Of a stretch of 64,000 nucleotides of DNA, positions 1-64,000 are shown one piece after another. The notes below the pieces were generated by a model that was not told where the DNA came from, made no database searches, and saw only the letters and a list, made by a program, of their open reading frames with translations. Numbering within the stretch: the stretch's first letter is position 1; every line of letters begins with the position of its first letter. The stretch covers positions 1 to 64,000 of IMG/VR virus record IMGVR_UViG_2832949849_000001, one strand, 5' to 3'. The DNA is from a virus (Duplodnaviria > Caudoviricetes). The position numbers and the translations under genes were made by a program.

Positions 1-1200
1 ATGCTCAGCGATACAAAAATCAAAGCATTAAAACCCAAAGAAAAAACTTACAAAGAGTCAGACAGAGATGGTCTATATGTCATGATCAACCCGACTGGCT
101 CGAAAGTCTTTCGCTACGATTACCGTTTCAATGGCAGACGTGAAACCTTAACCATAGGCAAGTACGGCATTATTAGCTTGGCAGAGGCGAGAGAAATATT
201 GCTTGAAGCCAAAAAGCTGCTCAACCAAGGCATCAGCCCACAACAAGCCAAAAAAGACACAAAACAAAATCAGCAAGGGAACACCATTGACGAATGGTGG
301 CTAAAGTATTTCAACCATACTGAACTGGCAGAATCAACTCGTAAAGTAAAAGCCGGTACCTATGTTTCAGAAATCAAGCCACAGTTTGAGCGCAAGCTTT
401 TGACTGAGATTAAAGCGATACATATCAGGACGCTTTGTGAAACCATACTTGAACGAGGTGCGCCAACCACCGCCACGCGTGTGCGTGACATATTCAATGC
501 CATTTATAAGTATGCAATCTTAAAAGGATTGGACATACACAACCCAGCGTCAACGATAGAAAACAAAGGTTATTACCGAGGTAAACCACGTAGTCGCTCT
601 TTAACGCCCAAAGACATTGGTTTGTTTCTATCTGAAATTGATGAATGTGAAACCTATCCAACAGTAATCATTGCTATCAAGCTGCTACTATTGACCATGT
701 TGCGCAAGTCAGAAGTAGTCAATGCCAAATGGGATGAAATCGATCTTGAATCAAAAGTATGGATCATACCTGCAGAACGCATGAAAGCGCGGCGTGAGCA
801 CAATGTTTATTTGTCCGACCAAGCCTGTGAGCTGATTGGCGCACTCAAAATACACAGCCACGGCAGTGAATTTTTATTTGCCGCTCGTGGCAATAAGCGC
901 AAGCCAATGAATGTATCAAGCGTCAACCGAGCGGCATCAAGAATCATTGAGCGAGTGATGGCCAAGTATAAATTTGAAAGCTTTGTCATCCATGACTTTA
1001 GACGCACAGCCTCAACAATACTGCACGAGAAAGGCTATAACACAGACCACATTGAGAAGTGTTTGGCGCATACGGATGGATCCATCAGAGGCGTGTACAA
1101 CAAAGCCGAATACGAGGCCGAGCGCAGGATTTTAATGCAAGATTGGGCCAACATGATTGATGCTTACCGAAAGCAAGATGCTTTACCAAACAAAGGTTAG
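1..1200 (+). CDS. int: Tyrosine recombinase / P4-like phage integrase
   Basis: N-terminal arm-binding domain (LSDTKIKALKP..D.DGLY...GSK.F.Y.Y); catalytic R (MLRKSE), K (RMKARREH), HDFRR, LAH, VYN. Confidence 0.95.
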   Translation: MLSDTKIKALKPKEKTYKESDRDGLYVMINPTGSKVFRYDYRFNGRRETLTIGKYGIISLAEAREILLEAKKLLNQGISPQQAKKDTKQNQQGNTIDEWWLKYFNHTELAESTRKVKAGTYVSEIKPQFERKLLTEIKAIHIRTLCETILERGAPTTATRVRDIFNAIYKYAILKGLDIHNPASTIENKGYYRGKPRSRSLTPKDIGLFLSEIDECETYPTVIIAIKLLLLTMLRKSEVVNAKWDEIDLESKVWIIPAERMKARREHNVYLSDQACELIGALKIHSHGSEFLFAARGNKRKPMNVSSVNRAASRIIERVMAKYKFESFVIHDFRRTASTILHEKGYNTDHIEKCLAHTDGSIRGVYNKAEYEAERRILMQDWANMIDAYRKQDALPNKG

Positions 1201-1215
1201 CACACTCTCAAATAC

Positions 1216-1243
1216 AAAAGAACCCACTTTAGTGGGCTCTTTT
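1216..1243. terminator. Bidirectional intrinsic terminator between int and the convergent lysis operon
   Basis: AAAAGAACCCACTTTAGTGGGCTCTTTT hairpin with A- and T-tracts. Confidence 0.7.
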
Positions 1244-1318
1244 GAGTGATGTTTTTAAGCTTCATTAATGTTCAGCTTGCCATTAATTTTTTGTTATACA
1301 AATTATCATGACCATTAT

Positions 1319-1609
1319 CTAGTTGCTCAAAGATTTGCTTTCACTTATTTTTAAATTTCTTAAAAAGCGTAAGCAAATCACAATAACCAATACAATCTCT
1401 ATTCTTATCAACCACCACATAACTTCTGGATTGTATTTGAGTAAGCAATAGATTCGTGCCATGGCATAAGTGCCAAACGACGCATGAAACAGCAAACGCA
1501 CCACGTCATGTTGGCAATTTAAACAAAACCGTTCTTTGGCAACCACGCAAGCCGAAAAAACAAACATCACAGCCAAGATGGCCAATTGTAAAATCACCAT
1601 CTTAGCCAC
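1319..1609 (-). CDS. Small membrane protein of the lysis cassette (holin/antiholin-like)
   Basis: 96 aa, about 3 hydrophobic segments, basic C-terminus, overlaps upstream holin-like gene. Confidence 0.45.
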   Translation of the reverse strand: MAKMVILQLAILAVMFVFSACVVAKERFCLNCQHDVVRLLFHASFGTYAMARIYCLLKYNPEVMWWLIRIEIVLVIVICLRFLRNLKISESKSLSN

Positions 1610-2006
1610 CTCCCCATTTCTTACTCAGCAACTTTTTAATCACATCTGGCAATATGTCAGGCATGGCCAAAATCAATTTATTACATGTAGCAAAAAATGC
1701 TTCATGCAAACGCAATGAAATGAATGGCCAAGCAATGGCTGAAAATACTGCCACAAACAAATAGCCTTCACGTGGTAAGCCTAACCACATGCCAAAGAAT
1801 GGTGGCAAGCTGCCTGCCACAAAAGATGTGATCACAATGGTGGCGACGCTGTTCCAACGGGTCACACGGCTGTGTACACCGACCAAACAAAACCCCAAAA
1901 AACAACCTGCAAAAAAACATTCAGCTGGCAAAGATCCGATAAGAGTCATGAAGCCAGCACCCAACCAAGCGGCAAGGTATCCTGCAATCGTGGTTTCTGC
2001 ACTCAT
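1602..2006 (-). CDS. Putative holin
   Basis: 134 aa multi-TM protein overlapping the endolysin stop (ATGA). Confidence 0.5.
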   Translation of the reverse strand: MSAETTIAGYLAAWLGAGFMTLIGSLPAECFFAGCFLGFCLVGVHSRVTRWNSVATIVITSFVAGSLPPFFGMWLGLPREGYLFVAVFSAIAWPFISLRLHEAFFATCNKLILAMPDILPDVIKKLLSKKWGGG

Positions 2007-2770
2007 CGCATTTCCTTTGCAATCTTGGTATGGTAAGCATATTTTTCATATGCGGGACCGTTATAACCTTTGGCAAACGCACGACAGTCTTCAGGATGGC
2101 TGCTGATACGTAAAAATGCCCCTTTCAAATTGGCCACCTTTAGAATGTAATCACGCAACATTTCATAGTGAGCCAACTCACTGTTACGGGCTGCCCACAA
2201 CATTTCAATCGGATGGTTATAGCCACATTCACGGTACCAGCGTCCTAAAACTTGAAATTTACCAATGCTAATGGCTTGAAAAGCTGCCAGTGGGTCTTTG
2301 CAGGCCGCATAAGAGAGTTTTTCCCAAGAATCATTGATGCCGTTGTTATTCGCATCCATAGTGTAGTCACCTGCTTTTGGATTGGAAAACCACGATAACA
2401 CTCGTTTGCTTTTATCTTGCACCCATTCCCAAAACTTGTGACGCTCATACAAAATAACGGGCAAGCCTGACGCAAACCAACCACCATAAGTGCCACTTTC
2501 AACAGTCGCCACCGCTTTGATGCGTTGGGTGTTGGTGTCGCCCAATTGTTCGGCAATGGTTTGAAGTTGGTATTCAAGAATGGGCATGGCATGTTTGTTG
2601 GTGAACACTTGAATAATCGCCGCACGCGTCAAACTGCCACCATCGCCATCAACAGCCAGAGCAGGATAAGCGCCATGTACGTTCAGCCATTTTTGCATCC
2701 ATGCCACGTTCAAATCTTTGGCGCGCTCAGCCTCTTGAGCTGTTAAAGTAATCTGTTGCATCGGTCTCAC
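2003..2770 (-). CDS. Endolysin: PG-binding domain plus N-acetylmuramidase (DUF3380-like)
   Basis: LAVDGDGGSLTRAAI PG-binding motif; AVATVES, ILYERHKF, SIGKFQVLG, FAKGYNGPAY. Confidence 0.85.
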   Translation of the reverse strand: MRPMQQITLTAQEAERAKDLNVAWMQKWLNVHGAYPALAVDGDGGSLTRAAIIQVFTNKHAMPILEYQLQTIAEQLGDTNTQRIKAVATVESGTYGGWFASGLPVILYERHKFWEWVQDKSKRVLSWFSNPKAGDYTMDANNNGINDSWEKLSYAACKDPLAAFQAISIGKFQVLGRWYRECGYNHPIEMLWAARNSELAHYEMLRDYILKVANLKGAFLRISSHPEDCRAFAKGYNGPAYEKYAYHTKIAKEMR

Positions 2771-2791
2771 CTTTGAATTAAAAGTGATTCC

Positions 2792-2832
2792 ATTGTAAGA
2801 ATGAAAAAAACGGCCTTTTCGGACCGTTCCCT
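2792..2832 (-). promoter_or_regulatory. Putative late promoter (lysis operon)
   Basis: AGGGAAC-N28-TACAAT; terminator-like hairpin lies inside the spacer. Confidence 0.75.
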
Positions 2833-2847
2833 ATCTGCCTCAATTAT

Positions 2848-3366
2848 TTAAAATGGCTCATCTGTTGTACCACCACCATCCCCGTTTTCATTGTGTTTGT
2901 GGGTAGAGCCGACATCTTTATCATTGTTGGTCATCGTGCCTGTCACAGCCAGACCACTCAACAATTGGGTTAACAAAGCCACTGTCAGTGTTTTCAGGAC
3001 GCTTAAAAGGCCTTTGATGGTCACATCACCGGTCACTTCCATGGTTTTGCAGTCAATGAGCACATGATCCGCAATCAATTCAATGCGCTTTTGGCGCCAA
3101 CGACGGATACCCACCAAATTACCGGTTTCAGGCTGTCGATAACCCATGATTATGGGATAGCGCCAATCCCCCTCAACCGAAAAATCAATCCAAACCTTAT
3201 CACCGGCTTCAATTTCAATTTCGGTGTCGTTGTGGCTGTCACCTAACGGATACATCAGTTCAGCTTCTGGATAAACATTGGAACCATCGGTCATACCAGG
3301 GATGGCAATGCGTGCACGACGGCGTTGGCCATCGTAGGATTCAACTACCGCAGGATAAAGGGCCAT
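2848..3366 (-). CDS. Baseplate central spike (gpV-like)
   Basis: OB-fold N-terminus (GDKVWIDF..GD..YPII.G), beta-helix repeats, C-terminal HKH metal apex; TAATG overlap with upstream gene. Confidence 0.8.
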   Translation of the reverse strand: MALYPAVVESYDGQRRRARIAIPGMTDGSNVYPEAELMYPLGDSHNDTEIEIEAGDKVWIDFSVEGDWRYPIIMGYRQPETGNLVGIRRWRQKRIELIADHVLIDCKTMEVTGDVTIKGLLSVLKTLTVALLTQLLSGLAVTGTMTNNDKDVGSTHKHNENGDGGGTTDEPF

Positions 3367-4256
3367 TATTGTTTCACTCCTGTCCAAAATACGGATTGGC
3401 TTTCTTCGCCACCATTGCCTGCACCTTGTCTGAATGAATGGGCAGCGGTAATAATCGCGAATTTGATTTGCCCGCCATCAATTAATTGACCACTGTGTAC
3501 ATCAGGTGCAAATTGGCTGGGAATCTCTTTGGCATTGAGCAATACATCGGTCATGCTGTTCAATTGGGCTTCGGTTTTATGCGGCATGAATTCAACATTG
3601 CGGTCTTTGTCAAAATTGCCCTTCACAATACTGCCATCGGGTGCGCAACTGATGTAAGCGGGCAATTCATGGCGCTCTAAAAAGCCTGACTTTTGGGTGT
3701 AGTCGGCTAAGGTTTGCAGCTTCATAATCGGCTCTTGGCCAAACAAGTCATTGATGCGGGTAAACTCCAAGCGATCACCATCTGGCATCCAACGCACCAC
3801 ACCACCGTGCTCTTGGCACACACGGGCAATCAAATAGCTTGGGGTTTCGCCTTTGAAGCAGTAAAACTTGGGTACCGCAAAGTCTTTGCCTATCTCGGAC
3901 TTGCCACCACAAGCTTTGTAGATTTCGGACAAGGTGGTGTTTTCCAAAAAGATGCCTTTGACGGCGCGGTGGCTGATGCCTTCGGTATTCTTGTGTAAGG
4001 CAATGAAATAACGGATTTGCACCATGCCGCCTTGGTAGACGCTGCTGATAGAATCGCGTACGTATTTAATCACCATCGGTGTTTGGTCACGCCCTACTTT
4101 GATTTCCATACCTTCTAAAAGCTGATTGGCAAATGATTCTTTCAAACGGATGGTGGCTTCAAACGTGACTGGTACAGGCGTTAAACTGTCACGCAGCGTG
4201 GCATCGACAATCAAATCACCATCTATGGTTTGGCCATTGGCCATTCGAACAATCAT
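3366..4256 (-). CDS. Baseplate hub protein (gpD/gp27-like)
   Basis: 296 aa directly upstream of the spike gene; position-based call. Confidence 0.55.
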   Translation of the reverse strand: MIVRMANGQTIDGDLIVDATLRDSLTPVPVTFEATIRLKESFANQLLEGMEIKVGRDQTPMVIKYVRDSISSVYQGGMVQIRYFIALHKNTEGISHRAVKGIFLENTTLSEIYKACGGKSEIGKDFAVPKFYCFKGETPSYLIARVCQEHGGVVRWMPDGDRLEFTRINDLFGQEPIMKLQTLADYTQKSGFLERHELPAYISCAPDGSIVKGNFDKDRNVEFMPHKTEAQLNSMTDVLLNAKEIPSQFAPDVHSGQLIDGGQIKFAIITAAHSFRQGAGNGGEESQSVFWTGVKQ

Positions 4257-4942
4257 GGGTTCACCTGAATATTGACATCACCAGTCTGAATGGCAGTAAC
4301 TGCATCACCCACAAACGGCAACACATAGTTCAAAGTTAAATCCCATGCAAAAATGGTGATGTTTTTACGGCCACCGTCCACATCAATGACCGATTCCATA
4401 GGCTCAAAACCATCTTCAAACGTGCCTGTGGTTTCAAATTCTTCACCATCATGGTGCCAAGGGATTTGCCAGCGGTGGTTTTTGAAGCGCTGCATGTACA
4501 AACGCATCTGATCGGTCATGCCGGTAGCTGTTTCATGTTCGTGCGCCACAAACACCAATTGGCACCGCCAAGACTTATGCTGCATACGCACCTGGTAAAA
4601 GCCGCTGGTATTGTTGAGGTTCACATTTTGTACATCTGCCACGCTGCGTCCTCGATCTGTTGGAATCGGCGAGGTTTCTTTAGCAAAAGCAATGAACATC
4701 ACTGGCAATGGTGAATCGATGGCTTTGCCATTGGCATCACTGCTGCGACGGTAAGTATTGAGCATGTCTTGTACATCATCCACCATCCGACTTGGGCACA
4801 CCCGTAAGCGGCTTGAACGTGGCTTTGTGATGAATTTTTGCAGTGCAGGTGTGATAGGTAACATTTCATCCACGCCAGCCATGATATAGCGAACAAACGC
4901 TTCTTTGACCACATCTTGGCGACCTGTATTGTTAGTGGACAT
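4253..4942 (-). CDS. Phage tail/structural protein, unknown function
   Basis: Coupled to the hub gene (ATGA overlap) in the tail operon; start placed at MSTNN. Confidence 0.5.
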   Translation of the reverse strand: MSTNNTGRQDVVKEAFVRYIMAGVDEMLPITPALQKFITKPRSSRLRVCPSRMVDDVQDMLNTYRRSSDANGKAIDSPLPVMFIAFAKETSPIPTDRGRSVADVQNVNLNNTSGFYQVRMQHKSWRCQLVFVAHEHETATGMTDQMRLYMQRFKNHRWQIPWHHDGEEFETTGTFEDGFEPMESVIDVDGGRKNITIFAWDLTLNYVLPFVGDAVTAIQTGDVNIQVNP

Positions 4943-5237
4943 AAGGTGGTACCTCATCAGCATCAGGCAAATTCAAATTGGCTAACATCTGCATGGTGTA
5001 ATATTGCTGCATGACGCTGACTTGATGGTATTGGCTGTTTTTCATTTGTTGCTCAATCAAATCCAACACCCATTTGCGGAATTGTTTGGCCACTTCGGTT
5101 TTGGCGAAAAATGCGATTGAATAACAGCCACGCAAGCTGAAAATACGGAAATTATTATTATCCAACTCATTGTTTTTATTCCGATACGTCAAATTGACGT
5201 AGCGGCTCATGTAATGACCTAGCACTTTCTGCACAAG

Positions 5238-6080
5238 TCACAAGCTTAATCGATAGACTTCAGTAGGAGTTTTCATACCCAATGCCTGATGAGGTCTTCG
5301 TTCATTGTAAAACTGTATCCAATCGCTCAATACACGATTGGCATGTTGCAAACTCTCAAAGCGGTAGCGATGAACGCATTGCTCTTTAATGGTGCGAATC
5401 AATCTTTCCACCATGCCGTTTTGCTGTGGGCAATGCGGTGTGATGAATTCTTGCTGCAAACCATAACTGCTCACCAACGCAGTATATTTGCGACTGGTAA
5501 ACACCAAACCATTGTCTGAACGCAATAAGAAACGTTCAGGCACCTTGCCCAAACAGCGAAAGCGGCTGATCAAAGCGTGTTCCAATGCACTCACAGCCGT
5601 ACTGGCTTTACCAGTTTTGGAAAGTTGCCAGCCCAATAATTCACGGGTATGGCAATCCATTACCAAAGCCAGACTGAGCCAACCATCTTTACCACCCCAA
5701 ACCCGACACAAATCTGTAGACCAACGTTGATTTGGCTCCTGTGCTTTGGATGGCACCGCTTGAATCCGAGGTCTGCGACCGACTGAGCGTTTACGTACTT
5801 GCCAACCTTTGAGCTGAAACACACGTTGGACAGTGTTTTTATTCATACTCAGCAAAGCAGCAACCGTCCTGTAACCAAATGATGGTTGTTCTTCAATCAA
5901 TTGTTTAATCGGTTCTGAATAGCATTCTTTTACCACTGGCTGTTTGCGATGTGGTCGGTAATACACTGAACGACGAGCCACACCAAACCAAGCACACAAG
6001 CGGCTGATGCTGACGTGAACACCATCAGATGCAAACTGTTCATGCAAACGCCAAATCAGTTCTCGTCCCGCTCCAACCAT
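5238..6080 (-). CDS. IS3 transposase OrfB (DDE)
   Basis: WSTD, LRSDNG, NGMVERLIRTIKE motifs. Confidence 0.92.
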   Translation of the reverse strand: MVGAGRELIWRLHEQFASDGVHVSISRLCAWFGVARRSVYYRPHRKQPVVKECYSEPIKQLIEEQPSFGYRTVAALLSMNKNTVQRVFQLKGWQVRKRSVGRRPRIQAVPSKAQEPNQRWSTDLCRVWGGKDGWLSLALVMDCHTRELLGWQLSKTGKASTAVSALEHALISRFRCLGKVPERFLLRSDNGLVFTSRKYTALVSSYGLQQEFITPHCPQQNGMVERLIRTIKEQCVHRYRFESLQHANRVLSDWIQFYNERRPHQALGMKTPTEVYRLSL

Positions 6081-6370
6081 TCCTCCAACTTTTTTCGCGC
6101 ACGCAGCTCCAACATCGCTTCACCATAAGCGGCCTGTAATTGGTGAATTTGCTTTTCGTATTGCTGACGCACATCACGAGGTTTGGCTCGCAAAGCGTTT
6201 TCCATACCTTCTTTAGCTTGATCAACCCAGCTTTCCAATTCAGATGGCGTTAAATCAAATTGCCGAGAAGCTTCGGCTACCGTGGTCTTACCTTGGATGA
6301 TTTCCAATACCAATGCACTCTTGCGTTTGGCACTCCAACGTTTGTTTTCATCACTCATTTGGCTACTCAT
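6056..6370 (-). CDS. IS3 transposase OrfA (HTH)
   Basis: KRWSAKRKSALVLEII..TVAEASRQFDL HTH; overlaps OrfB. Confidence 0.9.
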   Translation of the reverse strand: MSSQMSDENKRWSAKRKSALVLEIIQGKTTVAEASRQFDLTPSELESWVDQAKEGMENALRAKPRDVRQQYEKQIHQLQAAYGEAMLELRARKKLEEWLERDEN

Positions 6371-6591
6371 TTTAGTATCTCCTAGATGGAATAATACCTG
6401 AGCAGAAATTTAGTGGGTCATTACACTCATTTGGTCAGTAAACTCATCCGAATTGTGCTCAAAGATTTTATTTACTGAATCTGGGCGTGCATAACCCAAC
6501 GCATTGGCCAACTGAGCAGAAGTCACCCAAATTTGATTGTCAGGCTGCGTTACAGGATTCAAAGCCACTTGATTAAAAGTAATGGTATTCA

Positions 6592-6712
6592 TTTGCCCAC
6601 CTACACCCATAAGATTTGAAATGCTTGGCCATTCACGCAGACAAGCCATTATGGGTGGTTTTGGCTTGCCTGCTACCGATGCGCATCGGCGAATGGTCAA
6701 ACAGTGGGCAAA
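6592..6712 (-). ncRNA. Candidate structured 5' leader (multi-stem plus possible pseudoknot) occluding the Bro-N copy 1 RBS
   Basis: UUUGCCCAC/GUGGGCAAA closing stem, 12-bp GCAGGCAAGCCA/UGGCUUGUCUGC stem, loop CACCCAUAA complementary to downstream UUAUGGGUG. Confidence 0.5.
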
Positions 6713-6730
6713 GAAAAACCCACAAGCGAT

Positions 6731-6771
6731 ATTGTGGGCTGGGTTTGGGTGGGGGTTTCGGAGCGTTCCCT
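6731..6771 (-). promoter_or_regulatory. Putative late promoter (Bro-N 1 / tail / spike operon)
   Basis: AGGGAAC-N28-CACAAT overlapping a hairpin plus T-tract. Confidence 0.75.
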
Positions 6772-6782
6772 GAGTTTCAGTC

Positions 6783-7586
6783 TCATATTGGTGCGGTATT
6801 GGGATTTGCCAACTTATCTCTAGCTTCCAACAAGTTCTGTTGCAATTTTTCTGAGCCATAATAATGGAGTAACATAAGGGGAAAAGCAGATAACAGATAA
6901 ATATATCGACCCTTTTGAACTAAAAAAATATCATATTGAGTTACTATATCTACTGGAAAATTTTTATTGCCAGTGGTAAGGGCATTTGATTTTTTGCATG
7001 AAAAATCAATTATTTCTATCCATTGAGGCAAATCTATTCTTGAAAATCCACAGTTTACATCAAAGGCATGCTGCCTATAGTGCTGTTTAAAAATAGATAA
7101 ATAATCATAGATTTTTTCAACTCTACATTCAATAAATGTATCTAAATCTGGATAACATAGACATTTTTTCACAGACTCAACCATTGGATAGCTGATAAAT
7201 AATTTACCATTCCCTGTTTCATCATCAAAATACTCTAGCATTCTATTAATTTGCTCATTGCCTAAATCGACATTAATAGTTTTATTACCTTGATCATCCT
7301 TGTAGGTTAAAGCTTGAATATCATAATCAAAAAACAAGTAAATCTCGGCAAAATCATCCCGTTTAGATGTAGAGCTGATTAATTTTTGAGCAATTAAAAG
7401 ACCAATAATATCTAGACCATCATCTTCAGACAATCTTTTATATAAATTGTACAATTGATAGATATCACCACAATATGCAATAACTTCATTATTAACAGGG
7501 AATAATCCAGAATTTTTCAATGATTGAATAATTTGAACTTCAGCTTTCTCACCCTCTACAACAATCAGAAATTTTTGGTTGGCCAT
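6783..7586 (-). CDS. RloB/AbiLii-like Toprim-fold protein (putative defence effector)
   Basis: FLIVVEGEKAE and YLFFDYD (Toprim E and DxD), ISYPMVE; AT-rich; follows an ABC ATPase. Confidence 0.6.
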   Translation of the reverse strand: MANQKFLIVVEGEKAEVQIIQSLKNSGLFPVNNEVIAYCGDIYQLYNLYKRLSEDDGLDIIGLLIAQKLISSTSKRDDFAEIYLFFDYDIQALTYKDDQGNKTINVDLGNEQINRMLEYFDDETGNGKLFISYPMVESVKKCLCYPDLDTFIECRVEKIYDYLSIFKQHYRQHAFDVNCGFSRIDLPQWIEIIDFSCKKSNALTTGNKNFPVDIVTQYDIFLVQKGRYIYLLSAFPLMLLHYYGSEKLQQNLLEARDKLANPNTAPI

Positions 7587-7591
7587 TATTA

Positions 7592-8739
7592 TTACTCTGA
7601 ATCATTATCATTAGAATCAAACGCATTAGCTCTGTAAAGTTTTTCAAGATTATGAGCAAATCTTAATTCTTTTTCTGTCAAATATGGTAATGAGTTAATT
7701 TGCTGATTATGAATTACAAAATAACAATCAGGTCTCATTAAATCATTTGTCATTATAGAGGTATTATGAGTAGTTAACAGAATTTGAATATTTTGTTTTT
7801 TAAGCATTTCAACGATTTCTTTTGATAATTCATAATGATAAAAAGCATCAAATTCATCTATAAACAAAAAATTTATTTTTTCTTCACTAATTCTGCTAAT
7901 CCAAAAATAGAACAAAGCTAATGCTTTTGTACCACTAGAAGCTATGTCAAAGAAAGGTACTGGGACACCTTCTATATCAAAACAGATATCGTTTAAATGT
8001 TTAATAAGCTTACATTCAATACCAACTCTATTTAAAAAGATTCAAAATCTTCAATTTTCTCTCGCTCAATAATATCTAAAACAATACTCTTTTGGTTTGA
8101 AACATGTGTTCCAATAAATCTATTATCACTAATAGATCTAAAATAAAGCATCCCATCTATAAAATTTATCATTTGATAAAATATTTTATTAACTTTTGTT
8201 CTTTTATCAAGATTGGCATTTGATTTCAAATACATTAATATAGACAAATTATCGTTTTCAATTTCTTTATTAAGAGACTCTGTTCCTTTAAAATTAATAA
8301 TAGCTTTAGTTCGTTTATTTTTATTAATTGTTCTACTTCTATCAATATCTACAAATAAATCACCACCAATAGTTAAATTTTCAGATACCAAATGATCGGC
8401 ACTAATTTTTGAATAAGAGTACACTACCTCAACTTTTTCAAATTCGAAAACGTATTTGAACTCAACTACCCTATCATTTAATTTTGACCCCGCGTATACA
8501 TAGTTATTTGCATATAAATCATGCGGTGAAAATGAATCACTAGCATGACGAATAATATCAAACATAGCTAAACCTAAATTTGACTTCCCTGAGCCATTCA
8601 TCCCATAAATTATTGCATTATTACAAATTCCATTTTTAATACAACTTTCATTAAAAGCATAATTTTTAGTTTTACTCAAATCAAAAATTAAATTATCTTT
8701 AAATGACTTAAAATTCTTAACTTCGAATCTTTTTAACAT
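7592..8739 (-). CDS. ABC/AAA_21-type ATPase (RloA/AbiLi-like), split by a 1-nt deletion in a T-run near 8035
   Basis: VKNFKSF start, Walker A GMNGSGKS, signature ASSGT in the bridging frame, Walker B FIDEFD, H-loop TTH. Confidence 0.8.
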
Positions 8740-8880
8740 TTGGAATTCCCATTTAAGTATCTGTATAATTGAGAAAATAATACCATAAGCGTTCCTATCC
8801 GTAGAAAAAATACGGCATATTATTAAACGTATTAAAAATTATTTAAATTAAACAGCCATTTACATTAATTCAATTAGATA

Positions 8881-8910
8881 AAAAAACGTCCTATAACCCT
8901 ACAGGACGCC
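8881..8910 (-). terminator. Terminator built from an inverted pair of the DUS-like motif
   Basis: AAAAAACGTCCTATAACCCTACAGGACGCC after Bro-N copy 2; near-identical to 48964-48993. Confidence 0.7.
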
Positions 8911-8940
8911 AATTTACAACATTTCTCAACACTCAACCCA

Positions 8941-9803
8941 TCAAGCAGGCTTAAACGCCACCTGTGCCAACTCAGGCACGCCACGGTTCAGTCGTACTAA
9001 ATACTCACCCGTTTGTGTCATTGGAATGGTCACGATATAGTTTTTCATTCCATATTTCAACCAAGGCTGATGCACCTCTGAAGCAGTAAAGCCGATACTT
9101 CTGGCAGTTGTTCTAGCGGTAACACGCAAGGAGGCAAAAAAACCATTCATGGACGAAGTCATGTCTGGATTTACCTTGTACAAAATTGGTTTCACTGTTT
9201 CCCAAGCGGAATCGCAGGTCAACGCACACATGATCAATGGCTCCAAATTGACAGGACGCTCGCCGTTGTCATTGAGCAACAACCGATGCAAGTATTCAGT
9301 AGCCTCGCCAACTTGTTCCAAGGTCAATTCGTCGATGTGTTGGACGTTGAAACGCTGGTGTACCAATTTGTAGGCGTCAGGATAAAGCATGCTCTTTTTA
9401 CTGACTACGGCGTTAACAGCATCACGCAGGCCTGTACGTTCGTCTGTGGTGGTTGAGCGTCCTGTAAACTTCTGCGCTTCGGTTTCGATTAAATCCAACA
9501 CCCATTTGCGGAATTGTTTGGCAACTTCGGTTTTGGCAAAAAGGCGATTGCATAGCAACCACGTAAACTAAAGATTCGGACTGATTTGTGCTGTAAGCCA
9601 TTGATTTTACCGCTGACGGTCAAATTGACCGTCTGTGACATTTCCTCTGTAAACTCGTCTGAATTGCGGTTAAAAATCTTGGTTACAGAGTCCACAGCTT
9701 TATAGCCCAGCGCTTTTGCAAGCTCGGCTGAAGTAATCCAAATTTGGTTGTCAGCATGTGTAACAGGATTCAAAGAAACTTGATTGAAAGACAGTGCGTT
9801 CAT
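8941..9803 (-). CDS. Bro-N domain phage antirepressor (copy 2), frameshift in a homopolymer near 9540
   Basis: MNALSFNQVSLNPV..QIWITSAELAKALGY...RIFSLRGC, then AKTEVAKQFRKWVLD...ERTGLRDAV...LVHQRFNV.HIDEL. Confidence 0.8.
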
Positions 9804-9851
9804 GATGAACACTCCTTATGGTATTTTTCGAAATATGAAACCCAATTGGGC

Positions 9852-9930
9852 GGTCAAGAGGTTCGAAAGCCCCCATAAGCAGGCTGGGCGTATTTCCCTT
9901 GCGGGTATTATATTAGCCGCCCTCTCGACC
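9852..9930 (-). ncRNA. c4-type antisense RNA, cassette A (79 nt)
   Basis: Closing stem GGUCGAGAGG/CCUCUUGACC, CCC-GCAA-GGG hairpin; b' GCUUAUGGGG and a' UUUCGA complementary to a1/b1 (10030-10035/10016-10025) and a2/b2 (9826-9832/9815-9821, over the RBS). Confidence 0.8.
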
Positions 9931-10047
9931 ATAACTTTGACGCACTACTGCCTAAACAATAGATACACGAATTCTATGGACGAAAAAAAATCACTTAATA
10001 ACGGCAGTGATGACCGCTTATGGGGAAGGTTTCGACACCTTGAGCGC

Positions 10048-10076
10048 ATCATAAAACAAAAAGCTGCCTGAGTAAA
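10048..10076 (-). promoter_or_regulatory. Sigma70-like promoter of c4-ant cassette A
   Basis: TTTACT-N17-TATGAT; the -35 lies in a terminator hairpin; same layout at ~50094-50121. Confidence 0.6.
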
Positions 10077-10090
10077 GGCAGCATAAATAT

Positions 10091-10582
10091 TCATAGTGCT
10101 TTCAACTCCTTCAAACAAGCTGTCATACCCTCTTTGAAGGATTGATCCTCATACCATAAATCATCAATTTTGCACTCATTGGCATTACAGCTCATTTCAT
10201 ATGTGATTGAACGAGCCTCTAAGCCCTCTGTCGCACCAATACCAACTACAATAAATTTATAGTCTACCTGCTGAAGATATAAATTTGCACCCTCTGCTGA
10301 ATCATTTGTTTGCCACATAACATCATGATCAAGGCAACCCAATTCTTTTGATTTACTCACATAAGCACTATCTGCATTAAAGACCTTCTTTAAACTAGGT
10401 GTAGCAAACTTAACAAGAAGCTCATTGTTGCTAAAGTGCTCTATATGCTTACTCATTTCCATAGAGTGACTATAAAGCGATTGGATTGTTTGGATAGGTA
10501 AAGCGTCATCTGCACTACTATTCATGCTAATTGAACTCAAGCTTAAACCAAAAATTAACGCTATCTTTTTAAACATCATCAT
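10091..10582 (-). CDS. Exported protein, DUF3828/YbjP-like
   Basis: Signal peptide MFKKIALIFGLSL..SSA; GCLDHDVMWQTND and C...CKIDDL pattern; AT-rich. Confidence 0.5.
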   Translation of the reverse strand: MMMFKKIALIFGLSLSSISMNSSADDALPIQTIQSLYSHSMEMSKHIEHFSNNELLVKFATPSLKKVFNADSAYVSKSKELGCLDHDVMWQTNDSAEGANLYLQQVDYKFIVVGIGATEGLEARSITYEMSCNANECKIDDLWYEDQSFKEGMTACLKELKAL

Positions 10583-10644
10583 CAGCTCATATAGATTTAA
10601 TCGGTTATAAAATTATTATAACCATATTTTATTCCAATAGCATT

Positions 10645-11010
10645 TCATTCAGAACAAGCTACTAAAAAGGCCTGCTCAGCACGTGACTCAGGTGTAATTG
10701 GATCATTTAACACATCAACATTTGTATCAGAGTCAGAAGGTAAATAGTTACCTTGTTTATCATATGCCAATATTGTAGCCGCTCCCCCTGTTCTATTTGA
10801 GCAATCGAACTTTAGATTCATCACAATTGCACCGACACCTTCCAAGACCTCCTGCTTAAAAATAGTTTTAAGCCAAACACTTCCAAACGTGACTGATTCG
10901 GTATCAACATATAATTTTTCGGTTTCGGTTTCTTCTGCTAAAAACCATCTATCTTCAGCTTGAGCTGACACACTCAAAACAAGCAATACTGCACATAATA
11001 TTTTTTTCAC
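10645..11010 (-). CDS. Exported protein, surface-adhesin-E-like domain
   Basis: Signal peptide MKKILCAVLLVLSVSAQA; YVD..S...VW.K, FDC..R, YD..G, I.P.S..C pattern. Confidence 0.5.
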   Translation of the reverse strand: MKKILCAVLLVLSVSAQAEDRWFLAEETETEKLYVDTESVTFGSVWLKTIFKQEVLEGVGAIVMNLKFDCSNRTGGAATILAYDKQGNYLPSDSDTNVDVLNDPITPESRAEQAFLVACSE

Positions 11011-11213
11011 TATCTAACCCCTTTTTTAGCACTGCCCAAGAAACTCAGGCTGCAACCAATCGATTTTATCCACTTAAGATAAAAACCTTAGTGCTTATTT
11101 TGTTCAACTTATGCAAACTATAACAATGACCCTCAATTTGAGGGCCGTTAACATGCCATTTAAAAACTCATCCTCACCCACACAAGGGCCTGTAACTATT
11201 TACAGACCTTCGC

Positions 11214-11939
11214 TCAATCATTATTTTGATTAATACATCTCACTAACTTATCATCAAAATTGCTTACATGGTGTTCACCTTTAAGATAAAGCACATTACC
11301 AACTAGCTTTAAATTAAAATGTGATGCACTCATAGAATCTTCATATACCTCAACCCCATCAACACTCAAACTACCATCTGGGTTCTCCTCTGTATTTAAT
11401 ACAATCGCACTACCCCAATCTAAATCATTGGTTAAGCTGCTGTCTCTAATCCATGCAGACCTATCACCATCACACAATCGGGTGCTGCCCCATTTACCTA
11501 TATATTTACTAGGAATAAGGCTAGATTTCTCAGAATATACAAAAGCACCTAATAAGCTACGCTCCATGAGGCATTTATCATCACCTTTTAATTCTAATGT
11601 GCCCTCGCTATCCCATAATGCGGTAATTCTACAATCACTCAATGCATCATCTTCATAATGCGCACTTGCTTCTGCCTTGAAAACATATGGTTTGTTAATA
11701 ATCATCTTATCTTTTACTGGTGCAAAAAAACGATGAAACCCATATTGATTAAGAATCAACTCATAATGATTTATCCCTTGATGCTGATAAGAAGTAATAT
11801 TAGCTACTTTACCTCTACTACCAACATACGTGCCCTCCTGTATGTTTTGAGCCTGAGCCAACGATACACATCCAACCAGTAGTAATAAACTTACAAAGTA
11901 TTTTTTCATGCGGTAGTTCATATAAAGCCCTAAATTCAA
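11214..11939 (-). CDS. Exported protein, unknown function (start probably MKKYF near 11909)
   Basis: Signal peptide MKKYFVSLLLLVGCVSLAQA; paired Cys; AT-rich. Confidence 0.6.
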   Translation of the reverse strand: MNLGLYMNYRMKKYFVSLLLLVGCVSLAQAQNIQEGTYVGSRGKVANITSYQHQGINHYELILNQYGFHRFFAPVKDKMIINKPYVFKAEASAHYEDDALSDCRITALWDSEGTLELKGDDKCLMERSLLGAFVYSEKSSLIPSKYIGKWGSTRLCDGDRSAWIRDSSLTNDLDWGSAIVLNTEENPDGSLSVDGVEVYEDSMSASHFNLKLVGNVLYLKGEHHVSNFDDKLVRCINQNND

Positions 11940-12037
11940 AAATCACCAATTATTTTTACTTTTTCTTAATTACATAAAAACATCATCTGGCGCAGTTTCA
12001 ATATACAAACCAGTATTGGCATTTAATTGCACAAACG

Positions 12038-12379
12038 TCACGCTACCATCAGCGCACTCTGGCGGAAGGATTTCAATTGCTTGGTATTTTTATCTGGATG
12101 AATCATCAATTTGGCGGCTTTTAAACTTTTAGAATCATCTCCAAACTCTATAGCCTCCTCAATGCGTGCAATCAATTCACTACCTGAATAAATCGCTATA
12201 TTTTGTGACATTTTGTGTTTCACACCACCACAATCTACTACAGCTTGAGCATATTTATCCAAACCTTGCTTTGAAATTGATACTGCTTCTTCATAGCCAT
12301 ACCAATTACCATAGCTCTCTTTGATCAAATTGGTTGCATTAACCGCACCACTTATCAATAAAGCCAAAAATACCAACAT
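12038..12379 (-). CDS. Exported protein, unknown function (ends probably frameshifted)
   Basis: Signal-peptide-like LVFLALLISGAVNA; AT-rich. Confidence 0.5.
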   Translation of the reverse strand: MLVFLALLISGAVNATNLIKESYGNWYGYEEAVSISKQGLDKYAQAVVDCGGVKHKMSQNIAIYSGSELIARIEEAIEFGDDSKSLKAAKLMIHPDKNTKQLKSFRQSALMVA

Positions 12380-12465
12380 TAATTTTTGAACATATCAATT
12401 CCATTTCAATAATGACGTAGTAATAATACACATTAAAAAGCATCTTATAAATGTTTACAGTATGA

Positions 12466-12885
12466 CTACTTCATAACATCAATATCATAAATTACCTTTT
12501 CGTCAGGATACTGATTCCAACCAGTCCAAATCTCTGACAAAGTAACTTTCAAGTTATTGGCTTTTTGTACCTGATACAAAAATGCTCGCGGGGGCGATAT
12601 ATCATTAGTTCTGTCTTTTTCAAACAAGATAAATGTTTTATCATCAAGCCAACGTACTCTCAGATTTAAATTTGGCTCGCAAGTAAATCCAGCTTCATCA
12701 TACATAAAAGCATCTTTGCCATTTTTTGAAAATGAAAGGCCAGCACAGCTAGCTCCATCAATAGTCAATTTTTTACCGAGCAATTGATTTTTTACTGACT
12801 CAGCATTGGCACCAAGCCCTACACTTAACAATGCTAAACTAAAGATAAATTTAGATACTTTCAACTTAAGCTCCCGTTCCACCAC
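12466..12885 (-). CDS. Exported protein immediately after the tape-measure gene (start probably TTG near 12864)
   Basis: Signal peptide KVSKFIFSLALLSVGLGANA; GGAG RBS inside the last tape-measure codons; two Cys. Confidence 0.65.
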   Translation of the reverse strand: MVERELKLKVSKFIFSLALLSVGLGANAESVKNQLLGKKLTIDGASCAGLSFSKNGKDAFMYDEAGFTCEPNLNLRVRWLDDKTFILFEKDRTNDISPPRAFLYQVQKANNLKVTLSEIWTGWNQYPDEKVIYDIDVMK

Positions 12886-15779
12886 TCGTTACATTCGCAA
12901 TTTCAGGATGTGATACCTGACGCTTGATTGGCGCATGGGCAATCTGACCTCCCACGCTCCCCTGATAGGCCACGCCAGCACCTCTGCTTGATGCTGGTAG
13001 CTTAACCTCTTGTGGCTGTATATTAGCAGCGTTTAAAGCAACATTATTAGCATTCACAGCAACTTGTTGTGATTTTGGTTGAACCACAGGCGGCGTTTTA
13101 ACTTGATGCAGTTTTGGCTTGGTTTGACTTGGCTTAGAACCAAGACTCACTCTAAATGCACCTGGTCGGCGAGATTGTAAATCTTTGGTAGTGCCATGAA
13201 CATGGATGCTTTTACCAGCCCCAAAAACCATGCCCTCTTTTCTTGCACTGGTTTCCATGTCATTAACCCATGCTTTTTTATTTTTTTCATCAGACATGTT
13301 TGGGTTAGCATAGTGTAAGTGACTACCAACACTAGACGGGCGGCCATTTTCACGCTCTTTTATGTATTTCATGGCATAGGCTCTCGTTCTTGCGCTAACA
13401 GCCGATGAGGGCATATTTTGTACCGAACCATAAGGATTATTATCTACCCACTTGCCGTTGGCATAATAGCCTTTAGGCCCATTGATTTTGGTAAATTGAT
13501 TTTTAGCATTGGCCACATCACTCATAGAGTTACCCCATACGCCTGATTCAAGCCTGTTTAGCAAAGTATCCATTACTCCATTAGCCTGTGCTTCAAACGT
13601 AGCTTGATCCTTGAATTTAACCACTTCGGTATCTGTTACTTTAATCAAATTTTCAATGTCTTGGTCTGTCAATTGTAAACTCGACCAGTAGCATTGGCAT
13701 TGGACGGAGTGCCTTGCCCCGATTGTTGATTAACATGCTGCGTTGTCGGTTTATTGTTGCCAGTAACCATGTTTGCATACCTAGCAGCAGCTTCTTTGCT
13801 TTGCCATTCAAAATCAATATGGCCTGCGGTTGCCTTGCCTGATGGTTTGGTATATTCATCTCGAATGATGTAATCTTTTTTGTCTTTAAATCCTTGTTTC
13901 TTTAGCTCATCATGCATCTCTTGAACAATCTTAGGGGCTAAATTACGTCCTTCTGCCTCACTGGCTTTATTCCCTGACTGATTGTTGAGAGTCATATCAA
14001 ATTTTAAGCCTTGTGTATGTTTAGAGTTCTTACTATTTACTTGATGCCAAACATCATTAAATGCACTAAACCAATGCAAACGGCTACCCAGTTTATCTTG
14101 CATGGTTTTGCAAATTCAATCGTACCTTGTTCGGTTTTACCTCCACCGATTGATTCGGTAACGGTTTTTCCTTTGAAATTCGCATCAACGCGTTTTAGTT
14201 TTAAATCCTGCCAAGTAGTCAATTTACGACCATTTGGCTGTGCCTGTTGATTGGATTTAGGTACTTCAACCCCTGCATCCATTGAGCCCATATTCTGTCT
14301 TTTGGGGTCTCTGCACCAGCATCCATGCTATACATATTTTATCATCGCCTACGCCCACAAATTGCTTGGTTTTTCCCAAGCATCGCCAGCATAGCGACTC
14401 ACAGTATTCCATCCTTCACTAATAGTTTGACCAACTGGCGTTTTAGCAATAGCTTCAAACAATCGGTTAAAACCCTCTTTGAACGCATCAAATGCCTCTT
14501 TACCCAGACTTGTCAGCTTGTCAAAAAACACCTGTACTTTTTCAGGAACGATGGTTTTCCATAAAGCAATACCCGCTATGCCTATGCCTTTCCATGTGGT
14601 ATCAGCAAGTCCTTTCACTGTTGACCATAAGGAACTCGAATCAATACCAAGCTTGTCAAAGAATGTTTGAAATTTACTAGGAATTAATGACTGCCAAAGA
14701 TGGCTAGCACCTGATTTGGCAACATCAATAAAGCCTTTCCATGATCCAAACATCTTTTTGCTTAAATCTTTATCAATCGCCTTATCCACACGCTCAACAA
14801 AATATTCTGTCAAAGTAGAGCCGCCTAAGCCTCCAAGAATTGCACCGACAACACCACCAACTGCCGTACCAAGTACAGGCACAACAGAGCCAATAGCAGC
14901 ACCTGCCGCACCGCCTGCCATTGCGCCAGCCACACCACCGCCAGCTACTGCAAAGTTTTTAGCATGTTCTTTGTTTTTTTCATGGCGCTCAAGGTCGCTT
15001 TGCTCGACACTAATACCTTCAAACAGCGCAAACAAAGCAGAAAGTGCACCGCCTTTGCCAATCAGCTTCAAACCTTGTTTTAAAATTTCCCACTTTGAGC
15101 TACTTGGACCTGCTGGACTTGGATTGGAATTGGGTGGTGCAATCGGTGGTACGCTAGGATTTGGCGATGTTGGTGGTCTTCTTGGTGTTTGCGGATTGCG
15201 CCCTGGTATCAGCAACGGTGATTTGAGCAGATTGCGCAAAAGACCACCGCCTGCACTCAAAAACCCCAAACTAGATGCAAGCATACCCAGTAGCGGTAAA
15301 AGTTTGCCCATCCACGACAATAAGCTGCTTCGATTGTTTTTGAGGTTCTTGTTGATTTCTTTGAGCATCAATTCTTGACGGTGATTGCTGCGAGCTTGAG
15401 CATCGCGATAACGACGCTGCTCACGGGTCAATTGTTTTTTCTTTTGATGCTCACCTTGATTGGCCAAAGGATGTGCCGTGTTGGCATTTCCGATTTGTTG
15501 AGCCTTATTTGAGGTGTTGGCCAAGCGTGGGCGGTTGGTTTGAACAATCGGTTTGCGCTGTGTTGTTGGCGTGGATTGACCTTGGCTGCTACCGTCCAGC
15601 CGCAAGCGTCCTGAAACCACCATTCGTTGCCCTGATTTTTGTATCTTGATGTGGTTTAAAATGGTTTCACTGTTTTTGTGCGTGGCAGCGACGGTGTTTT
15701 CAAGCGTTTTGATGCGCTTTTTACCGATTAAAAATCCATCATCGTCGTGCTGTAATTGAATCTGCAATTTGGTTGACAT
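12866..15779 (-). CDS. Tape-measure-like protein with C-terminal peptidoglycan hydrolase domains (M15-like peptidase and SleB/Hydrolase_2-like); split over four ORFs
   Basis: DDDGFLIG N-terminus, TM/glycine zipper GAMAGGAAGAAIGSVVPVLGTAVGG, W/F repeats; SKHTQGLKFD (H-x6-D) plus GHID; TEVVKF..NGVMDTLLNRLESG..NQF..HYANP. Confidence 0.7.
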
Positions 15780-15811
15780 GAAAAAACCCATTACGTGGTT
15801 TGCAATGGGTC

Positions 15812-15852
15812 ATTATCAATGCGGCTGTGAGGGTGTTTTAGAGATGTTCCCT
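15812..15852 (-). promoter_or_regulatory. Putative late promoter (tape measure)
   Basis: AGGGAAC-N28-GATAAT followed by a hairpin plus T-tract. Confidence 0.75.
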
Positions 15853-15892
15853 CACTTGAACAAATCATCAATCGGTGACCAGTTATCTACCA

Positions 15893-16743
15893 TTAAAGGC
15901 ATTTTTGAGTTTTCCCCGCATATTCATTCAAACTGTCTAACACCGCTTGTGTATTGGTTTGTGACAGCCAATTGGTTTCAGAAATATCCAGCTTCAACAT
16001 CGGCTCAGGCTTCACGTCAAATTGACGTAACCGATGCTCAGCGTCCTGTAAACGCCATAAAGCATCATCCAATACAGATGCCATTTGCTGTTTTTCTAAA
16101 CGCTCTTGTTCCACTACAACGTCGGCAATTTCCAAATCACTGACAACTTGGCCAAGTCGATTACGCACACTGTCCATCACCACACGCCGCTCGATGTCAC
16201 GTGCTTTGAGCCATTCCATTTGCTGCTTAGAAGTCAGGCGATCCAAATCAAACACACCGTCCATCACCATTTCATAACCACGATTGGTGGCAAAATTAGG
16301 GACCATCACGTAATCAAAGCCGTAAAATTGTGTCGGGGCTTCGGGAGTGGGTGTGAACACACTTGAAAAGCCACCGATTTTGGCTTGATACCATTCCCAA
16401 GCTTACGACCCAATTCATTGTCCAAAAACTCAGCTTGGTGCTCGATGGTTCCATCTTGGCTGGCAGTGATGTGGATGGTACGGATGGCCGGCTCAATCGC
16501 CACGTATTTTTGACCTTGGCCATCATTGGCCAATACGGTTTCACTCGGAAGCATGCCCCATTCAGCCCTTACCCCATGCCCCAAATAGCCATACATGTCA
16601 CCTGAATTGACCATCTCTTGCACTTGCGGCCCGTTAATCAAACGCACCACTTGAGCCACGTTGAAATTGCGCGGCTTACCGATGTGCTTGCGCCCTCGGT
16701 CGGTAATGTTGTAACGGATGATTTCCGATTTGTTTTTTGCCAT
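15893..16743 (-). CDS. Prohead (head-processing) protease, P1 Pro-like, frameshift near 16400
   Basis: DRGRKH.G..RN, MYGYLGH, and KIGGFSS in the downstream frame. Confidence 0.65.
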
Positions 16744-16781
16744 GATGTACCCTGCCTAAAATGAAAAACCCACAAAGTGAT

Positions 16782-16822
16782 ATTGTGGGCTAGGTTTGGG
16801 TGAAGGATTTGAGGCGTTCCCT
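16782..16822 (-). promoter_or_regulatory. Putative late promoter (protease)
   Basis: AGGGAAC-N28-CACAAT; close paralog of 6731-6771. Confidence 0.75.
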
Positions 16823-16936
16823 GAATCTAGAAAAAGAACTTTAACTAAAAAAAATTGTCTCACTCCTGCTATGAATAATGGCAATGTCAAGTAATATTAT
16901 TGCTTTTAAACACCATAATGTGTACGATGTATTTTA

Positions 16937-17787
16937 GGATCTGTTGAACATTCATAATTTCAACCAAATCAAGCCACAAGCAAGTGCTACGGTGCTAATG
17001 TAACTGTTTAGCAGCTTATCGTAGCGACTGGACAATGCTCGGTAATGTTTTAAATTGGCAAAAGTGTTTTCAACCACATGCCGAGCCTGGTAAATCAACC
17101 AATCCATATGTGAGTTACTGGTTCTGGCATTTTTCTTCCGTGGAATATTGGCACGTACTACCTTTGAATAAGCCAAATTCCTAAATTCTTCAGAGTCATA
17201 ACCTTTGTCTGCATTTAAAAACTCAGTATCTTTCAAGTCCAAAAGCTGCAGCAACATCGGTGCTATTTTAATATCATGAGTAATGCCATCGCCCACAAGA
17301 AACTCAAGCGGATTACCATGTGCATCAACTGCCAAATGAATTTTTGAACTGTTGCCGCCAATACTTTTGGCGATACTTTGATCGCCACCACCTACGGCCC
17401 CAGCACTGCTCTGATGTGCTCGAATATGAGTCGCATCAATTGAAACCCATTCCGTATCAGCGCTTTGAATCAACCTTTTGAATAATTTATAAAATAAACC
17501 TGTTGCCGACCACCTACGAAATGCTTTGAATACAGTATTGGCCTTTCCATAACAACTGGGCAAATATCGCCATTGGCAACCCGTTTTGAGGCGATAAATG
17601 ATTCCTAAAAAAGTCTTTTTCAAACTGGGTTTGTCATAAACATTCAAATCTAGGAGAATGGACTTTAGCTTCTGCCATTGTTCTTCTGTGATGATGGTTG
17701 CAAGCATGGATAGAGGGCGATTAAAAGTTGTTTGGCGATAATATTTTAACGTCCTCTATCCTATCCATCCAAATGTTCAACAGACCC
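16937..17787 (-). mobile_element. IS5-family (IS427-group-like) insertion sequence, 851 bp
   Basis: 16-bp TIRs GGATCTGTTGAACATT / GGGTCTGTTGAACATT (15/16), TA on both flanks. Confidence 0.9.
16952..17707 (-). CDS. IS5-family DDE transposase
   Basis: TGCQWRYLP, IDATHIRAHQ, ADKGYDS, RHVVENTFANLK. Confidence 0.92.
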   Translation of the reverse strand: MLATIITEEQWQKLKSILLDLNVYDKPSLKKTFLGIIYRLKTGCQWRYLPSCYGKANTVFKAFRRWSATGLFYKLFKRLIQSADTEWVSIDATHIRAHQSSAGAVGGGDQSIAKSIGGNSSKIHLAVDAHGNPLEFLVGDGITHDIKIAPMLLQLLDLKDTEFLNADKGYDSEEFRNLAYSKVVRANIPRKKNARTSNSHMDWLIYQARHVVENTFANLKHYRALSSRYDKLLNSYISTVALACGLIWLKL

Positions 17788-18402
17788 TAAATTGATGATT
17801 ATCAATGGCCATATGAAGGTGATGGAGTGTGAATAAAAAAGGACTGATTGGATTTGGATTGCAATAGGAGCATCAGTACCGTGTTTGAATTTTTTAAAGA
17901 TTTTTTATTGAATTTGGTTATTGAATTGTTTTTGTTGTATCTTTATTGGTTACATAAGGATGCTTACATTGGTTATTACGAAGATCAAATTCGTTTTTGG
18001 GTGGTTCCGGTTGCTTTGGGTTTTACCGTATTGGAATATTTGTTTTGGTAAAAATTGATTCATTGAATCAGAGGTTTGAATCAAAATATATTTGCTAGCA
18101 AAAAATCCATTAAAATTGTAAGACACACACTGTGGTCATCATTCAATCATCGTTAATCAAGAATTTTTAAAAAAGCAGTTTAAAATCACATCAGTGTAAC
18201 TAATTGGATAGTCCGATAAACATCCAATGGGCGTCCTGTAAAAATATCCAGCAGTAAAATCAAGATGTGATCGATTATCAATGATTAAAAGTTTGGTTTT
18301 CGGCAGCGCGATGCTGATTAGAATTTCAATTTGAGATTAAAAACATAATGTAATATTTGCATTACATTATCGGTTAAAGTCGAAAAAATGATTTTAAATT
18401 GA

Positions 18403-18672
18403 ATGACCAAGTTAGGTTATGAGATGGTTGCTTTACACCATTTTTCCCCAAATAATGAAAAGCTGCAATCTTATACAATTAAGGTAGATTCTCATTGTTT
18501 TGAAGAATTACTTCTCTTAATTGAACGTTGGCATCCAACGAAAAAGTCATTAATTAAAAATGAACGTAATAATGGCACCATACCAGAACTTTATACCGTA
18601 GTAGATTTCAAAAACCTACCCCTTAATTGCATCACAGGGATATCAGTATTAACTATTAATATCCCTATTTAG
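18403..18672 (+). CDS. Hypothetical cargo protein
   Basis: 89-aa AT-rich ORF convergent with the portal gene; no recognisable motif. Confidence 0.4.
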   Translation: MTKLGYEMVALHHFSPNNEKLQSYTIKVDSHCFEELLLLIERWHPTKKSLIKNERNNGTIPELYTVVDFKNLPLNCITGISVLTINIPI

Positions 18673-18682
18673 CTTTTTTAAT

Positions 18683-20179
18683 TTACTCCGTTTCACCCTT
18701 ATCTAAATTATTAGCCAATGCCTGTGCATACATCAGTGCATCATCTTCATCCATGTTCATTTGACGGCGCATGAAGTTGCTTGAAGCCTTTTCATCAAAG
18801 CCCACGTCTTTCAATTGGGTGAACGCTTGCAAAACGGTCGAAGCGGCAACCGAGCGACGCTCTTGCGTGTCTTGCTTTTCTTTCTCTAATGCCGACTGAG
18901 CACCAATAAAGGTGATTTCATAAGGGCGTTTTTTAAACACGCCGCCATATTTCAATTGACAATGCACATCGATGATGTGGTTCACAAAGTTGGTAAAGCC
19001 TTGTCTGATCATGATGGCACGCTGTGCGCTTTGGGCTGAAACACGGTAAAACCCACCCTCACCCAAACCACCTGATAAGATTTCTGAAAATCCCAACATC
19101 GACAAATCATGACCCAATACCGCCGCCAGCATTTTGGCGTAAAACATCACGTCTTCGGTGCTGTAACCAATGGCATTGCCTGCCCCTGACATGGCCCCGT
19201 TGTCCACCGACATCATTTGTTTGTCGCTGTGCACCGGCAATATGTGCATGATTTTTTCAGTGATGGACGGTTGTTTTTGATGGCAGAGGCCACGCGCGCT
19301 TTAGATGTTTGCAAAATGCCCAATACATTGTTGTACATCTCTTTTGTTGGTCTTCGGTCATGCCATCCATGTTGATGGTGACCAAGGCTTCACGCACCGC
19401 ATCCAAGATGCGACTGGACGACAAACCCATCAAGGCATTTTGCAGCAAAAAGAATGGGCGTTCAGCGTCCTGTAAAAATGAGCCACCAATGGTATCGGGC
19501 AAAGGCTTGTGGTTTTCCCAATCATCGTTGAGCAAATTGGCCTGCCAAGCGTTGTAAAGCATTCGTTGCTGTGGCACAAAGCCCATGCGCGGCATTTTAA
19601 ATCGTGCCAACTGCATATTGGTCAAAGCAGCATCTTTACTGCCTTCCAATGACAATACATAGCCTGCATCCACACCAGCACACACCATCGGCTGCACCAA
19701 AGGCGGTAACAACACGTCATCAATGTGGATTTCTGAACGCCCTTGCCTTCTTTACCATAGATGCGCGCATAAGCGTCGCCATAACCGGTGGCCAAATAAC
19801 TCAATTGGTAAGCAGAATGGTTGATTTGTTCGGTCAGAATGTCTTGCAGCTCTTCAATGATTTTCAATTCTGCAGGTGTGGTATCGGCATTGGCTTCGAT
19901 GAAAAATACCTCACTGGTTGTTTCATGCGCACCTAGTGATTGGGTGACATGTAAATTCAAAGCCGTAGCAATGATAGGATCCCCCATCATGTAAGCATAA
20001 GATTGGTAAATATCGAAGCGTTGCCGTGCTGGATTTTGAGAAGCAGCCAACACCTGACTGATAGACACCGCATCAATGCCCATGGCACTGAGGCTGGCTG
20101 ATTGCTCGATGTCGTTAGCAGTGGTGTTTAAGAACGGCAAGCCTTGGCTGTCAAGGATGGTGGATTGTTTGCTTGGCAT
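18683..20179 (-). CDS. Portal protein (P1-like), split over three ORFs
   Basis: Y..MMGDPIIATAL.LHV..SLG, GYGDAYARIY, GGSFL..AE.PF, LGF...LSGGLGEGGF.R.SAQ; about 500 aa joined. Confidence 0.7.
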
Positions 20180-20204
20180 AGAAAACCCCAATTTAATTGA
20201 GGTT

Positions 20205-20245
20205 ATTATGCTGTGACTTAGCGTGGCTGATTTAGAGCGTTCCCT
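20205..20245 (-). promoter_or_regulatory. Putative late promoter (portal)
   Basis: AGGGAAC-N28-CATAAT followed by a hairpin plus T-tract. Confidence 0.75.
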
Positions 20246-20252
20246 ATACTGT

Positions 20253-21450
20253 TTATTTGATGAGCTGAATCACCAGGCGCGTATAGGTTTCCGCATAAAT
20301 CTGAATCATATCACCGGCTTTAAACACTCGATTGACTTCAGCCTCATGGTAAAAAAACTCATCCCATTGTTCTGACGTTGTTCCCATGAATTTGGATACA
20401 TCTTGTACGGTGGTGTAATTATTGTCTATTGTGGCACCATCTCGCGTATTGAGCTTGTATTGCATCAACATCCGTTTAACCACACCTTGCGAAGTTTCGC
20501 CATTGTTGGCATTGCGAACATAGCGACCTGACATCCGAATCAATATCTTGCTGCAGTCAGCCTTAACCACAAAAGTTTGTGGCTGTGGTACTCCCAATTG
20601 ATTGTTCGTAATGTTGTAAATACCTTGGTGAATCACAAATCCAGCGGGCAATACATTGGCCAACAATGCGGCCACTTGTTTGGGTGTCATGGCCACAGCT
20701 TCATTGTCAGCATCTTTAGCCTCTGCAGTATTGGCTAATTTGACCACACCTTTTGTGTGGTTGTGGCATCCACAATGCCATCAATCCCACCAATAGCCGC
20801 CTCAATCGCATCCACCATACAGGCTGGTGTAATGGCCACTGATTCATTATCACGATCCCGTGATTCAGCCAATGTGGCCAATTTAACAATGCCTTTCACC
20901 TCAGTGGTGGCCACATCAATTTTATGGGTATGCAAGCCGTTGTAAACTGTGTTTTCGGTTTCTTCATTAATGGTATCAGGATGGTTGTGGGCATCCTTGT
21001 CTGCAATGTGTTCATCTAAGTATTGCATGGTAATTGCTGATTCATCATCTGCCGATACCGTGATATTGATATTTTGGTCGTCAATCAACCCCAATTTCAA
21101 ATAATAATTGAGCATGGTTTTTTCTTACCAAAAATCTCATCGATGACTGAGTTATCTTCACGGCGAACTTGGGCAAACACAACATTACTGGTCTTGTCGA
21201 TTAAATCAATACGGTACAAATCAAAAGTGGCTTCATTGGCCACGCCTATCATCACGCTCACACGAACAGTACCATCGCTCAAACGATAGCCTGTGGTTGG
21301 ATAAGTGCCACGCAATACACCAGTACCATCATAAACCTTAGCTTGGTAAATTTGGATTTGGAAACCATTGCGATCAGGCGGATTGCTTGATGCAGCCAGC
21401 AAACCGGCATGGGTAATACGAACTACAATGTCAGCAGCGATATTGCTCAT
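20253..21450 (-). CDS. Tail fibre protein, split over three ORFs
   Basis: ITHAGL.A baseplate-attachment start; repeats ATTEVKGIVKLAT / ATTTQK.VVKLAN and A(I/M)TP. Confidence 0.7.
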
Positions 21451-21462
21451 AATGTTTCCTTT

Positions 21463-22035
21463 TTAATAATATTTTTTCACTTTGACATTGATGAAACCAA
21501 GCCGGTAATTTCTCATCATGCCCATTTGTACAATCGCATCAAATACACCCAATTGATGCTCGGTTTGAAAACGCTCACGCTGATTCCTGACATACACCAT
21601 TCCATCCCTAACATACGCAAAAATCACATCCGCATTGGCGTTTTGATTGGGTCTAATATCATCCAAGGCCAGCATTGGTGATAAAACTGTGCCATACGGT
21701 GTGGTAACAGCTGCATTGACCGTACTGTCATACCAATATAAATAAGATTGGCCATTGAGTAATTTGTAAGCAATATATGGATTCATATTCAAGTCAAATG
21801 CAAAACTCAATTGCTCCACATTGGCCACAGTCAAAATTTCATGCGAACCCAATTGATTGGAAAGAATGATTTTGTTGTCTACATATGAACTGGACCACAG
21901 ATAACCATCGCGGCCTTGCGACAAGTCACGAATGCCCACGCCGCCCCACTCATAATCAACCAGTGGGTACATGCGTGTAGGTGTTAAAAATTCATCAGCA
22001 ATGGGCGTGCTAGAGAGCTGATTGTTGGGAATCAT
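21463..22035 (-). CDS. Tail-associated structural protein
   Basis: Coupled between fibre-like genes; DYEWGG..I.D.S.G, SFAFDLNM.P. Confidence 0.5.
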   Translation of the reverse strand: MIPNNQLSSTPIADEFLTPTRMYPLVDYEWGGVGIRDLSQGRDGYLWSSSYVDNKIILSNQLGSHEILTVANVEQLSFAFDLNMNPYIAYKLLNGQSYLYWYDSTVNAAVTTPYGTVLSPMLALDDIRPNQNANADVIFAYVRDGMVYVRNQRERFQTEHQLGVFDAIVQMGMMRNYRLGFINVKVKKYY

Positions 22036-22961
22036 GTTTTGCGCCCCCAAGATACAACATACTTGAATGTCATCGTTTGGGTACTGGTTTTAGACAAAGC
22101 CACATCAAAACCGATTTGGTACAAGCCCAAAGGCGTATAAATCAAAAATGATGACAAACTGCTATTGCCTTGGGCCACCGGCAAAGATACCGTGTGCACC
22201 ACTTGAAAAGAACCGCCAACATACGCTGCCATGGTATGGGTAATGGCAGTCGTACTCGACACCCATCGGTTTGTACCGCTTGGAATGTATTCAGCCGCAC
22301 CCATCGCGCCGCTATAAGCCGCCAACATATTGCCTGAAGTACTCACTGTCGCTCGCATTGAAGTGCCAATTTTGTAACTTGCGGCTTGGTTGACATTAGC
22401 TGGCCTAATCGTGTAATTGACTGTTTGCGACACTTGATCGCGATTCATAATGTTGATGCTGCCTGTTTGGTCGGTAGCGTTCGGATAAACACGAATCTCT
22501 ACTGTGACATCCAAATACTCATCTGCAAGCATGGTGATTGAAGTCGGATTGCCTTGTGCATCGGTAATCAATGCACGATTGATAATTGCCGATGATGTGT
22601 TGCCTGACAAAATACCTACTTCGGACAAAATGGTGTTATTGAAGACACCAGCGGCAAAGCGAAAGGTTTTGCGTGAAAAGCCATAATAAGGTACTTCGCT
22701 TGATACGCCATTAACAGTGCTGCCCTGCTGCGTTGTAGATGCCGCAAAACGAGCATCTAAATCGGTTTGCGTTACCACTGGCGTACTGTTTCCTGTACCC
22801 AAAGCAACACCCCCAAACCAACTACCAGCCGCCATTAAATCCAAACCGCTGTTTAAGACAATATTGTCCATCCAGTCGGTTTCTTGAGTGACTTCATGTG
22901 TAACAGTGTTGCGCTTGGTGAATTGAAAACGCCCCTGCACACCTATCGCAATATTCATCAT
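22032..22961 (-). CDS. Tail-fibre/receptor-binding-like protein (paralog B)
   Basis: TDW..NIVLN.GL, GTGNSTPVVTQTDL..RFAA, F.F.AGVFN...L.EVGI, C-terminal VSWGR. Confidence 0.55.
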   Translation of the reverse strand: MMNIAIGVQGRFQFTKRNTVTHEVTQETDWMDNIVLNSGLDLMAAGSWFGGVALGTGNSTPVVTQTDLDARFAASTTQQGSTVNGVSSEVPYYGFSRKTFRFAAGVFNNTILSEVGILSGNTSSAIINRALITDAQGNPTSITMLADEYLDVTVEIRVYPNATDQTGSINIMNRDQVSQTVNYTIRPANVNQAASYKIGTSMRATVSTSGNMLAAYSGAMGAAEYIPSGTNRWVSSTTAITHTMAAYVGGSFQVVHTVSLPVAQGNSSLSSFLIYTPLGLYQIGFDVALSKTSTQTMTFKYVVSWGRKT

Positions 22962-23914
22962 TCAACCACCCCTGTATATCTGCCCCAAGACACTGAAAAG
23001 AAAATAGTAAATATTTCATCAGCCGTTTTTGGATGGTCTCGTCTAATTGAAATTGAAATGCAATCATATAAGTTTCAAGTAAAAATGATTTTATTGCAGC
23101 GGCATTGCCAAGACTCAAAGGCACAACAATACGGAATCTAGCTGAATAACTATCATTAACATAAGAAAGATAGGTTTTACTTACGCTGGTATTAGAAGTC
23201 GAAAATATCGTACTACCGCTTGGATAACCCGTAAAATATTTGTAGACATTGAATTTGGATATGCTTGTAGGCCAAAGCCGTTACCACTTGAAAAACCACT
23301 TGATAGTGAATAAAAATAGATGTATTGATTTTAGATGGCAAACACTGATATGAATGAGAGCGAATCAAATGATTATTTTTATCTGTTAAATTAAAGCTTC
23401 CTGTTGTTGGTGTTTTTGACACATACATTCTCAATTCGACTTTAACATCAAGATATTCATCAGATTTGATTTGAATAGATGACGGTTGACCATTGGCATC
23501 TAAAATCAATGCACGATTGAAAAGCAATGCGCCTGTTTCATTCGTTGTAATACCAACCTCTGTTAAAACTTGGTCGTTAAAAACCCCAGCATTGAAACGA
23601 AATTGCTTAATTAATGACGCATACGGTACATCAGCATCAATAATGGTTTTAATATCACTACCTACTGCGGTTGTAGTGGCCGCAAAACGGGAATCTAAAT
23701 CGGTTTGCGTCACCACTGGCGTGCTGTTACCTGTGCCTACCGCCACACCAGAAAAAATATTTTTATTAAAAGCCAAATTCAAACCTTGGTTTAAGACAAT
23801 GTTGTTAAACCAGTCGGTTTGCTTAACCAGCTCACCAGTGCTTTGCTTATACACTTCCAATTTAAAACGTCCGCACATTTCAACTTTGGCTGAGAACTCA
23901 GGAATTGATGACAT
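22958..23914 (-). CDS. Tail-fibre/receptor-binding-like protein (paralog A), frameshifted
   Basis: Same N-terminal motifs as 22032-22961; downstream frame ends FSVSWGRYTGVVE. Confidence 0.55.
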
Positions 23915-23926
23915 ATATCATCCTTT

Positions 23927-24358
23927 CTAATCATCTATATGAAATTCTTGTATTAAGATGCTGCAACTTAATGCCTCGCTCTGAGCATCATTGGTAATCA
24001 AAACATTTTAAGTTGCGCACTTTCAATGGCAGCGTTGCTTGTAATGGCTTCTATTGGTGCTTCTTGATTAACCAACACATTTTAAGCTGTGCGCTTTGAA
24101 TGATGGCGCTGCTTGTAATGGCTTCTATTGACGCTTCTTGACTGACCAACACATTTTAAGCTGTGCGCTTTCAATGATGGCGCTACTTGTAATGGCTTCA
24201 GGCTCTATATTGTCCAGCGCCACCATCACATTTTTAATCTCAATCGATTGAATACTCACACTGGTTTGTAGCGCTTCAAATTCATCAGTTGGATAAGGTT
24301 TAGATGTCAGATACACAGCCTCTTCAACCTCAAACTTAACCACGGTTTCCCTGGTCAC
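23927..24358 (-). CDS. Small tail protein with ~25-aa repeats (frameshifted)
   Basis: YLTSKPYP, then repeats EAITSSAIIESAQLK. Confidence 0.45.
24003..24200. repeat. Three tandem 74-bp repeats
   Basis: ACATTTTAAG anchors at 24003, 24077 and 24151. Confidence 0.85.
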
Positions 24359-24961
24359 TGAAAGAAGTCGCTGTGTTGACCTATATTCACACCGCCATTC
24401 ACATCACGGCGCACCACAATGTCATGAATGAATAAACGTGCTGGCAAAGTGTCGTCTAATGAATTGGCAACATCGCTAGGGATTGCATCAACTGGCGTTA
24501 AGTCAGGACTCAATTCAATGCGAACCCGTGACGTTAAAACAAAATCTTCTGCTGACCGCCCCATTTCTTCAATGTCCGTCGGTGAAAACAAAGAAGCGTC
24601 CTGAGCGTAAACCCATCTTTAACAAATACAGCTGATACGCCTTGTAATCGTCTCGCCAAAGCGCACGTAAATAGGTATTGAGTAAATGCAAGCCTCGTTT
24701 GCCATTGCGATAACGACGTGCCATGTGCAAATATTTCAGGACGCTTAAATCAACATTCTCTGCTTCAAAATTACCGATACCATCAGCAACCAAGCTTTTT
24801 TGAAGCAAATCACGGTTGCCCAAGTAAGGCGTACCATAAACATTGATGTTTTGTGCCGCATCTGCCAAATGCGTTTGATACAAAGCCACAAACACTTGCT
24901 TGAGTTCGGTTTCAAAAGCATCGTGTTCATGCGATTGTTGTAAGGGAATCAGCGCTTTCAT
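24355..24961 (-). CDS. Baseplate wedge protein (gpI-like), frameshift near 24610
   Basis: INVYGTP.LG, N.KRGLH.L.TYL.ALW, LTSRVRI; follows the J-like gene. Confidence 0.55.
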
Positions 24962-24963
24962 GG

Positions 24964-26373
24964 CTAGATCGGTGTATTAGTGATGCTGATGGATGCAGCA
25001 CTCACATATTGAAATACTTCAGGCAAGTGATTTTGTGGCTGCTCAATCACCATAGACAAATCACTACCTCCATCAGCAAATTGGGCAATCGCTTTGGTCA
25101 ATTCACGCACCGTATTGCGGTTGTTAATACGTTGCCCACCTCGTTTTGCCCACAAGGAATCGCGCCCGTATTGATTCAACAACCACAATTTGATTTGTTG
25201 GCTGACATCGCCCTCGTCATACATGGATTTCAACTGCAAAGCCACTTGAATGTGAATGGCTTGTTCTACCGCAGGGACAAACACCAATTGGTAACTGTCA
25301 TCCGCCATAAATACGGTATTTTTGATTTGGGTTTGCATCGCAGTGGTATTGATGCCTGACTTGATGAAAGAAACAAACAACTTGTTGATGTTGTTTACAT
25401 TGGCACCACGAGCTTGCTCTTCCCGAATCTCATTCCATACCGATAAAAAGACAAAAGGACTGTGTTTGCGCTCAATCAGAGCTTGAAATTCGCCCAGATA
25501 CACCGCGTTTTCATCGTAAATCGACGGATAACGAGTGATTTCACGCAATTCAGTGATATTGGGCGCATCAGAACCGGCCTGAATTTGACTGTCGGCATAA
25601 ATGCTCAAATATTCTTCACCAGCTTGTACATATTCCAAACTCAACTCTGAATCTTGTTTGAGCACCACATCGCCATGGGTGTAACGCAATGTGACTTTGA
25701 TTTGTTCACCGACTTGCGGTACATAACCAAACTTGTCTTTTAAGCCAAAAGTGACAAATAAATCCATGATTTCATTGCCGTGCAAATGCCAGACTTTTTG
25801 ACCTTTCAACACATTACTAAAGCGCTCTACATGCTCAAACAAAGCACCAGCAACATCGTTTACTTGCACATTCAGTAAAAATTGATTGTCAGCCGGTTGT
25901 GGCAAGGCAATTTGGTAAAAGGATTCATATTCAGTGACGGTGTGAACAAAGTGCATTTCATCCAATTGCTCGGCTTCAACATAAGCTTGGCCCTTGGCAG
26001 GCACCACCACACCATCGGTTACCATCCAAGTGCGGTTGCGATTGTCCAATAAGCGGCGCCCTGCATGGATTGTGGTAGCCATGTCTTGTGGATTGTGTAT
26101 GGCAAAACGGTATTTAGAAGCGGTCCCATAAGGAAAGATTTGACGGGCGGCAGCATCGGCAAGCACCATTGAGTCCCGCGCTTTGGTCCAAAACTCAGTT
26201 TCACCCAAGCCAATTTGAGACGATAACATGGCCAGCATTTGTGCTATGGCACCGATGTGCTCGATCACAAACACATCGCCCATGGCCACACGCTCAGCCA
26301 ATTCGGTATCACTGCCTACCAACATGCGCAATGCGGCTTCTTTGAAGTCTTCCTTACTGTAAACGTCGCTCAT
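24964..26373 (-). CDS. Baseplate wedge J-like protein
   Basis: 469 aa; ARDS.VLADA, FG....FG..P..G, G.D.P...ELR. Confidence 0.7.
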   Translation of the reverse strand: MSDVYSKEDFKEAALRMLVGSDTELAERVAMGDVFVIEHIGAIAQMLAMLSSQIGLGETEFWTKARDSMVLADAAARQIFPYGTASKYRFAIHNPQDMATTIHAGRRLLDNRNRTWMVTDGVVVPAKGQAYVEAEQLDEMHFVHTVTEYESFYQIALPQPADNQFLLNVQVNDVAGALFEHVERFSNVLKGQKVWHLHGNEIMDLFVTFGLKDKFGYVPQVGEQIKVTLRYTHGDVVLKQDSELSLEYVQAGEEYLSIYADSQIQAGSDAPNITELREITRYPSIYDENAVYLGEFQALIERKHSPFVFLSVWNEIREEQARGANVNNINKLFVSFIKSGINTTAMQTQIKNTVFMADDSYQLVFVPAVEQAIHIQVALQLKSMYDEGDVSQQIKLWLLNQYGRDSLWAKRGGQRINNRNTVRELTKAIAQFADGGSDLSMVIEQPQNHLPEVFQYVSAASISITNTPI

Positions 26374-26402
26374 AAAAAAAGCCTGAAAATGGATTCAGGC
26401 TT

Positions 26403-26443
26403 ATTATCAGGCTGTTTATAACGCTATTTTCGAGGCGTTCCCT
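26403..26443 (-). promoter_or_regulatory. Putative late promoter (baseplate/fibre operon)
   Basis: AGGGAAC-N28-GATAAT followed by a hairpin plus T-tract. Confidence 0.75.
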
Positions 26444-26491
26444 AACCTATCTTTTTTAATAAAAATATTTCATGTTTTACAATGATGAGAT

Positions 26492-27599
26492 TTATTGTGA
26501 CTTTAGGGTTAATACCTTTGTTTGGCGTAAACGTTGAATGGTGTGAATAAACAAAAATGCCAATAATATAATCCCAACATAACCGTTAATAACATAAATT
26601 ATATTGACCAAACGATCAAATGGAATTTTCATTCCAACAAAAACACCTATTACGGTTAAAACTATTGTTAAAATTTTAAAACCAATTGACCTACCATTAG
26701 TAAAACGAGCCGAAGCCTGCCATAACAAAGGTACTGCTGTCGTATAAATACCAGCTAAAACAATGACAGAAAATGCTGTAGCAAACATAGGATGGATATA
26801 ACCAGCTAACTTCAAAGTAGGGACCATAGAACCTGCTACCAATTCTAAATTAGCCATTAAACCCAAAGCAATAATGGCTAATGCCGCACTGAAACCTAAC
26901 GCACCTAAAACTGCACCACGAGTAATTTCTTTTAAATTCTTGGCGGATGAACCCATTAAGCTCATGAAACCAGCTAACCACAACATACAGAATCCTACAT
27001 AAGAAGTGGCTGCAAAAAACCAATGACCCGACGCAGTCATCAAATTTAAACTCGGTAAAATCTCATTAACGGATACCAAGCCATCTGGATTTTGGCCATG
27101 GCAATTCCGCCTAAAATGATTGTTAATACTACAATAGCAGGACCCACTTTACCTAAAACATCGACAATTTTATCTAAGCCACAGATAACTGTTAACGCTA
27201 CGACAAAGCCCATGCCCAAGGCACCAATCCAAGGATTCAAATCATATTGTTGTGATACAGTTGCTCCAGTGCCACCAATCATTACAATAAATGACATATA
27301 AATAAACAAAATAGAAAAATAATCGAAGAATCGACCTAGCCACCGTCCACATAAATATTCATAAATTTGACCACCATTTTCAAAGCGTTGATGATTACCA
27401 ATAATGACAAATTCACGTCCTACATAACAAAATAACACTAATACTACCAATATGCCTGAGATACCTGAATAACCGTAAGCCGTAAAATATTGCATTACTT
27501 CTTGACCAGTAGCGAAACCTGAACCAATCAAAAAGCGATGAAGGCGCCTGCATAAGTAAGAACACGCCCCCAAGAAATATGTGTTTGCGTTTGTGTCAT
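26492..27599 (-). CDS. YkvI-like membrane transporter (moron), frameshifted
   Basis: IGSGFATGQEVMQYF motif, about 10 TM helices, AT-rich with its own upstream region. Confidence 0.75.
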
Positions 27600-27796
27600 A
27601 GATTTGCCTTAGAGTTGGGTAATGAATGGATTGGTAATCTAAAGTGTTTTAATCAATCTTGAATGTATATTTTCGACATAATATTGTCATAAATTTATAT
27701 TTATGTTGTTAATATATAACCAAAAAATTTTATTTTATAAATAATTATGTTTTTCGATAAGAATTTATGCATATTCTATAGAAATAGAAATAGAAA

Positions 27797-28129
27797 TTAT
27801 CTTTTTGTATCTTTTATTGCTAAGTGATTCAAATCAAACTCCAACGCATAGCCTTGCACTTCAATCACAATGATTTTGCTGTCAAAACCATCGTTGCGGC
27901 TGTAAATATTCAAACTGTCTTCGGCAACACTGCCCAACACAGGAACGTCGGCACGCATTTTGGCAATGATTTCATCGGCCATTTGGTGGGTCATGGGCTT
28001 ATGCAAATACTGGTACAAATCAATGCCGTAATTGCTGCCCAAATAAGCGTTTTGTGGTGTGTGTATCCAATGGTTGATTTGGCCCAAGATGAATTGTGCG
28101 GTAATTGATTGGCCATGGTTTACATCCAA
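27797..28129 (-). CDS. Baseplate gpW/gp25-like protein
   Basis: HW..TP.N.YLGS.YG pattern, 110 aa. Confidence 0.55.
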   Translation of the reverse strand: MDVNHGQSITAQFILGQINHWIHTPQNAYLGSNYGIDLYQYLHKPMTHQMADEIIAKMRADVPVLGSVAEDSLNIYSRNDGFDSKIIVIEVQGYALEFDLNHLAIKDTKR

Positions 28130-29007
28130 GTGGGCATGAAGGTGGATTCTTGTACAAAGCGCAATGACACTTGTTCCAAAGCTTCTTCAGAGCGGTCCAA
28201 ATCGCTTTGGCTCCCTGCTATCATCATGGTGTAAGTCTCATTGTAAAATTGCTTGTAGGCTTTGTTGGTACCGTAAATCACTTTCACATCAAAACAGTGA
28301 TAATAAGGCGGCATCACCGTGCCATCACTTGGGGTTTGGTACAAAGCCTTGCGCTTGGCCCAATCCTTAACAATGCCCGTCATGGTGTCGTAAACGCTCA
28401 AAGTCATCTCTGTGAGCCCGTTCTGAGTCGGAATATTCATGGTACCTGAGCCAATTTGAATCTGTTCTGCACTGATTTCAATCGGATTGAACGACAAATT
28501 GGTGGTAAACAAATTGAACAAGCTGCGATTACCATCGCTGCCCTCAGTGGGTGCTTGCCCTGAGCGGTCATTGATTTGCAACACATAGAAATTTTTACGC
28601 GACAATTCATCTGCACGGGTTTCTTCAATGATTTGTTTCATATCATTCAGTGACAAGCCACCTGCAAAATGCAAATCTTGATCACTGCGGGCTTGATGGC
28701 CAAAATTGCTCAAGCCCAAAGCCGACAACACCTTGCCAGCACTTTGGTTGATGGTCTCATCCACTTGGTAACCCAAGTTTTGAATCGCTGCATTGGCGCG
28801 TTTGTTGATTTCAGTAGCAGCCATACCAATGGCGGCATTGGCCAAATTACCTGCCACTGTTTGGCTCAAAGCACCTGACACCTTGCCATTGATGGCTTGG
28901 GTAGCAGCACCACCCAAAGCTGTAGTTGCACTGCCAATCACCCCTGACAGCAAACCACTGGCCGTGGTGGTGATGTTACTGAATAAGCTGGGTTGGTAAA
29001 TCGACAT
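28120..29007 (-). CDS. Tail tube/baseplate-associated protein
   Basis: Ala/Gly-rich N-terminus, tube-like C-terminus (DGTV.PP); position in the tail operon. Confidence 0.45.
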   Translation of the reverse strand: MSIYQPSLFSNITTTASGLLSGVIGSATTALGGAATQAINGKVSGALSQTVAGNLANAAIGMAATEINKRANAAIQNLGYQVDETINQSAGKVLSALGLSNFGHQARSDQDLHFAGGLSLNDMKQIIEETRADELSRKNFYVLQINDRSGQAPTEGSDGNRSLFNLFTTNLSFNPIEISAEQIQIGSGTMNIPTQNGLTEMTLSVYDTMTGIVKDWAKRKALYQTPSDGTVMPPYYHCFDVKVIYGTNKAYKQFYNETYTMMIAGSQSDLDRSEEALEQVSLRFVQESTFMPTWM

Positions 29008-29024
29008 AAAGCGTCCTGTAAACA

Positions 29025-29437
29025 TCAAACAGTGATGATGGGCATTCTAAATGCCAAACGGCGCAATTGATCATTGCGGTAAGCGGTGATGTCTTGCTCA
29101 ATCTCGCTCGATGTGCGCCCAAACAATTCGTGCATGTGGTTTTTACTCGCCTCTTGTACCAAAGCTTCTTGGCGCTCGACATAAAATATGCCAAAGGTTT
29201 GATGATGCCCCATTCAGATGCACTCAAAGTGGTATTGGCATTGACCACCACTTCATCGCTGACCCACTCTGAAACCTCACCCACTGTTTGCAAACGTGGC
29301 TGCTCTACTTTCAAAGCCGCCCATGCTTGATATTCATGCACCGCTTCAATGAACAAAGCTTCTAAAGAAACTTCGTCCAGAAGCGTGGTGACATGGGTGT
29401 CGCGGTATTCAGTTACCAAAGAAGTGATGGTCAGCAT
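29025..29437 (-). CDS. Hypothetical structural protein, frameshift near 29185
   Basis: EWGIIKPL plus YVER.EAL..EAS...FGRTSSEI in adjacent frames. Confidence 0.45.
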
Positions 29438-29934
29438 CAGATATTGCCTTTCTTGCTGCCAAAACAGTGGTAAGCAATGCTACCTGCGTATTGCATAATT
29501 TGGGTACGGTTCTCGCCATCGATTTCAGGTGGCTCAAAACCATGTAACAAAGCTGAAATACATGGCCATTTGCGCACATGCTCTTCCACAGTGCCTTGAT
29601 AAATGGTGAAATTGAACTTGGTTCGATGGGTAATACTGCGTTCATAAGCCACTGCTTCGAACAGTTCCAAAGCATGACCTGGCACCGTTTCAGTAATGGT
29701 CAAACCATGTGAAAAGTCGGTTTTAGCCATTGGGCTGGTATGAGTGACAATACCACCTGCTAAAAACACATCGATTTTGTCTTCTGCTGATGCCAAAGGC
29801 AATGCAAAGCCTTTGGTTAAAAATTTCAGGTGTTCATAACCTTCAATCACCATCAAATACTCGCTGGCAATGGCGATTTCGCCCAAAGCGGTGACTTGAT
29901 TGATGGCAGCCTGTTGCTGTTTTAAATTGAACAT
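29437..29934 (-). CDS. Putative tail tube protein
   Basis: About 165 aa downstream of the sheath; ID.ENR.Q.M...G.I.Y..FG end. Confidence 0.5.
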   Translation of the reverse strand: MFNLKQQQAAINQVTALGEIAIASEYLMVIEGYEHLKFLTKGFALPLASAEDKIDVFLAGGIVTHTSPMAKTDFSHGLTITETVPGHALELFEAVAYERSITHRTKFNFTIYQGTVEEHVRKWPCISALLHGFEPPEIDGENRTQIMQYAGSIAYHCFGSKKGNI

Positions 29935-29944
29935 GGGTTTGCCT

Positions 29945-30850
29945 TTATTGGAATAAACGGGATACAGCGCTGGCGGTATTGTCAAACAAGGTATTCACCG
30001 CGCTGTGACCGATATTTTGCAAGTCTTTTTGATCCCAACTTCGGTGCGTTCCCAAACTGATTTGAACCGTGGCATACACATCACCAAAGCTGGAATAAGG
30101 ATTGATCAAAGGGCGTGAAATGCTTTCAATCACCAGTGGCTTGTAAGTCTCACCTTTGTAAGTCAAAGACACATACGTCGGGGCAATGGTCGGAAACAAG
30201 GTTTCAATCAGTTTTTTCATGCCATCAGTGGTGGATGTCACGCCAGTTTGAGCCGCTTCTTCAGTGGATTGCACCGCTGCTGTGATCATGTCTTCGGCCA
30301 TTTCGGCGGGATAACCCATGGCCCACAAGGTTTTGATGGGCTTGGTCACTTCTGATACTGGGTCTTGGTAGGCACGAAATGCCAAAGTCAGCTCAAACTT
30401 AATCGGCTCATGTCCGACAAATACCTGACGGCTATTAAGTTTGGTAATGCCGCTGCGTCCTTCGGCTGCACCCATGACTTCAGACAATGGCCGCACAATA
30501 CCTGCCACCGATTCACCCGTTGCCCCACCGTATTCTTCCATCTTGCTTGCCAACAATTGTGTTACTTGTTCTGCCTGTCCTGATTGCAAACGTGCAGCCA
30601 AGGTTGGATTTTTGGATTCTAGTGGGACGTTTTCAAATGGAGACTGCCAATTGAATTGTTGTTGCATGTCGGCGCTATCAATTAAAGGCGCTGAAACGGC
30701 TATCGCGCCAGCAATCGGATTGCCATCTTTGTCGCAAGGCATGATGGTGGCAAACAAATTGGCATTCAAAGAACCCCAATTGGACTTCATGGTGTACTTT
30801 TGCTGCAAAACCTCAACACCAGCAGCCACCAAATCATTGAACCACGTCAT
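29945..30850 (-). CDS. Tail tube initiator/baseplate protein
   Basis: NWQSPFE, TKLNS.QVF.G..P, F.A..DP..EV. Confidence 0.45.
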   Translation of the reverse strand: MTWFNDLVAAGVEVLQQKYTMKSNWGSLNANLFATIMPCDKDGNPIAGAIAVSAPLIDSADMQQQFNWQSPFENVPLESKNPTLAARLQSGQAEQVTQLLASKMEEYGGATGESVAGIVRPLSEVMGAAEGRSGITKLNSRQVFVGHEPIKFELTLAFRAYQDPVSEVTKPIKTLWAMGYPAEMAEDMITAAVQSTEEAAQTGVTSTTDGMKKLIETLFPTIAPTYVSLTYKGETYKPLVIESISRPLINPYSSFGDVYATVQISLGTHRSWDQKDLQNIGHSAVNTLFDNTASAVSRLFQ

Positions 30851-30871
30851 GCCCTACGCTCCTATAAAACC

Positions 30872-31564
30872 TTACATGCCCATTTTGGCGCGTTTGCGCA
30901 TTGATTTGGCGCGTTTCATACGTGCCGCGCCGTTATGTGATTTACGCTGTGCTTTTTTGATGGCTTGCTTTTGGGCTGCCGTCAAACGCACTTTGCCACT
31001 GATGCGTTTTTTGATTTTAACCTTTTGGCCATTTCGCACCGCCACCACTTTTTTGTAAGTGGCATCCATAACCGCACTGTCCATCGCTGCACCCAAACCC
31101 GCAAATTCATTGATGGCCTCCTGAATGGCATCATCACCATCTGGCAACACACCAGTCAGCAAATCAATGATGTTTTCAGCCACATCGTCGTCATCGTCGT
31201 TCAACAAAGCATCAATGTCAGCATTGACCACACCTTGCAATTGCAGCCACTCGGCGGCCACACTCAATGCCATGTCCAAATAATCGGATTCATCACTGCT
31301 GATGTCACCATCTTTGTCCAAATCCACAATGCCCATGAACAAAGCGTTCAAACGATCAGTTGGGGTTTCACCTTCTTGCAAGTCATCGGTTTCCGCCCAA
31401 GCAATCAAGGCACTGGCGACCAACAAACGCAAATTGGTCAATTCATATTGGCTTGCTGCATCTTTGGCTTCGACCACCACACTATCAAACACCACTTGGG
31501 CATTGTGCGGCACCATCGGTTGCGTGACTTGATGTGCCAAATCGTTTAAGTAATTTTCAATCAT
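30872..31564 (-). CDS. Prohead core-like protein
   Basis: Acidic body, very basic tail KAQRKSHNGAARMKRAKSMRKRAKMGM reminiscent of T4 gp68. Confidence 0.45.
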   Translation of the reverse strand: MIENYLNDLAHQVTQPMVPHNAQVVFDSVVVEAKDAASQYELTNLRLLVASALIAWAETDDLQEGETPTDRLNALFMGIVDLDKDGDISSDESDYLDMALSVAAEWLQLQGVVNADIDALLNDDDDDVAENIIDLLTGVLPDGDDAIQEAINEFAGLGAAMDSAVMDATYKKVVAVRNGQKVKIKKRISGKVRLTAAQKQAIKKAQRKSHNGAARMKRAKSMRKRAKMGM

Positions 31565-31575
31565 CGTGTTTCCCT

Positions 31576-33186
31576 TCAATCAATCGAGTACATATTGGTA
31601 TCAATGAAGATGCGGCGTACCACACCATTGATGGCCAAGTTGATGGTCACATCCATCTCGTCATCCGGATAACGTTCATTCGGACGCACCACATAGCCAA
31701 AAGCCGCACCATCTAAAGACGCACTTGGCACCAACCAATCAGACGCTTGCGCCCATTCGCACACACGCTGCAATTGGTCTTCCATTGCGCGAATGGCATC
31801 AGTCATAGGCTTTTGCAACACACTTTTGGCATAACGACCAAAATAATGTTGAAACCAAATGGCAATCTCAGCCGCACTTTCCAACTTGGAAATGCCTGAT
31901 TTATTGGCACCCGACAAAGAATCTGCCCATACATAACCACTGGTATCATGGTATTCCTGGTAAAGACAAGGATTGATTTTGGCTTCTGCCAATTGCGCCA
32001 ATTCCAAATCGTTCGGATATTGGGTTTGATTGAATTTGGTACCAATCAACTGGTAATCTCGTCCCGCAATCGGTTGCTGTAAAGCAGGCATCCCGTAAGC
32101 GTTGTAAGTGGCATTGCGAGCACAAGCCAAACCTACTTTTTGACCAACAGACGACATCAACACAATGCCGTTTTTGTAAGTCGGGTCTTGACGCTCAAGC
32201 GGTGACCATAACCAACCGACATACATTGCCTCTTGGTCATCAATTTCAAACTGGTCTTTCCACGCAATCGCCGCTTCAGGTGACAACATGCCATCAATGG
32301 CTTGGTACATGCGGCGGTTTTGAGCAATCGCTACTTGGGTTAAAGCAAACACCAAAGCCACATGATTGGTATCCGACATGATGTAGCGGTATTGCAAAGA
32401 AGTATTGCCAATTTGATTGGCAGCCGCCACGTATTGGATATCTGCCAACACACCTGCATCGGTATAAGGCACCACAGCTTTGGCTTGTTTGGCAGCAAAC
32501 AACGCATCATCAGGTAAAATCGCATGGGCATCATGATTGACCTCAATGCTCAACCAATCACCGTAATAACGTTGTGCCACATCGGCAATGAAATAAGACT
32601 GATTCAAGTCATCAGTGGCATCCACATCTGTGGAGCCAGTGACGGTGTACAACACATCCCCCGTACCCACTTCAACCCCGCGGCTGTTAGTCTTGCGCTC
32701 ACGTACCACCAAACTGATTTCAGTATTGTTTTTGCCTTTTTCAAACGACACCCACACACCAGCATTGATACAGTCCGCCAATTTAACCGCCATGAACCAC
32801 GTGCCTGAGATTGGGACTTCTTCAACCAAACTGATTTGTGATTCTTCAGCATGGCTCAATAAAATCCATTGATTCGAAGCCGCATCACTGGCCAAACGCA
32901 TCACTACTGCAGCTGCTGCACCACGACTGAAAGCTTCAACCATTTGCAAATACGTACTGGCCGTTTGGGTCTTGCGCAAAGACTGCGGCTCACCCAAATA
33001 ACGTTTCATTTTGCTGGCAGCCACCAACATGGGTTTGTCTATGCGTCCACGAGTGAACACACCCACAGTGGCAAAGGTTTGGTCCCCTGTTTCTTGCAAC
33101 AAACGTTCGGTACGGTCATAAGGAATATTGACTTGTACGCCTGACTGTTGACCCACTAATTGGCGTTGATAAGTATTTTGTGCCAT
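31576..33186 (-). CDS. Tail sheath protein
   Basis: 536 aa; G.FTRGRIDKP, L..AKINP, C-terminal G.VRRI. Confidence 0.75.
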   Translation of the reverse strand: MAQNTYQRQLVGQQSGVQVNIPYDRTERLLQETGDQTFATVGVFTRGRIDKPMLVAASKMKRYLGEPQSLRKTQTASTYLQMVEAFSRGAAAAVVMRLASDAASNQWILLSHAEESQISLVEEVPISGTWFMAVKLADCINAGVWVSFEKGKNNTEISLVVRERKTNSRGVEVGTGDVLYTVTGSTDVDATDDLNQSYFIADVAQRYYGDWLSIEVNHDAHAILPDDALFAAKQAKAVVPYTDAGVLADIQYVAAANQIGNTSLQYRYIMSDTNHVALVFALTQVAIAQNRRMYQAIDGMLSPEAAIAWKDQFEIDDQEAMYVGWLWSPLERQDPTYKNGIVLMSSVGQKVGLACARNATYNAYGMPALQQPIAGRDYQLIGTKFNQTQYPNDLELAQLAEAKINPCLYQEYHDTSGYVWADSLSGANKSGISKLESAAEIAIWFQHYFGRYAKSVLQKPMTDAIRAMEDQLQRVCEWAQASDWLVPSASLDGAAFGYVVRPNERYPDDEMDVTINLAINGVVRRIFIDTNMYSID

Positions 33187-33190
33187 AAAG

Positions 33191-33613
33191 TTACTCCTGC
33201 TGTGCTTCAGGCACCGCTTCAATGAACACACCATGCGGTGCTACCCATTTGCCAATGCCGTTAAAGCTATTTACATTGCGCTGCAGTGTCGCCATGATTT
33301 CAGCGGTTTTAACCGTCACCACTTGGCTCTCACCACCACGCAAACACACATTGCCAACTTCTGGGTAAGCGACGGTGGCATAAGTACGATTGACCAATAA
33401 AACTGTGGCTGGATAGCGTTCAGGCTCAAATGGTGCAGATGCATTGGCTGTTTCAACTTCCACGGCTTCAGATACAGATGCCATTTGTGTGTTTTCAGCC
33501 TTCACTTTCGCTGCTGCTTTTTTCTGTGCCGCCGTCAATTTAATTACAGGTTGCTCAACACTGGCAGTGTCGCCAGCTTGAGCAACCACGTCTTTTTGAG
33601 TGTCTTCAGACAT
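33191..33613 (-). CDS. Hypothetical protein between capsid and sheath genes
   Basis: Coupled ORF; no recognisable motif. Confidence 0.5.
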   Translation of the reverse strand: MSEDTQKDVVAQAGDTASVEQPVIKLTAAQKKAAAKVKAENTQMASVSEAVEVETANASAPFEPERYPATVLLVNRTYATVAYPEVGNVCLRGGESQVVTVKTAEIMATLQRNVNSFNGIGKWVAPHGVFIEAVPEAQQE

Positions 33614-33631
33614 GGTTGCATCACCTTTCAA

Positions 33632-35347
33632 TTAAAATTTCACATTGATCAAAGCTGCAGAATCAGCACACTGCAAATGCGGATTGACGGTGTCTACACC
33701 GGCTTCAAACACAAATTGACCTGTGATGCCATCTACTGTGGTAGCCAATGGTGAAACCGCCGCACCCAACGCAGTACCAGTGATGTAAGGATTGGCACCT
33801 GCTTGATCGGACGTACCGATACACAACATCGGGAAACCATCAGAAGTGGCAACTAATTCAGGAATTGGGCTGAAATACAATTCATATTTACCCAACAAAC
33901 GACCCAAACGATAAGTGCCTGCACGTGGTTTCACATTGGATGCTTGTAAGATTTCAGGTGGCAAGGTGCCCAAATACGAAGCCGCTGACGCACCGACATA
34001 AATCACACCAATACCATTTAAATTGGTGCGTACAATCATGTCCAAATTGGCCGCCTCAATCGCCTGACCCAAATCCATCATAATGCTGGTGATGGAACGC
34101 TCATTCATACGGTTGGCTTTGTCCATTTCAAAATTGAATACATGGGCTGAAGCAATGCGCCACATGCGACGCACCGCCAAATGATGACGCTCAGCCACAC
34201 TTTGGGTACGAATGGCAGCCATGTTTTGTGAACTTTGATCCAACTTCACATCTACTGCCCATTGGTGGCGTGCTTCTTGTGACACACTGTACAAAGCAGA
34301 TGCATACGTTGCACGAATGGACTTGATGGTGGCGTGTGATTCCACCACTGGACGCTTTCCTTTCATATTGGCATGTTCAAAATCAATCGCGGCACTGAAT
34401 TCAACCACTGAACCTGATGCCAATGCCGGTGTAAACACCGCGGACAAAACGCCTGTGGTAGCGTTACCTGTCACTGTCACCGCTGTACCTGCAGCTGTAC
34501 CTGGCAAATGGAACGATTGTGAGAAGGTAATGGTGGTATCAGAACGATTGGCCATAGGATTGCTTTGACCGACCAACAAACCATTCACATACACACCCAC
34601 TGCTGACGGCAAAATTGGTGAACCTGCCGCATCGACTGACGCATTTTTAATCGTTGCAGCCCAAGTGCCACTGGTGTCAACGGCTTGAGCCATGCGTTGT
34701 GACATCAAGAACGGCTTACCCGCATTCAAGCCATCTAATGAGGCGTACTGTGCGTAATCACCTGAAGCGGCAGCAGCTCGATGACCCACCAAAATCACAC
34801 GACCTTCCAAGCCTTGGTCCATGGCAATGCGGCCACTGAACGGCATCGGTTCAGAATAAGCCATCACAATCGCAGTCAACACTTGGCTCACGCTCATCGC
34901 ACCGCCTGAAGCACTGTTCACATCATCGAATACGGTTTTTTGACTGCCTAAAAATTGGCTTGGTAAACCCAAAAATTCCGCATAATTTTTTGATACCAAT
35001 GGCAGCGTCGAACGCAAAGCATCGTCAGCGACCCAAGCAGGTGCTGCATGACCATGTTCATGAGCAAACATGGCTTCGGATTTGGCAATCGAATCCATCA
35101 CCAAAGAGGCAGTGTTGTAAGGTGCAGCACCTTCGGCAAAAGTCACGGTTTCAGGTAATACTGCCATCAAGTCTTGCACCACTTGTGGCGCACCACTATC
35201 ACGCAAATGATCTTGTACATTGGCATCATCAAACACAGCAATATTGCTTGGCTTGCCACCTGTGACTTTGTCCAAGGTTTGTTTGATGAATTGGTTGGTT
35301 TGATTTTGAACAGACGGTGTCATGCTCTTGGCTGCAGGTTGTGGCAT
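33632..35347 (-). CDS. Major capsid protein (P1 gp23-like)
   Basis: 571 aa, first gene of its operon, GGAG RBS; YRLGRL.GKYELY and VNPH...A.I C-terminus. Confidence 0.7.
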   Translation of the reverse strand: MPQPAAKSMTPSVQNQTNQFIKQTLDKVTGGKPSNIAVFDDANVQDHLRDSGAPQVVQDLMAVLPETVTFAEGAAPYNTASLVMDSIAKSEAMFAHEHGHAAPAWVADDALRSTLPLVSKNYAEFLGLPSQFLGSQKTVFDDVNSASGGAMSVSQVLTAIVMAYSEPMPFSGRIAMDQGLEGRVILVGHRAAAASGDYAQYASLDGLNAGKPFLMSQRMAQAVDTSGTWAATIKNASVDAAGSPILPSAVGVYVNGLLVGQSNPMANRSDTTITFSQSFHLPGTAAGTAVTVTGNATTGVLSAVFTPALASGSVVEFSAAIDFEHANMKGKRPVVESHATIKSIRATYASALYSVSQEARHQWAVDVKLDQSSQNMAAIRTQSVAERHHLAVRRMWRIASAHVFNFEMDKANRMNERSITSIMMDLGQAIEAANLDMIVRTNLNGIGVIYVGASAASYLGTLPPEILQASNVKPRAGTYRLGRLLGKYELYFSPIPELVATSDGFPMLCIGTSDQAGANPYITGTALGAAVSPLATTVDGITGQFVFEAGVDTVNPHLQCADSAALINVKF

Positions 35348-35393
35348 ACTTTTTCTCCAAATAAAAAAACGACATGCGTTGTTGGCATGTCGT

Positions 35394-35434
35394 ATTGTCA
35401 CTTTGATTGCAAGTATGATTTCGCAGCGTTCCCT
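35394..35434 (-). promoter_or_regulatory. Putative late promoter (capsid/sheath operon)
   Basis: AGGGAAC-N28-GACAAT followed by a 9-bp hairpin plus T-tract. Confidence 0.78.
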
Positions 35435-35532
35435 ATATTGCTTTCGATTCGCAAAAAGCTAATCTAACAATGACTGTTTACTGAATATGATAAAATACGC
35501 CATTATATTTAAAAAATAAAAAACCATAATTT

Positions 35533-37433
35533 ATGAACTTCATCGACTTATTCGCTGGTATTGGTGGCTTTCACCTTGCTCTATCCCGTCTTGATATGAA
35601 TTGTGTTTTTGCTTCTGAGATAGACTCTCATGCTCGAGAAGTTTATAAACTCAATCACAAGATTTCTGATGAGATTTTCAATGAGGACATACGCTCTATT
35701 AGTCCTGATGCCATTCCAGACCATGATATTTTATGTGGTGGATTTCCATGTCAGCCGTTTTCGCAAGCTGGGCACAAGCGCGGCTTTGATGATGTTCACA
35801 AATCAGAGCGTGGTAATTTATTTCATTACATAGCAGATATTATTAAAGAAAAACGTCCTAACGCGTTTATTTTAGAAAATGTACGTCATCTTCTTAAACA
35901 TGATGAAGGCCGAACTTTCCAAACAATACGAGACATTCTTGAAAAAGAACTTAATTACACTGTTTATTTTAAAATCATCAAAGCTACTGATTTTGGCCGA
36001 CCTCAACACCGACCTAGAATCTATATTGTTGGATTCAACAATCATACTGTAAACACAGTACCAAGTTTTGAATTCCCAAAACCAACTGGCACCACAATGA
36101 CTATGTCAGACGTATGGGAAGGAGATTGTTCTCGCGAAATTGGTTTTACATTGCGCGTAGGTGGCAAAGGCTCACCTCTAAACGATCGAAGAAACTGGGA
36201 TGGCTATTTAGTTAATGGCCAAGAGGTACGATTATCTCCAAAAGAAGGAAAGCGCATGATGGGCTTTCCTGATGCATTTCAATTATCAAAATCAAAAACA
36301 CAAGCCATGAAGCAATTGGGAAACAGTGTTTGTGTTGACGTAGTTTATCATGTAGGCCTCGCAGTAAAAGAATACCTTGAACAAAATCAGATATCTAAAA
36401 GTGAAAGTGACGGCATGGCAAATTTCAACAAAGGGGAATGGGGAGAGCTGTATGCTTTTTTAAAAGCAATTCAAAATCCTCAAATAAAATTTGGTGATAC
36501 CAATACCAATATTTTAAACACAAACGACTTTATTACTGTTTTTTCATTGCAACATAATGACCAACCATATCAATACACCATACAAAATAATCAATTAATT
36601 ATTTCAGAAAATGGCATATTAATATCAGAGCACAATATTGATGAAATATTAAACCAAGAACGCCTGAATCAGCTTAAAAATGACATTGTTAATTCAAAAG
36701 CAACTTTTGAAATACAAGATCAAAATATACTTGAAACACTCAAAATCAATTCATTTAAAGGCAGCTCTTTTCAAAAAAAGATGTGAGTGTGGGGTTTAAC
36801 TATCAACATATGTGCATTGAAAATGACCCACTGGGAATTAAATCATTTTTAGGTAACAACCCTACCCTTTTAAATGCCTCATCCAATACAAACTTTATTT
36901 TCGAAGTAAATGGGTTCCAAGGCAGAATTGATGATGTCAACTCAATCGATACCAAAAATAAAGTACGTGATCGCATTGCCTATATTTTAGAGCACGGCGG
37001 TAGTTTTACATTTGATAAATGTGAAAAACCAACCTTTGAAGAAAACCTTTTCAGAGTAGACAGCTGCATGCCTCAAATTTTAGGTAATTTACTGTTGCAG
37101 TACTACTCTGGTAGTGGCTCTGAAATCTCACAGTTGATTACTGATGACTCAGAAAAAATCAAAATAAAACGATTGTTAGAAGCCATGTTGCTTGGGATGT
37201 TCCCAAGTAAACTGTGGGATGGCAATTACAGCTCAAATGGCATTATCGTAGTACGTAAATTAGGTGACTTACTGCTGTATCACACTTTAAAGCGTAATAT
37301 TTTAATGAACTACTTATTTGAAAATACAAAACTTGATACGCCATCTACTTCACGCCATGGTTTTGGTAAACTTATTGAAGAAAAGAACGGCTCAAAATTT
37401 TTCAAACTGAATTTACAAATCCGAAATACTTAA
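35533..37433 (+). CDS. C5-cytosine methyltransferase fused in frame to an HpaII-family restriction endonuclease; 1-nt deletion in an A-run near 36775
   Basis: FAGIGG, GFPCQPFS, ENV, PQHRPR, LGNSV; then NKGEWGELY ... GIKSFLG..PTLLNAS..TNF ... DTPSTSRHGFG..KLNLQIR. Confidence 0.8.
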
Positions 37434-37444
37434 AATCAAAAATC

Positions 37445-37478
37445 AAAGCCCACTCATATCATCACATAGTGGGCTTTT
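37445..37478. terminator. Bidirectional terminator
   Basis: AAAGCCCACT...AGTGGGCTTTT between convergent genes. Confidence 0.65.
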
Positions 37479-37481
37479 AAT

Positions 37482-38030
37482 TTAAATCAAATCATTGAAA
37501 TCAGGGTTTGAAGCCTGTTCTAACGGCTGCAAATACACCACACTGGAGCGTCCTTGCGGCAAACTAGAAGGCGATGTAATGCTGGACACCTGATAACCAT
37601 AAGCAAAATCAGGCAAAATCACATACACCCTGTCATGTTTTTTGATTTCGAATTCGCCTTCTATAACCGGCTCAATTAATACTGGCACATCACCGTTACT
37701 CACATTGAAGGTCTGCCAATTGCCCGCATGTTCCGCACCACCATATTGACTGGCAAACACCATTTTGCCCGCTCCCACAATTTCCAATTCATAATCGGCT
37801 TCATCTTCCATGCCCATTTGCATTGCACCACCGAATGTAGCGGCATTGTCAGGATCATTGTCTTCATCAGGACGCAGCGAGATTTTACGGTAGACCACCA
37901 CGTCTTGAGACCAGATGTGATTCATCACCACCATGCGCTTGGCACGGTTGTTGGCATTCGATAAAGGATTGCCATTGCTCCAATCAAGACCCACGTTTGG
38001 CTCCTTCCAAAAGCTTTTGAATCTGAGCAA
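37482..38030 (-). CDS. Hypothetical phage structural protein (true start probably further downstream)
   Basis: Last gene of a late operon; no firm motif. Confidence 0.45.
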   Translation of the reverse strand: MLRFKSFWKEPNVGLDWSNGNPLSNANNRAKRMVVMNHIWSQDVVVYRKISLRPDEDNDPDNAATFGGAMQMGMEDEADYELEIVGAGKMVFASQYGGAEHAGNWQTFNVSNGDVPVLIEPVIEGEFEIKKHDRVYVILPDFAYGYQVSSITSPSSLPQGRSSVVYLQPLEQASNPDFNDLI

Positions 38031-39110
38031 AGACCTCGGGAGTCGTATTTTGCTGAATTTCAGGATTGTTCAATTGACGGTTGATTTCACGAATCGCCTC
38101 CATATTGGCGGCTTTGGCCTGCGCTTTGGCTTTGGCAATCTCGGATGGTGTCATCCCCACACCCGCAATGCTTTTGGCTTTGCGGCTGTTGCTGCTAAAA
38201 GCATCGGTCATGTCAGCAGGAATGGCCGCATTGGCATGTTGGCGGATGCGCTTTTTGTTCCAAGCCTCTTGGCTGATTTGCTCTGCCAATTGTTCAATCT
38301 GCTTTTTACCCATGGTTTGGCTTTGGGCGTTGGATTCCCACGCATTTGTGCAATGTATTGTTTCATGTAGGCAGTGAAAGCAGGCGATTTGGTCAACACC
38401 AACATCACACGTAACACATGCTTACAAGCAATGCCACCCAATTTGGGATTGCGTACCTTAGGAAAACCCGTCTCAGGCTTGCCTTGCGCAAAGCCGCCTA
38501 CGGTAGCCACATAGCGGTACCAAAATCGATGGCGTCCACAATCACAATCAAAACGAATAGGACCGCGTGCCACTGCTTCGGCCATTTTATTGCTGATTCG
38601 GCCACCTGAAATGGCGGCCTGAAAATCCAAAAACTGTACCGATACCGCATGGTGGGTTTGTTTGGACTTGGCACTGGCATTGACCCGAAACACCACCACG
38701 CCTTCTTTGTCACGTCTTGCTGCCACCGCTGTATTGATTTCAGTTTCACAACGCAACAAATCGACCTTACGGCTTTTGTTAATCACGGTTCGTGGATGAA
38801 TGCCACCGCGTACTTGCATGGATTTGAACTTGTCTTGCAACTCGTCCATCGCTTTGGCCAAATGCTGCAAATCATCACGGGTCAATTCTTCGGTCATCAC
38901 CCCACTGGCAATATTGATTTTGGCCAATACCTCTTCAACTTGCGTCGGCTTTAAACCCAAGGCATTGCCCAAAGCCAATATATTGCCCGCTTCGGTGCGC
39001 TCTTGCTCAGCGCGTTTTTCTCGCGCCTCAATCACATCCAGCTGCTGTTTAACCGTTAAAGCGGCTATGGCTTCTTTGTTTTCGGCAACTACTTTATTTC
39101 GTGTGGCCAT
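37984..39110 (-). CDS. SWIM-like Zn-finger phage protein, frameshift near 38320
   Basis: FDCDCGRHRFWYRY...P.VRNP.L.G.ACKH. Confidence 0.6.
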
Positions 39111-39111
39111 A

Positions 39112-39423
39112 TCAATACAAACTCATGCCAGATTTGGTTTTAAGCATTGCGGTGGCTTTGGTAATGGCAATGGCTTGGCTCATGGGAATAAAACGACGCG
39201 CGCCTTCTTGCACCGGCAAATCCACATCATTAAAGCCCACCACAGCAGCAGCCACCAACCAATCCGCACGGTTTTTATACACGAATTGATTGGTGAGACT
39301 GTGATCCAACACTTGGCGTGGCTGAACGTAATGGACTTTGTTCAATTGGTAGGATTTGGCATGTTGCGACGCTTTACGCATCTCACGATAAGCATGGCCC
39401 ACACGCATGGAATCAATCGGCAT
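39112..39423 (-). CDS. Small hypothetical baseplate/tail protein
   Basis: ATG at 39423 abuts the GGGAAC site; coupled to 39110. Confidence 0.45.
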   Translation of the reverse strand: MPIDSMRVGHAYREMRKASQHAKSYQLNKVHYVQPRQVLDHSLTNQFVYKNRADWLVAAAVVGFNDVDLPVQEGARRFIPMSQAIAITKATAMLKTKSGMSLY

Positions 39424-39498
39424 AGGGAACTCACAATCAAATCTATTGGGATGCTTGGATAATAAGCCCACCAACCACCCTTAAATTGAGCGTTCCCC
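39424..39498. promoter_or_regulatory. Overlapping bidirectional late-promoter pair
   Basis: Plus strand AGGGAAC-N27-GATAAT, minus strand GGGGAAC-N27-TATTAT, each site abutting a start codon. Confidence 0.6.
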
Positions 39499-39972
39499 AT
39501 GTCACAAGAAGTGATGATTCGTGCCTCGTTTGGCAGCTATGAAGGCAAACCCGTAGGCATTTTGTCTATGGTGATGGACATTGATGGCAAACCAACTTTG
39601 ATTTGCACCCAAGAAGAAACGCCACCTAAGTTTGGTTTACAGGACGGCTTTATCTTGATCACTGATTTAGATGGTATTGGTGCCACCTTATTGTTTGACC
39701 AAACCCAATTCATCACTGCCATTGAGGCATACAAAGAGCTCAAAGCCAAAGGCACGATTGTATTGGAGCCTAGTTTACAAAAACACGACGTGTCCGATTC
39801 GGTACAGATTGCAGGCTTGAAAGATTCAGGCCGCTTCAATTATCAGGTTCAAAACGTCGGCAATGGCGCAGCTGCCATCTTGGCCACAGCACTGTATTTC
39901 AAAAAATACTGTGGTACCCAAACTGTTTTATCTGGCATGAAAGGCTTCATGAACATGCTGACCACTGTTTAA
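39499..39972 (+). CDS. Hypothetical phage protein
   Basis: 157-aa ORF starting right after the inverted GGGAAC site. Confidence 0.55.
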   Translation: MSQEVMIRASFGSYEGKPVGILSMVMDIDGKPTLICTQEETPPKFGLQDGFILITDLDGIGATLLFDQTQFITAIEAYKELKAKGTIVLEPSLQKHDVSDSVQIAGLKDSGRFNYQVQNVGNGAAAILATALYFKKYCGTQTVLSGMKGFMNMLTTV

Positions 39973-40027
39973 AGCGCCTTTTTAACACTAAGACACTTAC
40001 CGTTAATTTGACCCATAGAGATTTGCC

Positions 40028-40351
40028 ATGACGACCAACACTTATCCAAATAACTTTCAATTATCGTTGATTGACGAAATGGTGGCCATTGAGGGTATCC
40101 AAGACACCACCGAATTTCAGGACGCTTTGCATGCTGCAGCCAAATCATCATTAGAGGCTTTGCAATCTCAAGCCAAAAACCGTGTGGTGTACGTACTTTG
40201 CGGCTCAGATACAGGCATTGAGATGCTGCAGCGTGTGGCCGCTCAATATGGGATGGATTATTTTGAATGTGTGAAGCTGCATACAGAGGCAACCATGCCT
40301 GCTGAGGTTTTACGGGGGCTGCAGTTTATGAATTTGGTTGGGTATTTTTGA
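40028..40351 (+). CDS. Hypothetical phage protein
   Basis: 107-aa ORF followed by a terminator. Confidence 0.5.
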   Translation: MTTNTYPNNFQLSLIDEMVAIEGIQDTTEFQDALHAAAKSSLEALQSQAKNRVVYVLCGSDTGIEMLQRVAAQYGMDYFECVKLHTEATMPAEVLRGLQFMNLVGYF

Positions 40352-40375
40352 GTATGACGAATATTAAAAATATAG

Positions 40376-40405
40376 AAAAACGCCACCAAATTGGTGGCGT
40401 TTTTT
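40376..40405. terminator. Bidirectional terminator, duplicated at 41341-41370
   Basis: AAAAACGCCACCAAATTGGTGGCGTTTTTT. Confidence 0.7.
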
Positions 40406-41510
40406 GTCTTTGAATTTACGCTGCTGCTTTTAAATTCTGATTAATGATAATCGTTACAATTTCATCACATTTTTTTTCAACTTGTAAAGATAAAGACTCT
40501 AATTCATCTAATAATGAATTGATTTGATCATATGTATTTTGCATGTTAATACTCCTTAAGTTAGTTTAAAACTGCTGTTGCTCCAGCAATTTAAATAATT
40601 TGTCACATTCATCTAAGTCATTATTCGACATTGCAACCATAATTGACTCAAGTTGCAACACAACCTGTTTTGAATTGATAAGCGCCTTTTCAATCTCATA
40701 ACTTTGCTCATGAGAAACAAAACAGGAGTCAAATTAGATAGGCTATCAAGTCTAACTAACATTGTTTTAAGTATTACTATAATCTGATCAACACTAGGAG
40801 TTACACACCCATTAACTAAATTATAGTTATAACCATTATTATTAATGGCACCCAATACTTTTTGGGCACTAGAATATGTTTTTCCCAAACATTCTCTGCT
40901 ACTTCTAAGACTCTTTTTGTTATTTTTTGGTTCTGTTGATTCATAATGTAGACCTAATTTTTTGAAAATTAGAATACCTAATAAAAATCAAAATGTTATC
41001 CAGAATATTGTACAGTTTGTTTATATTGCCTGCAATAACTATAAAATACAGCCAAATTATTATTTTAAATTTATTTAAGTAGCCCAATTAAATATGTTTA
41101 ATAAAAATCACTTTAGTAAGTAAGAGATACAATATATCTGAAAGCTTATTATTATGATAATCGCATTATCATAAATTAGGTTTAATATTATAAACATTGT
41201 TGTATTTAAGCAAATTGAGATTATTTTCAAGTAACTTGCTTTCATATCCCGTTCAACTAGACAATGTCAACAATGAGCATTTTTATTTCCAAGTAATAAT
41301 AAATATATTCAAATGTAATAACATACTAATGTTATTTATAAAAAAACGCCACCAAATCGGTGGCGTCTTTCATTCATCCTCAGTCCAAACTCTAACCCAA
41401 ATCCTCGCCTCCATATCCTCATCAAACATGGACCAATTAGTACCTTCATCATCAATGGTGAATTCAAGCGTGCCTGCAAACCAAGTTTCAGGGTAAAATC
41501 CTTGAAGCCT

Positions 41511-44500
41511 TCAGCAGCTGCAATCAATGCTGCAGGTGAATCTCCAACACTCACACCATCCCTCAACAAACTGCCCCACAAACCTTTCAAACCTTGCCTT
41601 AATTCGTGTCAAAGTGGATTCGCGTTCTAAAATTCTTGGCACAAAAGACAAGCTCTTGGCGATTTCATCATCACGCGGCATGGTATTGGTAAAAATAAAG
41701 CTTTCGACCATTGTTTGGAAGCATTCATCTTTCAATTGCTCTTCTTCTACCAATCATGAATGGCTTGCTGTTTTTCTTGCTCCCAAAAGTCTGCAAAAGC
41801 TGTATCAAACGCCTCACTTGATTGAATGCCTGGCAACACTTCTTGCACAAATTTTTCAAGCAACGGCAACTTCACCCGCAATTTAGGTTCTTTAGAGGCA
41901 ATGTCCAAAATGGCTTGAACTTTGCGCATAAAGGTTTCTTGTCCTGAAATCCAATCGCTATGGTCTTCATCGGCCACGCCTTTGAGTAGATTCAGAATGT
42001 AGGCGACGTTGATGATGTCGGTATGGATCAACTCAGTTTCAAAATCCAACTCGTCCAGAACCGAAGTTTTGGCGGCTGGTGCGTCAGTAGGAATTTTCTT
42101 ATGGCGTTTGACCTTGTCGTACAAGTCCAAGTATTTCGATTTGAAACCTTCAAATGTATTGTCGTCCATCGCCAAATCGTCTGTATTGAAGTCGGAGAAC
42201 GATTTTAACGTTGTTTGCAAACGCAATAAGTCACGATAGGCTTTTACAAACTCAGCTTGTTCATTTTCATCAGCCAAAGCATCCACGCTTTGTACCGTCG
42301 GAGTAATACCCAATAAAGCATCCACAGCCTTGTGATATTTGGCCAAATACTCACTGTATGGCTGCAACAGCACTGTTTCATTAGCATTGGTATTGGCAAA
42401 CAAGGTGACAGCCTCATCGGTCTTGTCTTTCAAATTGCGAAAACAAACGATGTTGCCATGGGTTTTGGAAGCATTGTAAATGCGATTGGTACGTGAAAAA
42501 GCTTGAATCAAACCGTGGTATTTCAGGTTTTTATCCACATACAAGGTGTTCAAAGTTTTGGCATCAAAACCGGTCAAGAACATGTTCACCACCAGCAAAA
42601 TATCGATTTGCGCCTCTTGTGGCTGTTTGGCGTGTTTCTCAACTCGTTTGGTGATGTCTTGGTAGTAGTTGTAAAAGCTTGCAGTATCTTTCAAACTGAA
42701 CTGTGAACCGTATTGCTGATTGTAATTGGCAATGAAACGTTCCAAATGGTCACGACTGACTTGAGGCTGCTCACCATCATCACCCATGTCTTGCTGCCCA
42801 TCTTTGTTCTCAGCTTCATTGGCGGCATAGCTGAAAATGGTCGCTACCTTCAACTTCCGATAATTAGGATTATTCGCCAAAGCTTCAGCTTGGACTTTCT
42901 CAAACAACTGGTAATACTTGATCAAAGCCTGCACACTGCTGACACAGAAAATGGCATTGAATTGATAACGGTTGGTTTTCTTTGGATGTGCATCCACAAT
43001 ATAACGAACAATTTTCTCCAAACGGCGCTCGTCTTCCAAAGTCTCTTTACTGGCCGTGGTTTGAATATGGTCAGTTACATCTTCATCTTCGGGCTCTAAG
43101 TCTGAAACAATGTCCAATTCATTGTTAGAAACCCGCTCTTGGGCTTTTTCTTGGTATTTACCCACGTATTCAACCGAAAAACGCAACACATTGTCGTCAC
43201 GAATGGCATCGGTAATCACGTATTTGTGCAAACACTCATTGAACAAGTCTTTGGTGGTCTGAGGGATGCCATTGGCTCGACTGACGTTCTCTTCTAAAAT
43301 TGGCGTACCTGTGAAGCCAAACATCTGTACTTTGGTGAAAAACTTTTTGATATTCTGATGGGTTTGGCCAAACTGACTTCGATGGCATTCATCGAAAATG
43401 AACACCACTTTCTTATCTTGCAAATACGAAATCTGATTTAAATATTTTGGACTAGTCACCGCAATATTCAGCTTTTGCAAAGTGGTGACAATCAGCTTTT
43501 TCTTGCCGCCTTGCGCTTGGCTATCTGTAATTTGCTTAATCAACGACGACGTGTTGGTGGTCGTATCCACACAACCATCAGTATAATGATTGAATTCAAT
43601 TGCTGTTTTGTAATCAAGGTCTTTGCGATCGACCACAAACATCACCAAATCCACTTCTGGCAAGGTCTGTATCACTTGGCTGACCTTAAACGAGGTTAAG
43701 GTTTTGCCTGAGCCTGTGGTATGCCAAATGTAAGCGTTTTGATTCGATAACTTGGCTCGCTCAATCAAGGCCTCCGCCGCATAAAACTGATACGGACGAA
43801 ACAGCATCAACACTTTGTCACCATGATTCAACACTGTGTAATGCGTGATCATCTTTGCCACATGGCAAGGGCGCAAAAAGTGATCAGAAAACTGGTGTAA
43901 GTCCGAATAAATATTATTGTCTTTGTCTGCCCAAGAGAAAGTAAAATCGAAGCTGGCTTGGTGGTTGTTGGCAAAATACTTGGTACTGGCACCATTGCTG
44001 ATGACATAAATCTGCGTGTACAAGAACAAACCATGACCCACCCAATACGAATCACGGTGGTAACGGTCGATTTGATTGAACGCCTCTTTCAAATCCACAC
44101 CCAAACGCTTGAGCTCAATTTGCACCAAAGGCAAACCATTGATCAAAATCGTCACATCAAAACGGGTTTTATAGGTATTTTGTTGGGGATTGTGTATTGT
44201 CACTTGTTGTGTGACTTGGAATTCGTTTTGACACCAATGTTCTTGGTTGATGAATTGAATGCTATGGGTATCACCATTGTCGCGTTGCAATTGGTAACGA
44301 CTGCGCAAAATCTGCGCCCGTTCAAACACCGTACTGCCTTGGCTCAAATAATTAAGCACCAAATGAAACTCTCGCTCGCTCAAAGGTGTGGTGAGTTCAT
44401 TGAATACTTCCAATTGCCGTTTGAGATTGCGCAACATGGTCGCTTCATCAGGCAAAGCCACCAAGTCATAACCCAAACCACTTTTGCTATCACCCGTACC

Positions 44501-44557
44501 AGCCAATTGTACCAATAAGGCTTTTTCCAATTCGTATTCGCTTTGAACCAAACCCAC
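41511..44557 (-). CDS. hsdR: Type I restriction enzyme R subunit, frameshift near 41750
   Basis: RFDVTILINGLPLVQIELK, HTTGSGKT, DECHRSQ, FTGTP, FLTGFD, QAFSRTNR. Confidence 0.93.
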
Positions 44558-44677
44558 TTCCCCTTATATTTTAAGCTTAATCTTTTTATTTAGATGATAC
44601 TGTCATCATTCACAGTATAAAACATGCTCAGAGGATTTTGTAAGCATCTGGGCATGTTTTGGTCGTTAACTTAAAAA

Positions 44678-45698
44678 TTAAGCTGCTCTAGCCGCTTCAA
44701 CTTTCATCAAAATCCGCATTAATGTCACCACTTCATTACAGACTTCAGTTAAGTCAAAGTCTCCACCCTCCCAAGCGCATACCCAATAACGACCATTAAT
44801 TTCAGCCCAAGTATTGTCTCCATCATTAACTATCCAAGATAACTTCTTCAACTCTTTACAAGCCAATTTCACCAATGCGTCTGTTTGTTTATCAATACGA
44901 ATTTGTAAACTATATTGCAAAGGTTTCTCATCGATATGTAAATTAACAACCACTTCAGTCCATGTTGGACAATGATTATTAGCAAAACGCAAAGCAGGAC
45001 CATTTGGCCAAGTATGCACCCGATAATGAACTTCATAACCTTTTAATTGGTTTTCCAACGCCTCAGTAATGTGATCACGGACATGTCGATAAAAATCATC
45101 ACGCAACGTCACCATTTTCTTAATGTCACCCAAATGCTCAACCACAAAATCCACTTGCTGCTCATTCATCACATCCACCCCCAATTGTTCCAATGCATTA
45201 AAAATTCCCGCGCAAACAAAGTCCATTTGTTATACGGCTGGTTTAACAAAGCCTCTGCCAACAACGGCCTAGTGTGCGTTGCCAATGTGCGATAAGACAG
45301 CCCTGTCCAAGCTGCAGCATGGCTTTTTCCATCCACACACAAAATCAAAAACACCTGTTTTTGCCTGGATAATGTTGGCGAACATAGCGTTCATAATCAG
45401 TAAACGGATTGTTTTGATGGTGACCAATTTTGCATTCAATCGCCAACACTGCCTGATCGGTTTCAATCAACAAATCAATGCGCCCCTTACTGGTCACCAC
45501 CTCGGTGTGTACGTTTTGCACATCGCCCCAAGCCTCGGTATCCGATTGTGCCACGCCACACTCACGCAAAGCCGCCAACAAGCCTTGGTAAAACACCCCG
45601 TTTAATCCATGCTCATTTTCTGAATTTAAAAAAAACGCCAACAACTCTGTGGTCGGGTTTTCATAATGCTTGCGCAAAGCCGTATCAAAAAACGTCAT
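44678..45698 (-). CDS. PD-(D/E)XK nuclease-family protein between hsdS and hsdR, split over three ORFs
   Basis: EN.TTELLAFFL...H.L, GRIDLLI, IECKI..H..NPF..Y. Confidence 0.7.
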
Positions 45699-45920
45699 TT
45701 CTTTTTACTCGTGTGCAAAGACTTCGCTTGCTCCAACACGCTTTGCAAACGTGATAATTCATCTACAGCCACATCGATACTGTCCATACAGCTTGTCCCT
45801 TATTGGTTTTGAAATATTGTTTTATTTACAGGCCGCTTTAGTAAGCGTCCTGTAAGCTTTACAAGCGTCCTGTAAAAACAGCCAAAGCGCAGGGCTGCGG
45901 CTTTGGCTGTTTTTAAACGC

Positions 45921-47212
45921 TCACACAAACATCTGTTGCAACAAACCTTGCTTCCACACACGCGCTTGTTCCAATTGCTGCGCCAAAGCGTCGATTTTGG
46001 CATCAATGGATGAAAGGCAGGCGGCGATTTTGGTCTGCTCTGCAAGAGTTGGTATTTTTATTTCTACCTTGCCTAAATTAGTTTTAGATATACCCAATAC
46101 AGAAATACCTGTAGCCAATTTTTGAATTTGTGCACGAACTGCCAAAGTTTGCATTAAGTAACCATGAAATCCCAAAGCAAAGTCCTGTTTCGGTCTAGCA
46201 ATATAAGTATGCAAACCTGCAACAAGTTTTTGATTGCCTAAATTCACTATTTCGATGGTTTTACCAATATCTTTATAATCTTCAGAAGCATCTGCAATGA
46301 CCAAATCACCAACTCTTAAAAACCGCTCTTCATCTAATTTGCTAATCTCAACCTCAGCACTTAGAAAAGGTACTTTTTCCTTAGTCGCATCAAACAAGCT
46401 AGAAAATTTTGTATGAATATCCCCATAATGAATATTCATAATTTCACCCTGTTCAGATAACAAAGCTCTCGAGTAAGAATTTGTCTGATGAAAAGTAAAT
46501 TTTTCAGAAAATATTGTGGTTTTCCAATCAGGAAAATCCTGACCATTATCGTCCTGAAAGCGAAGCTTTGGCTGAACAATTGCTGCATCATGCCTTGCTT
46601 GTATTGCTGCCACAAATCATGTTCTTGGCGCAAAGCCGCGATTTTGTCATCCACCGCAGATAGAAAAGAAGCGATTTTGGTTTGTTCTTGTAGACAAGGT
46701 ATATTTAACTCAACATTCCCTAAATTTCCTTTTGAAATACCTAAAACCGAAATCCCTGTTGCTAATTTTTGTATTTGCTCTCGAACCTTAAAAGTTTGCA
46801 TCAAATAACTATTAAATCCCAAAGCACTAGGTGAATTTGGACGGGCAATATAAGTATGCAGCCCAGCTACAGCTTTTGGTTATTTAAGTTCACTACTTCA
46901 ATGGTTTTACCAATATCTTTATAATCTTCTGAAGCATCAGCAATGATTAAGTCTTTTACTTGTAAAAATTGGTTTGTAGCAATTTTTGTGTGTCCACTTT
47001 ACAGCTTAAGAAGGGCACGTCTTCCTTAGCTACATCAAACAAAGCAGAAAATTTCGTATGAATATCACCATAATGAATATTCATGATACTACCTTGCTCA
47101 GCCAATAACGCTCTTGAGTAAGAATTTGTATTATGAAAAGTAAATTTTCAGAAAATTTATGTACTTCCCAAGCGTCCTGAAACCCCTTAAACCTCAACTT
47201 AGGCACATTCAT
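45921..47212 (-). CDS. hsdS: Type I R-M specificity subunit with two near-identical TRDs, several frameshifts
   Basis: P.LR..W start, two IP.L.EQ.KIA..LS..D.KI and KQG.(M/L)QQ(L/M)F blocks; ATGA overlap with hsdM. Confidence 0.88.
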
Positions 47213-48794
47213 TTGCTGCCCTCCGCAAACGGGTTTTCAATGCCCAATTCGCTGCAAAAATCGGTAATTTGTGCTTCTATCGCCACGCTGTCGGCTTTCA
47301 CTTGGCGCAAAGCCGCTGCCACTGCGCTCAAATCAATCGCCGCTTCCGCTTCAAACGTATCCACATATCGGGGAATATTAAGGTTGTAATCATTGGCTTT
47401 AATAGACTCGATACTTGCCACAGATGCGTATTTGTCTTCGCTTTGGCGTGTGTTCAAAGCCGTTACAATGCGCTCGATGTGTTCGGGCAAGAGTTTGTTT
47501 TGGGTTTTGACTTTTTCAAAATCGTTGCTGGCATCAATGAACACAATATCATTCGGATTTTGACGGCATTTTTTCAACACCAAAATACAGGTTGGTATGC
47601 TGGTGCCGTAGAATAAATTGGCAGGCAAGCCAATAATGGCATCAATCACATTCAATTGCTCAATTAAGTATTGGCGTATGTGCCCTTCTGCCGCGCCACG
47701 GAACAACACGCCATGCGGTAACACAATCGCCGCTGTACCCTCTTCTGACAATTGATAAACAATGTGCTGCACAAACGCCAAATCGGCTTTGGTTTTAGGC
47801 GCAAGCTTGCCGTATTGGCTGAAACGCTCATCGGTACTGGACAGCATCGGGTCAGCGCTCCAATGCGCTGAAAACGGCGGATTGGCGACAATGGCATCAA
47901 AGCGCAAATCCAAGTGTTGCGGCTTTTTCAAGGTGTCATCTTGCTTGATTTCAAAATCGGCAAAATGCACGTCGTGTAGCAACATGTTCATGCGGGCCAA
48001 GTTGTAAGTGGTGCGGTTGAGTTCTTGACCGTAAATCTTGGAAATTTTGTTGGCTTCACGTTTCACACGCAACAACAACGAGCCCGAACCACAAGTTGGG
48101 TCGTACACATTGCGTAGCTCGGTATTGTTCACCGTTACCAAACGCGCCAACAAAGTCGATACTGGTTGCGGCGTGTAAAATTCGCCTGCTTTTTTGCCTG
48201 CACCTGAAGCAAACTCACCAATCAAGTATTCATATGCATCACCCAACACATCGCTATCAGTATTGGCCAAATCAAAATCAATCAAAGCCAAACGCTGAAT
48301 GATTTGTACGATGGTCTCATTGCGATCGTCGGCTGTTTTGCCCAATTTGGTTGAGGTCAAATCCAAATCATCAAACAAATGACTGAAATCGTCAGCTGAA
48401 TCCGTACCTAAAGTCGATTGCTCAATGTTGCGCAACACTTGTTGCAAGTCATCCAAAATATAACCTGCGCCACTGCTGTCTTGTTTAGAACGTTCGGCAA
48501 TGCTTTGGAACAATTCCGCAGGCGTTAAGAAGTAGCCCAACTCTTTGACGATGCTGTTTTTAACGGCACTGATATAAGCGTTGTAATGTTCATCACTTGG
48601 CTTGAGTTGGTCGTAAATCAAGTTGTCTGATACCAATATCTTATTGGCATAAGCAACCATTTTTTCAGACAGGTATTTGTAGAAATAAAGCCCAAGATGT
48701 AATCACGGAATTCATCGGCATTCATTTTGCCGCGCAAAGCATCGGCAATGCTCCACAATTGGCGTTGCAGTTGGCGTAGTTGTTCTTCTGACAT
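47209..48794 (-). CDS. hsdM: Type I R-M methyltransferase, frameshift near 48690
   Basis: LWSIADALRG start, GDAYEYLI, GEFYTP, DPTCGSG, NPPF, YNLNIPRYVD. Confidence 0.93.
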
Positions 48795-48963
48795 GTTTGG
48801 TATCTTTATATTGAGTCAGGCTTGACCTGAATGGGTTATTCGATTTTGGCTGATTATAGCCCAAGGTTTGTTTAGGTGGCGTGAGGTATGAATACTATTT
48901 CAACTTTATGCAATCATACCAATAGCATTAAAAACGTTACTTATTTGATTTGTTTTGATTCAT

Positions 48964-48993
48964 AAAAAGCGTCCTGTAACCCTACAGGACGCC
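48964..48993 (-). terminator. Terminator built from an inverted pair of the DUS-like motif
   Basis: AAAAAGCGTCCTGTAACCCTACAGGACGCC. Confidence 0.75.
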
Positions 48994-49020
48994 ACCATTT
49001 CATCTATTCAAACCAAAGCA

Positions 49021-49851
49021 TTACTTATAAATTCCCACCGCTTTACGCCAATCTTTTTGGCTCTCGTAATCAGCAGCCCAAGGATAATCACGCATCGTCG
49101 TGTGATTCAACGCCACCATATCATGTTTTCTGCCAAAGTTTTGCGTATGGATCCATACAACTTTGAAATGTTCGCTCACTGAGCTGACCATTTTAGGATT
49201 GATGACGCTCAAAGCCATTTTGTAATGGTTGAACCAACAGAAAATCCAATCCATGCTTTGGGCGGCATTGACCAAGTTTTTGACTTGATGTTCTTCTAAA
49301 ACGTATCCACTTGGCTTTTCAGTGGTGAGCAACAAGCGGTGCAAGTATTCAGTAGCCTCGCCAACTTGTTCCAAAGTCAACTCATCAATACTGGATACAT
49401 TGAAACGCTGATGCACTAATTTGTAAGCATCAGGATACAACAAACCTTTTTTACTGACCACGGCATTGACCGCATCACGCAAACCTGTGCGTTCGTCTGT
49501 GGTGGTTGAGCGTCCTGTAAACTTCTGTGCTTCGGTTTCGATTAAATCCAACACCCATTTGCGGAATTGTTTGGCAATTTCAGTTTTGGCAAACATTGCA
49601 ACCAAATGACAACCTCGCAAACTGAAAATTCTCACAGGCATCATAATATTACCCGTTTTCCTAATGACACTCATTTGAGGGTCATTGACATACTGCTTGA
49701 AATTCATCTTCATTGCGATTAAAATTTGCGTAACTGCATCGGCTTTTTTATAGCCTAATGCATTAGCCAATTCAGTAGCAGTAATCCAAATTTGATTGTC
49801 AGGTTGCGAAACAGGATTCAAAGAAACTTGATTGAAAGTCAGTGCGTTCAT
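49021..49851 (-). CDS. Bro-N domain phage antirepressor (copy 3)
   Basis: MNALTFNQVSLNPV..., RIFSLRGCHLVAMFAKTEIAKQFRKWVLD; middle nearly identical to copy 2, C-terminus different; AGGAG RBS. Confidence 0.82.
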   Translation of the reverse strand: MNALTFNQVSLNPVSQPDNQIWITATELANALGYKKADAVTQILIAMKMNFKQYVNDPQMSVIRKTGNIMMPVRIFSLRGCHLVAMFAKTEIAKQFRKWVLDLIETEAQKFTGRSTTTDERTGLRDAVNAVVSKKGLLYPDAYKLVHQRFNVSSIDELTLEQVGEATEYLHRLLLTTEKPSGYVLEEHQVKNLVNAAQSMDWIFCWFNHYKMALSVINPKMVSSVSEHFKVVWIHTQNFGRKHDMVALNHTTMRDYPWAADYESQKDWRKAVGIYK

Positions 49852-49898
49852 GATGAACACTCCTTTGTAATTTTCGAAATTTAAAAGCCCAATTGGGC

Positions 49899-49977
49899 GG
49901 TCAAGAGGTTCGAAAGCCTTACAAAGACGGCTGGAGTTATTTCCCTTACGGGTATTGTATTCCTCACCCTCTCGACC
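49899..49977 (-). ncRNA. c4-type antisense RNA, cassette B (79 nt)
   Basis: Same closing stem as cassette A, CCC-GUAA-GGG hairpin; b' CUUUGUAA complementary to b1 (50063-50070) and b2 (49863-49870); a' matches a1 50076-50081 and a2 49872-49878. Confidence 0.8.
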
Positions 49978-50486
49978 ATGATTTTGACGCACTACTGCCT
50001 AAACAATAGATACACGAATTCTATGGACGAAAAATATCACTCAATGACGGCAGTGATGACCGCTTTGTAAAAAGGTTTCGACACCTTGAGCGCATCATAA
50101 AACAAAAAACCACCTGTGCAAGGTGGTTTGGGTTGATAACATCCATTAAATAGGAGGCAAATTATAGTGGCTCACCTTTTTGAATGATTGAGTACTTTTA
50201 AAGACTTTTGCCATTCGAGGTATTCGCTTTGAATCTTTGGCTTTTTAAATTTATCATTTAAAGTTACCAAATCATGGCTATCATAGCCGAGGTTTTGTTG
50301 AGCATATAATGTAAAGCTTTTAATTGACAACATGGATGTTCCCTATGAGTTGATATGGTCAGCAGACAGCACAAATCAAAATTTCGCTTCAGTTGGCTTT
50401 TAGAATCATTGTGCTAATAAATAACCCGTCTATGAAGACGGGTTGATGAACACCAATTTACTTCACTACATTTAAATTAAATGTAA

Positions 50487-50702
50487 TTAAGCAATGGCTT
50501 GAATATTAGTGGCTTGAGGGCCTTTAGGTCCAGACTCACTGTTAAAGCTTACTCGTTGATTTTCAGCTAAGGTACGAAAGCCTTCGCTTGTAATAGCTGA
50601 AAAGTGTGCAAATAACTCAGCACCTCCGTTATCAGGTGTGATGAAACCAAAGCCTTTAGAATCGTTGAACCATTTTACTGTACCAGTTTGTTGAGTCGAC
50701 AT
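50487..50702 (-). CDS. Cold-shock protein (CspA family)
   Basis: [15 protein letters not shown] (RNP1), LFAHFSAI (RNP2), GPKGPQA; AAGGA RBS. Confidence 0.95.
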
Positions 50703-50946
50703 TTAATCATTCCTTTTATGTTTATATAACAATATTAAGGTTTACTTAATAAAAACTGAACCTGATAACTTAAAGAAACAATCAATAGAAACTAACAAAT
50801 TTATGATAGTAAAATATCTTGGAGACCTATAGAAAGACAGAGATAAGTGAATTCATTACTAAACCAACTTTTTCAGTATAACCCATATATCAAAAGATAA
50901 GTTTTTTATTTTCAATATATTATTTCAAGCTATCAATAATTTATTA

Positions 50947-51113
50947 GGGCGTGCCCCTATTTCACCCAACGAAACAAAATGGTCTAGTCCTATTGTATGA
51001 ATATGAAATGGTATTTTTTGGCTGATTTAATCGCTTAATTTGGGAAAATTTCAGTATAAATTACACTGAGGCGGCTTCAATTATTGAGTAGTGCTTGAAA
51101 TGAGGATACGCCC
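50947..51113. mobile_element. 167-bp MITE-like element (IS5-like ends)
   Basis: Inverted repeats TATTAGGGCGTGCCCCTATTTCA / TATTAGGGCGTATCCTCATTTCA (19/23), TA flanks, no ORF. Confidence 0.55.
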
Positions 51114-51434
51114 TAATATCCGACTCTCAGCAATATAATTTTCTATCACCTTTTCATCCCAAAAGATTGAAATTGACATTTCACCCTATCTAATTAAAAT
51201 CCCAATAGATTCTTGCTCCCAACATACGCTGGCGAAGAGGAGGTTTATGTTGCGTAGGTATGAGTTTTCATCTGGCACTCTCATATTCACCAAGAATCCC
51301 CATTTTCTTTTAAACAGTCGCGCCCATGATGCAACGTGTCAGTGTAGATGCATCATGCGTAGGAATGAGCATCCCATATCTGTACTCATCTCCATCGACT
51401 GTTTCTCAATACCACATGAAGTGAGATTTTGACA

Positions 51435-51824
51435 CTTCTAAGCGGCCTGTATGGCCGTGAACAACATCTGGGCAAAAGTAAAAACTGGCGAAACTTTCTA
51501 AGCGGCCTGTATGGCCGTGAACACAAAAGAATTGGAAACTTTGGGCATGACTGCTTTCTAAGCGGCCTGTATGGCCGTGAACACGGAAACCATTTCTAAA
51601 GCGGGTGTCATGTCGTTTCTAAGCGGCCTGTATGGCCGTGAACCCTTGGTTTCGATTGCGCCAACTCCAATCACCTTTCTAAGCGGCCTGTATGGCCGTG
51701 AACACACATAGAGTCTGGCAAGATTTACAGTGTTGATTTCTAAGCGGCCTGTATGGCCGTGAACAATTGCGCCAAGACACGGCGATTAGAGCGCATTTTC
51801 TAAGCGGCCTGTATGGCCGTGAAC
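51435..51824 (-). CRISPR. Type I-F-like CRISPR array, 7 repeats and 6 spacers, no cas genes in the window
   Basis: 28-bp repeat GTTCACGGCCATACAGGCCGCTTAGAAA at 51435, 51495, 51555, 51616, 51676, 51737, 51797; spacers 32/32/33/32/33/32 bp; trailer repeat ends GAAG. Confidence 0.97.
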
Positions 51825-51965
51825 AGTAAAAATAATCTACAAAAACAAGATACCACAATGGTTTGAAGCCTAAAACCTGTTAAATACCCAAATTTCAAGC
51901 TTCAAACATAAGTGATTGATTTTAATTATTTATTAAAGAGCGCATAAATATTGGGTTAAAATTGA
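51825..51965 (-). promoter_or_regulatory. CRISPR leader with IHF-like sites
   Basis: AT-rich; AATCAATCACTTA (51909-51921) fits WATCAANNNNTTR; weaker CTTCAAACCATTG (51856-51868); AACCCAA/TTGGGTA inverted motif flanks the distal site. Confidence 0.7.
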
Positions 51966-51998
51966 TATGACGCCACCTACGCCACCGATTATAAAATT

Positions 51999-54280
51999 TT
52001 AATGGACACAATCAAACAATGAATCCATCAAAGCTTTGTTTGCAGTAGCTGTTTCCAATACCTTCTTCTCCCGAATGACTTTAAACAAACCATCGAAAGC
52101 GTCATTGATGCGTTGGCGCTCTTCACCTTGTGGATAAGCGCGCTCACCGACTCGACCATTGCCACCTTGGGTTGAATAAGCCAAATAATCATTCTTGCGC
52201 CCTTGCTCTTCCAAACGATCCTGTAAATATGCTGAAAACGCACGCGCTGCCATTTCAAAGTCTTTGGACCAATACTTGCCTTCTTTGCCCATGTCCAATT
52301 CAATAGCGTTTTTATAGAACTCACTTTGTCCTGGTAAGCCATCAAACGTTAAAACACCATCTGCACTGATATCGACATCGCTCTCACTGCCCAAAGTCCA
52401 GTGACGCACTAACAAGGTGTAAGCCACATTCGAGCGAAGCTCTTGGGTTTGGGCGGTGTGGTGGCGTAATTGGCATGGCTTGCAATCCACTTTTTTAGGT
52501 CACTCATAGCGGCATTGAGTGGCAAACGGCTGCCTCTCAAGAAATTACCCGCCATGCTTTCAAGGAAGGCTTTGGTGTCTGCACTTGGCTGATGAACATC
52601 AGGAATGAATGCTTTAGGATATTCAAACTTCAACACCCCATCGGTCTTCATCATGGCCACACGCAATGCTTTGAACACCTGAGCCAAATCCACATCAGGT
52701 AAATCATCAGGATTGCTGGTACCCATGAAACTGGCACTGCCAACGGTTTGTGTGGACAAATCTTTAATCAGGTTATCCAATGCATGGAAATATTCATGGC
52801 CAAGACTCCCACCGCCTTTCATTTTGGTGATGTTGATGACCTTACTGGATGACTCATAATGCGCTAATGCGCCTTTCTTACCGCGTGCACCAAACGCCAA
52901 TGCCAAATTGCCCTTCAGCCCCAAATATTGTGGTTCAATGCCCAAAACATCCGACATGTCTAACATCGCAGCAGCGGCATTTTTCATGTGAAATTCAGCG
53001 GCAGACTTGTCTTTCAAAACCCAATTGCCTGATTGAATGCCTTTGAAACCAAACATGTCTTGCAACTGCTGCGAAGAGGTTAAATCCACCTCTTGCCCAC
53101 CAATACGTTCAATGTCTTCTGCAGACTCCAATTGAAACGATGGCTTTTTGGGTTTAGAAGCACCTTCAGGAGCAGCATTGCCTTCACCATCAGTACCAGT
53201 TTTAAAATCTGCACACCAATTAGACCAATCGGCGTATTTTTTATCGCGTTGGGCATTGCGCAAAGTAGTGTTGACCGATTTACTGGTCCAACTAAAAAAA
53301 CGCTCGCCCAATTCAGCCCAAACTTGGCTGTCGTAGGACAACAACTTCTCTCGCCCACGGACACTAATTTGTTTGAAGTTGTTATCAATATTTTCTTCAA
53401 AAGTAATGCCTGCAGTCAGCTCATCTTCGTACAACATGCGCATCAACTTGATGCTAGGCATGGCCACAATGATTTCATTCATCACTGCAGCCACATCTTT
53501 GAAGGTCAAACACACCTCCAAACGCTCACGCAAATTGGAAATGGCTTGTACGTAGTTCTTTTGACTGTGCTGACTCAATGGATGTAATGGCATTTTGTCC
53601 ATATTGGCATACACCCGGCTGATGAAATACGCCACCTGTGAAGGCATACCTTTGTCCGCCAATGCCGCCCAATCTACCCGTCCAAATACGTTGTCTTTGA
53701 CTATCAATGATTCAGACAAACGTGGGTCTTTGGCCAGCTCATCCCAATCGATGTCATTACTGTTCAACCTTTGCCCATCACGCTTGGCCTGTAAGATAGA
53801 TTTTTGAGCCAATTCTTTGCGTGCACCGGCAATGTAAGCGGTATCTTTCCAACGATAATTTTCAGCTGTGGTGGTATCTGATAAATCATCATCGATGTTT
53901 GCTGCAGCAGCCAAATCATCTTCATCCAAACCCACCTCATCTTCGCTTGGTGGCAATTGATTATCTGTATCTTCTGCAGTCATGGGGGCCTCAGGCTGTT
54001 GTGAAACAGCCTCATTGCTTTCGGACTCTGCCTCAGTTTGCATTTGGTCAGACTCTTTTGGCTCTGCTGCAGGTTCAGGTTCTACCAATGGCTCTGGTTC
54101 CGCCGCGGGTTCAGATTCTGTCGCCGTCACAGCCAATCCAAGCTGCAAACGCAAATCCTGCACCACCTTAATCCAATCCAATTTCTTCAATACATCGGCT
54201 TCGGCATTGCGTGCTTCAATTGCTGTTTTAAGCTCACCATTTAAGCGCAAGCGTTCCATCGTATTCAATTCCATGCTCAT
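51999..54280 (-). CDS. DdrB-like large polyvalent head protein (zincin motif plus LPD1-like domain), frameshift near 52490
   Basis: GF..IQ.GNW, LALAFGARG, AHYE, GGSLGHEYFHALD (HExxH), YWS...EMAARAF.AY..D, YPQGEER..IN.AFD. Confidence 0.72.
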
Positions 54281-54285
54281 CCCCT

Positions 54286-57003
54286 TTATTGGCTTAATTC
54301 GTCTAATTTGGCGGTATAAGCATTGACCGCTTGTTCTACCATGGCTTGCATTTCAGTATTGTCGCCACCGTTGTAACGCAAGGCGACTGCAGTCATGCGT
54401 TCATGAAAACCTTCACCCATCACATCAACCAAACCCTCAATGACCTCTTTTAAAAATGCTCGATCCGCATCATGACCAGACTCATCGGTTTCTTCAGGCT
54501 CAAATTCAGGCTCAAACGTATCTTCTAACTCAACCCATTCGCCATTTTCATTTTGTACTTTTACAAATAGATTCAACAAACTACTCTCATTCTGTTGACT
54601 GACATCATCAAAAGTGGCAGTATTAATCAAGCTTGAAACCCCAGCTTTGGTAGTTGGGAAAGGTTCGGGCTGTAAAGCGGCACTATCTAGTGTCGCTTTT
54701 ACTTTGTTAGGCAACATCAAATCATAGTGCAGGTATCCTTGAATATCCCGTTCTATCATCACTACAACCTGATGTAACATCCCATCCACAGCAATAGTAT
54801 TTTCAAGTTTGTAATATTCAAACGTACCTGGTTTAGCAGCTAATTTAAAATTCGGCTCTACCACTGCATTTCGCGCTGTTTCAATAATTTCTTCGATTTT
54901 GGCGGCCAGTAAGATTTTTACAGGATTGCCTGTATATCGGATGAACTCCTTCACGCTGCGATTACGAATTTCTACTTTACGCACATCACCATTTTCATCT
55001 CGCGGCATAGCAGGACAATCCACCCATTTACCACGCAATGATTCCAAATGTGTACGAGCAGCCGCACGCATGGCTTTCTTGCCTTCATCGGTGCTTAAAT
55101 CAAAATCACCCAATTCATTTCCTACAAATTGGACGGGTTCCAACTGTGAATTTAAAACTGGCTCCGGTTCTAAAGCCGGCTCTGGCTGCGAATTAACAAC
55201 ATCCTCCAGATTGGCTACATGCTCACCATTACTATCAATCACGCTCACAATCTCAATATTCCATCCAGAATCATTGACAGCACTATCAAACGCAGCTACA
55301 TTTGAATTCATAGGAGTCTGCCCAAGCAGTGACCGACCAACAAGATTGTTGCCCAAAGCATCAAGAACTGAATTGTTGGAGCCAGTATCAAGCTTGGGTT
55401 CGGCTCCTTTTAATTTATTGTGATATGCCAAGAATTCAAATTTTGCGTTTTCACGCTCAGCCACCGTAACGATATGCGTAACTGTGTAGCTTCCAATCAC
55501 AGCCTCACCCTTAAAGCGGTGAAAAGCCACAAAGCTGTCTTTTCGGTCCTTTTTAACTCCCTCACGTCCCAAGTAATCGCCATTTTTTAAGGTGTTTGGT
55601 ACGAACGGAATAATCGCTGCTCTAAAGCGATCTTTATCTGTACCCAATCGCATCTCACGCGTAGCAACTGAAGTAAACAATACATCACCAATCACTGTTT
55701 TAACGTATCGGCCTTGAAAGTTTTCACGCATATAACGCTGAACGGCATCATACAAATCAGCTTCACCGGCATTCATGAATGCGTGAATATCTGTATTAAG
55801 CAAATCAATGTTCATTTCAGATGGCTCTACGCCATTTGGCACTTGTTGCGGTTTCGGCTCTACAACAACCACGCTAGAACCATTTTCCAATGCCGCGATT
55901 TGGTCCAACAAGCTCTGTAAAACATTCTTCTTCTGCTCAATACGCTCTTCCGTGGCTTTGATTTCAGCTTCATTCTCAGCCGCTTTGGCATTGGCTCGCG
56001 CAAACTTGGTGGCGTTGGCTTCAACCAAGGCCATAATCTTTTTGGCAATGGCTGCAATGGATTGGTCTTGGCCATTCTCTTTGGCCACCACGATGGTGAT
56101 GTCTTTCTTGTTGAGCATCCACTTCCAAGACACCATTGAATCATCAGGTGATAGCTTATTGGGTGTTACATCAGGATTGTGAAAGAACACCGATACTGTT
56201 TGGCCATCGCTCATGCTGAACAACATGGCAATGTTGGTGGTGCCACCTTGGCGGTATGGCTCAGTGACTTCAACGCCACCTTCTTCCACCACCTTAATGT
56301 CATCACCTGCAGCACGATTCAAAGCCATGCCGATTTGGGCGGCTTTCTTTTGGATTTGGTTATTAGGTATTACCAAGGCATCCAACACACCCAACTCGCC
56401 ACCATCTTGGTGTTCAATTTGGTCTAATAAATCACGGTGGTTATTGGCTTCAATCAATTGGCCATAAGCACTGTCCATGACACGCATGTCGTATAAAACA
56501 CGGCTGGCAGCCGCGGTAGGTTGATCCCAATCATATTCAGGAATTTGTTGCATGGCTGTCTCGCTGTAAGAGTCGAAAGGGAGGGATTGGGCACTCATGG
56601 CCTCTTTGTGATTACCGTACTCTAGCCACCATTTGAATTGACCGACGGTACACGCCACCACACTCATGGGCTTCTTGCCAAAGCAGCCAAGGCTGTACAC
56701 ATTGATGGCATGGTCTTGGTCTAGAAAACCAAACATGACTTTGTGTTCATCAAAACCCACACCTTGTTTGTCTTGGTTAATCACATACACAGTATTGGTT
56801 TCAGGATAAGGCCCAACGTAACAATCAATTGGGTCTTGGTCTGCCCCTTTGGTACCAACCAATTCGCCGTAATCATCTGAAACTAAAATAGGTGGGCGGC
56901 CTGATTTGATGCGATAACTGCCTGCTACGGATTCAATATGCACTGGCAAGCCATAAACCGATGTAACACGCCCGTTTTCATTGCGGGTGACGTTGCCCAT
57001 CAC
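54286..57003 (-). CDS. DarA-like polyvalent protein (pyrophosphatase-like domain, DarA-N, coiled coil, two LPD3-like domains, DarA-C-like end)
   Basis: DYG...GTKGAD.D.ID.YVG..FDEHKVM.GF; SDGQTVSVFFHNPD.TP.K..P.D...SWKWMLNKKDIT.VVA.E.G.D. Confidence 0.75.
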   Translation of the reverse strand: MMGNVTRNENGRVTSVYGLPVHIESVAGSYRIKSGRPPILVSDDYGELVGTKGADQDPIDCYVGPYPETNTVYVINQDKQGVGFDEHKVMFGFLDQDHAINVYSLGCFGKKPMSVVACTVGQFKWWLEYGNHKEAMSAQSLPFDSYSETAMQQIPEYDWDQPTAAASRVLYDMRVMDSAYGQLIEANNHRDLLDQIEHQDGGELGVLDALVIPNNQIQKKAAQIGMALNRAAGDDIKVVEEGGVEVTEPYRQGGTTNIAMLFSMSDGQTVSVFFHNPDVTPNKLSPDDSMVSWKWMLNKKDITIVVAKENGQDQSIAAIAKKIMALVEANATKFARANAKAAENEAEIKATEERIEQKKNVLQSLLDQIAALENGSSVVVVEPKPQQVPNGVEPSEMNIDLLNTDIHAFMNAGEADLYDAVQRYMRENFQGRYVKTVIGDVLFTSVATREMRLGTDKDRFRAAIIPFVPNTLKNGDYLGREGVKKDRKDSFVAFHRFKGEAVIGSYTVTHIVTVAERENAKFEFLAYHNKLKGAEPKLDTGSNNSVLDALGNNLVGRSLLGQTPMNSNVAAFDSAVNDSGWNIEIVSVIDSNGEHVANLEDVVNSQPEPALEPEPVLNSQLEPVQFVGNELGDFDLSTDEGKKAMRAAARTHLESLRGKWVDCPAMPRDENGDVRKVEIRNRSVKEFIRYTGNPVKILLAAKIEEIIETARNAVVEPNFKLAAKPGTFEYYKLENTIAVDGMLHQVVVMIERDIQGYLHYDLMLPNKVKATLDSAALQPEPFPTTKAGVSSLINTATFDDVSQQNESSLLNLFVKVQNENGEWVELEDTFEPEFEPEETDESGHDADRAFLKEVIEGLVDVMGEGFHERMTAVALRYNGGDNTEMQAMVEQAVNAYTAKLDELSQ

Positions 57004-57488
57004 ACACCACCTTGCAGCGCGGCTAGGGTTGCCTGTGCTTCGGCAATCAAGCCATCCAACTCAGCCTCTTGCGACTCTAATGCGGCTTTACGGGTGACAC
57101 GCGTATTACCCGACCCTTTAGGTGGCGTGGCTTTTTTGCGCGCCAAAGCCTTTTGAAATTTGGTTGCGTTGGCATCCAAGTCATTGACGATTTCAGCCAA
57201 AGCTTTTTTGATGTCGTCTTGCTCTTTCATCGGCAAAATTTTGCCATTCATACGCACCTGGTAGATGTCACCGGTTTGCTTCACACGCAAGACGATGGTT
57301 TGAGAGTCTGCCAAAGTAAAACCAATTTCACGGTAAGTGATGCTGTTCTCACGTTTGGTCTTTTCAGCCACCCAAGATGCGGCAATTTCAGCCCCTGCTC
57401 GCTTAAAAGCGGTGACCAGCTTTTTGGGTGCTGTTGTATCGTTTCCCTTGAGTTCATCCCAAGTAAACAAATGATTGGTATCTGCCAT
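57000..57488 (-). CDS. Hdf-like (DarA N-terminal homolog) protein
   Basis: ADSQTI.LRVKQTGDIYQV..NGK.LP; directly upstream of the darA-like gene as in P1. Confidence 0.7.
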   Translation of the reverse strand: MADTNHLFTWDELKGNDTTAPKKLVTAFKRAGAEIAASWVAEKTKRENSITYREIGFTLADSQTIVLRVKQTGDIYQVRMNGKILPMKEQDDIKKALAEIVNDLDANATKFQKALARKKATPPKGSGNTRVTRKAALESQEAELDGLIAEAQATLAALQGGV

Positions 57489-57522
57489 AACAAAAGCCCA
57501 CTACAGTTGTTGTAATGGGCTT

Positions 57523-57563
57523 ATTATCAAGCGGCTGATGATGGCAGTTTCGAAGCGTTCCCT
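57523..57563 (-). promoter_or_regulatory. Putative late promoter (hdf-darA-ddrB operon)
   Basis: AGGGAAC-N28-GATAAT followed by a hairpin plus T-tract. Confidence 0.75.
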
Positions 57564-57586
57564 CTTCCACTAAACAGTGATTTGCA

Positions 57587-57952
57587 CTACTTGGCTTTAA
57601 ACTCCTTAATAGGAATTGGTTTGTCTTTAACCAACTCCACCACACCTTCATTCAAGCCATTGAAATTTTTAAAGTGAATGGAAACCCCATCATTACCCAC
57701 CATACGCATACCACTGCCTGAAACTGCAATTTTTAACAGGTGGTTTTTACCTGAGTTATCCATCATCGTCGCGGTTTTAAAACCATCGTTCGATTTCAAT
57801 TCAATGGTTAAATCATAAGGGCCTGTAAAGTAGATGACTTGGGTTTCTTGCTGTATGGCATGTTCAGTACTAGAAACTTGCTTACTCTGTTCTACAGTCG
57901 CACAACCCACCAATCCAACAGCGATGAATCCCAATATGATGGCTTTTTCCAT
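57587..57952 (-). CDS. Lipoprotein, MliC/PliC-like lysozyme inhibitor
   Basis: Lipobox LVGC; AVSGSGMRM and IHFK..EG resemble the MliC SxSG and xxKGxE motifs. Confidence 0.6.
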   Translation of the reverse strand: MEKAIILGFIAVGLVGCATVEQSKQVSSTEHAIQQETQVIYFTGPYDLTIELKSNDGFKTATMMDNSGKNHLLKIAVSGSGMRMVGNDGVSIHFKNFNGLNEGVVELVKDKPIPIKEFKAK

Positions 57953-58288
57953 AACATTTCTTTCAAATTTGACGTCTCATTACATGAGCATATACTCACA
58001 AATCACCCTAAAAATATAATTTATTTTTATTAAAAATGATTTATTTATTACTCTATGCTATAATCGCTCTACCTTGTTAGTTTCAACAGCCAAATTGGCT
58101 CTTCTGTAATACCTTCTGCTTGATCCTCAGAAAATAAAAACAGCAACATCATAAGAAAGGACTGACGCTATGCAACATAGACGCAGACTGAATACTTTCC
58201 GTGCCATGAAAAAAGCTCAGGAAAATACTGAACAATCTAAATAATTAATAAAAAATATACCGCCATCAGGCGGTTTTTTATTGCTTAA

Positions 58289-59875
58289 TCACTTGATAGT
58301 GATTGCCGCCATCTTCGCCTTGGCCAGTTCCAAAGCACTCTTTTTCTTCTCTTGCGCACCCACGCCACCATCAGCTCGATCACTAACGTTGTAATGCACG
58401 CCTTCCAAATTCGCAAAACACACCGTATCAAAAATATCGGGTGATTTGATGCCTTGGGCGGCCATCTTTTCTTTACCCATGATTTGGTAGCGCAACACAC
58501 CCGAATCGGTAAAGTTGTAAGGGATATGTGTCGCCTGGTAAATGAACATTTCCTTGGTCTTCTTAGGCAAGTTCCACAAAAAGCGAATCCGGCCTTGGCG
58601 TATGGCATCACGAGTATGGACCGAACATTGGGCGCGCTGATTGATGAAACGGTTTTTGTACTCGGTTTTGAAATTGGGCTTGCCCCACGATACCCGCACC
58701 ACATCAAAGCCTTCGTCTTCCAAGTCCTTACACAATTGCAAACCATTGCCACCACTGTCGATGACCAAACGAATGTTGGAATATTTGGCAGCTTCTTCGG
58801 CAATGCGGCCTTTGAACTGTTTCACATCGATGCCATTGCTAAAAATCGGAATGTCGATAAAATCAATGACGCGGTTTTCACCCACACCTTTGACCTTGGC
58901 CAAAGTGGCTACCGAATAATCTCGGTACTCACCTGCAGCGACGTCGCACAACAGAAACCAGCCCCAATCCTCGTCATCTTCGGCAATCAGAGGTGTGGTG
59001 TTGGCCATCGCTTCATCCAACATGCGCCGGTGTATTAAGGTTCGTTCTTCATCTTCGGCAAACTGTCCCAATACCCGTATGCGGTACTCAACTGAGTCAC
59101 GACCACCTGATTCCACCTCTCGTGCTTTGAGCCACTTGCGGCTCACGTGTGGGGCGTTCTCAGAGTTGAAACACAGATTAATCCAACCGCCTTCATCCAC
59201 AGGTGTGTTGATGTGCGATAAGGTGTGGTGAGTGTCATAGAAATAGCCTGTGGTTTTAACGCCTTGGCTGAATAAAAATGTGCGATTACCCTCTTGGGTT
59301 TGGGTACCATTAATCACGTCATAGTGACTGTCAGCCACACCTGCAGCTTCATCAATGAAAATGGTTTGGTAATAACGGTGCTTACCGGCAATGGCCACAG
59401 AATCAGCATTGCCTAAGGCAATTTTGGCAATAAACCATTGGTCTTTGTAGCCATCCATGTACCACCGTTCAGCCTTTGGATGTGTGCGTCCTGTCAGCCA
59501 TCCCATACCATCCAGCATTTTGATGCGCTGAAAATTGTCGTTCATTTCTTTCCACACACCATCAGCCACCTGTTGAATCACCGGTGCGCCCACATAGGTG
59601 TTGGAACCGACTTCAATCTTGCCATCGTATTCCACCACAGGAAAACACCACATCGAATGCAGCGCAGCACCACCTAGCCAAGCAGTTTTGCCCGTACCGG
59701 TACCAGACACCACAGAAATGCGCGATGTTGGATTGATGGCCAATTTTGATAAAACTTGTTGATCACGGGTCAGTGTCAGTCCACACAAGTCAAACAGAAA
59801 GCCTTCTAGGTTGAATTGGTACTCTTTTAAGAAGTCATGGTAAATCGGCAGGCTTAAAATGGATTGAATGGCCAT
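58289..59875 (-). CDS. Terminase large subunit
   Basis: VSGTGTGKT, IFIDEAAG, RVLGQF, CDVA.G, IDSGGNG, SPDIFD. Confidence 0.88.
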   Translation of the reverse strand: MAIQSILSLPIYHDFLKEYQFNLEGFLFDLCGLTLTRDQQVLSKLAINPTSRISVVSGTGTGKTAWLGGAALHSMWCFPVVEYDGKIEVGSNTYVGAPVIQQVADGVWKEMNDNFQRIKMLDGMGWLTGRTHPKAERWYMDGYKDQWFIAKIALGNADSVAIAGKHRYYQTIFIDEAAGVADSHYDVINGTQTQEGNRTFLFSQGVKTTGYFYDTHHTLSHINTPVDEGGWINLCFNSENAPHVSRKWLKAREVESGGRDSVEYRIRVLGQFAEDEERTLIHRRMLDEAMANTTPLIAEDDEDWGWFLLCDVAAGEYRDYSVATLAKVKGVGENRVIDFIDIPIFSNGIDVKQFKGRIAEEAAKYSNIRLVIDSGGNGLQLCKDLEDEGFDVVRVSWGKPNFKTEYKNRFINQRAQCSVHTRDAIRQGRIRFLWNLPKKTKEMFIYQATHIPYNFTDSGVLRYQIMGKEKMAAQGIKSPDIFDTVCFANLEGVHYNVSDRADGGVGAQEKKKSALELAKAKMAAITIK

Positions 59876-60593
59876 CAGGCGTCCTGAGATTTACCAGATT
59901 GTTGCTCATACAGCTCTTTGGCCAAACGTTCGGCGGCCTCAAAAGCGGCTGCACGTCTGGCGGCACCATCTTGAGCCAACAGCTTCAAAGTTTCGGTACT
60001 GGCCTCAATCGTGGTTTCTACTTTCAGATTGTTACCGTATTTGGCAGGCGCCAAACGGGTCAACGACCATTCCAAAGCATCAATAATGACTTTGCCACGT
60101 TGCACAAACAGCTTGTTCCATTCAGGTGTGAATGTGCCATTGCGCTCAGTCATCATAATGTCGTGCTCGATGTCATAAGCCACACGGAAACGCTCATCGT
60201 GCATCAATTGGATATTGGCTTCCATCACTTCATGATACATCTTCTCCAGCTCACCACTGGTATCACGCCGCAACCAACCTAAAAAGGCGGCCATGGTCGG
60301 GTATTTGTCACGATTGCCGTTCAGGACGCCTGACAAAGTCTTAAAACGCTTGGTATCAGGCTCTGGCATGGTCAGGTCGGTCAAGATGTCTAGAAATAAG
60401 GTGGCACTGAACTCAACATAAAGCTTGCGCTCTTTTTTAGCCAAATCGAGCGCCTTTGTGATTTCACCTTCAAAAGTGGCTTTTTTACGTCCAGAATTAG
60501 CGGGTTTACTCGTCCCTTAGGTGCACCACGTGTTGGAGTGGGCTTGTTTTGATTCTTCTTTAATGTAGGTGTTCTCTTAGATTTAGTTTCCAT
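59875..60593 (-). CDS. Putative terminase small subunit, frameshift near 60440
   Basis: RGAPKGRVN N-terminus, W...RLAPAKYG; coupled to the large subunit. Confidence 0.6.
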
Positions 60594-60710
60594 ATGATTG
60601 AATCCTTATTTTTAAGCTCAAAGCCTTTACCCGCGCGTATATGGAACTTATAAAATGTTGGAATTCCACCCTTTGACCGCTGTTTTAATTTCGGCTTAAA
60701 TTAACAAAAT

Positions 60711-61745
60711 TTAACGATTAGAAGCCAACGCTTTAAAGCCACTGGCCAAGGTTTTACAGATGGCATTGGCAGCATTGCTGATAGCTTTAATCAAGACTTC
60801 AAAACGCGCACTGTCCACATCGTTCTCTTGGTGCTTCTCCCAAGCTTTGGAAGTCACCAAATCTTCAAACTCAGAGAGGCTTAATTGTTTGAGCATTGGC
60901 AAAGGCATATTGGGCAATTCAAGCTGCATCATCGCCAATTGGTTCTTCATGTCGCGCCCAAACCTCAAGCGCGCCGTAAGGGACAATGGCATCAAAGCAA
61001 AATCGGTAAGGTGCGTACACCTCACCCCTTTCGTTGGCATCAAAGCAAAACCATCATCAAACACACGTAAGCGCACGATATGATCCAATGCCAACAAGCC
61101 TTGCTCAAAAGCCATCATCAAGGCCGCATAATCACTGACCGACATCGACAAAATGCGTTGGATGTTTTCATTGATATAAGCATCAATGCTGACATGTTGC
61201 TCATCCAACCAAGACCATTCAAAATCACGGGCATGAATCTGAGCCGCCGCACAGGCAATACGCCAAGCTTCACGCTTGTCTGTCACACCTTTGACTTGGC
61301 CATTCAAGACGCAGCGCTCGATTGCCACTGCTGATGCACCTGTCAATGGCAACATCTTCAACAAATCAGGGCTGTCTGACTCACTGTCTAGCTCAAATTC
61401 ATATTTCAAATCATCAGCCACCACTTGGCGTCCGATTTTATGCAATGGATAGTCTTGGTCTTCTAACACATACACTGACAAATCAGCACCGGTATCGGCA
61501 TCCAACACCAATGCCTGACCACCATTGATGGCATGGGTATGGTAATGCAATAAGCCGGCATACAATTCTTGTACGGTCCATGCCTCAATAGGTACATTGG
61601 TTTCAGCCACCACTTGTTTGACTGAATGAAAAACACCTGCCTCATTGTTCAAAGTGGGCATCGCTGCCAAATCGATGACATCACCGATAGACAGCTCTTT
61701 CATGTGTGCATTAATACGGGCAGTGACCAAAGGTGGGATATACAT
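60711..61745 (-). CDS. Hypothetical phage protein
   Basis: 344-aa ORF coupled to the HTH gene. Confidence 0.55.
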   Translation of the reverse strand: MYIPPLVTARINAHMKELSIGDVIDLAAMPTLNNEAGVFHSVKQVVAETNVPIEAWTVQELYAGLLHYHTHAINGGQALVLDADTGADLSVYVLEDQDYPLHKIGRQVVADDLKYEFELDSESDSPDLLKMLPLTGASAVAIERCVLNGQVKGVTDKREAWRIACAAAQIHARDFEWSWLDEQHVSIDAYINENIQRILSMSVSDYAALMMAFEQGLLALDHIVRLRVFDDGFALMPTKGVRCTHLTDFALMPLSLTARLRFGRDMKNQLAMMQLELPNMPLPMLKQLSLSEFEDLVTSKAWEKHQENDVDSARFEVLIKAISNAANAICKTLASGFKALASNR

Positions 61746-62411
61746 TCATTTTTCCAATACAGAGGGGTGTGGTTCTAAATCCAATCTCGCCTGCATCACA
61801 TCTTCTATTTCTGTTGGTAAGGTCAATTCCACCAAACGATGCCGACGTCCTGCGATTTGTGCTTGCATAAATGCAGCTTTAGCATGACCCAAAGCACTTT
61901 CTACTCGGGCACCATTGCGTACTTCAGATTCAAAATACTTGCGATTCAACTCAATCATGCGATCAATTTGCTCTACCAACACCACCCCGCTGTTAACCGC
62001 CTCTTCGTAGCAGTGCAGCTTGGCAGCATGTTGGCCAATAGAGCCTGAAATCTTAGAAGCCATCAAACTCCAATAGTGTTGACCCACCGTATGCAGCATT
62101 TCATTGATTTCCAATGAATGTTTTAACTCGCTAGAGCTGTCAGTGGCACATAGCAAGTAGTCAGTTGAGACCCCATAAAACATCGCCAATTCTCGCAAAG
62201 CCCACATGGGAATGGGTTTTTCACCATGCTCCCACTCACTCAGATGTGACTTTTGAATGCGACCAGGGAAGGCAGCAACCACTTGGTAAATCTTAATGCC
62301 CAAAGCAGTACGGGTTTTTTGTAAGCGTTCACCCGCCAAACGCGACAAACGCATGTTTTCGGTTTCTTTGCGCTTAGAGGGTGTGACTGTGTGTGGTGCT
62401 GCATTAGCCAT
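61746..62411 (-). CDS. XRE-family HTH regulator
   Basis: GERLQKTR..LG...KSHLSEWEHGEKP....L..LA.FYGVSTDYLL. Confidence 0.8.
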   Translation of the reverse strand: MANAAPHTVTPSKRKETENMRLSRLAGERLQKTRTALGIKIYQVVAAFPGRIQKSHLSEWEHGEKPIPMWALRELAMFYGVSTDYLLCATDSSSELKHSLEINEMLHTVGQHYWSLMASKISGSIGQHAAKLHCYEEAVNSGVVLVEQIDRMIELNRKYFESEVRNGARVESALGHAKAAFMQAQIAGRRHRLVELTLPTEIEDVMQARLDLEPHPSVLEK

Positions 62412-62946
62412 GTTTGCTCTCTCCTGTCTTTGGACGCTTCCCTGCTTTCTTGGCCTTTTTATGGTGGCTGCTAAAAATTTCTGTAATTTTGATTCGGTGG
62501 CGATGCCACATCAGTGCTTTTTTTAATTTGTACAAACCAAGCACCATGCCTTTTACATCTACCAATTCAATGCGGCCATCTAAATGGGTTATGGCAAAAT
62601 CCGCAACATAATCAATCTTATGCGAATACACCGAACCATCTTCATTCAAAACCTTATCGGCAATCGGATAACGCACCTGACACTCAAAATCAGCAATGAT
62701 GCCAGCTTCTTTTTGCTGTTTAAGCAATTGGTAATGCTGGGCTTCTAAGGCACTGTCAAACTTACGGCCATCTACCTTGGTAATTTTATTGCCATACTTG
62801 CTAGTGGCTTTGGGCTTGCCCGTTTTAGCATCTGCTTCACGCCATTTGCCTTTAGCGTCCTGTACCAACTGCCCTGCTGCCACACGTCGGTTAAACTCAA
62901 CCGTACTGATTCGCTCTTGTTTGCCTATTGCTGTATTAGACATCAA
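62404..62946 (-). CDS. DUF1064-like phage endonuclease
   Basis: SKYGNK.T.VDG.KFDS..EA, YVADF, DVKG. Confidence 0.8.
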   Translation of the reverse strand: MMSNTAIGKQERISTVEFNRRVAAGQLVQDAKGKWREADAKTGKPKATSKYGNKITKVDGRKFDSALEAQHYQLLKQQKEAGIIADFECQVRYPIADKVLNEDGSVYSHKIDYVADFAITHLDGRIELVDVKGMVLGLYKLKKALMWHRHRIKITEIFSSHHKKAKKAGKRPKTGESKHG

Positions 62947-63185
62947 CTACCTTCCCTTAAAACGCAGCGTTCCCTCTTTTGGGCTTGATTTTCATCATGC
63001 GCCCTCACCTCCAACCAATAAGCACGAATGGGCTCCATATCCATGCCTTTGTCTTTTTGCTCCCGCCACCATGCCTCACGGCTGGATTTGATTAATCGAG
63101 CCGCCCAGCGCCATCGACACTGATCGCAATGGGCTAAGGTGGTGTATCCCATCACCTTGCATGATGCGCAGTACTCTTCAATCAT
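62943..63185 (-). CDS. Small hypothetical protein with CxxC pairs
   Basis: CASC...CDQC; overlaps both neighbours. Confidence 0.5.
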   Translation of the reverse strand: MIEEYCASCKVMGYTTLAHCDQCRWRWAARLIKSSREAWWREQKDKGMDMEPIRAYWLEVRAHDENQAQKRERCVLREGS

Positions 63186-63993
63186 TTACGGTAATCTTCC
63201 CAAGAAAACAAAACATTCCAAGGCCTACCGCCTGTTTCTTTCATACGAGACATGGTCAAGTCACCAACGCTTTTTTCAAACTCAATCAAATCACCATTGC
63301 AAATGAAAATCGTAGGACGCATTTCTGCATAGCGTGCATTGAACACATCAAAAAATGCACGTGCATCGGCTTCGCTGTTCTGGTTTAAAATCCGTACTTC
63401 ATCCACCACAAGCAAATCAAACGACACCAAAGCATCAATCACTTGGCTTTCAGTCACATTGGAGTCAAACGACTTAGCTTCACGAATACGACGTAACATG
63501 TCATTGGCAGTGGTGAAATGAGCCGTTTTACCGAAGCGCTCGATCACCGCATTGGCAATGGCACAAGCCAAGTGGTTCTTGCCATTACCACGGTTACCAT
63601 GAAACACCACATTGCGACCTGAATGCTCAGTCTCAAACTCTTTTACAAACTCAACTGCAAAAGATTTGGCATTTTTTGTTCTGCAGTATTGGCAACGTAA
63701 TGATTAATCCGTTTATCACGGAAGCGCTTAGGGATACCTGCATCGACAATTGCTTTCTCAACTGCCATAATTTTTTGCTTGGCTTGATTCTCTGCCTGCA
63801 TGACTGCCAACAATTGTTTGGTTTCTGCTTTCTGCTCCTCAGCCACACACTGAGGGCAACGGGTCCACAAATCACGTAAACCAAGCTTGGCAACGTAAGC
63901 ACCGTGTTTTGAACAAACTTCATCACGGGCGCGGATTTGAGCGCTTGTAACACCTACAGGCAAAATGCTTGAAATATTTTGTAACATGACCAT
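63182..63993 (-). CDS. DnaC/IstB-like helicase loader, frameshift near 63675
   Basis: C.KHG..CPQC, GIPKRF, GNRGNGKNHLA, LLVVDEV, RY..MRPTI. Confidence 0.8.
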
Positions 63994-64000
63994 CCCCTTA

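Follow-up and report, generated by a model that had tools for sequence, protein, structure and literature searches.

Cassette layout and prophage context

The analysed window comprises the first 64,000 nucleotides of the IMG/VR record IMGVR_UViG_2832949849_000001, a provirus whose 80.6 kb were delimited automatically and whose completeness is estimated at 66%. It contains two cassettes, A and B, which share one arrangement (Table 1). In each, a terminator-like hairpin is followed by a −10-like hexamer, the a1 and b1 boxes, a c4-type RNA, the a2 and b2 boxes and a gene for a Bro-N antirepressor. Direct reading of the sequence reproduced the boxes of both cassettes exactly as a preliminary description of this DNA had written them, including the position of b2 over the Shine–Dalgarno (SD) sequence of the Bro-N gene. 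Only 48–49 nt lie between the end of the RNA closing stem and the antirepressor ATG, which leaves no room for an icd-like ORF, in agreement with that description. The promoter scan returned no full promoter match at module B.

Table 1. Positions of the cassette features and antirepressor genes in the window.
Feature	Position	Strand	Remarks
Terminator-like hairpin of upstream gene (A)	10063..10082	−	
Promoter-like site, module A	10048..10076	−	TTTACT-17-TATGAT; consensus match only
a1-A	10030-10035	−	TCGAAA; complementary to a'
b1-A	10016-10025	−	CCCCATAAGC; 10-nt complement of b'-A
c4-type RNA A	9845..9929	−	RF02221 match; stem-closed core 9853-9929
b'-A loop	9871-9880	−	GCTTATGGGG
a'-A	9862-9868	−	TTTCGAA
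a2-A	9826-9832	−	TTCGAAA
b2-A	9815-9821	−	CCATAAG; overlaps SD AAGGAG at 9812-9817
ant-A start	9803	−	ATG
ant-A, Bro-N antirepressor	8941..9803	−	two frames: 9489-9803 and 8941-9558
Terminator-like hairpin upstream of module B	50107..50129	−	
−10-like hexamer, module B	50094..50099	−	TATGAT; conserved with module A
a1-B	50076-50081	−	TCGAAA
b1-B	50063-50070	−	TTACAAAG
c4-type RNA B	49892..49976	−	RF02221 match; stem-closed core 49900-49976
b'-B loop	49919-49926	−	CTTTGTAA
a'-B	49909-49915	−	
a2-B	49872-49878	−	TTCGAAA
b2-B	49863-49870	−	TTACAAAG; overlaps SD AAGGAG at 49860-49865
ant-B start	49851	−	ATG
ant-B, Bro-N antirepressor	49021..49851	−	intact, 276 aa
Third Bro-N antirepressor gene	4932..6859	−	split by IS3-family element, 5238-6370

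Both antirepressors were assigned by profile matches. The two pieces of ant-A match Bro-N (PF02498; 4.1e-06) and phrog_2127 (1.3e-26 and 3.1e-32), and ant-B matches the same profiles at 1.9e-10 and 2.5e-68, respectively. The third Bro-N gene, which is intact in a related prophage of Vitreoscilla stercoraria, has no c4-type RNA upstream. Besides ant-A and ant-B, the prophage holds in all two antirepressor genes without such an RNA, which the preliminary description had overlooked.

The genes flanking the cassettes are phage genes, with P1-like virion or Dar genes beside both, and the only integrase, located at the late-gene end, is of the phage type and carries an arm-binding domain. The backbone is P1-like and syntenic with the V. 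stercoraria relative. We saw one terminase pair, one portal, one major capsid gene, one set of sheath and tube genes and one CI/CII/O/DnaC region; single virion gene sets surround the two modules, which had been placed in one prophage from the outset. The stretches that separate the phage blocks contain restriction–modification systems, a csp gene, a CRISPR array and IS elements.

Family and structure of the RNAs

A search of Rfam at gathering thresholds identified both RNAs as members of RF02221 (sRNA-Xcc1; cut-off 53 bits), with scores of 68.0 bits for RNA A and 68.5 bits for RNA B; both matches cover model positions 1–87 of 87. The preliminary description had proposed the C4 and c4-a1b1 models instead, and neither of these (RF01695 and RF03163, clan CL00128) matched either 901-nt stretch at E ≤ 10. 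As positive controls, the c4 RNA of P1 scored 68.8 bits against RF01695 and the P1 upstream region 51.0 bits against RF03163. There is no sequence or covariance-model match to the c4 RNAs of P1 and P7; RF02221 shares its architecture with P1 c4 but not its sequence, and any homology between them would be one of architecture. Rfam lists no clan for RF02221. While the two RNAs announced earlier are both present, the length of 79 nt given for them reflects an arbitrary boundary; the stem-closed core measures 77 nt.

The fold of RNA A has −31.7 kcal/mol (z −3.27), a value reached by 0 of 200 shuffles, and that of RNA B −24.8 kcal/mol (z −2.18), reached by 6 of 200. Among 61 related RNAs, 84.6% of alignment cells pair, compared with 28–51% for slid partners. 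The covariation score reaches 0.395, whereas the control stays at or below 0.136, and both sides change in 14 of 20 pairs. The Rfam alignment, the folds and the covariation agree on a closing stem, a 3' hairpin whose loop holds b', and a single-stranded a' located 3' of this hairpin, which is the placement of b' and a' in P1 as well. The first base is G in 50 of the 61 aligned RNAs, and 57 carry a C in the conserved column of the tail that follows the closing stem; these features and the 77-nt core are consistent with RNase P processing from an operon transcript.

Members of this family have been described under other headings. In Xanthomonas and Xylella, sRNA-Xcc1 is described as an integron-cassette sRNA tied to HrpG/HrpX and virulence and found beside symE; as in the prophage studied here, the Xanthomonas RNA lies upstream of a gene that it is thought to control, according to the portions of that literature consulted, which connect it neither with c4 nor with antirepressors or a/b boxes. 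Xylella fastidiosa Temecula1 is described in one such account as having five tandem copies in one island (PMC12189769). A partial account of the APSE phages of Hamiltonella places a c4 RNA beside a BRO-N gene, together with isrK, and in some strains an sRNA-Xcc1 RNA beside an ORF6N gene, with a'/b' complementarity checked by the authors (PMC7313666). These RNAs belong to three Rfam families, in contrast to the single family found here, and are not presented as parallel specificities in the sections of that paper considered. The Group 1 C4-like sRNAs of Acinetobacter baumannii AB5075 resemble the present RNAs in that many occur per genome, with variable loops, but the excerpted report favours host mRNA targets and mentions neither flanking a1b1/a2b2 boxes nor antirepressor genes.

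Concerted box changes and predicted specificity

From the −10-like hexamer to the ATG, modules A and B differ in 39 of 250 aligned columns, and their homology starts within the T-run of the terminator-like hairpin upstream. The differences cluster in b1, in the P2 stem (where they are compensatory), in the P3 stem with the b' loop, and in the a2–b2 stretch; only 8 lie elsewhere. The box reading bears out the claim that b1, b' and b2 changed in concert around a common a box. The scaffold of a V. stercoraria locus orthologous to cassette B is likewise conserved, as is its upstream flank, with a and b boxes changed at all three sites. Where the relative has its counterpart of cassette A, the RNA is absent and the antirepressor differs in its N-terminal part, which points to modular exchange.

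We scored the exact complement of each loop to both flanks in 55 distinct related RNAs, comparing cognate with non-cognate sets. A three-way complement of at least 7 nt occurs in 24 of 55 cognate and 10 of 2970 non-cognate sets, and one of at least 8 nt in 7 of 55 and 0 of 2970, respectively; the values for cassettes A and B are 7 and 8, with A reaching 10 nt when only the upstream side is counted. No match of at least 6 nt was found in 19 of the 55 cognate sets. A search of the whole 80.6-kb record for an a target together with a b target in the correct orientation recovered the four cognate sites. It also flagged three other places, near 42104, 72643 and 77264, none of them by an antirepressor start.

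A and B share a', but their b' loops are unrelated and are matched in each case by b1 and b2 of the same cassette; either RNA would thus be expected to act chiefly on the leader from which it derives. Predicted duplexes follow this pattern: cognate and crossed energies are −33.0 and −20.9 kcal/mol for c4-A at the upstream site, −21.8 and −14.7 at the downstream site, −26.9 and −21.7 for c4-B upstream, and −17.1 and −13.6 downstream, so that cognate duplexes are 3.5–12 kcal/mol stabler. The common 7-nt a box still leaves crossed duplexes of −13.6 to −21.7 kcal/mol, and partial cross-repression is therefore possible. A wide-window duplex test over the 55 RNAs was noisy, with the cognate site ranked first in 11 of 55 cases upstream and 4 of 55 downstream, and the cognate sites of RNAs A and B ranked 3rd–5th upstream and 8th–9th downstream.

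The layout parallels immI of P1 and P7, where a promoter, a1, b1, a structured RNA of about 77 nt, a2, and b2 over a ribosome-binding site precede an antirepressor operon; the annotated P1 record gives the order a1, b1, c4 (77 nt), a2, b2, first gene. Here, too, the a1/b1 and a2/b2 boxes can pair with a'/b', and b2 lies over the ribosome-binding site of the first downstream gene. The precedent invoked in the preliminary description holds, as P7 departs from P1 at each of the three sites by 2 nt in a and 2 nt in b. A closer parallel to A versus B is D6 versus P1, with identical a boxes and b boxes that differ at all three sites, except that these are separate phages with one module each. Several features set the present prophage apart: immI of P1 and P7 contains icd and ant1/ant2, whereas icd is absent here and b2 lies directly over the SD sequence of the antirepressor gene; this gene encodes a Bro-N protein, unlike that of P1 and P7; the main repressor is a CI-like S24 protein rather than C1; there is an integrase, and no ParA/ParB or RepA was seen among the ORFs scanned; and there are two modules instead of one. 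From the duplex energies and the P1/P7/D6 precedent, we infer that circuits A and B may be largely orthogonal. The lysogen could then silence two classes of incoming antirepressor, and the phage could escape lysogens that hold a single specificity.

Probable secondary immunity in this and other prophages

Several modules per prophage are not rare, and the arrangement described here is not exceptional. At least two RF02221 matches above the cut-off were found in 26 of the 79 viral records that hold this RNA core, and in the six multi-copy records from which at least two copies were fetched, no two copies have the same b' loop. Most of 19 downstream ORFs encode antirepressor-type proteins (KilA-N, 8; Bro-N, 5; P22_AR_N, 3; none, 3). 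Several modules with different loops are thus a common prophage design, of which as a general pattern we found no description in print. The IsrK–AnrP system of Gifsy-1, in which a prophage sRNA region reportedly controls an antirepressor, differs from these modules in RNA family and mechanism; Salmonella antirepressors are also said to act across co-resident prophages.

We consider it likely that cassettes A and B are paralogous secondary-immunity modules of the P1 immI type, carried by one integrated P1-like prophage with a lambdoid CI/CII switch. A promoter abutting the upstream terminator would drive each transcript, with a1–b1, the structured RNA of about 77 nt, a2–b2 and the Bro-N antirepressor gene in this order. 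The RNA would be excised by analogy with P1, where RNase P processes c4 according to the part of the source consulted (PMC5320573). The b' hairpin loop and the single-stranded a' would then pair with a2 and b2, either on the transcript of origin or on a different one, and hide the SD sequence; the antirepressor would not be made, and the CI-like repressor would stay active.

The modules might instead be cis-acting, self-contained silencers, comparable to type I toxin–antitoxin pairs, each shutting one harmful gene in the lysogen, with box differences that arose as a by-product of mosaic acquisition and were not selected for inter-phage immunity or escape. The V. stercoraria locus that lacks the RNA would suit such a role, as would the frequency of multi-copy records, the several unrelated antirepressor N-domains that the family precedes among the 19 ORFs, and its occurrence ahead of symE toxin genes in integron cassettes of Xanthomonas, as stated in the consulted part of a preprint (bioRxiv 10.1101/2025.06.18.660453). 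We nevertheless judge this unlikely, as any RNA able to repress its own leader in trans will also act on an identical leader that enters the cell, the loops all differ within each of the six multi-copy records, and P1 and P7, which differ in c4 specificity according to the consulted part of PMC5320573, show the same concerted a/b change.

It is far less probable that only circuit B works and that cassette A is a decaying duplicate with a pseudogene antirepressor. The ant-A gene does read as 107 aa and 205 aa in two frames, which had escaped the preliminary description, and IS3 and IS5 have inserted in the prophage, where many other genes are split as well. However, the ant-A break falls within a run of five T (T5) near 9542. 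Over 4510 nt aligned to V. stercoraria (98.7% identity), this record moreover lacks one homopolymer base at each of the 7 single-base indels, and the genes that these indels split have unbroken counterparts of 297 aa and 977 aa in the relative. For these reasons, the frame break is probably a homopolymer under-call, that is, a sequencing artefact. The boxes of cassette A are also all intact, and its upstream complement is longer than that of B. An origin of the cassettes from two elements, as tandem prophages or a chimeric assembly, for which the automatic delimitation and estimated incompleteness of the record, the content of the stretches between the phage blocks and the position of the integrase might speak, is the least credible reading given the single virion and CI/CII/O/DnaC gene sets seen, the P1-like virion or Dar genes beside both cassettes, and the recurrence of both neighbourhoods in one V. 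stercoraria genome, though on three scaffolds.

For a specialist of P1 and P7, the single case described here is unsurprising. If A and B are orthogonal, they provide a natural, nearly isogenic pair of RNA–target specificities in one prophage, and because scaffold and a box are the same while the b boxes differ, the recognition rules of c4-type RNAs become directly testable. The identification also joins the sRNA-Xcc1 virulence literature from Xanthomonas and Xylella to that on P1 c4 immunity. More tentatively, RF02221 may be a c4-type immunity RNA of many proteobacterial temperate phages, whose prophages would routinely carry sets of two to five modules, with a/b boxes that differ from module to module, as a combinatorial immunity code, a generalization that we regard as possible yet short of probable. 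If it is true, a module set broadens what a lysogen can silence, an incoming phage passes any resident that lacks one of its keys, and specificity evolves when three short sites switch in concert while the rest of the scaffold is conserved, a switch visible both between cassettes A and B and between the orthologous loci of the two related prophages. That about one third of the 79 records hold several modules suggests that prophages often use more than one channel for secondary immunity by antirepressor silencing, which bears on the interplay of co-resident and superinfecting temperate phages.

RF02221 RNAs and their pairing boxes

A scan of the whole window with Rfam at gathering thresholds returned eight matches, six to CRISPR repeats and two, both full length, to RF02221 (sRNA-Xcc1). 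The latter are the c4-type antisense RNAs (c4-A and c4-B) of two cassettes, A and B, each of which precedes a Bro-N antirepressor gene (ant-A and ant-B; see table). The last 16.6 kb of the record contain no further RNA families at E ≤ 0.01 in Rfam. The RNAs had been taken for C4 relatives, yet neither cassette matches the C4 or c4-a1b1 models (RF01695, RF03163) at E ≤ 10, nor does the isrK model match either at this threshold. For comparison, the P1 c4 region reaches 68.8 bits with the C4 model and 51.0 bits with c4-a1b1, two families of clan CL00128. Both RNAs are thus members of RF02221, c4-like in layout, unmatched by the C4 sequence models and lacking icd. As a point of curation, RF02221 shares the topology and flanking target logic of C4 and carries no clan in the Rfam output, in contrast to the CL00128 assignment of C4 and c4-a1b1.

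In the folds of both RNAs, a 9-bp closing stem surrounds two hairpins; the second hairpin carries the pairing segment b' in its loop and is followed on the 3' side by a', which is single-stranded (c4-A, -31.7 kcal/mol, z -3.27; c4-B, -24.8 kcal/mol, z -2.18). All boxes listed in the preliminary description, namely the upstream targets a1 and b1, the segments a' and b', and the downstream targets a2 and b2, were confirmed on the minus strand. Its statement that no icd-like ORF lies between RNA and antirepressor also holds, because just 48–49 nt separate the RNA from the start codon in both cassettes.

Coordinates of modules, pairing boxes, antirepressor genes and matched regions (window numbering unless marked)
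Feature	Position	Strand	Remark
c4-type RNA A	9845-9929	-	full-length RF02221 match, 68.0 bits (cut-off 53)
c4-type RNA B	49892-49976	-	full-length RF02221 match, 68.5 bits (cut-off 53)
Terminator-like hairpin upstream of module A	10063-10082	-	
Terminator-like hairpin upstream of module B	50107-50129	-	
a1-A TCGAAA	10030-10035	-	read from sequence
a1-B TCGAAA	50076-50081	-	read from sequence
b1-A CCCCATAAGC	10016-10025	-	read from sequence
b1-B TTACAAAG	50063-50070	-	read from sequence
b'-A GCTTATGGGG	9871-9880	-	read from sequence
b'-B CTTTGTAA	49919-49926	-	read from sequence
a'-A TTTCGAA	9862-9868	-	read from sequence
a'-B TTTCGAA	49909-49915	-	read from sequence
a2-A TTCGAAA	9826-9832	-	read from sequence
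a2-B TTCGAAA	49872-49878	-	read from sequence
b2-A CCATAAG	9815-9821	-	read from sequence
b2-B TTACAAAG	49863-49870	-	read from sequence
Shine–Dalgarno AAGGAG, cassette A	9812-9817	-	
Shine–Dalgarno AAGGAG, cassette B	49860-49865	-	
ant-A ATG	9803	-	
ant-B ATG	49851	-	
Third Bro-N antirepressor gene	4932-6859	-	interrupted by IS3-family element, orfA/orfB 5238-6370
Fourth antirepressor, another family (phrog_63)	L003 977-1738 (record 64977-65738)	-	between O-like replication gene and CII-like gene; L003, stretch beyond the window
CI-like S24 repressor	L003 2420-3301 (record 66420-67301)	+	beside fourth antirepressor
Match to V. stercoraria	12866-17365		98.7% identity
Match to V. stercoraria	6426-8817		91%
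Match to V. stercoraria	48930-50945 and 51436-52735		~90%

The annotated P1 record shows the order promoters, a1, b1, a 77-nt c4, a2, b2, icd and ant1/ant2. The topology of P1 c4 is that of c4-A and c4-B, whereas icd, present in P1, is absent from both cassettes. The boxes that decide immunity and the processing of P1 c4 by RNase P are covered in excerpts of PMC5320573 and PMC8201110. The precedent drawn from P1 and P7, in which changes of the b box would account for heteroimmunity, is roughly right, but in our alignment these phages differ in both boxes, by two bases in a (a1, a' and a2) and two in b (b1, b' and b2). P1 and D6 provide the closer parallel: in the alignment their a boxes are identical and b differs at each of the three sites, the same pattern as between cassettes A and B.

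Predicted specificity and complementarity across the family

Homology between the modules begins in the T-run of the upstream terminator-like hairpin and continues across a conserved TATGAT hexamer, which in A is part of a promoter-like site (TTTACT-17-TATGAT); no full promoter match was found upstream of module B. The stretch from hexamer to ATG has 250 aligned columns, 39 of which differ; these differences sit in b1, the P2 stem (where they are compensatory), the P3 stem with the b' loop, and the a2–b2 stretch, with only 8 elsewhere. The proteins form a mosaic: the first ~25 residues of Ant-A and Ant-B are almost identical, the remainder of the Bro-N domain shows ~49% identity, residues 86–175 of Ant-B are nearly identical to Ant-A, and the C-terminal tails differ.

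RNAduplex energies favour the cognate pairs, from which we infer that each RNA would act preferentially on its own leader. For c4-A, cognate and crossed energies are -33.0 versus -20.9 kcal/mol at the upstream site and -21.8 versus -14.7 kcal/mol at the downstream site; the corresponding values for c4-B are -26.9 versus -21.7 and -17.1 versus -13.6 kcal/mol. The leftover crossed pairing arises because the a box is common to A and B. A search of the whole record for an a target followed by a b target hit all four cognate sites and picked out another three places.

In viral contigs, a 24-nt string from the 3' part of the RNA had no exact match, and an invariant 19-nt core was found at at least 80 loci. 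When 55 RNAs were ranked by duplex energy against 55 wide flanking windows, the result was noisy, with the cognate site on top in 11/55 cases upstream and 4/55 downstream. The ranking was replaced by an exact test on 55 distinct b'/a' segments, including A, B and one Vitreoscilla stercoraria copy, in which one word of the P3 hairpin had to have an exact complement both upstream and downstream. Such three-way complements of at least 6 nt occur with 36/55 cognate flanks versus 107/2970 non-cognate combinations, those of at least 7 nt with 24/55 versus 10/2970, and those of at least 8 nt with 7/55 versus 0/2970; the remaining 19 of the 55 cognate sets lack any three-way match of 6 nt or more. RNAalifold on a MAFFT alignment yielded no more than 7 pairs and left out the closing stem, and the structure test used a hand-written structure taken from the Rfam alignment, applied to 61 RNAs. 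With this structure, 84.6% of cells pair, compared with 28–51% when the partners are slid, a value favoured by the analyst's choice of alignment and structure; 14 of the 20 pairs have changed on both sides. The two-module observation is real and well beyond chance.

One prophage, its relative and its other antirepressors

The window covers the first 64 kb of a provirus record of 80.6 kb. In profile searches, positions 1-1200 encode an integrase. The virion genes are P1-like and comprise portal, sheath, tube, baseplate, fibre and PmgG-like genes together with one for a phrog_1014 protein, the family to which the P1-size capsid gene belongs. Genes resembling Hdf and DarA are also present, as are one small and one large terminase gene. 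Beyond the window lie a lambdoid switch with genes for a CI-like S24 repressor and CII-like, O-like and DnaC-like proteins, and a RecT/exonuclease operon. No second set of essential genes was seen in profile searches of the record, and cassettes A and B are both located between blocks of phage genes.

Aaphi23 was the only member of the phage collection with similar DNA, matching 36% of the query at 75%. Among named relatives, a prophage of V. stercoraria DSM 513 comes closest; the genome of this strain matches the neighbourhoods of both cassettes, the matches being spread over three scaffolds that end in IS copies. A single RF02221 RNA is present in this relative. It occupies the locus orthologous to B, keeps the scaffold and upstream flank of B and carries a' TTACGAA and b' GCTTGTTAG, with flanks changed to match. 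The locus orthologous to A encodes an antirepressor with another N-terminal part and is devoid of such an RNA.

The ant-A sequence occupies two reading frames (9489-9803 and 8941-9558), and the break falls at a T5 run. In 4510 nt shared with V. stercoraria, each of the 7 single-base indels is the loss of one base from a homopolymer (A/T run) of this record, and the genes split by them are intact in the relative (297 aa and 977 aa). Because of this, the many split genes of the record would most simply be sequencing artefacts, and ant-A is probably intact. The base loss is systematic (12866-17365 and elsewhere) and leaves the portal in three ORFs, phrog_4620 in three, a tape-measure-like gene in three to four and a tail fibre in two; it is probably also behind the breaks in HsdS, DnaC and the M.HpaII/R.HpaII junction. 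The interruption of the third antirepressor gene by IS3, on the other hand, is real; the V. stercoraria copy is uninterrupted and free of IS3. Neither a c4-type RNA nor a/b boxes were found upstream of this third gene, and a scan of the whole 80.6-kb record found the leaders of both the third and the fourth antirepressor genes to lack a/b boxes. The CI-like S24 repressor is likely the target of the antirepressors.

An IS5-family transposase (16952-17707, minus strand) lies between the portal and tail-fibre genes, and the V. stercoraria scaffolds terminate in copies of this element. Directly upstream of cassette A are two small genes (10091-11010, minus strand), one with a weak match to Adhesin_E, a surface lipoprotein; the relative has neither gene at this position. 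A two-gene block flanked by ant-A and the third antirepressor gene (6783-8739, minus strand; 91% conserved in V. stercoraria) comprises a phrog_34356 gene and the gene for an AAA_21/AAA_15 ATPase, which matches phrog_38223 and is split in two ORFs. The block may serve in abortive infection or defence. The prophage also contains a type I-F-like CRISPR array (51435-51945, minus strand), which has the DarA/LPD block on one side and csp/c4-B on the other and consists of seven 28-nt repeats (a single change in the last), six spacers of 32–33 nt and an AT-rich leader. No scanned ORF of the record matched a Cas family, and the spacers gave only self-matches against the window and a subset of the fetched loci. 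The relative has a syntenic array with more repeats in the same place. Two restriction–modification systems are likewise inside the prophage, an M.HpaII-like C5 methylase with an HpaII-like endonuclease (35533-37433, plus strand) and a type I HsdR/S/M set with a PD-(D/E)XK gene (41747-48660, minus strand); since the region downstream of ant-B is not common to the relative, this cargo is variable.

Several modules per prophage

To survey the distribution of such modules, 79 whole viral records behind 80 core-motif loci among the matches listed were scanned with RF02221. At least two matches were found in 21 records of a batch of 50 and 11 of a batch of 29 at E ≤ 0.001 (17 and 9 above the cut-off), which amounts to 32 (26) of the 79, counts that are not population frequencies, since the records were picked by the core motif and some are mutually related. 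The multi-copy records include ones rated 92–100% complete, with 2–5 copies tens of kilobases apart. Twenty copies were fetched from seven of them (G005, G007, G021, G029, G034, G037 and G045; loci L122-L141), and in the six records with at least two fetched copies the P3 loop was never common to two copies. An ORF of at least 60 aa begins within 160 nt downstream of 19 of the 20 copies; 16 of these 19 ORFs have an antirepressor-type N-domain (KilA-N, 8; Bro-N, 5; P22_AR_N, 3), and many also contain P22_AR_C or ORF6C. Other proviruses have up to four or five such modules; in G029 (49.7 kb, rated 100% complete), four modules differ in their loops, and each stands before a gene whose product combines KilA-N or Bro-N with P22_AR_C.

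Related arrangements appear in excerpts of published work: c4, isrK and sometimes sRNA-Xcc1 RNAs adjoin BRO or ORF6N genes in APSE phages (PMC7313666), many C4-like RNAs are expressed in A. baumannii (PMC5320573), sRNA-Xcc1 occurs in five tandem copies in Xylella (PMC12189769), and it is paired with symE in Xanthomonas integrons (bioRxiv 10.1101/2025.06.18.660453). The partial texts that the literature search returned contain no account of a phage in which multiple c4-type modules are presented as parallel specificities. The kind of module is already known, and the multi-module prophage is a common design for which we found no description in print.

Taken together, A and B are best read as two immI-like secondary immunity modules of different b specificity in one prophage, which the duplex predictions suggest may be functionally orthogonal. 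Any ecological use of this putative orthogonality is hypothetical; the two modules are an example of a common prophage design.
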